A stretch of DNA of 64,000 nucleotides, taken from Malacoraja senta (Eukaryota). Under the pieces are notes generated by a model that saw only the letters and a program-made list of their open reading frames with translations, was not told the origin of the DNA and made no database searches. The DNA lies in contig CM075977.1 of the NCBI GenBank assembly GCA_038087875.1, positions 17,794,001 to 17,858,000 of the forward strand, read 5' to 3'. How positions within the stretch are numbered: position 1 is the stretch's first letter; each line of letters begins with the position of its first letter. This document shows positions 1 to 64,000 of this stretch, piece by piece. Position numbers and translations under genes: made by a program.

Positions 1-322
1 GAGCCAGCAGTAAATGTAGTGAGGAGACAAGCTCGGGTAATTCGCTTGGGTAGTCTACACCCCAGCGGTATCAACATTGACTTATCTAATTTTAGATAGA
101 CCTTAGATCCCTCCTCCCTCTCCCCAGCTCTCCTTCTAGTCCTAGTGTCTCCGCCTCTTCCTTTCTTTTTCCCGCCCCCCCCCCCCACATCAATCTGAAG
201 AAAGGTCTCAACCTGAAACATCGCCTATTCCTTCTCTCCATAGATGCTGCCTCACCCGCTGAGTTTCGCCATCATTTTTTGCCTACCTTCGATTTTTCCA
301 GCACCTGCAGTTCTTTCGTAAA
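1..322 (+). mobile_element. Penelope-like element 3' end (GIY-YIG C-terminus plus pLTR with hammerhead-like core)
   Basis: Encodes a degenerate IRLGSLHPSGINIDLSNFR* terminus. CTGAAGA-AAGGTCTCAACCT-GAAAC starts at 195, followed by the pLTR body GATGCTGCC...CTGAGTT. Confidence 0.75.
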
Positions 323-338
323 CATTCTATTCATAAGT

Positions 339-618
339 ATATTCGAAGGTGGTGCCCCCAGTTTCGCCCCGGTTTCGCCCCGGTGGTGGAAGTTTTGTTG
401 TAAGTTATACTATGTTAACACGTTAATAATAACATAAATATTAACGTGTTAACATAGAAAACGTCATTGTAATTACGGTACAACTAGAGAAAATAGCACA
501 ACCTTTTAGCAAAATGGCAAAAAAAGGCTGATTTAGGCACTTGATCGTGAAAAAGGCATTATCCTAGTGAAATCATCAAAAAAAGGCACATGGCATTTAT
601 GGCAAAATCCTGGCTCTA
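339..618. mobile_element. Degenerate DNA-transposon (hAT-like) relic with an internal 19-bp palindrome
   Basis: Right end AATCCTGGCTCTA with subterminal AAAAGGC repeats. Flanked by CATAAGTAT at 332-340 and 621-629. Perfect inverted repeat at 410-428/439-457. Confidence 0.35.
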
Positions 619-1168
619 GCCATAAGTATCTTGAAAATGTTGAACAACTGACATAGCAGGTGAGAGGTTTAAATGCAGGTTTTCAATTGAAAATGCATTT
701 TTCCTTGGATCCATTCCTCAGGTCCAGGGAGATGGGGCTCCATTCTTTTGCTATTACTCTCCTTGACATTATTGCTTCCAGCTCCTCTCCAATAGCAATT
801 AACAGAAAATGTACACATGATGATAATTATTGATCTCACATACTCTGGTGGGAATGGATAGAGCATCAGTTAGGTCCAGCCCAGGACATGTCGTTATTAA
901 ACTGCAAAACTGAACAGACCTCTCATAAGTTAAAGGTGGAGTACCGATATTCCAACCTACCTCCTTGCAGTCCTTGAATATTTTTTTATTTGCTGTTTCT
1001 CTGTAGTTGTAACACTACATAACCTGCACTCTGGTTATTTTTTCTCTTTGCACTACCTTTTGTACCAGTGTTTGGCTTGATTGCATTCATGTATGATATG
1101 ATTTGACTGGATAGCACGAAAAAAGTGTTTCACTGTATCTTGGTACACATGATAATAATAAGAAGTCA

Positions 1169-1225
1169 AACCAAATCAAAGCAAATCAAAGCAAATCAAA
1201 GCAAACCAAATAAACCAAACCAAAC
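1169..1225 (+). repeat. (CAAAN)n microsatellite
   Basis: caaaccaaatcaaagcaaatcaaagc...; tail of an old retroposon. Confidence 0.7.
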
Positions 1226-1857
1226 ATTCAGGAAGGTCATAGAGCTGAGAATTTTTGTACCCATCGTTCTCTTTTAGACCCACTGACAAAATTGAGTTGC
1301 ATGTAAATTGAATTCCGAGAATATATCTTAGTAATAAGTGCATACTGCAATACCAATAATGTTATTATATTATTATTATTATTATGTTTATGTATTCAGA
1401 GGGATAACAAACATCCTATCTATTGTTTCTGAATCCTAAATAATTTTATACACCTTCAGTTCTGGGAAAAGAATCATAAGTCTACTCTGCACACTTTCCG
1501 ACTCTCTCCATCTTTTCTGTAATGTGGTGATCGGAGTTATTCAACGTTCAAACTGTGATCTAAGGAATGTTGTGTACTAAGAATGGTGGTGCAATGGTTA
1601 AATTACAAAGATTAATAATCTAGAAATAACAAGGCCTAACAATCATGAATTACAAGCTTAAATTCAGCCAAGGCAGATTGGAAATTTAAAGTCAGTAATT
1701 TAAATAATCTGAAATTTGTTTTTTTTAAAAGGCTAGTCTTTGATCTGGTAACCAAGGAATACAGAAACACATGCCAAGAGCAAGTTACAACTCAATTTGT
1801 CAAGTTGTTTCCATACCATGATTGGGGTAAAAGCCTGTTCCAAGGAGAGCAGGCTTT

Positions 1858-3105
1858 CTTTCGAGGATGTAACTAGTAGAGTGGATAGGGGAGAACCAGT
1901 GGATGTGTTGTATCTGGACTTTCAGAAGGCTTTCGACAAGGTACCACATAAGAGATTAGTATACAAACTTAAAGCACACGGTATTGGGGTTTCAGTATTG
2001 ATGTGGATAGAGAACTGGCTGGCAAACAGGAAGCAAAGAGTAGGAGTAAACGGGTCCTTTTCACAATGGCAGGCAGTGACTAGTGGGGTACCGCAAGGCT
2101 CAGTGCTGGGACCCCAGCTATTTACAATTTATATTAATGATCTGGATGAGGGAATTGAAGGCAACATCTCCAAGTTTGCGGATGACACTAAGCTGGGGGG
2201 CAGTGTTAGCTGTGAGGAGGATGCTAGGAGACTGCAAGGTGACTTGGATAGGCTGGGTGAGTGGGCAAATGTTTGGCAGATGCAGTATAATGTGGATAAA
2301 TGTGAGGTTATCCACTTTGGTGGCAAAAACAGGAAAGCAGACTATTATCTAAATGGTGGCCGATTAGGAAATGGGGAGATGCAGCGAGACCTGGGTGTCA
2401 TGGTACACCAGTCATTGAAAGTAGGCATGCAGGTGCAGCAGGCAGTGAAGAAAGCGAATGGTATGTTAGCTTTCATAGCAAAAGGATTTGAGTATAGGAG
2501 CAGGGAGGTTCTACTGCAGTTGTACAGGGTCTTGGTGAGACCACACCTGGAGTATTGCGTACAGTTTTCGTCTCCAAATCTGAGGAAGGACATTATAGCC
2601 ATAGAGGGAGTGCAGAGAAGGTTCACCAGACTGATTCCTGGGATGTCAGGACTTTCATATGAAGAAGACTGGATAGACTTGGCTTATACTCGCTAGAATT
2701 TAGGAGATTGAGAGGGGATCTTATAGAAACGTACAAAATTCTTATGGGGTTGGACAGGCTAGATGCAGGAAGATTGTTCCCGATGTTGGGGAAGTCCAGG
2801 ACAAGGGGTCACAGCTGAAGGATAAGGGGGAAATCCTTTAAGACCGAGATGAGGAAAAACTTTTTCACACAGAGAGTGGTGAATCTCTGGAACTCTCTGC
2901 CACAGAGGGTAGTTGAGGCCAGTTCATTGGCTATATTTAAGAGGGAGTTAGATGTGGCCCTTGTGGCTAAAGGGATCAGGGGGTATGGAGAGAAGGCAGG
3001 TACGGGATATTGAGTTGGATGATCAGCCATGATCATATTGAATGGCGGTGCAGGCTCGAAGGGCCGAATGGCCTACTCCTGCACCTATTTTCTATGTATC
3101 TATGT
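1858..3105 (+). mobile_element. CR1 LINE, 5'-truncated, young (ORF2 RT C-terminal half plus 3'UTR)
   Basis: YLDFQKAFDKVPH, GVPQGSVLGP and KFADDTK motifs. 1-bp frameshift near 2666. TTTCTATG-type tail. Confidence 0.95.
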
Positions 3106-4565
3106 AGCACCAAAGGTTCTGGGAAAGTTGAGCATGAATTTTGAAAGTTACAAGGGCGTTATTTAAGGACCTTGGAGAGGAAGGTGATATGAAAACTGGA
3201 CAATTTGCAAACAAATTGGGGCAGAGGTTATCTTTTGAAGTGATTGTGTTGGCAGCTGAGTTAAGGGAGCAAGTAACTGTACCAGAGGAGGAGAAATATC
3301 AACTCCTGCTTATTTCAGAATTGAACTACTTTTAAAATCACCAGATGACATGCGGGCCGGAAAGAAAATTGTGAAGAAGCTATGGGGCATTTCTAAAGAA
3401 CCCACATACTGTCTGCAATTCTCTATCTGTGACTTTTATTCTAACATTTTCTGTCAGCAAAGCTTAGCGATTGAATTTTAGTACAGTCTTATTGATTTGT
3501 GACAATTAAATGTTTTCTTAATCACCTGGCTCAATTTATATGGTATATTTTAACAATTATATTTTTCAATTTTGTTTACTTCAAACTATCCTTGTTAATC
3601 GAATATGAAAGGGTATTTAAATTCTTACTGCATTCATTTTAATGTGTTTTTACAGAGTAAACTATGCAGTTAAAAATCAATGTTGTTAATTGCATCACTA
3701 AATAATGTTGTTTTGTCCAAGCATGTTATGTGTAAATTGAAACCTTTGAAGTTTATTTGAAGCCTTTCTTCACTGAAGCTTGCACAGCAAAAATATATAA
3801 ATCCTTAAGTCTAGCATTGTATTAGTAAGATCATGAATGTAGTGTTATTTCTAGAAACTTCTTCCTTCAAAAACAGAGAAATTATGTTGATGAGCACGAT
3901 TTTGGTTAATCCAACCTAAAATACCAATAACCTCTTTTGGAGGGAGTATGATCTTCAAGAATATCAGAATATATTCATGTGAATAAATGGCATGATTTTT
4001 TTTTCTGTGTTCCTATTTTTCTTGTCTCTAAATTAAGGATATTAAGGGGCAGGAGGAAATGCAAACAAATAAGGGATAATATCAAAGTTGAAAGGCTGTT
4101 CAGAAAAGAAAACTGATATGCAAGACTGTTTCGGGCAAAGTGTGAACAATTAGATTCTTCTCAGTATTGTCATCAAACTTTTTGATTATAACAAAAAGTG
4201 AACCTTCTTTGAATAACCAAATATCAGTTTAATTTGATTATCATAGGTTTCAAGCGCAAAATGACTGGTTTCTCTGCCATTTTTGGAGGCAAGCAGACAA
4301 ATATAGGGGTTTGTCAGCTGGCTCCTCATTTTCATGACTAAATCTGGATCTCTTCGAGACTAAAGACCCATAGATCCAGCTTCTAAAAGTGCCTCTGCAA
4401 TAAGCAATGCTTGGAATTATAACAATTGAAAATGTACCGACTGAATATAGCTATTGTTAAAGAGAGTTTGGCATCCATTTTTGAATACAGGCAATATTTG
4501 GTAAATAAGATGACGTCGGTGTTTCAATAACTGAAACGTATACTGCGCCACCCAGCTCATCCTAC

Positions 4566-4601
4566 CTGATTCCCAGATTTCTGCTTCTGCATCGTTTTCC
4601 T
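4566..4601 (-). CDS. RIMS2: Candidate RIMS2 microexon, 36 nt, (E)ENDAEAEIWES(G)
   Basis: Very strong acceptor ttttctttccttgctgtctcctttttgtttag|AG GAA AAC...GAA TCA G|gtagga. Phase 1-1, 465 nt downstream of the 5067 exon. Confidence 0.65.
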
Positions 4602-5066
4602 CTAAACAAAAAGGAGACAGCAAGGAAAGAAAATAAAGAATGTGTATGGAATGACGTTGTATAAATTAAAGCACGCAAGTTATAAAATTAGTATCAAACT
4701 AAAATGACCAACAAGATAAGCATGGCAGAAATTTGTTTCACAGCAATGTCACCCATAATAGGCAAAATGTTCTTCTAAAAATATATTTTAGATATTTCTT
4801 ATTGAGCCAAAGTATAACTTTTATAAAGTTGTTCCTATGTCTTCAGATATCCTTTTGAAAAATACATTTATCCTGCCATGCTTGATAAAAAATATGAGAA
4901 TGCAAGGTCAGAAAATAAATTCTAGCAAATTGCAATAAAGAATTTAAAAAAAAACATATTTTGAAAGGAAAATAGAGAAGCACCAACAAAGATACACCAC
5001 ATGTAATACACAATGATATTCTATTCAGATGAACACACAAAAAGGAAACGATAAAAGTAGGCAGAC

Positions 5067-5108
5067 CTGAATTTCTCCGTTTGGGTGAATCCAACTCTTC
5101 TGTGATCA
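5067..5108 (-). CDS. RIMS2: RIMS2 alternative cassette exon, (M)ITEELDSPKRRNS(G); 33 nt (5067-5099, AG acceptor) or 42 nt (TG acceptor)
   Basis: tcttgctttttg|TG ATC ACA G|AA GAG TTG GAT TCA CCC AAA CGG AGA AAT TCA G|gtctgc. Phase 1-1. Resembles the recalled rodent RIM2 insert MITEDMDSTRKRNSG. Confidence 0.8.
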
Positions 5109-5957
5109 CAAAAAGCAAGACATAGACAATGAAGATGAGTGTGAGTGATGTTTTCAGATGATGAAACCAAAACTGATAGAAATGTACTTGATCAGTTTAA
5201 TGGTGAGTTTCATCTGACTGAAACTAGTATAGCTGTAACACGACAGACATAGTTCCATTTTGAAGGTAAAGGATTGCTTGACCCACAAGTAGGCAAATAA
5301 ACTCAGTTAATTAGGGACTTTCCATTGATGCTAAACATGCTAGCCAAATATTATCAAAATTAATGCTGTAATAGAGAAAGGAAATCACAATTCATTGACA
5401 ATATTCTCAGCAGATTTCTTATTGTTTTGATTCATGATATGACTCCCTACTTTCAAATATTTCATATTTGCTCCCTGTCTTAAACAAATGAAGCTTAAGA
5501 TTAATTTGGATCTAAAGTTCAGGCTTGAATTGGATGTTATTTACACTTTTAGTGATGGGAAGATGAAGAACAGATTCCAGATTGTACTGACATGCAATTA
5601 ACAACCATTAAATTAAGTATTCACCATGTTTTTATTAAAGACTAAAAGTAATGAAGAAATTTATGATGCTCTATTTTGCTTCAAGATTTTGAATGAGGTG
5701 TAGCTTTATCATTTCTAGCATACGTAATATAATTAAGATATTATAAATTGAAATAGCTTGTAAAGAATAAGCTAATCAATAATGGCCAACATTTTATTCT
5801 GAAAATCCAAGAGCTTTAATCTCTATTTCTCACTGCAAACTATATTCAACTGCCTACTGATTAAGTTGCTTATTATGCCCTACAATTATCATCTGGAAAT
5901 TAGTTGTGCAGATCTCTTAAAAATAACATATACAGTGACATTTAAGATTTAAAGACC

Positions 5958-8020
5958 GCATGAATGAACTCCAAAAATTGTTCATCCCTGTATAGCAAAA
6001 AAATAAAACGGGGAAGGCGGCTCAACCGTGGCTAACGAGGGAAATCAAGGATAGTGTTAAGTCCAAGAAAAAAACATATACATTGGCCAGAGAAGCAGCA
6101 AACTGGAGGACTGGGAGAAATTTAGAACTCAACAGAGGAGGACAAAGGGGTTAATTAAGAGGAGGAAAAAAGAGCAAGAAAGAAAGCTAGCAGGGAATAT
6201 AAAAACTGACTCTAAAAGCTTCTTTAGCTACTGTATGTAAAAATGAAAAGATTAGTGGAGACAAGCGTAGGTCCCTTACAATCAGAGACAGGTGAATCTA
6301 TAATGGGAAACAAAGAAATGGCAGAACAGTTAAATGAGTACTTTGGTTCTGAATTCACTAAGGAAGACACAATCTCCCAGAAATACTAGCGGACCGAGGA
6401 TATAGTGGGAGGAAGGAACTGAAAGAAATCCACATGTCAGGAAATGGTGTTAGGTAAACTGTTGGGACTAAAGGCTGATAAATCCCCAGGGCCTGATGGT
6501 CTGCATCCCAGAGTATTCAAGGAGGTGGCCATAGAAATCGTGGATGTAGGTGATCATTTTCCAACGTTCTCTCGACTCTGGATCAGTTCCTGTGGACAGG
6601 CGGGTAGCCAACTAAACCCACTTTTTAAGAAAGGAGGGACAGAGAAAATGGGGAATTATAGATCATCAGTAGTGGGGAAGATGTTTGAGTCGATTGTTAA
6701 AGATGTAATAGTAGCGTATTTGGAAAGCAGTGACAGTATCGGTCAAAGTTAGGGAAAATCATGCTTGACTAATCTTCTGGAATTTTTTGAGGATATAACA
6801 AGTAGAATGGATAAGGGAGAGCCAGTCGATGTGGTGTATCTGGACTTTCAAAAAGCCTTTGACAAGGTCCCACACAAGAGATCAGTGTGCAAATTTGGAG
6901 CAAATTTTATTGGGAGTAGTGTAATGACACGGATAGAGAACTGGTTGACAGACAAAGAGTAGGAATTAACGGGTCCTTTTCAGAATGGCAGGGCAGTGAC
7001 TAGTGGGGTGCCGCAAGGCTCGATACTGGGACCCCAGTTATTTACAATATATATTAATGATTTAAATGAAGGAATTAAATGTAGCAACTTCAAGTTTGTA
7101 GATGTGACAAGTGGCAGTGTGAGCTGCGATGAGGATGCTATGAGGCTGCAGGGTGACTTGGATAGGTTGGGTGAGTGGGCAGATGCATGGCAGATGCAGT
7201 ATAATGTGGATAAATATGAGGTTATCCACTGGTGGCAATAACAGGAAGGCAGATTATTATATAAATGTTGTCAGATTAGGAAAAGGGGAGGTGCAACGAG
7301 GCCTGGGTGTGCTTATACAACAGTCACTGAAAGTAAGCATGCAGGTACAGCAGGCAGTGAAGAAAGCTAATGGCATGTTGGCCTTCATTGCGAGAGGATT
7401 TTAGTTTAGGAGCAAGGAGGTCCTTCTGCAGTTGTACAGGGCCCTGGTGAGACCACACCTGGAGTATTGTGTGCAATTTTGGTCTCCTCATTTGAGGAAG
7501 GACATTTTTGCTATTGAGGGAGTGCAGTGTAGGTTCATCAGGTTAATTCCCGGGATGGCGGGACTGACATATGATGAAAGAATGGGTCAACTAGGCTTGT
7601 ATTCACTGGAATTGAGAAGGATGAGAGGGGATCTTATAGAAACATATACAATTCTTAAAGGATTGGACAGGCTAGATGCAAGAAAAATGTTCCCGATGTT
7701 GGGAGAGTCGAGAACCAGGGGTCACAGTTTAAGAATAAGGGGTAGGCCATTTGGGACTGAGATGAGGAAAAGCTTCTTCTCCCGGAGAGTTGTGAATCTG
7801 TGGAATTCCCTGCCACAGAAGGCAGTGTAGGCCAATTCAATGGATGTTTTCAAGAAAAAGTTAGATTTAGCTCTTTGGGCTAAAGAAATCAAGGTGAAAT
7901 GGGGAAAAAGCAGGAATGGGGTACTGATTTCAGATGATCAGCCATGATCATATTGAATGGCGGTGCTGCCTCGAAGGGCCGAATAGCCTATTCCTTCACC
8001 TATGTTTCTATGTTTCTATG
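5958..8020 (+). mobile_element. CR1 LINE, 5'-truncated, decayed ORF2
   Basis: KSPGPDGLHPRV, DFQKAFDKVPH, GVPQGSILGP and RPHLEYCVQFWSP in broken frames. (TTTCTATG)n tail. Confidence 0.95.
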
Positions 8021-9328
8021 ACATGGAAAGATCCCATTACTGGGTGATATCTTGTAACAGGGTAATATTAGCATCTTCATCTTCTTTAATACCTTTTAGT
8101 ATAATTAGTTGCTGAATGCAAATTAAAAATCTTTCAGCAATACTTGGCTCATAATTGACTAATTATTCATTCACAGTTTTTGTTTTGAAATAGGATTTAT
8201 TATAAAAAATTCAATTTGAAAATCATCTTTTTGGACATCGTACAATAATATTGAACGTCAACAAATTTCATTGGAAATGATTTGGTCTTTTACAATATTA
8301 ATTTATTAAGAAAGAAGTTATGAAAACCTCAAAGTGCAGCAATAATTTGGAACCACTATATTTGTGATAACTGGACAAAAAGAGCACTGCAAATGAACAG
8401 ATTACGTTGGAAATCAGATGACAAAATCATATCTCCAAGCAATTCATTTCAGTTTTAAGTTATAATTTGTTGAACAACCTTCACTATGCAGAAACGATTT
8501 TGAAAAAGCTTGGTTGGTGCAAGATTATCTACAGAACAGCTTTACACGATATACCATCAGTTGACAGTAACAACTCAGATATACTACAAAGCTCATTAAT
8601 GGGCTTAATTATGCTTAATCAATCTGCTGACTACACTTGACACACATATTAATCTACCAGTAGCATGTATTGACTGATGTACCCATAGAATGGCCATACT
8701 ATAGCCCTTCACACCATGACCATTCCACAATGTGGAGTAGCTCAGGAGTGTAACACGGTCCTGGATATACCCAACATTGCTTGATATTTAGAAATTATGA
8801 AATGAATTAAAATAATATGTAAGCTATTTAAAAATTATTAAAAATAAAATAATGAATACTTAAAAGACATCATACTAATTACAACATTAAAAAATCAAAT
8901 GAAATTGAAAAACATATATTTTCATGTGGGTTAGAAATTCTGTTTGTGCAGCTGTTAGACCCATTGCTGGACTCACTGGAGAGTCCGGCATGAGATCATT
9001 CACATCTAACTTCCAGTTTGTTCCTTACATCTGGCCCATGTTGAACAGCAGAGGGTAGGTGGGCTTCATTCCCAAAAGAACCTGCTGCTTCAACCAAGCA
9101 CAGTGTAACCTATTGTTCATCCTCATAAATACAATTGACAGTCATTTCTTCAGAAATATCTAGATTATTTTTGATATCAAGAAACTGTGTATCCAACTTT
9201 GTTATTCATTCTTGTAAGGAAGATGTTATTATTCAGTGTATGTACAGGGATAACCAAGTAACCAATCACAAACTATTACAGCAGTCCTTCAGTTATCTGT
9301 GCTGTGAACTCTATGAATTTGGCTTCAC

Positions 9329-9334
9329 CTGTCA
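9329..9334 (-). CDS. Candidate 6-nt RIMS2 microexon TGACAG
   Basis: ccatttttatgctgtttag|TGACAG|gtgaag. Phase 1-1, with TGC just upstream of the acceptor. Confidence 0.35.
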
Positions 9335-10564
9335 CTAAACAGCATAAAAATGGTAAAGCCTCTTACTTTAAAGTACCTCCAGTTTATTTGTTAATTGAAA
9401 TGGTCTTTATTTTTTTGTCATGAATTTATGCTGATTTATGATGAAAGATATCAAAACATTAAATTTCTGATGTAGTTTCAGTATAAAGCAAGCCAGGTTT
9501 CACAGAGCACATTTATGAGTAGAGCAAATATAGTTTTCCTCCTTTCTGATAATCTGCCTCAATCCGTAGAGGAGACTCTCACACCATCTTTTTGAGATGG
9601 AAACTAATTCCGAGAACTGAAAGCTCTTCCCGAACCCACTGCTCGATCCACAAGTCTCAACATAAACTCCAACTAGAATCAAAGTTTTTCTCCAATAGCA
9701 TTGTCGTTGTAGATTTTGAGGTTATTAATACACTTGAATTTTTAATATATCCTGATAACTGAAGTTCCACTGCATTTAACGCACAAAAGGATTAACAGAT
9801 CTTTGGGGAATATTTGATTCTACGAACCACAGGACAAGTAAAAAAATAACACAAATGCATTCCTACCATGCTATGTTAAGTAAGCACACAATAAAAACAA
9901 TACATAAAAACACTTCTCAAACAAATGTGTTCATACTGCACAGAGTGTAAGTGTGTTTTTACTGAAAAGTTCTTAGAATATATAAATATTTTTATAAAAA
10001 TTATTTTATTAACTTTTGCAGTATTTTATCAAGTTACCGGTAAATACAACTGAAATAATGGATCTGCTTTACAATATTAATTTAAACAAGCATCAATTTT
10101 AATGTTGTCATTTCAAATAATAATGGAATATTGTCAAACTCATGATTGTGCAATTTCCCTTTTGATTACTATATAGAAAACTTAATTATATTTTATAATA
10201 TTATTTAAAAAAGTAATCCAAATTTACTAATCAATAGTTAAGTTGCCTCTTAAAATTTAGATTCATTTTCTACTTCATCATTCCTATCCTCTATCTATCC
10301 CTGCGTCATATCCCCATATATTTATAGCCTAAAAATTGTAAGCTGCAAAAAATAGCAATTTACAGACTGTAATACGTATGAGGCAATGCACATGATACAC
10401 TATGTGGGGAGAAGAACACATCATTCATACACCCATCAAAAGAAGCATGAAACCTAAAATTCACTGCTAATTATATAGCGTCTCATGCTTTCCATGGTTT
10501 TCACAGCCTGACAAACCTGGCTCAGAAAGCTGCCTCTGCTTTGACCTGTTATCAGCTACTGTAC

Positions 10565-10600
10565 CATTCATTTTCCTTTGCTGGTCTTCCCAGGTTACTT
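10565..10600 (-). CDS. RIMS2: Candidate RIMS2 microexon, 36 nt, (E)VTWEDQQRKMN(G)
   Basis: tgtttgctatgtttctatttgatttataatag|AA GTA ACC TGG GAA GAC CAG CAA AGG AAA ATG AAT G|gtacag. Phase 1-1 with an upstream TGC. Confidence 0.55.
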
Positions 10601-11248
10601 CTATTATAAATCAAATAGAAACATAGCAAACAATACAATTTTAAGTGCAAAATAAAAAGGGATTTACTCAATTAAAAGGTTGTAAAAAAAACATAATTTC
10701 GTAAAAACATTTGTGAAAGTCATGGAAAAATTGTATCCGATAACAATAAAATTAAATATGACAGAGTAAAGATTCGGGTTTCAGTAAGTCACTCCATTTA
10801 GTCCTTACTTTGATTGACTAAGGTAATGGGCTATTGAAGCGCCAGATCTACCAGACGAAATATAATATATTATCTTCCCCCTTACATTGAGTGAATTTAC
10901 ATATCAGAAGTAGATTTGTCCAAGTTGTTGTCAATGTACAAATAATTTTAATGGCCTTTCAGATCACAGTTTCCTGTACTGTGCATGCCATTTTAAAGAC
11001 TATAAACAGGCATTGTGAATCAAGAATAATTGTACAGTTATTTGCATTGGCATTATGTATTCATTCAATCAGTGACCTGAATAATCTATTGAGTTCTACT
11101 TAAAAACTGCCACATGCAACATGTTTACCATGATCATATTGGCAGTTTGTTTTGAGTAAGAACTTCAGGCCCATCTTTGCAGGCACTGAATGCAAGATAT
11201 GGAACGCTGAGAGAGATGGCAGAGAAGTATACATGTGCAAGCACTCAC

Positions 11249-11975
11249 AGACTATACAGGGACACATGTTCTTATCTCAAACACTCCGAAGACCAATGTC
11301 TCCACAGGTTTTGGTGAATGAAGGCCATTGTTGCTGAAACATACGATATTCTCAAATCTCTAGTCACACACAAAGGTCACTGTGAATCTTAACTTGCGAG
11401 CCAGTTAAACACTGCCGATCCATGCCTTTCTCAGTTTGCTGCTTAACGCAGCATCAGGGTGGCCCCTGATGCTACATATCAATGGCATTATTCTTCAGTG
11501 ATATTGATAAGGATTCATATTCATGTGGCATTTCCTTATTGCCAACATCAACAATGCTGGTCATGATCAACTGGACTCATATGATTTGAACTCCCTTCAG
11601 AAACCAGATCTCTTCATGAGGACCTACTCACTCCATATCCAAATTTACATTGACCATTAGAAGAATAGTCTCAAGATCTATGTCATGTATACTGGAAGCG
11701 TATAAGACTCCTTCATTCTAAAGGACTCCACTTTGCCAACATCCTTCATTGACAGTACTGCCCAGTCAGTATTGGGTGCCAAGGACTTTGCAACAGGTTC
11801 CAACTTTTTCTTCCTGTGTCATTACTAGGAAAGCCATAGCATAAATAGGATCCGAGTTTGTGGGCATACTGCCTCTTAACAATCTGGCTACCTGGATAGC
11901 TCAGTTCATATGCTGGAGGTATTCAACCAGAAGAGCAGATACCAGAATAAAGAGCAGGAGGAAGACAAAAACAGT
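11249..11975 (+). pseudogene. Fossil PIF/Harbinger (HARBI1-like DDE) transposase
   Basis: Ordered degenerate motifs: RLYRDTCSYLKHSEDQCLHRF, KVTVNLNLRAS, INWTHM (IDCTH, 11566), YSLHIQIYIDH, YTGSV*DSFILKDS (YPGSVHDSFIL, 11688), VLGAKD (LLGDKGY, 11769), then an acidic tail. Confidence 0.75.
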
Positions 11976-12686
11976 AGCAACACGATGACTTGGCACAACA
12001 GGTGCAGGGGCATGTGATCATGTGGCTAGTGGCAGAAGGAAGGCTACAGCAGCGGTGATCCTGCCTAAATTCTAATTACCATTTATTTGTAAAAGAAAAA
12101 CCTCATTCAAGGAATCCTCAAGGACACCTTGCATTTGTTATATTGATTTATCATTGTCCACTTAACAAACGAAAAAGTAAAATAGGTCTAAGACAATTTC
12201 ACCAACAAGGAGGGAGATGAGAGGATGTAATTTTCCAGGAAGCTATAGGAATTCTGACCACTCACAATGCATCGCCGACTGTTACAAGAATCCCAATCAA
12301 ATGCTCAGCTGTTTTATGTTTACTGCTTATGAATTCTGCAACCAATATCATCGGCATCAAATACAGCCAATGTAAAATGCCTTGGCTGGAAGCATTACAT
12401 TACAAGATCAATGAAGAGCACATAAAAGGTAGACCTACAGCAGCTGTGATTAATGGGCACTTTAATCAATGCAGACATGACCTAACATGGATAAGATGGT
12501 GCTGCCAACTCAAAAATTCCTTTGAGAAATTTGAGAAAATTAAGGAACACACACCACTGTTTTTTCATTAAAGGTGGAGCCATGATCAACTGCTTATTTA
12601 AAATCTGTTCTCAGTGATTTCATATTTGCTCGGTTCTAGAGAAAACAATTCCCTCTTTATTATTAATTTACTATACATTTATGCTG

Positions 12687-13310
12687 CTTCTCCCTAGGCA
12701 GTCCCTCAAGAATACTTACTTCCACTCTGGTTTTGTGGGTTCTAAGGTGGGTACCATAGATATGAAGCCAAGTGGTGATCAATGGGGTGAGTGGATTGGC
12801 AATCTGTGAATGAGGAATTTTGTGCTTAACAAAGGCTTCTGTGTGCACCTGATCTAAGGTCTCAAGGTTCATAACAATACAAATGTTTCTTCTCTACTTT
12901 GAGTGGTCTTGGGCTAGAATTTCCTCAGAGTCAATGAGAATGTTTCATTTCTTTCAGGAGGCCTTGAGAATATTTTTGAATCTCTTGTGTAGGAAGGAAC
13001 AGCAGATGCTGGTTTAAACTGAAGATAGACACAAAATGCTGGAGTAACTCAGTGAGACAGGCAGCATCTCTGGAGAGAAGGAATGGGTGATGTTTAAGAT
13101 CATGCCTCTTCTTCAGACTGAAAGTCACCCATTCCTTCTCTCCAGAGATGCTGCCTGACTCGCTGAGTTTTTCCAGCATTTTGTGTTTAACTTCTTGAAT
13201 CTCTTCCTCTGTCTACCCAGTAATCTCTTCCTAAAACAGTGTGGAACAAAGTACCTGTTTTAGGAGACTGTTGGATCTTAATGTGCTCAACAGGGAGAGC
13301 ATTTCGAGGT
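12687..13310 (-). mobile_element. Old RTE-type LINE 3' fragment, interrupted by a Penelope palindrome
   Basis: CTAGGCAGTCCCTC...CTTCCACTCTGG terminus resembles RTE/BovB 3' ends. The sequence resumes after the insert. Confidence 0.45.
12987..13190. mobile_element. Inverted (palindromic) Penelope pLTR pair with TSD
   Basis: ACACAAAATGCTGGAGTAACTCAG...CCCATTCCTTCTCTCCAGAGATGCTGCC arms. TTGAATCTCTT is duplicated at 12976-12986 and 13195-13205. Confidence 0.8.
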
Positions 13311-13951
13311 GTAAGTTTTCAAGCATATCAACATTGCAGCAGTGGCAGTGCCAGCTTGTTTTCAATATCAAAGGTTTTTAACAAAAATGAACCAATCCAC
13401 AATTGGTCTGCGTACCTCCGATAGAATCATTTATCAATAGCAGATGAATAGTAATGAATGCAAGCACAAAAGAACACGACTCAGTGAGCCAATCGGGATA
13501 TGATGACTGGCTGCAAATCCTGCCATTGTTCCAGGATCAGCCATTTCCCAGTATATGCACACCACTATTGCAGTTGATGACGATTGTACTGGAGATAACT
13601 TCAGTGTATCTACAGTAACAAATTATTTATAAGTTTTGGCACTGAATGATAACAAACCACACTGCTGCAGCAGCCTGAGAGATGTTAAGTATCACAACGG
13701 GCTCTGGGAGGACACCCTGCCAACTAGTGAGAGAGTTGGTGGAAACCACAAAGCAATGAAGTACAGTGAAGAAAGGTCTTGTGGCCGTCCCTTGGTCAGA
13801 ATAGTTGACCTATTTCGACACAGCCCAATCAGCTGACCCTGAGCAGATAACAATATTCTGGGAACTAAAATCCTCTGCAAGGGACAATGCGATAAATTGG
13901 CAATGAGGAGGTATGTAATGCCTGGAAGGTATGTACATAAATACATACATA

Positions 13952-14071
13952 GGTAGACACAAAATGCTGGAGTAACTCAGCGGGTCAGGCAGCATCTCTG
14001 GAGAGAAGGAATGGGTAACATTTCGGGTCGAGACCCTTCTTCGATTTACACCAGCATCTGCAGTTCTTTCC
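13952..14071 (-). mobile_element. Penelope pLTR fragment with a 14-bp TSD
   Basis: Reverse complement of GAAGAAGGGTCTCGACCCGAAATGTTA. TAAATACATACATA at 13938-13951 and 14072-14085. Confidence 0.8.
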
Positions 14072-17000
14072 TAAATACATACATAAGTACATAAGGGACA
14101 ACTGGCGTCAACTGGGCTTTATGGGACAGCTGGCAGCAGTAATACCAGAGACCAACAACTGCACAAGAAATCCCAAAATCCCTGTCTTGGAGAAGAGCTT
14201 GTTTCATCGATACCAGGCCAAGATCTTCTGGAACAGGTAATACCTAAATACAAGTAATAGATTTCAGCAATTGTGAAACTAAAGAGTTAATGAGTCTGTT
14301 TTGAAACTATGCAGCAAATTTTGAGTTGATTGAACCAATTGAAATAATTAAGGGTAGTTGTTAGGCAAAATCATTGCATCAAATTGACAATGTTGCCATC
14401 AACTCATTTAATATTTTAAAAAATTCCAAGCCTGGCTAAGGTAGAGTTAAGGTATGAGCATACATTATATGAACAAACTAATTTTAATAAACAATTAAAC
14501 TTATCTGTGGTAAATGCATACATGTTGGATGTGTGTATGTATGCAGATGCTTGATCATGTCAATGTATACCACATATGAATGGGATATACAGGGCCAACA
14601 CGCATATTGCCTTCTTGATGAAGTTATCAGTTATTGGTCTAATACACAGTGCTCTCCCCCGGTGCTGCAGCCAGGCCGCACATTGGCTGCAACACTGGGG
14701 GAGAGTGTTCAAGGATCTGTATTCAAGGAAAGGATTTGTCAATGTCTGTCCAGGATTACCAGAATGTCTTGTTGTCGATGGGCAAGTTCACGTCTAATAC
14801 TTTTGCCTCACTCATTGCACAACAAAGCTGAACATATTGCTTGAAAAGATGCAGAAATGCTAGCCTCCAATGGTGGGACAGCAGTGTCACACTGCACATC
14901 ATGGAAAACCTCTTATGGGACCAGGTAGTCAAAGATTTCTCTGTGTGACCCAGACCATATTTCTATTGTTTCAACCAATCCAGGCACCCAGCATAATTCA
15001 GGCTACTATCTGGAGTCAGCACTCTGTTCTATTCAAAGAGCAATCTGTTCTCAATGGACAAGCACCTGACCCAGAGGGCATCTCCTGTTCTTCACTTTGC
15101 TCCTGCAGAACAGCAATCTGTTCATGGGTGCCACCAATGAGATTGCCAAGACAAGTGATGAGAATCTGCTTATTGGTGGCCTTTCTCTGTGTTTCTCTGT
15201 GAGAATATGTTCAAGAAATGTTTTTTCTTCCAGGGCAATAATCTGGCAACAGTATTTTTTTTCTTCCAGGGCAACAATCTGGTTGCATTGTGTTTGCTCT
15301 GCTCTTGGGGAAGAGAACTCTTATGTGACATCTTTTTCTGCAGAATAACAATCTCCTCACAGGTGGCACATTTGTGCTCTTGATGAAGAGAAATCAATGT
15401 ATGTGTGCTGTGCTCTGTTCTTGGAGAACAATCAGACATAGCATATCTGTTTTTAGAGAACAGCTACCGGCCTACTGGTGTCAACCTCAGTAATGATGGA
15501 AACAGCAACGTGATTCCTGGTGATAGAGAGTAGAATTGTAACTGGGTGAAACTGGGCCTGCACAGAGGCACTAAAACAACTGATCAATACCTTCCTGATA
15601 GCATCTGCTCAACACAATAGGTACAGTTGAATGAGATTGTTGCCCCAGCTTTGTAATGAAGTGAGCAGAGTAGCTGGCATGCTGTCCAGGCTCGGTATAA
15701 CTTCCTAAAAGAGGTGCTCTTTGGACTCCTCAATAACACTTGCCATCCCATGTCCTTGGTTGGGCAGGCCTGACTACGTACCAGCTTCTCAGTGTTGCAT
15801 TCATACCAGTCTTCCCATCTGAGTCCTCTTGAACAGTTCTGACATTTGGACTCCCATCTCCAACAAATTTGCCACATCAGGCCACCCCCCCTTTAAACAT
15901 ACTTAAAAAAAAAAAATTTAATGCCAGTATCTGAAATGCTGCCTGGCAGTGCTGGGGGAAATAACATGATGCGCTTTGCATTTTCAATATCATCCCCCTC
16001 CTCCTATTTCTTCTGTTGACCAAGCAGAAATAATGAAACTGGTGGTGTCCTAGTATGCCCGATATCACAAAAAAGATGAGCAGTGATTTGTGCGTATGTT
16101 GTTTCTTGGGAGATGGATCCGTGTACACACAGTTTAATAAGTGTTGATCCGAGCCTTCAAAATTAGATGGCAGAATGAAGACGAAACATGAGATATATAC
16201 TCAGCATGGAGGCTCTGAGGCTGTGGCCTCAGTTGGACTCCTGTGTTCCTGAGGTGAGAGCTTCTTCTCCAGCCTTGTGAGGTGGTGACTTCCAGGGGTA
16301 CTCATTCCATCCTGGTGGCATCCTTCCTATGATGAGACATGTTGACTGAAATCCAGAGAGAATTTTTTTTTAAACTGCCAGTGATATCTGAATTACTAGC
16401 TGTGAGTAAATGAGTAAATGTGGATGGAAGGAGTGGGATGTGCAGTCTGTGTGATTACGAAAGACATTATCAAGTAGTTGTTCCAGCTCCAATCTTGATA
16501 TTTCTAATAATGCCATGGCATATTTTCCTGCGGTGATCTGTGCAGTATAGTGTATGCACAAGGGGATAAGAATATTTGTAACTCTGATTGTTCGTGGCAA
16601 ATGGCAATCCTTGAGGGCACCGTAGTACAAAATGTTCCACTCCTGGCATAACTATCCGCTAAAGAACCTCAATCCTGATGCAGGGTTTTGACCCAAAACA
16701 TTGGCCATTCCTTCCCATCAACAGATGCTGCTCACCCCCCTGAGTTCCCCCAGCTACTCCAGATTTCAGCATCTGCAGTTTCCTGAGCATCCACTTCACT
16801 CCTGGCATAGGTTTCATTCAGAAGTATTTCTCAGTCAGGAAACCACGATGTGTTCTTCCTGCCCTCTGCTGCCTTTTCCTTCCACAGCACCCATGGTATA
16901 CAGTATGTTACTGCTGTTGGCTTGCCCTGGAGAGTTACCCCACAGGCTCAGAAGCCCTGCCACCACTGCTGTTGCATGGCTCACAGTGCAGGCAGGTGAA

Positions 17001-20000
17001 ATTCAAACAGAAACTATCGAGATTCCTGCAGCTTTCCACGATGAAAGTAATCCTAACTATTATCAATGACTACCATATACAGTAGCCCACATGGAATTTT
17101 ATAATGATCCAAAAGGAGGTTTTGGTCTTTTGAGAAGAATTGTGCTATCACTAAACTTTTGTCTATCAAATAGGCTACCCTCTTTTTAAGCATTTGATGC
17201 CAATTGCTAAAATTGATAAGGATTTTAAATTGGGTGTAATTTCAGGTAGTTGATTAATATCAGAGATAAACAATACCAAATAATTGGATCATTCTTTTAA
17301 AAGCTATGTTGTAATTTTATAAAAGGCTGAGAAAGGTAATCTAGGCAGAAAACATGCAGGTGAGTTGTTAGATATTCACCTGCCAACTGCAGGCTTAGAT
17401 CACGAGTGGGATATTAACCTGCAAGATTTTTAAGTGGATGAACCACTTAAATGTAAATCATGCTTCAATTCACCAATATTTAAACCAATGTAATTTTAAC
17501 TGGAGTCTGAGAATTTAAATGATATTTCAGTTAGCCTAAAACTTCACTGTGTGACACGACGATCAGTGTTACTTAGTGCCCTCCCAAACAAAGTTGCCAT
17601 TTCTCTTGCCCCTGATATATCCATCCATTGATTCCAATCTGAATACCCCCCTGTATTCCTCACTCACCATTTTCTGAAACTAAATGAGTGGTTCTAGGCT
17701 GCACAGTCTTTCAATGCTGATATCTGTTCAGTGCCTTACACACTTTCGTTCTTAAGAATGACTATCTTTGAAATCACCTTGGCCTCCTCCTGTATCAACT
17801 TGGGTAAGAAACCCACTTGCTAGAGCAGTTTCCAATATTCTTAGAACACAGTTCTGTCCCTACAACAAGCAGAAAGGAAACTCTGTGGTAGTTATTTTGT
17901 TTCCTGTTCCTTAGTTGACCTGTGGCCACATGGGTTTTTTTCCGGCTGCTCCAGGGTTGGTAAATTAAGATGTTAAAGAAGACCAAAGCAGCTGGGAAAC
18001 CGACCTGACCACAGGAAAACATGCATACTATTTTACTGTCCAGCTAGACAGTACTGGAGCCCAGGATTTAACTGGAGCCACAAGGCAGCAAATATACTAT
18101 CTGCCTCACTGTGATGCTAATAATGAACGAGATCTATTGATTAACTGAGAATGATATGCATGTATTATGACAGTACAGCCAACATCCACATCTTGTGGCA
18201 CCTCAATCCTGCAAGTCTGCAAAGACTAGGCAGGAAGACAGGGGTAATACCCGATCTATCCTGATCATAGGCTTCTTTAAGGTCAAGCGGTTGTTAGAGC
18301 CCACGGTCTCTATTGCATCATTTGAGAATCTAACAAAATTAGTAAAGGCTTAAATATCAAAAGAAATGATATATTGCAGCACTGAAAACATATGCAGAAA
18401 ATACCCACAGATAGTGAAGATGAATTTCTTCATCCTTCCTGCCATAGATAAAAACTAGACTGCCAGCATATCACATATTTGTTCTTGTGCTTTAAGTATT
18501 GTTCTCTTCCTGGCCGATTCCATTGCTCCACATCTCCATTCTCATGAAAAGAGATTGAAGAGAATGGTGCCTTCTGACATGTATTCTACCCAGCGGACCA
18601 CACACACTGCTATCTTGTCCTGCTCAAGTATTTTGAAAGTCACCAGTTGCTGGCTCATCTACCTCACTAGCACTTAACAGCATGTAATGGAAAAAGGTCA
18701 GACTTGTGGGACAAACAAGATCGATTTTCAAAGTGCCGGTAGAGGCAGAATAGATCCTCTGAGCTATAAGATTCCATGTTTCTGATTCTACTGGAATCTG
18801 CCAATTGCTTACCAGACAGTACAACCCGACAGCTTCAAACTGGAGCCTCAAGCAGTTTGAGAGCAAGTGAATATGAAATGGTGGCTTACAAGAATGGAAA
18901 GATTTCAGGTAGGTAAATGAATCCAATCTAATCTCAACACTTTCACACACCATTCCAATTTGGGATGAAAAATTGAAACTGAAATTGTTTTTGTATTTAT
19001 GCTGAAACCTGTCTATATATGCAGAGCAAGGTTTCTACATACTATAAATTAAGGACCAGCTAATTTTTAAATCAATGGGATGGACTTTAATAAAAGCCCA
19101 CCCAAAATGAAAGAATCCAAAGAATTTCTCATCACGAGAATGGAGTTCTCATAGAAATAGACAGCGTAGAAACAGGTCTTTCAGCTCTCCAAGTACATGT
19201 CAAATATTTACAGAAATGATAACATTAATCATGAAATGGACACAATGTGAACTCGATTCTCTCGTACTGTGAGGCAATGGCTCCACTAGCTACACCACTG
19301 CACACACACAAAAACAGTTCAATAGCAGTTTCTCAGCTGCCTCCCTTTCAGAATCTTGTAAATTATTTCTATGAAATACTCTTTGAAAAGTAGACCATGC
19401 AACATGTACAAAATACCAATTTTAAAGTTACATTGTGATAATGATTAGGTGACCAGGTTTTGTTCAAAATGTTGATTGGGAGATTTTATCTGGGACAATG
19501 GGCTAATTCCCCCTCAAAACAATGCTTTTAGATCCATCAAAGAGAGCAAAGGGGCTATTGATTTAATGCCTCATCCTAAAATTGAGACCTAAATATTAAA
19601 CATAAATAATAAATGCAGAACACAGATCGCTGATCTGCCCTGGAGCCACTGTTGGAATGATGCAGCCCTTGTCGATAACCATGGTCTGGTAAGGAGGAAG
19701 CAAGCAGATTTTGCAATTCTGTTGGAAAGTGTATGCTTTTGGACATGGTGGTCTACAAATAGATATGCTACACTAACAATGAACTAAGAATCATTTTGAT
19801 TTCAAAATTTCAGCTGAATAAAAATTGCAAAAACAAATGGAGGATCAGCGGGAGTATTTCAACGTGGTGTCTGTCTTGCAGGGATAGGGGAAGGAGAATT
19901 TTTGAGGGAGGGGTAGTTGAGTTGGTGGCAGGACAGAATTACAGTTAACTGGTGGTCAAATGGACCGCAAAGATTGAGACAAAAAATTGGTGGAGATTGG

Positions 20001-21036
20001 TGTCCCAATCTAACACTGCAGTAATAAAACATGATTGTGCAATTTAAGTTACATTATTTCCTAACATATATGAACTGTAATACTAATGAATAATTACCAT
20101 TCCTGGATCAATTTAGTTTAATTTGCACCACATTGGTCAAAAGGAGCGTTACGTGGAGAATGGCATTATCCTCAATGCGACTGCAGTGAAAGTTGTGCCA
20201 TGTGTTAAGGTGGCTCATGCTGAGAAGTGAGCCCAAGATGGTCATCAGAGCCACTCACACTGGGAAAATCTATTTTAAACTGGAAAATGCTGAAATAAAC
20301 AGCATTACGCAACTGAATTTCTGGAACCAGAGGGAACATGTTGCATAAGAATCTGTGCAGGCAAGTTTATGTGCTTTTGGGTTGAGTACATTAATCTTCA
20401 GTGCAGAAGGTAAACAGATTATCTGAATGCTGCCTGGCTGTACTCTCAGTGACGCACATCCAACAGTGATATATCAGCACTGATTGCTAACCTATTTCAA
20501 CCACTTAAAAACCTTTCCTGCGAGCAGTAGAAGAGAAAAACATGACATCCATAGATAAGGATAATAAAAAGTGTACACAGCCATCCATCATAATTCCAGG
20601 TACTCTGATAATTGAACATACTGTGTCAATTAGTATTACAGTTCATCTACCTTAGTAAAGTAAATTGAACAATGTATCTTAAAGCAAAGTATATGCAATC
20701 ATCATGATCATGTTCTTGTATAAAAGGGACATTATTTTGCAAATTCAGCAATTAAAATGATTAAATTGCACAGCTGCATGGAACAAAAACACTTTAAAGA
20801 TCTAATGTTTTCCTCCTCACTCGGACAGAGTGCTGACACCAACTGAATTAATTCTAACATTGTTCAAACATAATTTGGACTGAGGGTTTCAATTTGAAAA
20901 TTACTTTTTTTTTTAAAGGAAGAAGCCCAAAACAGTTTTTTTTACAAAACGTGTCGGAACACAAAATGCACAATAATACAAAAATGTCATGTTAATGATG
21001 TGCTTCATAGACAATTTAGGTTTAATATTATCATGT

Positions 21037-21120
21037 TAGAAACATAGAAACATAGAAAATAGGTGCAGGAGTAGGCCATTCGGCCCTTCGAGCCTGCACC
21101 GCCATTCAATATGATCATGT
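21037..21120 (-). mobile_element. CR1 3' tip (about 80 bp)
   Basis: Reverse complement of the 3' end seen at 3030-3105, with a (TTTCTATG)n tail. Confidence 0.85.
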
Positions 21121-22243
21121 AACACAGCTTTGCATGTTAGCAGAGGTACAATGAAAAGCTTTGTTTTGCATACTATCCAATCAGATCAGATAATACTATA
21201 CCTCAATACAATGATTTTATAACAATTTGCAATGCTTCTCCACAGAAAGTATTGACTTAAAATGTTGATATTGCATCTATAAAGAAAACTTGTTTTAATC
21301 TGTTCATATTTCATTTACTGGTGAATGTGGTCATGTTTTTCATCTAGTTAACTGATCGTAAGATCTTATTTTCTGGAAATGTCAGCACATTTAATATGAA
21401 CACAAAGTTGAAAATAAAATGCTGCTTTATTATGCAAAATGTGAAATTAGAAAATTAATTTCACATTTGACAATCAGTGGATAGTTGTACACGCAGTGGT
21501 GGAGAGAGGAATTGTTATTATTCTTTAGTTAATAATATACCTGTGAATAAAGACGGGGAAAAATGATGATGGTCATCAAAGTATTTGGCGAATAAAAAAA
21601 TGTTTTGAAAATATTCTTAGCACATAACAAGATTCAGAACAGAATAAGACTCTGATAGCGACAATGCTGAAAATGCACAACAAAACTGCTCTAACCCAAA
21701 AGAAGACAGAAAGGTCAGATTTTCACAAGGGCCTTTTTTCTACAACAGATGAATGAATATTACAGAGGACAGCATTCTTTATCTATATATTTCATTAAAA
21801 AACACTATTTTTTCCCTATCAGATGCAGACATACGGTAGGGATGTCTACTTATATTTCACTATTAGCTTTCTATATTTTGACATACTACTGAAGTGCAGG
21901 CCCTCTATGGAAGACAAACAGCTTTGGTAAAGTTGTTCTTTACCAAAGCAAGTCAGTAATTCAACCAATGGCAATAGTACGCAGAGAACCTTACCTCAAA
22001 AATCTCACATTCAGGATATATAGTGGGATAAGTGGATGTAGATCATGTAATTTAAACATTATTAACCAAATGTATTTAAAGTAAGGCTTGAACAATTTGG
22101 AAGCAGCATTTTACAATTTTAATATGTGTAATCTGCCATTTCTACCATTGAAATGATCTCCCATTAAAATGATAACTTTAGGTTCCCATGTAGAAATATG
22201 CGTGGAAATTCATCCCTGATCAAAAATATTAATTGTGGTATAT

Positions 22244-22477
22244 TGTGGCGGGGACTAGAAGGAGTCCAGCCAAAAAGTAATCGGACACGAGATGCGTGCA
22301 CTAGACTTGTTTATTCTCTCCAATACAGCTCCCTACTCCTCCAAGGTAACGGGAATTGCCCGGCCTTAAATACCCACTCAGGTACCGACCCAGTGACTAG
22401 TGCTTCCCACACCAAGATGCCTCCCTCCAGAGCCAATGGTTCGTTGTGCCCTTGGGTTGCCATCAGGTGCCGCCACA
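22244..22477 (-). repeat. 3' LTR of the Gypsy element
   Basis: Direct repeat of 24475-24702, adjacent to the PPT. Confidence 0.9.
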
Positions 22478-24474
22478 TGACCCCACCCCCAGAACCAGAG
22501 GCAACGAAGCGGACGGGATGCCGAACAAGGCAGCCCGAACTTGTAGATACAATCCCACACCCCGGGGGCTTGCTCGGTTCGGAAGAATCTCCGGGAGCTA
22601 GGGACGGCGGACGCCTGTGACGGGGCGGCTGAGCCACATGGACTGGCTCACTCAGGTCCAAGTGGGCCGGTTTCAAACGAGCCACAGACACAGTTTCACG
22701 CTGGCCTCCCATGTCCAAATCAAATGTAGTAGGCCCGTGCCGCAGCACGCGAAAGGGATCTTCATACGGGTGCTGCAAGGGTGACCTGTGGGAGTCACAG
22801 TTCAGACGTGAACTGGGTACCCCGGTCGGACGTGATGTGAAGTGGAACCCCAAAGCGGGCAATCCAAGTTGCCATGAGTGCACGAGCGCACGACTGAGTT
22901 GAAGTGTCCGTGAGCGGGAAGGCCTCCGGCCACCGCCTAAAATGGTCAACCACTGTAAGCAGGTGTGAAACACCCTGGGATGGAGGCAGTGGCCCCACGA
23001 TGTCCACGTGAACGTGATCGAACCGCTGGCGTGGCATTGCGGAGTCTTGAACTGGTGCCCGGACGTGTCGATGCATCTTTGATGTTTGGCACGGGATGCA
23101 CGCCCGGGCCCAGCGAGCGACCAGCTTACGAATTCCGTGCCACATAAACCTTGTGGCCACCATAGCGACCGTGGCCCGGTTGGATGGGTGGGCCAGCCCA
23201 TGGATCATCACAAAGACGCGACGGCGCCAGGCCGCCAGAACGATAGGCCTCGGCTGACCCGTGGATACGTCACAGAGGATGGAACCCGAGGGACCGAACG
23301 GCACGTCCTCAAGCACCAAGCCAGAGATCGCGGTGCGGTATGCCGGCATCTCATTATCCGCCAGCTGGGCCACCGCCAAAGCGGAGTAATCTATTCCCGA
23401 GGCCGCGTTAAGCATGGCTGCAATTGCCGGACGGGACAAAGTATCCGCCACGAGGTTGCATTTCCCGGCGATGTGTCGGACGTCCGTTGTATACTCCGAA
23501 ATGGCCGCCAGCTGGCGCTGCTGACGGGCGGATCAAGGATCCGAAACCTTTGCAAAGCAAACGTGAGGGGCTTGTGGTCGTGAAGGAACGGCCCTCGAGG
23601 AAGTACCGGAAGTGCCGCACTGCGATGTGTAAGGCGAGCAACTCCCGGTCGAAAGCGCTGTAGTGCTGGAGCAGCACTCAGGTGACAGCTAAAGAAGGCG
23701 AGAGGCCGCCAATGGCCGTTAACCGACTGTTCCAAAACGACGCCAACCGCAGAGTCCGAGGCATCCATGGTAAGGGCTGTGGGGGCGTCAGCCGACTGAT
23801 GCACGAGCATAGTCGCCCGAGCCAAGGCCTCCTTCGCCCCTTCAAACGCCGCCGTGGTGACAGCGTTCCACTGTCCAGTGGTTCCAGGTATTCCAGTGCG
23901 CCACCTGCTGCTGGTCGGAAAGCCACTGCTCATCAGCACGGGCCGATAGCCGGATCGGATCCTCGAAGCTCTCCCCCGAGAGCTGCTGGCGGATGTCTCG
24001 TGGCAACTGCTGCAGGTAGGTAAATTCAAAGAGCGGGCAGGGCTGGTGGTCGATCCTGAGAGTGAGCATCTCGCTCATGAGGGACGTGGGCATCTGGTCC
24101 CCGAGCCCGCCCATGTTAAGGACCCGACAGGCGCGCTGCATACGGCTCAGCCAGTAGATCCGGAGCAGCAGCTCTTAGAGGCCTGCAGACTTACCCGCCG
24201 CTGGCAGGTTATCGAGGTAAGGAATGACCCGACCGGCCGTCTGCTGGTGAAGGGCGCTTACCACATAGTGGTAACGAGTCTCGTCAGCCGTGACGTCGTG
24301 GATGAAGAACTGGGACTCGGCCTGTCGAAACCAAACCCCCGGCAGCGAGGTCCAGAATGTAGGCAGCTTCAGGGAGACCGCGTGGTGTTCGGCCTCGTAG
24401 GCGGCAGCGGCAGAATGCATTTTTTTTTCAAATTTCCCTTCCAGGATTACACTCCTGGGCGTCGGGGTCACCAG

Positions 24475-24702
24475 TGTGGCGGGGACTCGAAGGAGTCCAG
24501 CCGAAAACTAGTCGGACACTAGACATGTTTATCCTCTCCAAGGATAAATACAGCTCCCTACTGCTTCAAGGTCACGGGCGTTGCCTGGCCTTAAATACCA
24601 ACTCAGGTACCGACCTCGTGACTAGCGCCTCCCACACCAAGACGCCGCCCTCCAGAGCCGATGGTTCATTGTGCCCTTGGGTTGCCACCAGGTTCCGCCA
24701 CA
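24475..24702 (-). repeat. 5' LTR of the Gypsy element
   Basis: Adjacent to the tRNA-Trp PBS. Confidence 0.9.
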
Positions 24703-24964
24703 ATATTAATATGTCAGCATGCTATGCATAGCATTGAAATTGATTTAATTTCCTAAGCAGAGGACAATGCATATACATAGACATATTGTGTCTTCCCTAA
24801 GAATCAGTATGAACAAGGCAATAATGTTCCTGTGTGGAAATATTTGAAGGAGAAAAAGATGTTACTGTACATCAAAAATTCAACGGTGCTTACATATGAC
24901 ATATGTGGCATAGGATTTTATTTTTTGTGGATCCAAAATCATTTCCTCCTCCAAAGCCAATCTA

Positions 24965-26668
24965 GTCAAAGCCAATGTAACACCTATATTTAAAAAAGGA
25001 AGTAAACAGAAGGCGGGTAACTATAGACCGGTTAGTCTAACATCGGTGGTGGGTAAAATGTTAGAGACAATTATTAAAGAAACACTAACGGGGCACTTGG
25101 ATAAACATGACTTCATCGGACAGAACCAGCATGGTTTTGTGAAGGGGAAGTCCTGTTTAACGAATCTGCTCGAATTCTTTGAGGAAGTAACAACCCGGGT
25201 GGATAAAGGGGAACCGGTGGATGTGGTATACTTGGACTTCCAAAAGGCTTTTGACAAGGTGCCACATAAGAGACTATTGCTAAAAATAAAAAATTATGGG
25301 ATTGGGGGTAATATATTAGCATGGGTAGAGGATTGGCTAACAAATAGGAAGCAGAGAGTGGGGATAAATGGTTCATACTCGGGATGGCAACCGGTAACTA
25401 GCGGGGTTCCGCAAGGGTCGGTGCTGGGACCCCAGTTGTTCACAATTTATATAAATGATTTGGAGGAGGGAACCAAGTGTAATATATCAAAATTTGCGGA
25501 CGATACAAAAATGGGAGGAAAAGTAGGGGATGAGGAGGATAGGAAGAGTCTGCAAAAGGATATAGATAAGCTAGGTGAGTGGGCAACAACTTGGCAGATG
25601 AAATTTAATACTAATAAATGTGAAGTCATTCACTTTGGGAAAAAAAATGATAGGGCAAGTTATTTTCTAAATGAGGTGGAGCTGCGTTGTAATGCAACGC
25701 AAAGGGATCTAGGGGTAGTAGTACATGAATCACTAAAAGTTAGTATGCAGGTGCAGCAAGCAATCAGGAAGGCCAATGGAGTTTTGGCCTTTATTGCTAG
25801 GGGGATTGAGTATAAAAACACGGAGGTCTTGCTGCAGCTGTACACAGTATTAGTGAGACCACATTTGGAATACTGTGTACAGTTCTGGGGTCCATACTTA
25901 AGAAAGGATGTACTGGCCCTGGAGGCATTGCAGCGAAGGTTTACAAGATTAATTCCTGCAATGAGGGGATTGACATATGAGGAAAGGTTAAGTAGGCTGG
26001 AACTCTACTCTTTGGAGTTTAGAAGAATGAGAGGCGATCTCATTGAAACATATAAGATCGTGAGGGGCCTTGATCGGGTGGATGCACCGAGGATGTTCCC
26101 AATGATCGGGGAAACTAGAACTAGGGGACATAGTTGTAGAATAAGAGGGGGCTCTTTTAAAACTGAGATGAGGAAGAACTTCTTCACCCAGAGGGTGGTT
26201 AATTTATGGAATTCACTGCCCCAGGGAGCAGTGGAAGCAGAAACATTAAATATATTTAAGTCTAAAATAGATGTTTTTTTAGCTGCCAAGGGGATAAGGG
26301 GCTACGGGGAGAGGGCAGGGATATGGACCTAGGTATGGTTAGTATAGTAAGACCTGAGTGATCTCCTGGACAAGTGTCGATCGCCTGGATTGGGGTCGGA
26401 GAGGAATTTCCCGGATTTTTTTCCCGAATTGGACCTGGGTTTTTATCCAGTTTTTTGCCTCCCCCAGGAGATCACGCGGTTCTTGGGGTGGAGAGGGGTG
26501 ATAGCGATATAAAGGGGAGGGTAGTGTCTTGTGTTCTGTGTCTTGTGTCTACTGTTTGTGGGTAAGGGTGTCTGTTTAGTGTTCAGCCATGAGCGAATGG
26601 CGGTGCGGGCTCGATGGGCCTGGTGGTCTACTCTCGCACCTACTTTCTATGTTTCTATGTTTCTATGT
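24965..26668 (+). mobile_element. CR1 LINE, 5'-truncated, with an uninterrupted RT frame to the native stop (26332) and a long 3'UTR
   Basis: Open from ANVTPIFKKG..NYRPVSLTS through KFADDTK to ERAGIWT*. (TTTCTATG)3 tail. Confidence 0.96.
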
Positions 26669-26699
26669 AGTCCTTGCGTAGGGTATTTAAGAACAAGCC

Positions 26700-27495
26700 A
26701 TATCCACACCAGAGTTAAACAAAACTTAGACAACTAGCTAATCACCACCATCCGATGCCACAAATAACTCGGCCAGGTTCCCTGCAATTCCTTCCCTAAC
26801 GTCCCACAATGACCTGGGGGACACTTGATCAGGTCCTGCAGATTTATCTACATTTAGGCATTTTAAGACCTTTGGCACCTACTCTTCAAACTTCACTATT
26901 AACTTTCCTGAGTTCTCTAGCATCCATGTCTATTTCCATGCCAAATTTAGATGAGAGATATTCATTGAACATCTTGCGCATCTTCTGTTACTTCACATCC
27001 TTGTTGATCTTTAAATGGGCCGATTCTCTCCCTGGTTATGCTTTTGCCCTTAAAATACTTATAGAATATGTTTGGATTCTTTATCTTATCTGCCAAAGCT
27101 ACCTCATTACTTTTTTGATTTTTCTGATTTCTCTCTTGAGGGTACTCCAACACGCTCTAAACTTCTTAAAGGATTCACATGATCCCAGATATCCATACCG
27201 GGCATATATCTTATTGTTCTTAACTAAAGCCTCAATATATCATCATCCAGGAATCCCTATACTGTCAGCCTTGCCCTTCATTTTAACAGGAAAATGCTGG
27301 CCTGAACTCTTCCTAACTCACACTTAAAAACCACCCACACGTGTCACTTTACCCGCAAACAGCCTTCCCCATACAATGTTTGGAAATTCCTGTCCAATAC
27401 ATCAAAATTGGCCTTGCCCCAATTCAACTTTTGGACCAGGCCTATCTTATTCCATAATGATTTAAAACCTAATAGAATTATGATCACTGGTATTT
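26700..27495 (-). mobile_element. Old CR1 ORF2 fragments (endonuclease-RT linker)
   Basis: LADKIKNPNIFYKYFKGKSITRERIGPFKDQQG in a minus-strand ORF. Confidence 0.7.
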
Positions 27496-28029
27496 CTATA
27501 ATATCTAATTAGGTATTTCCTCAATTAAATGGCTCTCTCACAGCCATTACTGGACATTCAAATAATTGCAGATTCTGTTCCTGCAGAGTTTCTGAGAGAA
27601 AGGTTTTTGCAGCATTAAATGCTGCAGAATTGCTACAACTTCTAACTCTAATGTAGAACAACACAGAATGCAGTCCAAACATGGCTAGTGAAAAGCTGCC
27701 TGCATTTTTGTGTGATTGGAAAAATTGGCGAGACTTTCATCTGGAAATGGCAGCATGGAATCGTTGGCCCCTTATTTTTGAGAACCTATTGAACTTGACC
27801 ACTAATTGCCTATTAAACCTGTTCCAGAATGCATGGACTGAAACTTTGCAATGTAAATACCTATCTAACAATATGTTGGTTATTTGCAAATGATCTAGAT
27901 CCTATTGTAAGCATAGATATTCTTAGATATACGTAAGTCTGAAGAAGGGTCCTGACCCAAAACAACACCATGTACTCCAGGGATGCTGCCGGACCTGCTG
28001 AGTTACTTCAGCATTGTGCCTTTCCTTGT

Positions 28030-28810
28030 ATATTCTTCCTCACCGTCCAATATACCACCAATCATGGTGTCATCTGCAAATTTACTAACAATGTTAATTA
28101 CATTGCCAGCTAAATCATTAATACATACTACAAATAGCAGGAGACCCAGCACTGACCCGTGGCACAACACTGGTCACAGGCCTCCAATCAGAAAAACGAA
28201 CTTCCACACGTGACTCGTTCCTCCCGCACTCCTTTCCACAATGACTCAAAGTCAATTTTGAATAAATTTGTCTAGTTCACCTTGGATTCCAAGTGATATA
28301 GCTTTCCAGACTAGTGTACCATGCAGGATTTTGTCAATAGCTTGCTAAAATTCATATAGACAATATGAGAAAGGGGTGATCAAATTTGTTTTGGGGTGTG
28401 GGGGGAGGGGAGGGTTGTTAGTTAGAAACTATCTAGCATTGGCGAATTCAATGGTCACTGAATGTGGATGATCAGCCATGATCACATTGAATGGTGGTGC
28501 CGGCTCGAAGGGCCGAATGGCCTTCTCCTGCATCTATTGTCTATTGTCATACCTTTGGGTTTCAAGCTACCTAAGTGGAATATGAGATGCTGTTTGTGCA
28601 GTTGCCATGACAACATCAATTGTCTTGGTGACCTCTTCAAAAAAATATCAGATTTGTGAGACATGATTTCCCACACACAAAGCCATGCTAACTATCTCTA
28701 ATCAGTCTCTGTCTATCCAAATGCTTGTTAATCCTGTTCTTCAGAATCCCCTCCAATTACCTTCCCGCTACTGACATCAGAGTCATCAGCCTGTGGTTTC
28801 CTGGATTTTC
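28030..28810 (-). mobile_element. Old CR1 RT fragments with nested CR1 3' tip (+, 28461-28547) and Penelope fragment (-, about 28548-28595)
   Basis: Reverse complement of SKFADDT and DFSK-type motifs. KQHLIFHLGSLKPKGM GIY-YIG tail. Confidence 0.65.
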
Positions 28811-29208
28811 TTTAGTTTTATATTACTAAATGTCTGATCTTTACCACTTCCTGTTGTTTTGTATATTGATTTTAGAAAAAATGCTGCAACTTATGGCTGA
28901 GATTGTTGGCCATCTTACTCAGAGTCCCCCTCCGCTGCGCAGGAGAAGAAGATTTTTCTCATCGAATAAAACTTAAAGAGTTATTAGTGTTTAAAAAATG
29001 TTGAGATTCTCTCTACTGAAGGCCACGCCCCTTCTGGAGGGACTATAAAACCTGGAAGTGTTGAGTGCCTCAGTCAGTCTCTGCAAGATGGGGAGCGAGA
29101 GGGTCACGTCTCTTAGTCTGAGCTGTGAATAACACGGAACACATGTCTACTAAACTTTGAGTGGTTTTACTGACCTGTCAGTGCCCTTAATGTGGTTTGA
29201 AAATATAG

Positions 29209-29417
29209 TTTGGAAATGCTAAAGCTGTGTTGCCTTTGGTTTGGAAATGCTAAAGCTGTGTTGCCTTTGGTTTGGAAATGCTAAAGCTGTGTTGCCTTTG
29301 GTTTGGAAATGCTAAAGCTGTGTTGACTTTGGTTTGGAAATGCTAAAGCTGTGTTGCCTTTGGTTTGGAAATGCTAAAGCTGTGTTGCCTTTGGTTTGGA
29401 AATGCTAAAGCTGTGTG
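29209..29417 (+). repeat. 31-bp minisatellite (TTTGGAAATGCTAAAGCTGTGTTGCCTTTGG), about 6.7 copies
   Basis: Near-perfect tandem copies. Confidence 0.95.
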
Positions 29418-29532
29418 CCTAATTAAAGTTGCCTTGCCTAATTAAAGTTGCCTTGCCTAATTAAAGTTGCCTTGCCTAATTAAAGTTGCCTTGCCTAATT
29501 AAAGTTGCCTTGCCAATTAAAGTTGCCTTGCC
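29418..29532 (+). repeat. 19-bp minisatellite (CCTAATTAAAGTTGCCTTG), about 6 copies
   Basis: Near-perfect tandem copies. Confidence 0.95.
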
Positions 29533-30176
29533 TTCTATATATAATTAAAAGTCTAATCTTGACCACTTCCTGTTTGCGTTTTATATTGATTTTTGAAAAA
29601 ATGCTACCATGTACGGCTGTGACTTTTGGCCACCTTACTCAGAGTCCCCCTCCGCTCATCAGGTACCGAGGATTTTTCCTATCGATGAAAAATAAAAGAA
29701 TTACTAGTGTTTTTTAAATGTTGAGATTCTCTCTCCTGTCAATCACGCCATGAAGGCCACACCCCTTCTGGAGGGAGGGGGAGGGACTATAAAACCCAGA
29801 AGTGTGGGCGTGGCTCAGTCTCTGCAAGATGGAGGAGGGAGAGGTCACAGTTCGCTGTCTTTAGTGACCTTGCACCCTGCTTGAAATGGTATGAAACTGC
29901 ACTTGAATTTGGTTGCCTTGCACCCAGCTTGAAGTGGAATTTCAAGGAATAGCCATGAGTCAACTGCCAGCCCACCAGTCGTGAGTGAGTGAGCGAGCTT
30001 CCAGCACAACAGGCTTGAGTCCCTTCAGCCCACAACACCCATACTAGCGCTCCAGAAAGCCCTCCCCCTCCCCCCACTGGCCACCAATATTGGAATTGGT
30101 GGAGAGGTGGAATATTACATTGGGGGAGCAGCCCTCCCGTGTGATGCTGGGACCCAACGGGTCCCACTTAGTCTAG

Positions 30177-30480
30177 TTTAGTTTAGAGATTCATCGCAGA
30201 AATAAGCCTTTTGGCCCTTCAAGTCTGCACCGACCAGCAATCTCTGCACACTAACAATATCCTACACACAATAGGGACAATATAGAATTTTACCAAGCCA
30301 GTTAGACAACAAACCTGTATGTCTTTGGAATGTGGGAGGAAACAAGAGCACCCAGAAAAAACCCAAGCATGGCACGGGGAGAATGAACATACTCCATAGC
30401 GATAGAACTCGTGGTCGGGATTGAACCCGGGTCTCTGGTGCTGTAAGGCAGCAACTCTATCGCTGCAGCAACATGCCGCC
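30177..30480 (-). mobile_element. tRNA-derived SINE (V-SINE/HE1-like)
   Basis: Head GGCGGCATG...CAGCGATAGAG, B-box GGGTTCAATCCC, (CTAAA)n tail. Related copies near 19150-19300, 38830-39035 and 50856-51134. Confidence 0.75.
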
Positions 30481-31024
30481 TAAAAACCGTGCCAAACTAG
30501 TAAACTTATTGCTTATTACAAAGTTAGGCAGAAAGTTAGAGGATGATGAGGGCCTTGACAGTTCGTGGTTATTTGCAACAGTTGTACAGATTTGAATGAT
30601 GAATTGTAGTTTCCAGGGACAGTTTTGTCGGACAATACCCATCTGTTTTGACAGTGATTACAGATAATTGTGTCAGTAATATACAAAAGGTGCAAGAAGT
30701 CTAGTCTGGTTCTAACTGATCTCCATGCCTCGGCTTCTTTCACCACTCATTATGCTTGGACAGCTGTTCAGGCAGTTTTACATTACTTTTCCTTTAATTT
30801 CCATATAGCTTGCAATTTTGTAATTAACAGTTGCTTTTCTCCTCCGAGGTGCATTTAATGTCTGTATTAAAATAGATTTTTAATATTACATATTCCCTTT
30901 CATCATCTTTGTGTTATTATGAAATTTTATATCCAAATTCACTTTCTGGAGATTTGCAATCGATACTGGGCTGAACGTGTTGCATGTGAAATTTCCCTTA
31001 AGTGAACAAAACTTAATGTGGGTT

Positions 31025-31505
31025 ATTTAGGTTTACAAGAATGATGTCAGGAATGAGTAGGTTAACATATCATGAGCGTTTGACGGCACTGCGCCTGTAC
31101 TCGCTGGAGTTTAGAAGAATGAGGGGAGACCTCTATTGAAATGTACAGAATAGTGAAAGGCTTGGAGAGAGTGGATGAGGAGAGGCTCTTTCCACTAGTG
31201 GGAGAGTCTAGGATTAGAGGTCCTCAGAATTAAAGGATGTTCCTTTAGGAAGGAGATGAGGAGAAATTTATTTGGCCAGAGGGTGGTGAATCTGTGGAAT
31301 TCTTTGCCACAGAAGGCTTTGGACGCCAAGTCATTGGATATTTTTAGACAGAGATAGATAGATTATTGATTAGTATGGGTGTCAGGGGTTATAGGGAGGA
31401 GAATGGGGTTAGGAGGGAGAGATAGATCAGCCACGATTGAATGGCTGAGTAGAAGTGATGAGCCGAGTGTCCTAATTCTGCTCCTAGCACTTATGACCTT
31501 ATGAT
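31025..31505 (+). mobile_element. CR1 3' fragment
   Basis: LYSLEFRRMRGDL and QRVVNLWNSLPQ plus 3'UTR. Confidence 0.85.
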
Positions 31506-32262
31506 AAAACATGCAAGTGCTATTAAAAATTAGTTCAAAGATTCTCTACGTTTCCGCACTTGACATTTCCATTTTCATCTCTCTGAATGAATGAGCATAA
31601 CACAATTTCTAAGTCCTCTGGCATCCATAAATCTACAGCATTAATATAAAACTGACATGAAATGTGCAAGGACATTTTAGGACAGAAGTCTATGTATAGC
31701 ATGAACTGAGTGGAAATCCATCAAAGATGAATGTGCACAGTCTTAGGAATGTGCCCCCACTAGGATCCCGTACAATTGTAACAATCAAACAGCTTTTGAT
31801 CCTTTGAAGGAATCATAGAACATAAAATAAATCCCAAATTCTGACAAAGATAATCTGTCCACTAAATGAATAGTGCAATGGGATTGTGAAAGTGGGAGAT
31901 TAAGAGGATGGATAATTTAGGAGACAACTGTCATATGCGGACCTTTTTAAGGCAACAACCCAATTACATTTTACATTGTCCAACAATGGTTGCTTTACTC
32001 CCTCTGCTGGATATCCACAGGACAAATGCTCAATGTGCACAACCTGCACAATTCTCCTTCAAAAAATACATTGCCATGTTTATCTACAATTTTAGTTTGT
32101 AACTTTCCTATTATTCTTGCCCACAACATACTAAACATCCATATAATTCACTGAATCCTGTTATAAATGAATATATATTAAAACTTGAAAAATGCTAGAA
32201 AAGCTAGCATGCCTTAATACACATGCCTCAATAGCATGCCTTAAAAGCTAGCATGCCTTAAT

Positions 32263-32358
32263 CCGTCTGAAGAAGGGTTTCGGCCCAAAACGTTGCCTAT
32301 TTCCTTCGCTCCATAGATGCTGCTGCACCCACTGAGTTTCTCCAGCATTTTTGTGTAC
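32263..32358 (+). mobile_element. Penelope pLTR with stuttered target-site repeats
   Basis: GTCTGAAGAAGGGTTTCGGCCCAAAACGTT. CATGCCTTAA(T) is repeated upstream and once downstream. Confidence 0.75.
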
Positions 32359-32570
32359 CATGCCTTAATACACGTTGTACATATAAAATGCTCATGGTCG
32401 GGATGATAAATATAGTAGTATGTTTTATTTGCTTACTTTAATCTACCTTTATCTCTTTTGAAGCCCTGTTACAAAAAAACAATAACATAAAGAGAAATGT
32501 ACTACTAAAAATAATTGACTTTTCTATTTTATAATTTACTTTCAAAGGATTTAAAAACTAATCCCTTAAC

Positions 32571-32627
32571 CTGTCCTTTCCTGCTGCCTGCACCAGCTAC
32601 CCTGCATCTGGTCATCAGTCAAAGACA
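32571..32627 (-). CDS. Candidate RIMS2 cassette, 57 nt (or 27 nt, 32601-32627), (V)SLTDDQMQGSWCRQQERT(G)
   Basis: ccttttgcatagttacag|TG TCT TTG...; two in-frame donors, CAGG|gtagct and ACAG|gttaag. Phase 1-1. The acceptor is only moderate. Confidence 0.35.
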
Positions 32628-33579
32628 CTGTAACTATGCAAAAGGCTGCATGAGGTTAGGATGAATTGAGATCTTAAAGGTGTTTGGTTTAGTGCAGACT
32701 GCTAATAACCAGAATTGTTGAGGACTACATTTGTAACATCTCCAAACTTATAACAGCAGTGGTGGAAACAAAAGTGGAGCTCATGTGATATTTTTCGATT
32801 GACAATTAGCCCACAGGGTTTTTTTTTTTTTAATATTGACGTTCGCTGTTCTTCTGGAATCTTGCCAAGTACAACTTGGTGGCTGAAAATTTTCAGTCGA
32901 GATACACTATTTTGTGATGTGAAATTCGCGCATCTAGTGAATTCAATAGATGCAGCTAACATGCTGTATAAGTTTGGAAATATTACATTTCCGGCTACTA
33001 ACATTTTGCATTCAATCAGCAAGAATAAATTTTTGTAGAACCGTAGAATTTTTATGATACATTTTTTTGTCGGAGGATGAACGTTTACCAAAACACTAAG
33101 TAATATGGTCGACGTCTAGCTCAATGCTGTTTTATTATCAGCACACGTACTTATGAATTTCATGCACCAACAATTTTAGAAGAGTATGTTGCTGCTCCTG
33201 GCATGCCATTAAAATAGAAACATGGAGCTTCAAACCAGTTGCATTGCACAAGGTGCCTAATAATGCACCCATGTCTAACAATATTAGGTCTGGTCAGTCG
33301 CTTTGGAATCAGCCAAAAATCTGCAGCTTTGGCATGCTAACCCCTTTTGTCACTTAAAGGAATGATAGAAATTAGCAAACATTTCTTGAATCATAGCATC
33401 TGCCAAAAGAAATCAACTAGCAAGGCAACCTCAAAGCAGTCAATGACCCCTTTACTGCTAAATAGAGATTAAGACTGTTTTGGACTAAAATCTCATGGAC
33501 TTATTCTGAAATTAGGAAATCTTGATACACAAGCTTCATATCTGTTACACTGGCTCACTTTCCATGGCCCCTTTATCCA

Positions 33580-34090
33580 CAGCTTTCGCAGAACACCTTC
33601 GCTCAGTCCGCCTGAACCTGCCTGATCTCCCGGTTGCCGGACACTTTGATTCTCCTTCCCATTCCTACACAGACCTTTTTGTCCTCGGTCTCCTCCATTG
33701 TCAGAGTGAGGCTAAATTGGAGGAAAAGCATCTCGTATTTTGCTTGGGCAGCTTACAGCCCAGTGGTATGACTATTGATTTCTCTCACTTCAGATAGCCC
33801 TGGCATTCCCTCACTCTCCATCCCTCCCTCACCCAAGTTGTACTAGCTTCTCATTTTCACCCAACAAACCGCTAACAATGGCCTGTTTCCTTTATCATTA
33901 TTACTTGTTTTGCATATGTTTCATTCTTTGTTCTTTATCTCTCCACATCACCGTCTATATCTCTATATCACGTTTCCCTTACCCTAACTAGTCTGAAGAA
34001 GGGTCTCGTTGCGAAACGTTACCCATTCCTTCTCTCCAGAGATGCTGCCTGTCCTGCTGAGTTACTCCAGCTTTTTGTGTCCATCTTTAG
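33580..34090 (+). mobile_element. Penelope-like element 3' end (GIY-YIG endonuclease C-terminus plus pLTR)
   Basis: FAEHLRSVR..LPVAGHF..EEKHLVFCLGSLQPSGMTIDFSHFR*. pLTR with CTGAAGA..GAAACGTT at 33993-34020. Confidence 0.85.
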
Positions 34091-34463
34091 CCATATTTGA
34101 TTGCCTCCCAGCATGCAAGAGAGCTGCACGAAGTCCCATAAAGATCCAATGACAGCGAAAATTGTTAAAAACCAGGGGAGTTGCAGATATTCGTTGCGAG
34201 CTAAGGTGAACTGTCCTTCTCTTTTATAATCTTATGTCCTTTGCATGGCTACCATGGTGGTATATTCTTGAGTTAAAATTGGAGTTGGGGCCTGAGGTTT
34301 TAATACAACTAGATCCAAGGTTAGGGTTATGATTAAGTGGGGTTGAGGAGTCACTTGGTGCATCGCCTAAACTTATCTGTTGGGGCCATTGCACCAGGCT
34401 GTTCCAAATCTCTTGCTCTACCTAGGTTCCAGCTTCAGGAAGGTTTTGCTAACATAGCATTTA

Positions 34464-34925
34464 AGGGGCTGTCCCACTTGGGCGACCTAATCCGCGAGTT
34501 CTGGCGAGTTTGCCCTCGACTCATACTCGCAGCATGTTCGACACAAGGTCCTAGGAGGTCTTTGTAACTCTCCTTCATGCTCGAGAGTAGTCCCCGTGTA
34601 CTCGAGGCCTCAGCTAGGTCGCGGCATATTTTTCAACGTTGAAAAATGCCCGCGAGTAATAAAAGGTCGGCATTGAAAAAATCAATACTTTTTTTACTCG
34701 TAGTTTTGGTCGTAGTAGGTCGTAGTAGGTCGGCATGCTAGTCGTATGTAATCGAGGGTAGTCGAAGGTAGTCGAAAGTGGTCATAGATAGTCTTCATCA
34801 TAGTCGAAGGGAGGTCGAAGGAGGTCTTCTACATAGTCAAAGGAGGTCTTCAACATTACATTTTTTCAAACTCTCCTAAACTCTTCTAAACTCGCCAATT
34901 AGGTCGCCGCAGTGGGACAGCCCCT
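34464..34925. mobile_element. PIF/Harbinger-type MITE
   Basis: TIR AGGGGCTGTCCCACT..GGCGACCTAAT, flanked by TTA/TGA. Confidence 0.8.
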
Positions 34926-35049
34926 TGATGCTTACACCTCAGCTTGAAAATGGATACTGAATCCTGATGCAATTATAGAACAAAGTTTATTAATTTAAAC
35001 AAAATCTCACTTCGTAACTACTGATGATTAAGGACGAAATGGGATTGGT

Positions 35050-36000
35050 ATAATAATAATAATAATAATAATATATCTTTATTGTCATTGTACAAGAACA
35101 ACGAAATTAAGATTGCAACCTCAGTATCAATGCTATAAAATAAATAAATACGTACAAATAGGTCCATGTACACTGAAGGGTCTGTCCCACTTGGGTGTCA
35201 TTTGCGTGTCATTTACGCTACATCATTTACGCGTCACGATGGTGAGGCGTGGTGGCGTAGGCAGCGACCAGTGGTCGCGCGCGGCGCCCCAGGATTTTGG
35301 GATTCACAAAATCTTTGCGCGCCACCTGCGTGACGTGCAAATGACGCGCAAGTGGGACAGGCCCTTTAGGTTAATAATTAACGCTGCTGTCACTGTGTTG
35401 AGATAAGTCAGTTGTGCCAGTTGATTATGGGGCAAAGACAGATTATGGGGAACACTTAGCAGACTGATTCAGTGCATTTATAGCTCTACGGAAAAAGCTA
35501 TTTCTCAGTGGAGGTATGGGCGTAAAAGGCCTTATAACGTCTGACTGATGGAAGAAGTTGAAACAGACGGTGGCATGGGTGTTTGGAGTCCTTACAGATG
35601 CTGATGGCTTTTCTATGGCAGCATGCGTTGTAGGTGTCTTCCAGGGCTGGGAGCTGTATCCCAATGATCTTCTGTGCTCTGGAGACAACCCGCTGGAGAG
35701 CTCTCTTATCCGCAGCTGTGCAACTAAGATACCACACAGAGATGCAGTATGTTAGGATGCTCTCTGTGGTGCAGCGGTAGAAAGTCACCAGCATCTGTTG
35801 CGGCAGACCAGCTTTTTTCAGCATCCTCGGGGAAAACAATGGTGCTTTCTTGACCAGTACAGTGGTGTTACTGGACCATGTGAGGTCCTCTGAAATGTGT
35901 GAGCCCAGAAACCTGAAGCTGGACACTCTCTCCACTCTGTCCCCGTTGATGAAGACTGGCGCATACTCATCATCCTGTGACTTTCTAAGAACTGACATCC
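35050..36000 (-). mobile_element. Rex1/Babar-type LINE 3' part (RT C-terminus) with (ATT)n tail
   Basis: VERVSSFRFLGSHISEDLTWSSNT..FYRCTTESILTYCISVWY..HPCHRLFQLLPS. Confidence 0.85.
35177..35365. mobile_element. PIF/Harbinger-type MITE nested in the Rex/Babar 3'UTR
   Basis: TIR AGGG(T/C)CTGTCCCACTTG, flanked by TGA/TTA. Confidence 0.8.
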
Positions 36001-36425
36001 TTTATTTTAATTGCCATGCCACATTATTTCTTTCTGGTGACAATAATTAAATCTGGGGATCTCCAAGCTTAGTTATTATATTAACTCCTTGAAAAGTCCT
36101 TTGATTTTTGACTTATCACATTGTCATAAAATAATGATTTATCATAAAATAAAATAATTCTTTCTGTCAACACATCAAACCAAAGAACTCCGGGTTTTGA
36201 TGAATAAAATTACACAATTTTTAAAAGCCAGATAAAAAGTTTATATAAACAATAGATACGCACACTGACAGAACAAAAACTAAAAGAGGAAGGCATGAGA
36301 AAAAAACTGGATCAAATAGTTAACATCAGGTCGCAGAGACATACATATAAATAATGCTGCAAAGCTGGGATCTATTCAACTAACATCTACATTTTAATCA
36401 CCCAAAAGCATTCAATGGAACTTGC

Positions 36426-36470
36426 CTTTCCTCCCGTTAACAGGTGTAAATTGAGCTTTCTCCTCAGCGT
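36426..36470 (-). CDS. RIMS2: Candidate RIMS2 microexon, 45 nt, (D)AEEKAQFTPVNGRK(G), GC donor
   Basis: gtgcttgtgttttttaatcttataaag|AC GCT GAG...AGG AAA G|gcaagt. The donor equals the GC-AG consensus AAG|GCAAGT. Phase 1-1. Confidence 0.6.
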
Positions 36471-37454
36471 CTTTATAAGATTAAAAAACACAAGCACTGT
36501 AATTAATAGACTGGCAACACATCAACGAAAAATAGGCTGATGGAATGCAATATCCTAACAGTACAATACATGGAAATGTTAATTGAAATTTGATTTAACA
36601 TGTTGTAAACTGCACATTGACACAAGTGGAAAACAAACATATACACGCTTATTCACACATACAATTCTCAAACATCAATTTGAATTAGGAAGCATCATTT
36701 CCTGATACAAATGGATGCAGTTAAAGGAGAGACATGAAGGTTTGAACACAACTGGAGTTCTTATTTCTTTTTAGGTTTAGCAGACATTTTACTTACTTTG
36801 TTAAAACACGCTATGATATATTTATGCCCTTGGTATAAAGAAACTGCTTCTTACAGAAGCTATGGTACATGTATTTCCCTATAAAGATCTCCATTATTTA
36901 CATTAGAGGTAGTTCAATGTTTATTGCTTAAGTGCTGGATTAGTGACACTATCCTTTCTTTCAACTATTTGTATTACAGTACAATTTGTAATTGTATTGT
37001 AATTGTAATTGTAATTAATTTATTAGCCAAGTATGTAAAAACATACAAGGAACTATGACAGAGGAGAGTACTTGTTTCATCACAAGGATTGAACAGGCAA
37101 CAGAATACTAGTGCTTCCAATCTTGTGCATTCAATTAGTTTGACCTCAGCTTCCATTGGCCAGTAACTATCCATTAAAGTCTCACAATGTCAATCTTGTA
37201 CCATAACTCATAATTTAATCATTTAAATTTCTGTAGGTCTTGGGGAAATCAATAAACTTTCCTTTGCTGATAACATTCCCCAAAATTATTTTCTTTAATC
37301 TTAAATCTTTAATGCTTAAAATTTCTGTGAACAATGCTTTTGCATATATACTTTTTTCAAATCTCCAATATATTTTCAAGGGAAAAAGTACTAACTGCAT
37401 TTTAAAAAACAGCTTGTTTCAAGAAATTAAAATATAAAGAGAATATTGTGGAAT

Positions 37455-37678
37455 TGTCTGTGGAATTCTCTGACTCAGAGGGCGGTGGAGGCAGGTTCTC
37501 TGGATGCTTTCAAGAGAGAGCTAGATAGGGCTGTTAAAAATAGCAGAGTTAGGAGATATGGGGAGAAGGCAGGAATGGGGTACTGATTGGGGATGATCAG
37601 CCATGATCACATTGAATGGCGGTGCTGGCTCGAAGGGCCGAATGGTCTACTCCTGTACCTATTGTCTATTGTCTATTG
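37455..37678 (+). mobile_element. CR1 3' fragment
   Basis: LWNSL..FKRELDRA plus 3'UTR and (TATTGTC)n tail. Confidence 0.85.
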
Positions 37679-38028
37679 TTGCATGATGCATGTTGTTTAT
37701 TATGAGGTTCACAGGTATAGATGGACTTAATTTTAGATGTGAATTATCCAGCATGATCTTTGTACTATAAACATATATTATAAGTGGAATAACATGCCAA
37801 GGATTGCATAAGAAAATCATGTTTTTTTTATATCAACGGGTCAAAGCAAAGGTTGTCACTTTGTTGACAGAAGATAAAAGATGATTATCAATAACTAACC
37901 CAAATCCTGGTAAAAATCATAGTTTAGATGGGTAAGATATCTCTCCTTAACTGGAAAACATAACTAGTAGGAGTTACAATATTCACACCACAGCACACAA
38001 ATTCTACTTGGTCACAGACAAGACAAAC

Positions 38029-38076
38029 CTTCCTCCACCTCTGACCAACGTTCCTGAGTATTTTCATTGTCTTCTT
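38029..38076 (-). CDS. RIMS2: Candidate RIMS2 microexon, 48 nt, (E)EDNENTQERWSEVEE(G)
   Basis: ttttgttggcattatgcag|AA GAA GAC AAT...GAG GAA G|gtttgt. Phase 1-1, open frame, GAA-rich. Confidence 0.55.
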
Positions 38077-39514
38077 CTGCATAATGCCAACAAAATTCAA
38101 ATTCAGTATGCAAAACTTAGGTAAGATAATTTTCTGTCTGACCAATAAAAACAAGCTCTGAAGAAAGACAAACCAGTGGGTCACACCAAAGTCAAACTGA
38201 AAATGTCATTAAGAGGGCATGGGTAGATATATATTCCACCAAGTTAATACGTGTCTACTAACTGTTTAAAAAAAATCAATTCTACACCTGCAACATTTTG
38301 AATTATCAAGGGAAAAAGCTTGCACTGCTTTATTTGTCTGATTATAAATGCAAGTTAAATTGGGTCCAATAATTATGATCTTAAAATTAAATAGGGATTA
38401 TGTTGGTCTCCCTCCTTCAGTTCTGGTAAAGACAGTGATATTATCAGCCTTCCAGGCTGTTTCATGGCAGAGGGCTGTGCTCAACTCATGGGAAAGGAAG
38501 TGCTCCGTGTATAAGTTCATAGATATATCTATATTTGAAATAGTAAAAGAATAAATATAAATATATATATATTTAATTAATTATGAATAAATTCATCAAT
38601 AAATGGAATTACATTGACCTGAATATAGAATAAATCTCATCAGACAAATGTTTGACTTCAAAATGAATTTCAGATGGAAAATATCCCGCAGTCAATCCAC
38701 ATCATATAATTCAATTCGGCTCAGGTAATTTTCACATTTATTTACAATTTAGGAGATTTCAGCCCATTTAGTACAAGCCAAAATTTGCAGCAATATTCCC
38801 ACCCAGCAAATTTTCCTGAAATCTATTCTCCCATTGTGATTCTCCTGGCAACTATCATTAGCAGGAGGAATTTGCAGTAGCCAATTTGTCTACCAACACA
38901 ATTGTCAGACATGCTGGAAACAGGGCCAGATGGACACAGTCACAGGGAGAACACACAAACTACATACAGAAATCACTCCGAGCAGATTGAATCAAGATTG
39001 TTGGAGCTAAGGCAGTAGTACTACTTGCCACTCTGTCGAAGATGTGGGCAACATTTAGGCCAGAGTGAAATGACAAGCAAAATCTGTGCCACACATGTGC
39101 CAGGTAACGTCACCTTGACATTCAGCAGCAAAACCATCACCAGCAAAGTCAGCTGCCAGCAGTTTATAGCAATGTTTAAGAGGCAATTAGACAGACACAT
39201 GAACAGGCAGGAAACAGAGGTATACAGACCATGTGCACATCCTGCCCTGCACCCTCTGACCCACCAGCATTTAACCTGGGTGAGATGTGGTTGACTGGAC
39301 GGGCTGCCTTTACACTCTAGGAGTTAGGTGGCAAGGTGCCGTGAGGTCTCAGCAGCAAGTAACGCCCCAGCCTGTAGTCTGCTGAAGCCCATCCCCAAAT
39401 AACACTGGCAACTTATGACAGAAAATTAGGGATGCAGTTCTGCCTCCTGTCAAAGCAGTTTTTAATTGTCTGCTATATTTAAAAAAAAAGATGAATTAAT
39501 GAATAATGATTAAA

Positions 39515-40060
39515 ATCTGGTCACATATATCCGAGGACACTGTGGGAAGCTAGAGAAGAAATTGCTGGCACCCTGACTGAGATATACAAATTATCACTTA
39601 ACTCGGAGAAGGAGGCATAGGACAAGTATAGGCAACTGGGATCAAGTGTATCCCTGGAGGAACTAAGAAGTAAGCTAAAAAAAGTGTAAATAGGGGCAAG
39701 AGATAACTCTGGCTGATAGCATTAAGGAAAATCCCAAGAAATGTTATTAGCAAATATTGGGGAAATGAGTAACTGGAGAGTAAGTGGGACCCCTCAGGAA
39801 TCAAAGCGGTCAAATCTGTGTGGAGTCATAGAAGATGGGCAAGGTCCTCAGTGAGTATTTCTCCTCTGTTTTTAAAATGCTGAAAAACAGGAGGATTGGG
39901 GATCTTAGTATAGTCACGAAGTGTCTTGAGAGCAGTCAGTATTACGGTCGCAGAGGTGTTGAAGGTCCTGACGCGTATGAAGATAGATAAATCTCCCGGG
40001 CCTGATCAGATATATCAGAGGACACTGGGAAGCTAGAGAGGAAATTGCAGGAGCCCTTGC
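39515..40060 (+). mobile_element. Rearranged old CR1 ORF2 fragments
   Basis: KSPGPDQIY..RTLWEAREEIAG motif occurs at about 39530 and about 40017. Confidence 0.65.
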
Positions 40061-42742
40061 TTTGGCTCGCATCATATTTAACCCATTCTATTGGCCCAAC
40101 TTTTACATGGCAATCAAGATGGTATCAGTGATACACCCATACACATGCATTTGGTCCATATCCCTTTTAACCCATCCTAACCATTTATCTATCCAAATGC
40201 CTCTCTGAATATGCCAGACATTCTACTGTGTTGCATTGTGTTTTTATATACTGTGTAATTATTTTATATATAATAAGAATCAATTGCTAATAGGCAATAT
40301 TGTGTATGCAGAATGAGCTTTGTAAATTCTAACAAGCCCTCAATGTACGTGACCTGATTATACACAATGATCCTCAGGCAGCAACTGCGATGTAAATCAT
40401 TGTGCATGCACAGTTGGAATCACTGGAATGATTCCATGATAAATGCAGTAACAAAAAAGGTGGTGTGAGCATCAGCATTGCTTAAGGTACTCATGCCTAT
40501 CTGAATTGCTGTTGGCTATTCCATGATTAAATAACCCTGTAATATTCAAATATTGTCCTAATATTATCCATCAACCAACTAAGTCCTTCTTCCTTCTTAA
40601 AGGGATATCATGATATTAGATTTATAAGCATAGAGGTGTAAAAGCAGGAAGTATAAGCAAAGAACTGCAGATGCTTGTTAATAAACAAAAGGACGCAGAG
40701 TGCTGGAATAATTCAGCAGGTCAGGCAACATCTCTGGAGAACATGGATAGGTGATGTTTTGGATCATGAAGGGTCTTGACCCAAAACATCACATGTTCTG
40801 CATCAATGCTGCCTGACCTCCTGAGTTACTCCAACACTTTGTGTCTTTAAATGTAAAATCAAATTCCTATAAATTGGCTTTACCCCATTTTTAGTTCACT
40901 AAATGGGCATTATATTTTGTCCTAACATTAAATTGGATTTCATGAAAATAAAATCAGTAAATAGCAACATTTTCCCTTTAAGAAATTGCTTTGGTGGTTA
41001 TTGACCTGTTCAAAATGGTGGAAATAGATTTGCAAGTTCACAGAGGGCATTTTCCATTGAGAGGGAGGAACACGGGTGGAGGGAAATCAGAGAATGAAGG
41101 ATGAGAACAGGATTGGGGAGAGTAATTGGGAGCATTAATGTCCTCTCTCAGACTAGAGAGGGGTGTAGTCTGTCCCCATGTTATGAATGGACCAAATGCC
41201 ATCAGCTTCACGGATCACAGATAAAGAGAGGTTTCGAGCCGAAACGTCACCCATTCCTATTCTCCAGAGATGCTGCCTGTTCCGCTGAGTTACTCCGGCA
41301 TTTTGTGTCTATCTTTGGTTTAAACCATCATCTGCAGTTCCTTCCTACACAGTTGAATCTGTCTATAGATACTGCAATCTAAATAAGTGTTGTCTGCATA
41401 TAGAAGATACGCTTTAGGGCATCAATGGATATATACAAAATAAATTACAACAGGAACCCTTTAATTCCCATTTGGCTGTGGACCTTCTGCAATGTGTACT
41501 CTATGTTTGAATATTTCTTGACATTAAAGATGGCAAGTTGAAAGCTCTTGATCCAATTTCTGTCCACAAGTCTGAAACCTGCACTGCATGCATTGATATC
41601 ATTACATTCACAAAAAATAGTATGTAAATGGCACTGCCATTATGTGAAATGGATATGTTTAGTGTAATTTCCTGTTGGGCGGTTCTTCAACAGGAAATGA
41701 GAGCAAACTGCTCTCATTGAGAGAGGGTATGTGCATAAAACGAAAACCAATTTTTTTTTTCTTATCCAATTCCAGGTCACGGGAGTTTTACCATGCAACC
41801 ATGAATATTGCTGAAATGTGTAAATTCTACAATTTTTGATTGCCAAAATGCAATTTACTATAAAAGTGTCAATCTAATGTTTAATGTTACATCTAACAGA
41901 CTTTTAAAACATTATCTGGTTCACACTTGGTAAAGAGCTATGTCTTCATCAATTTGAGTGTACAAGGGAACAATCTCTGCATCTGAAGGGATTGGCAAAA
42001 AGAACACATTGTACAGAGTCGGCAGCTTCAGCTAAATGAGTGTGGACATTCCCAGGCATCTTGCTAACATAAGCTTTGATTTTTAAATGGTAATAGATAT
42101 TTTATGGCAAAAATGTGATTTAAAATTTTATTTGATGAAACCAAGTCTACCTTCCCATTTGCATAACGGTTGCCTAGCAGTATCGTTACATATTTATTAT
42201 TCAAAGATAAACACTATACAGTATATACATAATTAGAGGCTGAAGTTATTTTCTATAATGTACTTGAAGTCCTATGTATTTGTTAGAAATCAAAATTAAC
42301 TGCTTAACGCAATCAATATCAAAAATAATAATTGAAATCATGCAACTATGCAATGCATATATTTTGGGTGTATGTGCAGTTACACATTCATACATTACAA
42401 AAAATACCTGTGAAGCTTTTCTTCTGAACAGTTTGTACTTATATTCTCTACCCATACCCTTTGTACAAAATGACTGCAATTGACACTACATGGTTTCCTG
42501 CCCATAAGATAACATTATTTGTAGCGAACTCTACTCTAAATCTAATTTTATATCAAATCTAGACAAATATTTGAAATATCTGTTATTTTTTTTTAAAGGA
42601 AATGGGAAACTAAAAATGTAATTGCTGATATTATAAAACTGGACAACTGAAACCAGAGGAAATCTATTGCAGTTGTGCTTATTTCTGCAGAAAAAGCCCA
42701 AAAGACTCCTCCACAAAAGTAACACTATTTCTGATTACAAAC

Positions 42743-42775
42743 CTTCATAAAGATCAATTCCTTCTTCTCCATTGT
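42743..42775 (-). CDS. RIMS2: Candidate RIMS2 microexon, 33 nt, (N)NGEEGIDLYE(G)
   Basis: Long pyrimidine tract ...cttttccctgttacttccttcccag|AC AAT GGA GAA GAA GGA ATT GAT CTT TAT GAA G|gtttgt. Phase 1-1, purine-rich, about 800 nt downstream of the GTLER exon. Confidence 0.65.
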
Positions 42776-43566
42776 CTGGGAAGGAAGTAACAGGGAAAAG
42801 AATCACGAATAAATAAAATAAAATGATGCAAGGAAAAAGGAATGCCAACAATAATCTTTCATAGGTAAAGCTGATTTATTTTTCTCCATAAATTTTTTTT
42901 GTTGAAATTAGGAGCTTTAAATTTGAAGTTTACATTTTGGATAATTTAAAATATTTTCATGAAAAATATTATCAGTTCCTTAAGTTCAGATTTACTCCAT
43001 TCTGTCACAGTATGAATATCAAAGAGGTATGTTACTGCAGCATTGATGAAAATTGGAATTCCCGCAAGTTTTACTAAGCAAAATAAATGCGGGTGCTCTG
43101 GTTTAATTCTGCATTATATATCGTAAAGCACTAGAATAATTTAGATGAGATAGATTTCCGCTAAATTTGAACTGTGCATCAATATGGAGAGTTAATTTAA
43201 TTGCAGATTGTCAGTAATGTATAAGCTTTACGATCGTTACCTTACCACATATTTTATTTCTGTTGTTATTAAGAATTCTGTAGGAAAGAGAAACAGAGTT
43301 AATGTTTCAGGTCAAACCATTAACTTTGCTTCTCTCTCGATAGATACTGCCTGACTTGTTAAGAATCCCAAGAGTATCCCATTTTCTTTCTAACCATTTC
43401 ATGAATTGTTAAGATCTGCCTGTACATAACTTTCAAACAAAGTTTTAAAGTCATCAGAAATGAGCTCCAATTTTTACTGCATTTCAACATTGCCAAACCT
43501 GAAACAGGCTATGTATTTCGCACCACTTGATATAATGATAAAGTAAGTTTAATAGCTCGAACTCAC

Positions 43567-43676
43567 TTCTTTCCAGAGTCCCTTTTGGTGGAAGCTGTGG
43601 CAGCTGTCGACCCCTCCGTCCTATCATCGGTGTACTGGTTGGACTGGTTTGCACTGATCCACTACGGGGATGTGAT
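43567..43676 (-). CDS. RIMS2: RIMS2 coding exon, 110 nt, phase 2-1, containing the RQLPQLP RIM-BP SH3-binding motif
   Basis: tacgcag|A TCA CAT...GAA AGA A|gtgagt. Translates SHPRSGSVQTSPTSTPMIGRRGRQLPQLPPKGTLER versus RIM2 SHPRTGSVQTSPSSTPVAGRRGRQLPQLPPKGTLDR. Splices in frame to 46221-46400. Confidence 0.97.
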
Positions 43677-46220
43677 CTGCGTAATTTAAAAAATACAGTA
43701 ATTGCTTTATGCAAAATATGTGGGGAGGAATATCAAAATATATATATCCACCCTAGAACGTGGTATGTGTAATATAGGGATTATATGAAATATCAAGTAT
43801 CAATGAAATATCAAACGACCTCACTGCATCACAGTTAAACAAAAAAGCAATGTATGAGAAATGTTTCTACTATGCACAAGACTATATCCCAAACATAACA
43901 CATCAGTAAACTCATAGCATGTGAAACAAAACAAAAAAATGTCAGTATCGGTAAAGCATAGATTTCTATAATCTATTTCTAATTAGTTGGTAAACAGTTA
44001 ACTGGTCTATAACCCTTTCCAAGATTAAGAAAAACTTTAAATATAATAATTACAGTGCAAAGTGTATTATATTTTACAAGGAAATATTATTTTGCTCTCC
44101 TATTTTAGAATTTGTTAATCATGATTAGAAGAGCAAATGAGTAATTTTCACAAAGTTTTAGAGATTCATCACTCAGAGGGTAAAATATTGTTATTAATGA
44201 AATACTATAACTCTTCAAACTGAAGTAGGGATAGGATGGATATATTTCATAAGCTATGCTAATGCCTGCCTAGAAACTGGATCCACTTAGGCATAATTTG
44301 TACAGACAGTTTGCACAAAAGAGCCATTTTACACACATTTGACCATACCAGTGATCATTTCCAGTTTGGTTGGGAATCATTAGGAAATTGGACAAGGCAC
44401 TTTGGGGTGTGATTCACCTCAGTGTATCTGATGTTTGATCGGCATCACACATCACTTTTAATGGTAAACAAATAAAACTGTAGATGCTGCAATCTAGAAC
44501 AATACCAAGAAAAGCTGGAAGAACTCAGGCAATTAGGCTGCATCTGTAGAAAGAGAAACCAGTCCACATCTCGGTTCTGAGAGTCATCGACTTAAAATGT
44601 TGACTGGCTTGTCTTTTTCACATTTGCTACCTGACTGGCTGAGTTTTTCCAGTACTTTTGTTATTGTTTTCCATTGTTAATGATGTTGTCTGATATGCAA
44701 CAAACATTTCTGAAATTACAAACAAAATTGACTGGTAAAGCAGTGATCTACAATATGCAATTTTCAATTATAGTAATACAAGGAACAAAGCCACTGAGAT
44801 GTGAGGTATAAAGCTTCCATTGGGACATTGATGTTTTTGCCACTACATCTGCCAAACTCATTATTCTTTGCTTCACAACCATCACTGACAAAGATTGCAG
44901 CATCTCCATAGTATGCAGAGTTGTGGAAGAGGCCCCTTGCTGAACCTGTTACTCATGGTGGTTTGGGACACCACTGTACTGCATGACAAAAGTACAGACA
45001 CACAGGAGGGTGCCATGTTTCTCCCAACCATTATCTTTTCCCTGAGCTCCATGGCAGCCTTTGTGTTGTTGTACTGTGTGCTGTACTGTAGCCATGGAAA
45101 ATCGCTTTTTAAATTTCAATTCACTTCCTAGCAGTCTGGATGGCAATTAATGAGCTTAGCAAACACTTACTACCTCGATACATGCAGTTAAAGTTTATAT
45201 ACTTTAGGGAAATCAAAATATCAAAATGAAATTTTAATCTTTTCTTTTTCCCCATTTTTCATGAGTTTGTCAATCAGATGCTAGTGTTCCATTCAGCACT
45301 CACTTAATACACCAAATAGGGTGAACCCCAATAAAGATTTATTTTACTGAGTACTGTACTTTATTTGACCTGAAAATCATGGTTTATAATTCATCAAACA
45401 TCAAAACAAGGTGGCAGCTTTCTTATGTCACAAAGTGCAATAGACCCATTGCATGCAGGGATAAATGAGCATATTCAATAAAGGAAAATTAATAAATTCT
45501 ACAAAGAATGTTTGAGGAAATGCAGGAAAGGTCCAAATGTTGACATAGGAAAGGTACATTTTCAGAATTGTTAACAGAAAGGTTTAATGTCTTTCTTTAA
45601 AGTTACTATATTTGTATTAATTAGTAAATAAGCATGCAAAACTGAAAACCTGCACGTGTATCGTTGGATTGTATCATCTTTGATTGTTTAGAATCCAATT
45701 CTCTTTCTAATATAAGAAATGCTAGATGTAGATATATTAATGGATTTTTTCTCTTGCCAGCTAGGAAATATGCCTGGTCTATTTTCTTAATGATTGCTAC
45801 ACATTATGATTGAAAGATGCAATAACATGATCAACATATAGAATAGCATTGCCACAACAATGTTATTTGATCCGCAGATGACAAGTAGATTAAAGATTGC
45901 ATCTTATTCTTTTTAATGATCTTTGAGCTGTAAGAGAAAACCAAGATAATTACCAAATGCTTAAAGAGGCAGAATTTCCAGGTCTCTTAACATAACAGAT
46001 GCTCTTAAAGAATGTTGAAAAACAAAATACATGATGTCCACACCATTATATCCTTGTAAGGATATAAGTGCTGTGTTTATTGCTACAGGGAGGAGAGGAT
46101 TGGGGGCTTCTAGTGGCTATTCTAGATGAAAGGGGATACCACTCAGCTACAAGAAAAATAAAGGGTGAGTTTGCATGGGGGTAAGGTGATTAGTCCAGTA
46201 GTTTGATGTATCTCTTTCAC

Positions 46221-46400
46221 CTCGTTAGTGCAGGTGAAGGAGGGGCAGATCTTCCCGATGTTAATGATGGCATCGATCTCATGACGTTTGTTTCGGCACG
46301 TTCAGAGGATCTGGAGCGGGAGTTCATCCGCTCAAGCACAGGCTGTTGCTCTGTTGATCTGGATCTTTGATATTCCTGTCTATCGGATGGCTCGCGATTC
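46221..46400 (-). CDS. RIMS2: RIMS2 coding exon, 180 nt, phase 2-2 (splice site B region)
   Basis: ttacag|G AAT CGC...CTA ACG AG|gtgaaa. Translates (R)NREPSDRQEYQRSRSTEQQPVLERMNSRSRSSERAETNVMRSMPSLTSGRSAPPSPALT(R), matching mammalian RIM2 RDCEAADRQPYHRSRSTEQRPLLERTTTRSRSTERPDTNLMRSMPSLMTGRSAPPSPALSR as recalled. Not in the ORF track in this frame. Confidence 0.96.
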
Positions 46401-48667
46401 CTGTAATGTCAGTCAAAAAGCCACTCAGTTGAACTTTAACCTTTCAAAAGCAAATGTTTATGACACGATTGTGAACTTCTGGCTTTTATCCAAAGTCTGA
46501 ATTATTTAACAGGTGGTTGTCTATGTACAAAGCTGTGATAGAGACTCAAACCAGTAGTATGTTGGATGTGTCACCAATACTAGTAAATGCAGTCATCAAG
46601 TCTCTGAAATTGCAGATGCTATTCTGAAAGATAAATCCTTCAATCAATGAAAATGCTGAATTTCCTAAAAATGTTTTAAAGTTTTTCATGGTTAATATGG
46701 AATCTTTTTTGAGAACATAGATTGGCCAGAAGATAATAGCTGTGATGGAAAGAAAATGAGTCAAGCCAAGTTGATTAGTATCTCATTACAAAATGTTTGA
46801 GTGCTCCAAAAACACAGTGTAGTCCAAATGCTGATTTAATTCAACACAAAACACTATTATATGGTTTAGACAGTAAATACAACATTTACAGTAATCATGA
46901 ATATTAATCTTATACATTCAATGAGCGCTTTATACAATTTAACTCAACTTGGAAGATAGCCTTCAGAGTACAGTTCCACACCTGTGCAATGGATTTTCTA
47001 AACACCAAATGGTGCAAATGAATTGTTACCATATCATGCTCTCATACTTTCACTTTGGACACTACTTCAGGGTACATGGATTAAAATTCAGCAAAAATAG
47101 TATTTTGGATATAAAGTTACCAGTACATCATCTATATGTACCTTTGTAGCTTAACAATCCACACGCTCCATCCCATCTGCTATAATACATCTAAGATTTT
47201 AATCATTCATTTAACTATTTAAAACCATGGAGAACCAACATTTCTAGGACTGAAGCGGATATTGCTGTAGTAGCAAATGCAGCTACAGCTAGATTCCCAT
47301 CTGGAGCTGGTTTTGTTTCCTTTGTTAATATATAGAAAGTGAAGTGATAGCACTTACAGTTTCAAATGAACAGCCCGAGGAAGCAATTACAATGATGTGA
47401 CTATATCACTTTTCAGACACTTCCATTTAAGTGCAGTATGGTAATGGGACAATTCAGGGAGGTTCCAACATTTCCCTGTGTCACTATGAATAGAACCTTT
47501 TAAGTGGAAGCACTGAATCTTCAGGATAGTTGGCTACATTGTTCTCATTTTTATTGAAATGTTCAGTCTTCTGGTAATTCAATCAGAGTTGCTAATTTAT
47601 AATTTCCTTCACATATAAATTATAAAGTAACAATAAAACTTCATATGCAACATTTAAAATGCAATGGGGTCAAAATCAGTAGAGTAATAGTAACAATGTG
47701 ATTAGTGTAGAAACCTGTTCAAACATCACTTCTGATTTTTACTAGTAAGAAATTGGGGTGTGCTATAATCAACAAGGAGTGCTGTCGCTACACTTTACAA
47801 CCACCACAGAGTCAACCTGTCTTATCTAACCATGTCGCAGGGTGACGCCTGTTTGGTCGTGAGTAGTCGCCCAAAGAGTCATACATTTTTCTGGTCGCCA
47901 CTGGGTTTTCAACATTTTGAAAAAGTTCGGCGACCTGCTGCGACTATGACGGATGATGGATCACACATCTCTGTCCTCCAGTGCCTGTGGACCTCCGCTG
48001 CTGGAAGTATAGGCTTTTGGTGTGTGTGCGCTTTATCATCATTCCTTACAATGCTATGTACGACCGTGATCACAACTTCTACTGAAGTGTGGATGGCCGT
48101 TGACTCGCTAGAAGCTCATCCATCCTTTGACAGGTCTTGTTTTTAGTCCTGCTGGGGATCCACAGCTAATACTAAATACTTTAATACTAAGTTTTTTAAT
48201 CTTGGGTCTCTTTGGCTTCAAACTCCCCCGGACAGCTTTAAGTGCTCATGAGGATTATTTAAATATTTCAGTAACTTTTAAAGAAAACACTTAAATTGTC
48301 AGTGATTCACAAATCTAAAAGGCACAGGTCATTGGCCACTTAGTAATTTTTAGCTCCAAGATGCAGCATTCATAGAAATGGGTGGTGGGTGGTAAATGAA
48401 GAAGTGGAGTGGAGTTTGACAGTCAAGGGATCACTTGAAGAACAATTGGTGGAGGGAACACCATGGACTCAAAGATATCACAGAGTATTAGTTTGGTACT
48501 TGAATGTTAGGGAGTCAGAGGAGTATCAGAGGTTGTGATCTTATAGTGAAGGAATAGATAGTTAAAGATTAGATGGTCAGGATTTGGTAGATCAGCAGGA
48601 GAAAAATAGATGTAGAGCGCTTGGCCCAATGAGGTGGAGTAGCTGAAGAAAAATCAAGGAGATAGTT

Positions 48668-48970
48668 ACAAAATGCTGCGCGTCAAGCAACATCTATGGA
48701 GAAAATGGATAGGTGACATCTTGACTTGTGACCCTTCTTCAGACTGATTGTAGGGGGGAGGAACTGGAAAAGACCAGTACCGGCAACAGATGACATCAGG
48801 CAGGGTTCCTCCCCTACAATTCAGTTCCAGTTCCTCTCCCCTAAATTCAGTCTGAAGAAGGGTCTTGACCTGAAACATCACCTACTCATTTTCTCCGGAG
48901 ATGTTGCCTGACTCGTTGAGTTCCTCCAGCATTTTGAGTCTACTTTTGGTGTAAATCACCATCTGCAGTT
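48668..48970. mobile_element. Inverted Penelope pLTR pair
   Basis: CCCTTCTTCAGAC (minus) faces GTCTGAAGAAGGGTCTTGACCTGAAACATC (plus). Similar, more decayed pairs at about 40660-40850, 43275-43380, 44475-44670 and 62390-62510. Confidence 0.75.
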
Positions 48971-51289
48971 TATTTGTATTAAATACAATATGGGACTAAA
49001 TTACAGGGTCCCAATCTGGTGTGGGGTATTAATACATAATCATAACATCCAATGATGGTCAGTTGGTCTCATCTGCCCTCTAAAAGAAGCTATGAGTGGG
49101 GAGTGATATAATTCCATAAATAACTGATGCAAAAATCCTGCCAAGAAGTGCCTGATTGAATTTCCTGAGCAATGTGCAGTATCCCAAATCAGTGTTTGAG
49201 CAGACTGGATGCTCGCTTTGTGAAAAAATCTTGCATTCAGTCTGCTGGGGCAACCCTGAGCTTCCGGTTACCTGCTACTTTAATTCCCCATCTCACTTCC
49301 ACTCTGAATTATCAGCCTGTGCCTCGTGTTCAAGAATGAATTCTACAACTTCAGGTATATAACTTTTCCGATCTGTAACAGGCATCCATCTGTAATAACA
49401 GCTTAGCTTGATTTATTTTACCTTCCTTTTTTTTAATCTTTGGGACTGGAGGACATGCCCAGTTCAACCAGCTGGGCTTGTCCATCTTCTCTGCACTTTG
49501 CAACTCCCATACTCTTTTGTCTATGTTACTCTCTAATAGATTTCCAGATTTGCATTTTCAATGTTTGCCTCCAAAGTAATGTCAGTTTTCATTGTTGAAA
49601 AAATGTTGCACAATTACATTTCAGATATTTAACATTCAGGTTTTTTTTCTGAGAACGATGACCACCCTGATACCAAGATAAATCTTTCCAGGTCTCATTC
49701 TATATCTGCATCAGAATGAGTAATCAGACAACCATTCTGTTTTACTAATTTTATATACAATTGTAAAAGTATTCTGGAGGTAGAGTATATTGATTGGCAT
49801 TATAGGTGTCTGAGTCAACATAATATAAAAAGATTCTTCATTTCAATAGATATAAGAAGACCAAAGAAGTATCAGAGATAGCAACTGTTTAAATGTTAAG
49901 TAAGACAATACAACATTGCCAATGAAATACATTTCCAAAAAAAGAGCCATTTATTGATTCTTAATATTATAATAGATAACATAAAATACTAAAAGTATGA
50001 TTAATACCTTTTTTATTTTTCATCATTCTCATGGGAGATCAGACTAATATCAAAGAGGAATGACAATTCACATTCATAGCCTTTGTGTTTTTCCCCCCTC
50101 CTTTTTTAATTGCTCTCCCTCTCAAGGGTTTTAGGAAAGGAATTCTGGGCAAAATACCTTATTGAATACATAGCTGCTAATGCAGTAGTGAATAAACTTT
50201 GTGCTATTCAAGAGGTCAGAGTAGAAGAGCACAGATACCTTAGAAAGTTTCAAGATTGGAGGATGTTGCCAAGATAAGAAAGGACATAGTCATGGAGAAT
50301 TTTGAGAACAATTATTAGATTTTTAAAGTCGAATTATTTCATAACCAAAAGCCATGAGCAACACAGGAGAACCGGATAAACAAAACTTCACAATTATAGT
50401 CTAGGAAGGCAGTTGATTGGTATGTGTGAATTAACTGTTTGTCCTAGAGCAGGTCTAATAGCAAGCATATATGAAATGTTATGGTCAACAATAAGATTAA
50501 AGACTGAGGTCACAATTTCCATAACTGCTCAATGCTCTAATGCTCCAATGAAATCATGCATATGTGGAAAGAAGCTATTTTTAACCAAATAATAAGATTG
50601 GTATGCTCAGATTTTTTTTCCTAACATGCAACAGTGATGACATATTTTCGATAGGTATAGATAAAGAATAGTGGCACCCAAATGATTTGTATGATAAGAA
50701 TATGCAAAAAATTGAAATAACCAAGCAAAAAGAAAATGTAAACCAAAAGCAAGTCCAGAAAAGATTTCTTCCATATTATTATAAGCTTTTCTCTATTAAC
50801 AGCAGATTTCCTTGCCTGCAAATGGTTTGTAACTGTTAGATCATTTGAAATAAATAGTTTAAGTTTTAGAGATGCAATATGAAAACACGGCCTTTGGCCC
50901 GCTGACTCTACGCCGACCATCGATTGCCCATTCACACTAGTTCTATGTTATCCCACTTTCTCACCCACTCTCAACATATTAAGGGCTACCATTTTAGAGA
51001 TCAATTAACCTGAAAACCCGTACGTTTTTGGTAGCTGGAGATAACCCATGCCTTCACAGTGAGAACATGCAAACTCCACGAGGACAGCACCTTAGCAGGA
51101 TTGAATCCACGTCTCTGGCACTGTGAGGTAGTAGGTGCCACCCATAGATTCATACCTTTATTGCAAAAGGAACCTGAATTCTGTTGACCCATTGAACTTA
51201 TTCTGTTGTGCTGCAGCAAGAATGTCATTGTCCCGTCCGGGACATATGACAATAAAACACTCTTGACTCTTGAAAACTGTAGACCAACG

Positions 51290-51952
51290 GGTGATGCCAG
51301 CAATGGCTGCTGTCCCTTATTTCTTTGTTGTTTGATAGTATGTGCTAAATGTATGTTTTTAGTGTTATATTAAGTTTTAGCTTGATTTATATTGGGGATG
51401 GGAAACTTTTTTTAATCTCTTACCTCAACAGAGATGCAATTTCTTTTTGTATCGTATCTCTTCCTCCACACTGCAGCCTAACATCAAAGAGTTGGCGGCC
51501 TTTGCTGGAAACCGACTTCGGGAGTTCCAACCACGGGAGCCTGCGGACTTACCATTGTGGAGCTCGCGATCCCTGCTGGGGATTGACTTTGGAGCTCCAA
51601 CCGCGGAAGACTGTGGACTTTAACATCATAGTGCTCATGGTCTCTGGTTAGAGACCGACTCTGGGAGCTCCAAGCCGCAGGAGCTTTGACTGCCCCGACG
51701 CGGGGGCTTCAATTGCCAGCTGCAGGAGCTTCGATCGCCCCGGCCGCGGGAGAATAATGAGGAAGTAGATTAGAATTTATTGCCTTCCATCACAGTGAGG
51801 AACGTGGGGAATCCGCTGTGGTGGATGTTTATGTTAACTTTTATGTAGTTGTGTGTCTTGTTGCTTTGTTTTTTAAGTATGGCTGTATGGTAATTCGAAT
51901 TTCACTGTACCCTTGGTACATGTGTCAATAAACTGTCCTTGAAATCTTGAAA
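51290..51952 (+). mobile_element. GC-rich non-autonomous retroposon (LINE-tail type)
   Basis: Shares a CCATCACAGTGAG block with the opposite-strand copy at 52210-53010. Ends ...GTCAATAAA plus a short repeat tail. Confidence 0.5.
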
Positions 51953-52209
51953 CCTATTGCACAAAAATATCACCAAAGTTTGATCAAAATTATTTATGAA
52001 CATGGCAAACAAATCTGGTAGTTAGAAACAGAAGATCATGAAAGAATCTTAATTGCATAAAACAGTTAACACAGTTAGCCAAAAATCTAAATGCCATTGA
52101 TGGAAACATCATTCACTTCTGACAGTAGTTTACTATATTATGACCTTAAAGTTGTTATATAATTGCTTGCTGTTATTGTTCATTGGTGTTGTACCAAATG
52201 GCAATCCAG

Positions 52210-53010
52210 AATAGAATGGGAATAGAATTTCCCTTATGTCATTCAAACAAAGGTTTGAATGAAATTCCGTCCCATGCAGTCATGACAGCAAAAAAAAACC
52301 AGCACACAATTAACACAGTTTAACACAAACATCCATCACTGTGAATCTCCAGACACCCCCTCACTGTGATGGAATGCTAAAAGTATTATCTCTTCCCTGC
52401 TTCTTATCGGGCGGTCAGGCAGTCAACTGCTTCGTCGAGGCGAGCGAGGCTCTTGATGTTAAAGCCCCCGGCAAGCGATGGTAAATCCCGTGGCTGATTA
52501 AGCCACGCCGGGCGATGAAAGGTCCTGCGACGGGCCGATTCAAACCCCGCGATTCGGGGCGGACGAAGCTGCCGTTGTGGGAGTTCCCGAAAATCGGTCT
52601 CCTACCAGGGAACTACGAGCTCCCGATGTTACCGTCCACACGGCCCACCGCCGAAGCCTCCGAAGCCCCAAAGTCGGGTCGCAGCCGCAGCGCCACCACA
52701 GCCTCCGAAGTCAGCCAGCTCAGTGATGGTAAGTCCACAGGCTCTGCGACCGGAGCCCTCAGATCGATTCCAGTTGGAGGCCGCCGGGTCCATGATGTTA
52801 GGCCTCAGCGAAAACGGAGACACGACAAGGAAAAGGTCGCGTCCCCGTTCAAGGAAGAGATTAAGTTTCCCCCCCCCCCCACATATACACAACTAAAAAT
52901 AAACCAAAACATACTTCTAACAAGACAAAAAAAAAAGACGAAAAGAAAAAAAGACAAACGGACTGCAGGCGAGCCGCAGCTGCTTGGGCAGCGCCGCCAC
53001 TTCCGGATCT
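52210..53010 (-). mobile_element. GC-rich non-autonomous retroposon related to 51290-51952
   Basis: CpG-rich body, CTCACTGTGATGG block, (ATTCT/ATTCC)n tail. Its ORFs resemble no protein I recognise. Confidence 0.5.
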
Positions 53011-53245
53011 AGATATTAAATTCTATTCAGTTGACTGGGCGTAAAGAGGTCTTTGATGGCTCAAATTTTTTAAGCTAATGGAACGTGAAACATGTTGTTC
53101 TTAGTTTAACCTTAAAATGCATTCAATATTATTGAAGATGGGGATTTAAAAATCAAATGAATAGACAAATAATAACTCTGTTGGTTCTAGAATTCCATAA
53201 CTCCATCCCAATTGTTCTAAAATCCAAAAACCTACATTCCTATAC

Positions 53246-53254
53246 CTATAATGT
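53246..53254 (-). CDS. Candidate 9-nt RIMS2 microexon ACATTATAG, (R)HY(R)
   Basis: catctgtgctgttcttctag|A CAT TAT AG|gtatag. Phase 2-2 with an upstream TGC. Confidence 0.35.
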   Translation of the reverse strand, partial: TL

Positions 53255-53730
53255 CTAGAAGAACAGCACAGATGAGGATTAGAATCAGACCAATGTTTCA
53301 CCAATTTATTTCCACATCCATCTACTGAATGTCCACTGAAGTTGTTAACTTTAAAAGTAGTTACCACAAACATGTGGGTTCCTGCAGGAAGTGACTGTTA
53401 ATTTCAATGCAGAACTTGATCCCATGAAGCCCCATTCAGCCAAATAAACATACATTTGCTGAAACTATTCCATAAGTGGCTAATTTGGGAGGTGGGGTAG
53501 GTTTAAAGTTATCTTCAATGCTTCACTCACTGTAACTGTACTCTGGGATTAAGCATTCTTAAACACATGAGACACTTAAATCTGTTGCAAAAATGTTATG
53601 CCCATTATCTAAAAAGTATTTGCTCCATATAATATCAATTCTTGCTGAGAACATCCCCTGTTTGATAATTTCCAAACAGCTACTGTTAAAATCATTAGTG
53701 ATCTGTGCCACCCATAGATTCATACCTTTA

Positions 53731-54534
53731 AGGGCCTGTCCCACTTGGCCGTCATTTGCGCGCCATTTACGCGACCTCCAAAAATGTGGTCATCGCGTTG
53801 TGACGCACGGGTAGCGTGGGACAGGCGCATGGAGAGGCGTGGAGGAGTATGGAGTTGCGCGCGGTATCGCGCAGCGCTCCAGGATTTCGTGCTGCACTAA
53901 ATCTTCGCGCGCCATGGGCGTGGCGTATCGCTTACGCACACGGACGTCCTGCGGTTGCACGCTGACGTCCTGACCTCGTACGTGTAGTGCATGGTGACGC
54001 ATGATTACATCACCGCGCCTAACCATTCGCCGCCGCACGCCGCCCATACGCAGTCAGCCACAATGAGACAATAATTAAGCCGTAAGCATCAATGCTTTCA
54101 GAGTAATGCCTTCAAAGTAACACCTTAATAAGTATTTTTCAAACATCCTTAGTTAAGGAATTTTTCGAAAGTTAACATCCAGGTAAGGATTGCAGGTTTT
54201 ATATCCTAAAAGAACACTAGTAACCAAATTAGTTTTTTTTTTAAATAACCACCAACAATTTTACTAACACCATTTAAAAAAAAATTGCAAACTAATTCTT
54301 AAGCTGGGTTCAAACCCTCAAACTGCTATAATGGAATACAATTTTGTGTTGTTGGGAGTATTTCAGAAAGTTTAAAAGTAAATGAATTTTTCCAGCAAAC
54401 AATAATTTTATCAATGATTCACTTAACAAATGATGTCAATACGCTGACTAATTCTACTTGCAGAGCAGATAAAATATTTGAAGTCAGTCACTACCGGCCT
54501 GTCGCGTAAATGACGGCCAAGTGGGACAGGCCCT
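53731..54534. mobile_element. PIF/Harbinger-type MITE with TTA TSD and AT-rich cargo
   Basis: 32-bp TIR with 1 mismatch, AGGGCCTGTCCCACTTGGCCGTCATTT(G/A)CGCG. TTA at 53728-53730 and 54535-54537. Empty paralogous site at 51158-51160. Confidence 0.88.
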
Positions 54535-54688
54535 TTACCGTAAAATGAATCTGAACTCTGTTGACCTATTGAGCTTATTCTGTTGTGCTGCAGCAAGTAA
54601 GAATGTCATTGTCCCATCCGGGACATATGACAATAAAACACTCTTCACTCTTGACTTGAAAACTGTAGACCACCGGGTGGCGCCAACA

Positions 54689-55040
54689 ATCCAGAACCAG
54701 GGGCCACTAATCCAGAACCAGGGGCCACTAATCCAGAACCAGGGGCCACAGTTTAAGAATAAGGGGTAAGGCATTTAGAACGGAGATGAGGAAACACTTT
54801 TCACACAGAGAGTAGTGAGTCTGCGGAATTCTCTGCCTCACTGGGCGGTGGAGGTCGGTTCTCTGGATACTTTCAAGAGAGAGTTAGATAGGGCTCTTAA
54901 AGATAGCAGAGTCAGGGGATATGGGGAGAAGGCAGGAACGAGGTACTGATTGTGGATGATCAGCCATGATCACATTGAATGGCGGTGCTGGCTCAATGGG
55001 CCGAATGGCCTACTCCTGCACCTATTGTCTATTGTCTATT
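54689..55040 (+). mobile_element. CR1 3' fragment with a 21-bp triplication at its 5' junction
   Basis: (ATCCAGAACCAGGGGCCACTA)x3 leads into CR1 sequence. (TATTGTC)n tail. Confidence 0.85.
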
Positions 55041-55698
55041 GATCTTCTAAATCTGCACCCATACATTTTGATTAAAATTGGAAATTATATTAAGCTAAAA
55101 CGTCTTCTCGGTTGCATGAATTTTATTCTGCTTCATAATAAGAAATTGCTGGGTCAATTCACTCATTGAGATCTGATCAGGAAAGGGTAAAGGATACTGG
55201 ATGAGAATAATTTGCCCAGAAATGGGATTAGTAAGAGATTATGTACATTGTTTTTATGTAAATCTTGCAGCAAAAAAAAAGTTTTATTTATGAAGTGTTT
55301 GTCACATTTCTGACAGAAACCTTGCTCCAGAAAAAAATGGACTAGGCAGTTCCTGATAAGATTCACATACATGAGGGATAATCCTGAGTTGATGACCCAC
55401 AACCTTCACTGAAAGTCATTTGCCACAAGTGAATTAAAAGGACTCAGCTATGACGTTGTTTTCATTTTCACTGCAAACCCAACAATGATTTTAAAGTGAT
55501 GTAATTTGCATACAGGCAGCACTTATAAAGCTCTATGTATCCGATCCAGTATTTATGGGACAGACGCCAAGATCTATATACCCATCCTGAGTGTTCTCCA
55601 TCGAATGCCCAGATCACAGCACTAAGTGGAATCATGGTTGGGGTCAAGCCATAGCACAGTGGACCATTAAAATGCAACTTTTAAATCCTCTATGCACA

Positions 55699-56215
55699 AT
55701 TATAGCCATAGAGGGAGTGCAGAGAAGGTTCACCAGACTGATTCCTGGGATGTCAGGACTTTCATATGAAGAAAGACTGGATAGACTTGGCTTATACTCG
55801 CTAGAATTTAGGAGATTGAGAGGGGATCTTATAGAAACGTACAAAATTCTTATGGGGTTGGACAGGCTAGATGCAGGAAGATTGTTCCCGATGTTGGGGA
55901 AGTCCAGGACAAGGGGGTCACAGCTTAAGGATAAGGGGGAAATCCTTTAAGACCGAGATGAGGAAAAACTTTTTCACACAGAGAGTGGTGAATCTCTGGA
56001 ACTCTCTGCCACAGAGGGTAGTTGAGGCCAGTTCATTGGCTATATTTAAGAGGGAGTTAGATGTGGCCCTTGTGGCTAAGGGGATCAGGGGGTATGGAGA
56101 GAAGGCAGGTACGGGATACTGAGTTGGATGATCAGCCATGATCATATTGAATGGCGGTGCAGGCTCGAAGGGCCGAATGGCCTACTCCTGCACCTATTTT
56201 CTATGTATCTATATG
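55699..56215 (+). mobile_element. CR1 3' fragment, near-identical to 2592-3105
   Basis: Direct comparison shows only a few substitutions and homopolymer indels. Confidence 0.95.
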
Positions 56216-57359
56216 TAAACCTCCCCTTCCCCTCCTCAATTCACCCCCCCCCCCTGCTTAATTTCCCACCTACCTCAGTCTACTCCTTTCCTAATTATTC
56301 TCCTCACACAACTCGTGGCCCTCATATTCCAGATCTCCAGTCTTTTTAACACATCAAAAATGTATGAACTCTAGTTACGACACAATTGTACTTATTTTTT
56401 ATATTTTCTGGAAACCAAAGGTCAGAAAAAGCTGAGAGGTGATGACTCCGAGCAGAAGCTTCTTTGGTACATAGGTTTCCCATTCTAACTTGGAATCTCA
56501 GCTGTTTTGATACTTAAAATTGTTTGTTAAAATAACTAAACTGCATGTATCTTGTTCACCTCTATGTCCTACACTCTAGTTGCAGTCACCATCCAATTAC
56601 AATGGTTCATGCAAAGTGCTGGAGTAACTCAGCAGGTTAGGCAGTATCTCTGGAGAACATGGATAGATGACATTTCTAGTTGAGACCCTTCTTCAGACTT
56701 CAGAATATACATTGGTGCCTATTTCCAAATGGCTCAGGTTCAAAGCCTTAATTTCAAATGTCTCTGAGAGCTTAATGTGCCAAATCTTCAGTATCTTAAA
56801 CTAATGCCACATTATTTTACAGCCACCCAATTAGGCATTATCCCTTCTCTGTGTCTAAAGGCAGAGAGGAATAGAAAGAAGGCCAAATGGTGGACAAAGG
56901 CCAAATTGTGTGTGGGAGAGTTGGACCTCCTCTCTTCATGCCATTTACCACCATTTACCTTTAAGGAGCAAAATGGAAAGAGAAAAACATAAATAATTGA
57001 ATGGCATACTCTAAAGACAAGCAAGATATAGGGAAAAGAAGAGCAAGAGAGAGAAAACAAGGCAGGGAATGAACCTTCGCATACACTAAGAGGAACAGCA
57101 TCGGTATTGCACTGATCTCCAATAAAAATGTCAGGTGCCTTGTTGTCAACAAGATACAAGTCAAAAACCATAATTTTATATCTCACATTTTTGTACATCT
57201 TCCACACATTCTTAATTATTATTTGATTTCCTCAGAAAAAATCAGCTGGTGTCTACCATTTTTAGGGATTCACTAACATATATAAAAAGGATCTAGAGGT
57301 AACTAAGCAACTAAGCAATCCTCACATTGTACATAACACCATCTATCTAGGATCAATAC

Positions 57360-57437
57360 CTCATTTCCTCAGCTGGCTCACTCAGTTCAGCTTCCGAATG
57401 GGATGCATGATCTGGCACAACTTCGACTGTTTCACTC
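57360..57437 (-). CDS. RIMS2: Candidate RIMS2 cassette exon, 78 nt, phase 2-2, (R)SETVEVVPDHASHSEAELSEPAEEM(R)
   Basis: tttttgtgttcttttcaattgctcctactacaatag|G AGT GAA...GAA ATG AG|gtattg. Open frame, phase compatible with the 180-nt exon. Confidence 0.55.
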
Positions 57438-60139
57438 CTATTGTAGTAGGAGCAATTGAAAAGAACACAAAAACCCACAACATTCATGTCACTTGCTCAA
57501 TTAAAGGGATAAGGAATCTAACTAGAAGAGTTTGGGAAAATGGTAAAAAAAAAAAGAGAAACGATTCTATACAAACTTCACTAAAATGCGAGTTTTAAAG
57601 ACTTTCCAGTTTTTCCTTAGTTATTTATCTACAGTTGTTATATGCTGGAAGGCAATACCATGTATCACTACATAATTTATTGGTGAAAATAGACTTAATT
57701 ATAATTCCTTTACACAACAATAAAGGTTCTGACGTGTTCACAACTATGCCATTTCTGCTATTCATATGGACATATTCAACAGAATGGAATGCTTATTACA
57801 GTAATGAACATCTTATAATTCAAGCAATTTTTTGATATTATTTTATATCCATTTTGGGGATGTAAATGGTATCTAAACAAATTGGAATTCAGCAGAGCAG
57901 TTATATTCTAAATATGTATTTGAAAGATAACTATACTAATTAATTTGTACAATTTCTCTTTGGCTGGCAACTGATTATGAATGACACCAAGGCTTGGAAT
58001 ATATCTAATATATAACAGATGGAAATATTTAGCTAAGACAACTTTAAGTTTAATTTATGGAATGTTGGATGGGGTGGATGGAAGCTGAAGCACCCTATGC
58101 AAATGTAATTGACCACTCATTTTCATGACTGTTTTTATACTCATTCTCCCTTGGGAGGTGGGGAGGAATGAGACCAAGGAAACCTACCCTTGTCTAAAGT
58201 TGGTAAATATAGCTTTCAGAGAAGCTTGGCTGACTCGCCATTATACCCATTATACAGGGTCAGGGGTTTTGGAGAGAAATCAGGAGAATGGGGTTAGGAG
58301 GGAGAGATAGATCAGCCATGATTGAATGGCAGAGTAGACTTGATGGGTCGAATGGCCTAATTCTGCTCCTGTCACTTAGGGCCTTAGACCTTTATACGTG
58401 TGAGTTTGGAGATACATGTCAACTATTCAGTAATGTTACAGCATCAGAGTCAAATTCAGCCATTCACTTGGGATCCACACATGTGCATGTGCACTTCTGG
58501 CAACAACGATGGTACAATGGAACCAATAAAGAATGGAACTTACACTTTTAAAGGTTTTGCCCTGTTTGGCACTGTGCCTGCTATATTAGACACTGATAAT
58601 CCAAATTATTGAAAGCATTGCAGGAAGGGTTTGCTGGCCACATAAATAATTGCTGACAATGTTTCATGGTGATGCCAGGATACCTCTCTTCTCACAATAC
58701 CATTATGCGTCAGATGATTCTGAAAAACCATGATCTCAATCTAATATTTTGGTTCCTTCATCAATATCTAATCTTTTGGTACCATATTGTAGTGGATGCT
58801 GACAAAAGCTGTCTGAGAATATGTTATCACTTCTCTTCACTTTTGAACATAGGATCTGCAGTGGGAAACTTCCAAACGCGCAACTTTAGCTGCAATTTAT
58901 ATAATGGATATGATCTGCTATTCTGGCACTAAACAGAGCTATATGCAACACAAGACATTGACACAATTTTGCAAACATTTGTATATTTGACAAATTGTTT
59001 GGGTGGAAGAGGCTGCACATTGTCCCAGGACCCTACACATAAACTACGCTGATATCAGTGCTGCACTATATTCAAACTCAATATATTTAGACATGGCAAG
59101 AAGCTATTCAAAATAAATATCAGATTAATTTAACTTTGCAAAAATGGGATGAGCACATGCATCAAGTCCTCCCACAAAAATGATTTACAAATAGATAATG
59201 TATGCACTGGTCAACCTCCAACTGGTTTCTTTAGTTCCATTATTGATCTAAGATGACAAAGCGACCAATAGAGAATATTACAGGAAGAGTAGGAAAGAAC
59301 ACCAACTCATTAGGGCACGTGATGTTCCATGGGGGGGGGGGGTGATTTACCTGTAGCCATATCTTCAGATTTACCATTGATGTAGCAGGCCACATCTGAA
59401 CCTTTATTTTATGCAAACTACTGAACCCTGGACCCATCAAGAAGCTATCAGTTAAGATAGGCTTACACCACGGTGGATGTTTGTGGTATAGTGGAGTCAG
59501 GGGATACAGGGAGAAGGCAGGAACGGGGTACTGATTGTGGGTGATCAGCCATGATCACATTGAATGGTCGTGCTGGCTCGAAGGGCCGAATGGCCTACTC
59601 CTGCACCTATTATCTATTGTATCAGTTGTTATTAAAGAGAAGTTGAGGGATGAGAATGAGAGAAGGGGGCAGAACAAATGTCTACATTCATCAACTGCTC
59701 CCTGCCCCTGGCTCATAGATAATGAATAATCAAAGTATATTCCGCAATACCAAATACCTGTCTCTAGGCCCTTATCCTCAATAGCCACAGCAACAAAGAC
59801 AATCTTTCATTAATTACCATTGAAGAGAATTGAGTTTGCATTCACTCTTCCTGGTTCCACACCAATTAGTGTTGTAGCCTCTCAGAATGTTACTAGTTCC
59901 CACCAAAAGTACTGAAATATCCCACTTTTGTCCTGTCACCCAAGCAAAGAGTCTTTTATCCTAACCCTCATTTTACTACTCTTTGCAATTTCAGTGTAAC
60001 TGACATCTTCATCTTTCCCCCAGAATCCATGTGAATCATATAATACCTCTCCGAGTCTCAATCTCCAATATCACTCCATAAATTCTACCTTCATGATTAT
60101 TTCCTTCTTTCCTTTCTTACATATATTCATCGGATCATG

Positions 60140-61320
60140 AGTTCTGATGTAATTATGGGGGACTCGAATCTTCGAACAGTTTGCACTAATCAAACTGGCC
60201 AAAAGTAATTTGGAGTATAGAATGCATTCAGAAGAGTTTCCTACAGTAATACATCATGAAATCAACAAGGGACAGACAGTCATGGAACTTGTCTTGTGTA
60301 ACGAATCAAAATTCATTAGTAATTATATAGTAAGTGATCCTCCAAGGACAATTGATCACAATGTGACAGAATTTTAAATATATTTGTCAAAAACTGCAGG
60401 CATAGTTTGGTTAGAAACTGGAGAATTAAAATTGTGTAACTAACCAAATGGGGATTGGGGACAATATTGGCCAGGCAAAGATTGAAAAAATAGACAAAAT
60501 AATTTACCAGTGGACAATGACAAACATTTGAAGAAATGCTTCTTAATTCTTAAGAAATGTACATTCCATTGTGAAATATAAATCCCATGTAAAATTCATC
60601 CAAGGTTAACTGAAGGATAGTGTAAGACTGAAAGGGATGGCTTCTTGCTAAGCACGGTTGTATACCTGTGGATTGGGAGAAAATGTCACTAGAGATGAAG
60701 GCAACAATCAGGTAATTGCTGCATCAGTAATCAAATACTTCTTTAAACCAGCATTGCAGCAGAAGACACAATGACTGTGCCAGGAGGAAAGGAACTAAAG
60801 TGCAAAACTCAGTGAGGAATTCAAGGTCGGTACTATACTAAACTGAAAGTACTGAAGAAAAGGGAACAAACCTGATGAATTTCCTTGGAAAAGGACAGTC
60901 TGCATTCAAAGGCTCAAAAACAGATATAGACACATTATTGGAAATACAGTATTGCACAATTCCAGCAGATTGTAAAGAAGTAAATATAACACAATTCAGT
61001 TTTTAAGAAAAGAGGGAGGAAGAAACGGAACTGTTGTCCAGTGAGCTTGAACATTTGTTGCTCCCATATGATAATTAGAGTCAACATTGTTCTATGAAAG
61101 GGACAATACAGTTGGCTAATCTAAGAGGGATATTTAAGATCTGATTAGTATAGTGTAAAATGTGAAACAAATTGATGCAGTATAATTGAATTTTCAAAAG
61201 ACTTCTGATAAAATACCACAGAAAAGGATGTTACACAAAATTAGATCCCAGACATTTTGGGGAAATGCAATACCATCAATAGAGGATTGACTGCAGGATA
61301 GAAAAGAGAGTTGGTCAGGG
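60140..61320 (+). mobile_element. Very old CR1 ORF2 relic (endonuclease to RT)
   Basis: Degenerate IMGD(F)N, ELVLCNE, FQKTSDKIP and IEDW-like motifs. Confidence 0.5.
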
Positions 61321-61754
61321 AATCAACCTCCTGGACCTTCCTTGAACTACTGCTAATGCAAATTATGACCCATGGAGCACAGAAGCAGACCCATTGGGCC
61401 CACCTTGTCCCTGCCAATCATAATGCCTATCTACTCTATTTTTCTGCATTAGGCCCATACGCCTTTCCTATCTAAAATAACAATCCAAATATATTTTAAA
61501 AGCTGGAATTGTATCTGCCTCCAGCACCCCGTCTGACAACTCATTCTAGATAATCATCATTCTCTGTATGAAAAACCTGCCCCGCAAATCTCCTTGAATT
61601 TCTCAGCTCTCACATTAAACTTGTGCACTAGTTCTAGACACCAATTACTTGGGAAAAAGTACTTGATCTATTTGATAAAGCTTTATGATTCTATAAAGCC
61701 TGATAAGGTCACTCCTCCGCTTCCTACATTCCATAAAGAAAGCACATCAGCGCC

Positions 61755-62350
61755 TCTACTTCCTGAGAAGATTATGGAGAGTCGGTTTGTCAAGGAGGAC
61801 TCTCTTGAACTTCTACAGGTGCACAGTAGAGAGCATGCTGACCGGTTGCATCGTGGCTTGGTTCGGCGACTTGTGCGTCCAGGAGCGGAAAAGACTGCAA
61901 AAAGTTGTAAACACTGTCCAGTCCATCATCGGCTCTGACCTCCCTGCCATCGAGGGGATCTACCACAGTCGCTGCCTCAAAAAGGCTGGCAGCATCATCA
62001 AGGACCCACACCATCCTGGCCACACACTCATCTCTCCGCTGCCTTCAGGTAGAAGGTACAGGAGCCTGAAATCTGCAACATCCAGGTTCAGGAACAGCTA
62101 CTTCCCCACAGCCATCAAACTATTAAACTCAACTCAAACAAAAATCTGAACTTTAATAGCCTATTGCACTTTATATGCTTAGTTATGTGTGTGTATATAT
62201 ATATATTCAATGGTATATGGACACACTGATCTGTTCTGTATTTATTTATGCCTACAATATTCTGTTGTGCTGAAGCAAAGCAAGAATTTCATTGTTCTAT
62301 CTGGGACACATGACAATAAACTCTCTTGAACTTGAACTTGATCTTGAACT
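61755..62350 (+). mobile_element. Rex1/Babar-type LINE 3' fragment
   Basis: LLNFYRCTVESMLTGCIVAWFG..DPHHPGH..LPSGRRYRSL..FRNSYFPTAIKLLN. (CTTGAA)n tail. Confidence 0.88.
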
Positions 62351-62710
62351 CAATCCTGATTAACTGCACGACCTGTGGAGGGAAATGAACGGACAACGTT
62401 TCAGGTCAGGACTCTGCTTCAGTCTGATGGGCAGTCTGTCCATTTCCCTGCTGAGTTTCTTCAGCGCTATGTTTTTTGCTTAAGATTCCAGCATCTGCAC
62501 ACTCTTGTGACTTCATTCTCCTTTTTGCCTGTATTTCCCAAATATTGAATTGCTTGGAAGATATCATTTTCATTTTTAGTTACGATAGAGTCAGGTTTCT
62601 GTTATGTCCATTTACATCTATTTGTGCCATTAATTCATCCACTTAGTTTCAGAAGCTTGCACATTCAGATACAGTGCCTTTAAATTTGGCCTTTAAATTT
62701 TTTTCTGTAT

Positions 62711-63297
62711 TAACCATATAACAATTACAGCACGGAAACAGGCCATTTCGACCCTTCTAGTCCATGCCGAACACGTATTCTCCCCTAGTCCCATATACCT
62801 GCGCTCAGACCATAACCCTCCATTCCTTTCCCGTCCATATAACTATCCAATTTATTTTTAAATGATAAAAACGAACCTGCCTCCACCACCTTCACTGGAA
62901 GCTCATTCCACACAGCCACCACTCTCTGAGTAAAGAAGTTCCCCCTCATGTTACCCCTAAACTTCTGTCCCTTAATTCTCAAGTCATGTCCCCTTGTTTG
63001 AATCTTCCCTACTCTCAGTGGGAAAAGCTTATCCATGTCAACTCTGTCTATCCCTCTCATCATTTTAAAGACCTCTATCAAGTCCCCCCTTAACCTTCTG
63101 CGCTCCAAAGAATAAAGCCCTAACTTGTTCAACCTTTCTCTGTAACTTAGTTGCTGAAACCCAGGCAACATTCTAGTAAATCTCCTCTGTACTCTCTCTA
63201 TTTTGTTGACATCCTTCCTATAATTAGGCGACCAAAATTGTACACCATACTCCAGAATTGGCCTCACCAATGCCTTGTACAATTTTAACATTACATC
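62711..63297 (-). mobile_element. CR1 3' fragment (ORF2 C-terminus intact to the stop at 62785)
   Basis: LYKALVRPILEYGVQFWSP..RRRLRGDLIEVFK..FFTQRVVAVWNELP. Confidence 0.93.
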
Positions 63298-63479
63298 GTA
63301 TTGTATTGTATTCTCATCCAATTGTATTCTCATCCAATTTTCTCCTTGCCCATTTCTTACCAAATTGTCTGTTACATTCCACTGTCAGCTTTGTTTTTTC
63401 TCCCTCCTTGACTCTCCTCTCACATGCCCGTCCTCCTACTGATCTAGGTTGAACCTTTCCCAAAGCCACTCGCATAAAT

Positions 63480-63830
63480 TCCTGGGGAGATATTGATCTT
63501 TGTCCCATTGAGGTGTAATTTGGACAGAACCCATCTGCCATATAAAATTAAAGTCTAAATCTTTCAGAAATTCAAATCTTTCTCTCCTTCACCATCTTTC
63601 CAGCTCCCCATTTCTTTGATCTATCTTAATTTTTCTGAACTTGTTATCACATGACCCTGGGAATAATCCTAACATTACTACCAATGTGCATCTACTTTTT
63701 AGCCTTTTACCTTGCTCCCTAAAATGTGATTGAAGGACCTTATCCTTCCTTCCACCTTTGATTTTGGTACCAACATGGACAACTTCTAACTCTTCACATT
63801 TCCCCTTTAGAATGATGTGCAGATTGTGTT
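63480..63830 (-). mobile_element. CR1 ORF1 (SGNH esterase-like) relic
   Basis: EVVHVGT..KVLQSHFREQGKRLKSR..VVMLGLFP..KIDQRNGELERW resembles the CR1 ORF1p esterase domain. Confidence 0.7.
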
Positions 63831-64000
63831 GCAATACTTGATGTTTGTATTATTTGATTTGCTTCTGATGTCAACAATTCTGTTGAAATTTGTCATTCAT
63901 TACGGAAAATCACATCCAGCATTGTGCAGGGATAAGTGACAGCTGCTATCATTGCTGCAGACCCTACCATGCCTCAGCTAGAAAGATTGCTAATATTATG

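Follow-up and report, generated by a model that had tools for sequence, protein, structure and literature searches.

RIMS2 site-C cassette exons in a genomic window of Malacoraja senta

The window analysed here, meaning the whole 64,000-nt stretch of the Malacoraja senta genome (contig CM075977.1, positions 17,794,001 to 17,858,000; all coordinates below are those of the window), carries RIMS2 site-C exons on its minus strand. To judge by sequence comparison, the gene is the RIMS2 orthologue of cartilaginous fish. The following three coding exons, arranged in the same order as in bird RIMS2, precede the region of interest:

57360..57437, minus strand: upstream RIMS2 coding exon of 78 nt (context only; tblastn match to residues 1151-1176 of the bird RIMS2 protein P0044; AG/GT borders confirmed)
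46221..46400, minus strand: upstream RIMS2 coding exon of 180 nt (context only; tblastn E-value 1e-21; blastn matches to both bird loci; boundaries checked)
43567..43676, minus strand: PxxP exon of 110 nt with the RQLPQLP motif, which binds the SH3 domain of RIM-BP (read directly; blastn matches to both birds)

The PxxP exon ends in phase 1 with an A, as the first-pass annotation had stated, and is followed by the donor gtgagt. Used as a query in a representative search, it retrieved 40 RIM matches; together with the colinearity of the flanking exons with bird RIMS2, this bears out the earlier assignment of the gene to RIMS2 and the placement of the cassettes directly after the RIM-BP-binding exon. 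An annotated counterpart is the shark orthologue from Chiloscyllium plagiosum (P0210), the N-terminus of which is identical to the last 36 residues of exon 46221-46400. NCBI names this protein 'RIMS1 isoform X10', yet in a best-match comparison the named matches listed, apart from P0210 itself, were all RIMS2 and none RIMS1, RIMS3 or RIMS4, and they spanned amphibians, reptiles, birds, mammals and teleosts. Exons for the zinc finger, PDZ, C2A and C2B domains lie outside the 64-kb window, and the AMDVEER exon lies past its left end. The cassette interval between the PxxP exon and C2B is what we take to be the known 'splice site C' of RIM genes, at which RIM1 and RIM2 reportedly combine a number of short in-frame cassettes in different ways.

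Eight frame-preserving cassettes had been proposed in this interval, numbered here E1 to E8 in the direction of transcription, and all eight stretches are present on the minus strand with the places, lengths, phase-1 open frames and terminal G ascribed to them. These properties alone cannot validate the set, because enumeration of both strands of the same 39 kb under such criteria (AG...GT/GC borders, a length of 6-60 nt divisible by 3, an open phase-1 frame, terminal G) yielded similar counts, with 22 cassettes in sense and 26 in antisense orientation. Splice-site strength, as approximated by a simple weight matrix of consensus frequencies rather than by MaxEntScan, rose above the chance background for E1, E7 and E8 only. 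We therefore relied on comparison with 315 vertebrate RIM proteins, most of the supporting ones being Gnomon models in which the exon combinations are partly computational, and with the site-C introns of two birds, Tinamus and Tauraco, by blastn, Smith-Waterman z-scores and alignments. Annotated orthologues and bird DNA upheld E1, E2, E3, E5, E7 and E8, whereas E4 and E6 had no counterpart in either. Thus, site C very probably comprises six genuine cassette exons of 33, 48, 45 (with a GC donor), 84, 33 and 36 nt, and E4 (27/57 nt) and E6 (6 nt) are most likely chance cassettes. The six exons and two conserved intronic elements beside them are:

42743..42775, minus strand: E1, 33 nt, phase 1-1, (N)NGEEGIDLYE; confirmed (strong acceptor, protein orthologues, bird DNA)
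38029..38076, minus strand: E2, 48 nt, phase 1-1, acidic, (E)EDNENTQERWSEVEE; confirmed (protein homologues, aligned splice sites)
36426..36470, minus strand: E3, 45 nt, phase 1-1, (D)AEEKAQFTPVNGRK; confirmed (GC donor at 36424-36425, tblastn matches to bird proteins)
10517..10600, minus strand: E5, 84 nt, phase 1-1, (E)VTWEDQQRKMNGTVADNRSKQRQLSEP; confirmed as the long form (tblastn match across all 84 nt; the 36-nt version, 10565-10600, is its first part)
10480..10516, minus strand: conserved intron element 3' of E5, including GAAAGCATGAGAC (window/bird alignment)
5100..5166, minus strand: conserved intron 5' of E7, about 65 nt, including TTGTCTATGTCT and TGTGATCACAG (window/bird alignment, blastn)
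5067..5099, minus strand: E7, 33 nt, phase 1-1, (E)ELDSPKRRNS; confirmed (CAG/AAG tandem acceptor, protein and bird DNA)
4566..4601, minus strand: E8, 36 nt, phase 1-1, acidic, (E)ENDAEAEIWES; confirmed (top splice-site scores of all candidates)

The six exons are colinear with annotated RIMS2 isoforms of birds, turtles, frogs and mammals (E8 being missing from the mammals sampled), and their joined translation aligns end to end and in the same order with the site-C segments of a falcon, a cuckoo and an eagle. Exon lengths are 33/48/45/84/33/36 nt in the window versus 33/54/45/90/33/36 nt in birds, all multiples of 3. The Chiloscyllium isoform reads E1-E2-E3-E7-E8, with identities to the window of 10/11, 12/16, 10/15, 10/11 and 12/12 residues, respectively; isoforms of the ray Narcine contain E1 only. 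At the DNA level, the window and the birds share conserved sequence within site C at the six exons and in the intron beside them, and otherwise only in one 29-nt match. This match (window 26171-26199, colinear with 23079-23107 in one of the bird loci) was considered as a possible hidden exon and rejected as a repeat-like motif without exon features. Self-comparison of the window placed no repeat at any exon, the single repeat fragment lying more than 200 nt from E4. Smith-Waterman comparison with the bird introns gave z-scores of 2.4-55 for the six confirmed exons, and the best match fell on the orthologous exon in every case except E8 in Tinamus.

E1 reads NNGEEGIELYE in Chiloscyllium, NNGEEGIGLYE in Narcine, NNGDKEIESYE in birds and NNGVKEIEPYE in mammals, and it is 33 nt long in both birds (z 10-15). 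E7, likewise 33 nt in both (z 10-18), corresponds to EELESPKRRNS in Chiloscyllium, EAESSRRRNS in birds and EVDSTRRRHA in mammals. The 9 nt at 5100-5108, which would have extended E7 to 42 nt in the first-pass annotation, are preceded by TG, not AG, in the window and in both birds; in four older bird gene models, the translation GTLER-MIT-EE.. runs through the 9 nt upstream of E7. For E3 (DAVQKTHFTPDNGRK in Chiloscyllium), the acceptor ATAAAG/A, the donor AAAG/GCAAGTT and the length of 45 nt are the same in the window, Tinamus and Tauraco. Its donor has GC at +1/+2 within a near-perfect consensus (AAG/GCAAGT), as in GC-AG introns, and its end is set by ..NGRK/E junctions in shark, bird, frog and mammalian proteins.

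E2 and E8 are weakly conserved in comparison with bird DNA (z 2.4-6.2), fall below the blastn threshold and were detected by Smith-Waterman comparison and alignments only; the sequence support for them consists mainly of peptide matches, aligned splice sites and their place in the exon order. E2 reads EEDHENTLEQWSEVEE in Chiloscyllium and has homologues also in birds, a turtle, frogs and a mammal, and its 3' end and donor, TCAGAGGT.GAGG.AG/GT.TGTCT, are common to the window and the two birds. The E8 peptide is identical in Chiloscyllium and takes the form EEKKADPENGDT in birds, where the exon also measures 36 nt and conserves TAG/A.GAAAA...CAG/GTAGG.TG; homologues occur in turtles, frogs, lizards and teleosts, and none was seen in the mammalian isoforms sampled.

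E5 differs from the earlier description, in which it measured 36 nt: a conserved donor at 10517 (GAGCCAG/gtttgtcagg as read in the window) gives 84 nt. The shorter exon would end at the donor AATG/gtacag at 10565, which might be used at least as an alternative 5' splice site beside the 84-nt form, and the internal GT that it requires is found in the window and in both birds. However, this GT sits in conserved N-G-T codons, so that coding sequence explains its conservation; the donor score of 2.5 is the lowest of the set, and no isoform of any species ends E5 there. Conversely, the donor of the long form, GAGCCAG/GTTTGTCAGG, and the intron downstream of it are identical between the window and the two birds, in which the exon is 90 nt. 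Vertebrate isoforms bearing E5 run past ..N into GT/GS/GA.., with three exceptions: P0040, a distant paralogue, and the fish models P0024 and P0241, in which the sequence diverges inside the exon. Use of the 36-nt form is, accordingly, scarcely credible, and E5 is best annotated at 84 nt.

The two remaining candidates have a different profile:

32571/32601-32627, minus strand: E4, the proposed 27/57-nt 'VSLTDDQ' cassette; not supported
9329..9334, minus strand: E6, the proposed 6-nt 'VT' cassette, tttag/TGACAG/gtgaag; not supported

Either cassette has an open phase-1 frame, a terminal G and AG/GT borders; E6 adds to these a reasonable pyrimidine tract, a good donor (CAG/gtgaag) and TGC at -10. 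This is in keeping with a model in which all eight cassettes form an enlarged, elasmobranch-specific array with E4 and E6 as lineage-specific additions. Exons of this kind would not be expected in birds, and the negative bird comparison is thus not decisive against them. Nevertheless, the antisense strand yields no fewer such cassettes than the sense strand, the weak acceptor score of E4 lies inside the chance background, and two further 6-nt cassettes in the same introns have acceptor scores similar to that of E6 and higher donor scores. Neither peptide has a match among the 315 vertebrate RIM proteins, in none of which is there an insert between E5 and E7. In the sole multi-exon shark isoform among those compared, that of Chiloscyllium, E3 joins E7 directly and E4 is absent. 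Against the introns of the two birds, in which all six other exons are conserved, E4 and E6 found no counterpart, with z-scores of 0.1-2.5 (0.1-1.0 for E4) at non-colinear places. E4 and E6 look like chance open cassettes, and the eight-cassette model is very unlikely. There is, by the same token, only a slim chance that elasmobranchs use TGACAG at 9329-9334 and/or a 27/57-nt exon at 32571-32627 besides the six ancient cassettes; if they did, the site-C array would be larger than in any annotated tetrapod. E4 and E6 should stay unannotated unless transcripts support them.

The six-exon reading retains the central property of the proposed array. All six exons are phase 1-1 and end in G, and the preceding exon ends in A, so that any subset can be joined with the frame intact and no stop codon at a junction; the junction residue alone varies with exon choice, being K, N or S after A and E, D or G after G. 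With six exons, the number of combinations is at most 64, rather than the 256 originally envisaged. Combinatorial use as such finds support in 27 inclusion patterns among annotated vertebrate isoforms, counted by a rough regex classification, and we infer from these isoforms of other species that the cassettes are alternative, not constitutive, in M. senta as well. The description of the array as hidden and as larger than the mammalian set did not survive: five of the exons are in the RefSeq isoform of Chiloscyllium and all six in bird isoforms, the array is not larger than tetrapod sets, and E8 is the sole excess over the sampled mammalian isoforms. The locus is ordinary, and the reading of it as a hidden, enlarged array is rejected; the site-C exon block has been described before in RIM genes, and public gene models, one of a shark among them, contain it already.

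The cassettes had also been called microexons and connected with the neural programme that depends on SRRM3/4 (nSR100). They share with nSR100/SRRM4 microexons (Irimia et al. 2014; PMC4387716) their occurrence in a neuronal synaptic gene, a small frame-preserving size and TGC near several acceptors, and Rims2 is named among the mouse genes with nSR100-regulated microexons, although the Rims2 exon concerned is left unspecified (PMC4387716). Yet the nSR100 class measures 3-27 nt, whereas the confirmed exons measure 33-84 nt and are therefore not microexons; of the eight candidates, the 27-nt limit of SRRM3/4 microexons would admit E6 (6 nt) and the short version of E4 (27 nt) alone, both unsupported. 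TGC lies within 35 nt upstream (-35..-4) of five of the six confirmed exons. As the introns concerned show the motif at 39% of AG sites overall and at 50% of those rich in pyrimidines, this is neither compelling nor clearly above background. Membership of the site-C exons in the SRRM3/4 programme is consequently doubtful. In mice, Rims2 contains a block of three exons whose inclusion changes when RBM5 is knocked out (PMC7381114).

Neuronal splicing factors may control the inclusion of the six exons through the conserved intronic flanks; such regulator assignments rest on short motifs. Candidate elements are a putative GCAUG of Rbfox type downstream of E5 and the conserved block of about 65 nt before E7. 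The former (GCATG at 10484-10488) lies in a conserved block, at +29 from E5 in the window and at +31 in the two birds, and is preceded by A, not U; E5 is the only one of the six exons with a conserved downstream GCAUG. Being conserved, the E5 and E7 flanks are good places to seek regulators of RIMS2 linker splicing. At the protein level, the exons would add acidic (E1, E2, E8) or net-neutral, mixed-charge (E3, E5, E7) pieces to the low-complexity linker ahead of C2B and might thereby tune its spacing, charge or phosphorylation; E7 contains an RRxS-like sequence, KRRNS. A combinatorial charge/length code, as proposed in the first-pass annotation, is a hypothetical reading of these pieces.

In comparison with known systems, nothing fundamental separates the locus from splice site C of RIM1 and RIM2, which belongs to the same gene family and likewise consists of small in-frame cassettes between the PxxP motif and C2B; the window holds the version of a cartilaginous-fish orthologue, with an E8 unseen in the sampled mammalian isoforms. 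The RIMS2 sets of birds (Falco naumanni P0044 and Accipiter gentilis P0068; RefSeq/Gnomon) have the same six exons in the same order and phase and at nearly equal lengths, and frogs have the same exon set. The E3 GC donor and the E5 and E7 flanks are identical between birds and the window, whereas E2 and E8 have strongly diverged in their residues, and the window version is 6 nt shorter in both E2 and E5. Chiloscyllium P0210 is nearly identical in E1, E2, E3, E7 and E8, with a few substitutions per exon, and skips E5. The whole six-exon phase-1 module is older than the split between cartilaginous and bony vertebrates, and the same holds for E3's GC donor and for the intron sequence flanking E5 and E7. 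The alternation of acidic and net-neutral modules is likewise kept between the window and a falcon.

All eight cassettes that the first-pass annotation had placed downstream of the PxxP exon of RIMS2 (the exon carrying the RIM-BP-binding motif RQLPQLP) are present in the Malacoraja senta sequence (here 'shark') at the lengths proposed, each with an AG acceptor, a frame open in phase 1 and G as its last base. By direct reading, the PxxP exon leaves one spare base (A) at its 3' end, that is, phase 1. The AMD(I/V)EER exon, which lies at the far side of the cassettes, is absent from the 64-kb window, and the window has no runs of N.

PxxP exon and cassettes E1-E8
43676..43567, minus strand, PxxP exon with RQLPQLP, 110 nt, acceptor acgcag, donor gtgagt
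42775-42743, minus strand, E1, 33 nt
38076-38029, minus strand, E2, 48 nt
36470-36426, minus strand, E3, 45 nt, GC donor
32627-32601 or 32627-32571, minus strand, E4 candidate, 27 or 57 nt
10600-10565, minus strand, E5 as first proposed, 36 nt
10600-10517, minus strand, E5, real exon, 84 nt
9334-9329, minus strand, E6 candidate, 6 nt (TGACAG)
5099-5067, minus strand, E7, 33 nt
4601-4566, minus strand, E8, 36 nt

Taken alone, these properties do not exceed chance. We enumerated AG...GT/GC cassettes of 6-60 nt that were multiples of 3, open in phase 1, ended in G and created no junction stop, at lenient splice-site thresholds, on both strands of the 39-kb interval; 22 cassettes passed on the sense strand versus 26 on the antisense strand. 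A stricter splice-site cut left 3 sense cassettes versus 0 antisense. Only E8, E1 and E7 exceeded background in splice-site strength, and the scores of E2, E3, E4, the short form of E5 and E6 fell within it, all scores being rough values from a simple weight matrix of consensus frequencies. Two other 6-nt cassettes had acceptor scores similar to that of E6 and donor scores above it.

A search with the 36-residue PxxP exon among 1.84 billion cluster representatives returned 40 RIM proteins, and three further word-index searches brought the total to 315, comprising RIMS2 isoforms of birds, turtles, lizards, crocodilians, frogs, mammals and teleosts, three elasmobranch isoforms and the mostly fragmentary matches of the first search. 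Joined shark E1-E2-E3-E5(long)-E7-E8 aligned over its full length, with the exon order unchanged, to the longest bird isoforms, which after GTLER read NNGDKEIESYE / AEDEENKRPGIQESEVE / ADCEEKHQNPPLNGRK / EVTWEDQQKKVNGTITDDKPLPKKKHHSEPE / EAESSRRRNS / EEKKADPENGDT / GAMDVEER. Mammals (Ictidomys) have E1, a longer E2, E3 (DNKGETPSLPNNGKK), E5 and E7; E8 occurred in none of the mammalian isoforms sampled, and its homologues are present in frogs, turtles, lizards and teleosts. An isoform of Chiloscyllium plagiosum (P0210), whose N-terminus matches window exon 46221-46400 exactly, reads NNGEEGIELYE / EEDHENTLEQWSEVEE / DAVQKTHFTPDNGRK / EELESPKRRNS / EENDAEAEIWES / GTMDVEER; thus, five cassettes are already annotated in another shark. 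This protein is 'RIMS1 isoform X10' at NCBI, which looks like a naming inconsistency; all other named matches listed for it, the Narcine orthologue included, are RIMS2. Two isoforms of Narcine bancroftii carry E1 only, so cassette use varies among elasmobranch gene models too. The array had been called hidden; its six exons are already known and stand in public databases, in gene models from many vertebrates and from a shark.

Bird DNA spanning the cluster was available from Tinamus guttatus (L001) and Tauraco erythrolophus (L002). Blastn of the whole window against the two contigs gave colinear blocks at the PxxP exon, the two exons upstream of it, E1, E3, E5 and E7; the only other ones were a weak match of 56 nt, intronic and directly downstream of the 46.4-kb exon, and a 29-nt repeat-like match. 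Smith-Waterman comparison with shuffled controls yielded z of 10-15 for E1, 2.4-3.4 for E2, 17-19 for E3, 42-55 for E5, 10-18 for E7 and 4.5-6.2 for E8, and the top match was the orthologous bird exon in all comparisons of these six except E8 in Tinamus. Donors and acceptors of E2 and E8 are alignable between shark and birds. Lengths of E1/E2/E3/E5/E7/E8 are 33/48/45/84/33/36 nt in shark versus 33/54/45/90/33/36 nt in both birds.

Six of the eight proposed exons thus have orthologues in protein and bird DNA; E4 (encoding 'VSLTDDQ') and E6 ('VT') are the exceptions. Across the 315 RIM proteins, no peptide resembled E4, and nothing was inserted between ..NGRK and EVTWEDQQ or between ..SEPE and E7. 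Against the bird contigs, E4 gave z of 0.1-1.0 and E6 z of 0.8-2.5, both at non-colinear places. With splice-site scores also in the background, both are unsupported as exons, and either one is very improbable as a real exon. E5-bearing isoforms among the 315 run on past ..N into a GT/GS/GA.. stretch, save for a distant paralogue (P0040) and two fish models diverging within the exon (P0024 and P0241). E5 is therefore 84 nt rather than 36 nt, and its long-form donor, GAGCCAG/GTTTGTCAGG, is identical in shark and both birds.

We identify the cluster as RIM splice site C; its six cassette exons are all phase 1-1. Splice site C was reportedly described by Wang and Sudhof in 2003, and the shark block agrees with it in structure. 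Because A or G is the last base of each upstream exon, no junction codon is a stop and every subset stays in frame, as originally argued; the predicted junction residues are found in annotated isoforms (e.g., GTLER-K-VTWEDQQ and GTLER-K-EAESS), among which a rough regex classification distinguished 27 inclusion patterns. Net charges (basic minus acidic residues) of E1, E2, E3, E5, E7 and E8 are -4, -7, 0, 0, 0 and -6 in shark and -3, -5, 0, 0, 0 and -3 in falcon; acidic and net-neutral modules thus alternate in a conserved pattern. The linker that joins the RIM-BP site to C2B may be tuned by the inserts in its length and charge, perhaps also in its phosphorylation, and their inclusion would be controlled via conserved intron flanks.

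The E3 GC donor (36424-36425, minus; AAAG/GCAAGTT) and weak acceptor (ATAAAG/A) are identical in shark, Tinamus and Tauraco, so this GC-AG intron is as old as jawed vertebrates. About 35 nt of intron 3' of E5 (10480-10516, minus) are kept between shark and birds and contain GAAAGCATGAGAC, within which GCATG, an Rbfox-like GCAUG core, lies at +29/+31 after E5 (shark/birds). Upstream of E7, about 65 nt of intron are kept (TTGTCTATGTCT ... TGTGATCACAG); about 60 nt of these, with an invariant TTGTCTATGTCT, lie at 5109-5166 (minus). Several YCAY (Nova-like) motifs occur in the shark intron there. Directly 5' of E7, the 9 nt TGATCACAG (5100-5108, minus; L001 ~78933-78941; L002 ~40865-40873) are identical in shark and the two birds and read M-I-T in phase 1; GTLER-MIT-EE.. 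appears in four older bird gene models (P0179, P0184, P0208 and P0268). The preceding dinucleotide is TG, not AG, in all three genomes. Either this is a non-canonical acceptor that has been conserved, or the four models misread what is a conserved branch or regulatory element. The E7 acceptor itself is a CAG/AAG tandem (NAGNAG; 5094-5102, minus), and bird isoform pairs one glutamate apart at this junction (e.g., P0168 and P0169) fit the use of both sites. The E7 peptide includes KRRNS, a motif of the RRxS type for basophilic kinases; birds and frogs keep it as RRRNS, and the mammalian versions, RRRYA or RRRHA, lack serine at that position.

The six exons fall outside the <=27-nt microexon class to which they had been assigned, and an upstream TGC, present at five of the six versus 39-50% in the background, does not clearly distinguish them. 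The observation as first made is confirmed in part, and its interpretation is supported in part: what stands is the RIMS2 site C phase-1 cassettes, without the microexon class, E4 and E6, the E5 length or the hidden status. Published hints of regulation in this region are raised inclusion of a three-exon Rims2 block (exons 20-22) in RBM5 knock-out mice (PMC7381114), Rims2 among the nSR100 microexon targets (PMC4387716) and mention of a neuron-specific RIMS2 microexon (PMC7273530); none of these papers equates its exons with E1-E8.

The 29-nt motif ACCACCCTC.G.GTGAAGAA.TTCTTCCT, common to shark (26171-26199, minus) and Tauraco (23079-23107) introns and roughly colinear, was rejected as an exon and resembles a fragment of a repeat element. 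Upstream introns hold long ORFs with reverse-transcriptase-tail-type motifs (..RFTR.LPG...LGLYSLE.RRLRGDLIE..) at 62785-63363 (-), 55591-56122 (+) and 61787-62149 (+), which we take to be LINE-type retroelement fragments, and short repeat copies lie near 32271-32360, 13952-14040 and 199-279. P0040, a distant RIM-like protein of 1506 aa whose proline-rich region is long, likewise contains ..GTRK-EVTWEDQQ.., equivalent to E3/E5-like exons, so part of the cassette block may be older than the RIMS1/RIMS2 duplication.

Follow-up and report, generated by a model that had tools for sequence, protein, structure and literature searches.

A TG dinucleotide nine nucleotides upstream of a RIMS2 cassette exon is conserved across jawed vertebrates and may serve as a non-canonical acceptor

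Can an intron of a presynaptic gene keep a TG in the place of the usual AG as an alternative 3' splice site, and keep it over very long evolutionary times? To our knowledge, TG acceptors depart from an almost universal AG rule, and the documented cases number only a few dozen. The question is raised here by the minus strand of a 64,000-nucleotide stretch of Malacoraja senta DNA, the whole of which we refer to as the window. A sequence-only reading had proposed that a 33-nt exon is preceded by nine in-frame nucleotides and these in turn by TG, and the minus strand bears this layout out: tttttg/TGATCACAG/AAGAG...TTCAG/gtctgc, where slashes mark candidate junctions, or, at greater length, ...gtcttgctttttg/TGATCACAG/AAGAGTTGG...AAATTCAG/gtctgcc, with the upstream flank also read as ...attgtctatgtcttgctttttg. 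The cassette exon (5067..5099, minus strand, as are all features below) has phase 1-1 and encodes (K/E)-ELDSPKRRNS-(G), a peptide with orthologues in more than 100 RIMS2 models, and it is followed by a GT donor (5065..5066) in the conserved context CTCAG/GTCTG. Directly upstream, the 9-mer TGATCACAG (5100..5108) contains the canonical CAG acceptor as its last three bases (AG at 5101-5100) and would, as a putative exon extension, contribute (M/V)-I-T and the first base of a Glu codon. The candidate non-canonical 3' splice site is the TG at 5109..5110 (context tttTTG/TG), which is invariant in the shark window, two birds and two teleosts.

By protein similarity the host gene is RIMS2. A full-library search with the exon at 46221..46400 (NREPSDRQ...MRSMPSLTSGRSAPPSPALT, recognized from minus-strand open stretches and protein searches) returned RIMS family proteins, word-indexed searches returned regulating synaptic membrane exocytosis protein 2, and the exon peptides of the window differ from the protein of the horn shark Heterodontus francisci at about 5 of 96 residues, which places the animal in or near the elasmobranchs. 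The 33-nt exon falls in a variable linker, right after a PxxP motif (RQLPQLPPKGTLER) within the proline-rich stretch RQLPQLP. This motif closes the upstream exon SHPRSGSVQ...RQLPQLPPKGTLER (43567..43676), which ends in GTLER, leaves phase 1 with a final base A and has the donor AGAA/gtgagt. The proposed (M)IT(E) frame of the nine nucleotides is thereby confirmed: A joined to TG ATC ACA GAA GAG gives M-I-T-E-E, and A joined to AA GAG gives K-E. Moreover, the 9-mer is in frame and stop-free, and we calculate from the codon table that an accidental xTG-Ile-Thr would arise about twice in 10,000 cases.

Three further alternative exons could be joined to the same acceptor, each of them in phase 1 with a final base G. 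The first, an 84-nt exon encoding (K/E)VTWEDQQRKMNGT...LSEP (the VTWEDQQ exon, 10517..10600, donor CCAG/gtttgt), has orthologues in mammal, bird and frog models, and its junction with the microexon would read SEP-E-ELDS at the CAG or SEP-V-ITE if the TG were used. The second is a 33-nt exon encoding NNGEEGIDLYE (42743..42775, donor GAAG/gtttgt), whose counterpart in Narcine and Chiloscyllium models is NNGEEGI(G/E)LYE. The third is a 45-nt exon encoding NAEEKAQFTPVNGRK (36426..36470) with a GC donor at 36425-36424 (AAAG/gcaagt). A bamboo shark RIMS2-type model (P0127) has a counterpart of it, ...EDAVQKTHFTPDNGRK-E-ELESPKRRNS..., and the exon looks genuine for elasmobranchs and capable of direct splicing to the microexon studied here. 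Across these partners, the CAG yields K-ELDSPKRRNS when GTLER precedes it or E-ELDS with the remaining partners, and the TG would yield M-I-T-E-ELDS or V-I-T-E-ELDS, respectively. The upstream donors are GT (one GC), as in U2-type introns, and AT-AC or U12-type consensus sequences are absent from them. A search of sequencing runs for the region returned RNA runs from relatives but none from the animal itself, together with further runs that are probably DNA; the RNA runs of relatives contain the neighbouring exon. Elsewhere in the RIMS2 introns, two long open frames (22314-24074 and 35501-36001) carry integrase- or reverse-transcriptase-like text, with a GC content of at most 0.56 at 22-24 kb, and look like retroelement remnants.

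Around the acceptor itself, the sequence is organized in a way that would suit a tandem site. A polypyrimidine tract (5111..5130; 15 of 20 positions are pyrimidines) abuts the TG and holds the conserved block TGTCTATGTCT. Upstream of it lies CTCAC (5141..5145), invariant in five genomes and a plausible branch site from its sequence, with its A at 5142 placed 33 nt upstream of the TG junction and 42 nt upstream of the CAG one. The zone from 5102 to 5172 is free of AG, the previous AG being at 5174-5173, so that none occurs within 73 nt of the CAG junction. The CAG was previously described as the sole AG of this acceptor, which is not the case: a second AG at 5098-5097, 3 nt downstream, makes CAG/AAG a NAGNAG pair (second acceptor AAG, 5097..5099; motif caCAG/AAG/AG, 5096-5102), and its use would drop one Glu to give K-LDSPKRRNS. 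The window contains the 15-mer TGTGATCACAGAAGA a single time, against an expectation of 0 from 100 shuffles. As a separate observation, eight bases at the TG and the beginning of the 9-mer, GTGATCAC (5102-5109), form a perfect palindrome in the shark and in birds, a symmetry that is broken in teleosts (GTGATCCC). We also considered an RNA helix, UCACA-UGUGA, at the TG. RNAalifold gave it 5 bp in the shark, the sole compensatory pair was contradicted by the second teleost, and we rejected it; the predicted fold of the shark acceptor region is not more stable than those of shuffled sequences (z = +1.38).

We compared the locus in five genomes, namely the shark window, the bird Tinamus guttatus, a second bird, the teleost Lates japonicus and a second teleost; the set is made up without mammal, gecko, horn shark, Acanthisitta, Cariama, Merops or Hipposideros (bat) DNA. 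The second bird and second teleost sequences come from host-derived metagenome contigs found by pattern scan. In the metagenome scan for the conserved core, 3 of 35 matches were truly host-derived, and scans with conserved-core patterns gave no match in bacterial genome contigs and none in viral contigs. The three contigs concerned (L013, L025 and L030) are vertebrate host DNA, two from a bird and one from a percomorph-like teleost, with RIMS2 intron and exon sequence. The acceptor reads cacggtg/TGATCACAG/AAG/AAGCGG...CTCAG/gtctgtcc in T. guttatus and gtgatg/TGATCCCAG/AAGACACGG...CTCAG/gtctgtcc in L. japonicus. Position -9 is occupied by TG, and never by AG, in all five genomes, and the bird and teleost orthologues therefore do not refute the proposal. 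The TG-to-CAG spacing is exactly 9 throughout, despite a 6-nt indel just upstream. The 9-mer is identical to that of the shark at 9 of 9 positions in birds and 8 of 9 in teleosts, compared with 22-24 of 33 for the exon itself; between shark and birds it shows zero synonymous changes, and the teleost difference turns Thr into Pro. The base that precedes the TG varies, being T in the shark (TTG), G in birds (GTG) and A in teleosts (ATG). Upstream, no AG occurs for at least 73 nt in shark and birds or in the 150 nt examined in teleosts, and about 60 nt of the intron are conserved in blocks, including CTCAC and TGTCTATGTCT, the distance from CTCAC to the TG being 33 nt in the shark, 39 nt in birds and 45 nt in teleosts. 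The layout is thus common to a chondrichthyan, actinopterygians and sauropsids and is conserved across jawed vertebrates.

These comparisons dispose of two other accounts of the locus. One holds that the TG is an artefact of assembly or sequencing, or that an ancestral AG has mutated in this lineage, and we consider it extremely improbable: five independently sequenced genomes, drawn from three vertebrate classes, all have TG there, and the orthologues effectively rule out both an error and a lost AG. Two sequencing runs from the same organism, in addition, contain 85% of sampled 31-mers in the surrounding 3 kb, a figure that speaks for the region and not for the base. The other account derives the rat-type MIT from a distinct 9-nt microexon at some other place in the intron and treats the match beside the 33-nt exon as coincidental. 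The MIT codons, however, run without a gap into the exon, and the exact codons lie directly upstream of it in every genome examined. Moreover, the viper and teleost variants follow the local sequence and the 15-mer core is present once in the 64-kb window, so that a separate MIT microexon is ruled out on the comparative data and has next to no probability in our estimate. Two further fish sequences are recorded here for completeness. In Aldrovandia affinis, a deep-sea eel (locus L003, 9.2-34.4 kb), we found no microexon or conserved acceptor core between the GTLER and MDVEERT exons, and this locus may represent a paralogue or a lineage in which the exon was lost. A Scleropages locus has one near-match to the microexon, the orthology of which is not clear.

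We then turn to the isoforms that gene models assign to this acceptor, for which the linker was read in 272 fetched proteins. The AG form is annotated widely, in more than 100 RIMS2 models including that of the bamboo shark Chiloscyllium (...GRK-E-ELESPKRRNS); other examples are GTLER-K-EAESSRRRNS in birds and turtles, K-EVDSTRRRYA in mammals, and SEP-E-EVDS after the VTWEDQQ exon. The three extra residues, as MIT or MVT, follow straight after GTLER in 10 models from 9 species. They occur in rat RIMS2 X30 and X48 (XP_063118966.1; GTLER-MITEDMDSTRKRNSG-AMDIEERN), so that the rat RIM2 insert peptide quoted in the sequence-only reading is real. They occur also in H. francisci X1 (XP_067888409.1; MITEELESPRRRNSG), in the pit viper Protobothrops mucrosquamatus (MVTE...), in the geckos Gekko japonicus and Eublepharis macularius, and in older, partial models of four birds. 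The earlier suggestion of an ancient TG/AG tandem that toggles three residues is therefore supported in part: the layout is shared by the three vertebrate groups named above, and gene models, those of sharks included, come both with the three residues and lacking them. All M(I/V)T models have one architecture, in which GTLER is joined directly to the microexon, and no V-ITE follows any other upstream exon among the 272 proteins. Modern bird and mammal annotations mostly have AG forms alone. When 135 aa of the horn shark protein were used to look for short RNA-derived open reading frames, all matches were genomic frames that run from the GTLER exon into the intron. In the blue tit (Cyanistes), isoforms with K-E-AESS and K-AESS are separated by exactly the 3-nt NAGNAG step. 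A model from the tortoise Gopherus agassizii (P0065, UniRef) reads GTLER-MESSRRRNSG, which implies a third AG acceptor inside the exon (GAAGAAG/TGGAAAGC-type); this form is probably a prediction forced by Met alignment and not a real isoform.

The alternative that has to be weighed most seriously assigns no splicing role to the TG at all. On this account, which we regard as doubtful and yet a real contender, only AG acceptors (the CAG and perhaps the AAG) are used, the 9-mer and about 60 nt upstream form a regulatory or spacing element of a tissue-regulated exon, and the M(I/V)T models were propagated from a single rat cDNA. Elements of the YCAY or UCAC type, or pyrimidine-rich protein binding sites between the tract and the AG, would be examples. 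The block conservation (CTCAC, TGTCTATGTCT) extends deep into the intron, the 9-mer is better conserved than the exon and lacks synonymous drift, and because the intron flank is conserved as well, a nucleotide-level regulatory constraint alone could explain what we see. The teleost change, moreover, is non-synonymous (Thr to Pro), and at -3 birds have G, an unfavourable base, and teleosts A. The M(I/V)T models are confined to the rat-like architecture with GTLER joined to the microexon, as one would expect if they followed from homology to a single rat cDNA, and are missing from most annotations rich in RNA-seq; protein homology to such a cDNA may indeed be part of their basis. Annotation pipelines, however, seldom accept non-canonical junctions from short reads, and for this reason the absence of TG-form models is weak evidence. 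Against a pure spacer, the 9-mer is in frame and stop-free and keeps its length of 9 while indels adjoin it upstream, and it encodes the very MIT of the rat isoform, a match that chance would produce about twice in 10,000 cases by the codon table. In addition, the viper model reads MVT and hence must have been read from the viper's own genome and not copied.

We believe that the RIMS2 site is, somewhat more probably than not, a new and very old member of a known rare class of acceptors, in which the TG is used in the shark lineage, a view that we take from the sequence and the gene models. On this reading, the CAG (position 0) would define the RIMS2 intron together with the pyrimidine tract and the conserved CTCAC, the AAG 3 nt downstream of it would complete a NAGNAG pair, and the UG 9 nt upstream would lie flush with the pyrimidine tract. 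If the second splicing step in the skate ligated at the UG, a 42-nt exon would result, and the protein would gain Ile-Thr together with Met where the GTLER exon precedes, or with Val where one of the other alternative exons does; the intron so removed would be of the GT-TG kind and would belong to the TG-AG tandem class. Since the AG form has been annotated in numerous species, the TG would be an alternative site, as this class requires. More tentatively, and with a confidence that falls a little short of even, we propose that the UG acceptor was kept through all of jawed-vertebrate history (shark, teleost, reptile, bird and rodent) as part of a triple tandem (UG at -9, CAG at 0, AAG at +3), with an RRxS motif a few residues past a RIM-BP-binding motif and a choice at the level of single codons that might tune a presynaptic scaffold.

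What such a choice could do for the protein may be gleaned from the exon itself, which carries a conserved basic R-R-x-S motif (KRRNS, RRRNS, RKRNS). From its sequence this motif may represent a basophilic-kinase-type consensus. It sits about ten residues past the proline-rich motif, and a figure legend labels the proline-rich motif of RIMS2 as SH3-binding (PMC7273530). Three extra residues at the N-terminal edge of the exon could alter the spacing or the recognition of these elements. If our reading is correct, the site would be among the oldest documented TG acceptors, and its conservation from shark to rodent in a core active-zone gene would mean that TG sites can be under selection for more than 400 million years. 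The isoform concerned would then be one that standard RNA-seq aligners and gene predictors discard, and most RIMS2 annotations would lack a real variant. This would amount to a new and unusually old case of a known rare class, with no new mechanism. The practical consequence, correct RIMS2 isoform catalogues, is modest; RIMS2 is linked to cone-rod synaptic disease and to autism. Moreover, the site would offer a clean natural substrate for studies of 3' splice-site choice at the second step.

Finally, the RIMS2 acceptor can be set beside splice-site classes that are already described. We found no literature on a GT-TG intron in RIMS2; a full-text literature search for the peptides MITEDMDSTR, MITEDVDSTR and MITEEVDS gave no match, and a search on RIM2 'splice site C' gave nothing relevant. 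Like NAGNAG acceptors, the exon starts with CAG/AAG, and a single codon sets the modelled bird isoforms apart (K-E-A versus K-A), but two canonical AGs 3 nt apart account for the gain or loss of Glu and not for the MIT extension. Similar to GNAS intron 3 (CTG,CAG/), where the ratios are tissue-dependent, a TG would act as an alternative acceptor beside an AG; the two GNAS sites, however, are 3 nt apart and documented by hundreds of ESTs, whereas those of RIMS2 are 9 nt apart and known from sequence and models. The exon also resembles SRRM4/nSR100-dependent neuronal microexons in being a small, frame-preserving and deeply conserved cassette in a presynaptic gene, with a conserved upstream flank, and RIMS2 is named among genes with neuronal microexons in two papers (PMC4387716; PMC7273530). 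In contrast to that group, for which the usual limit is 27 nt (broadly 51 nt), the RIMS2 exon has 33 or 42 nt, and the UGC near the acceptor in the shark tract (cttGCt) is missing in birds and teleosts.

The closest likeness is to the TG-AG tandem class. TG acceptors have been verified in 36 human genes; each is an alternative to an AG no more than 28 nt away, and every TG that precedes its AG is a YTG (Szafranski et al., 2007; PMC2374985). In six of them, RYK (intron 7), DLG4, SMARCA4, FBXL10, HNRPR and RRAD, the TG lies exactly 9 nt upstream of the AG and the TG form makes up 6-77% of ESTs, and the flanks of TG-AG sites are unusually conserved (PMC2374985). In the mechanism proposed, the intron is defined at an early stage through the AG, and the TG can then be selected at exon ligation (PMC2374985). 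Like the 9-nt members of this class, the RIMS2 site has GT upstream donors (one GC) of U2-type introns, a YTG 9 nt, and thus fewer than 28 nt, before the AG in the shark (TTG,TGATCACAG/), a pyrimidine tract that in the shark ends at the TG, and an in-frame difference of three codons; it too has an AG form, at the level of annotation in more than 100 models, and both site and flank are strongly conserved across vertebrates. It differs in that RIMS2 is outside the list of 36 human genes and its TG is known here from sequence and gene models alone, and in the addition of a NAGNAG pair on a small cassette exon. The -3 base is a pyrimidine in the shark (TTG) but not in birds (GTG) or teleosts (ATG), YTG being a regularity of the human set and not part of the definition. 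The last difference is one of age: orthologous use in the human study was followed only to frog and fish (PMC2374985), whereas the RIMS2 layout is conserved to cartilaginous fish.
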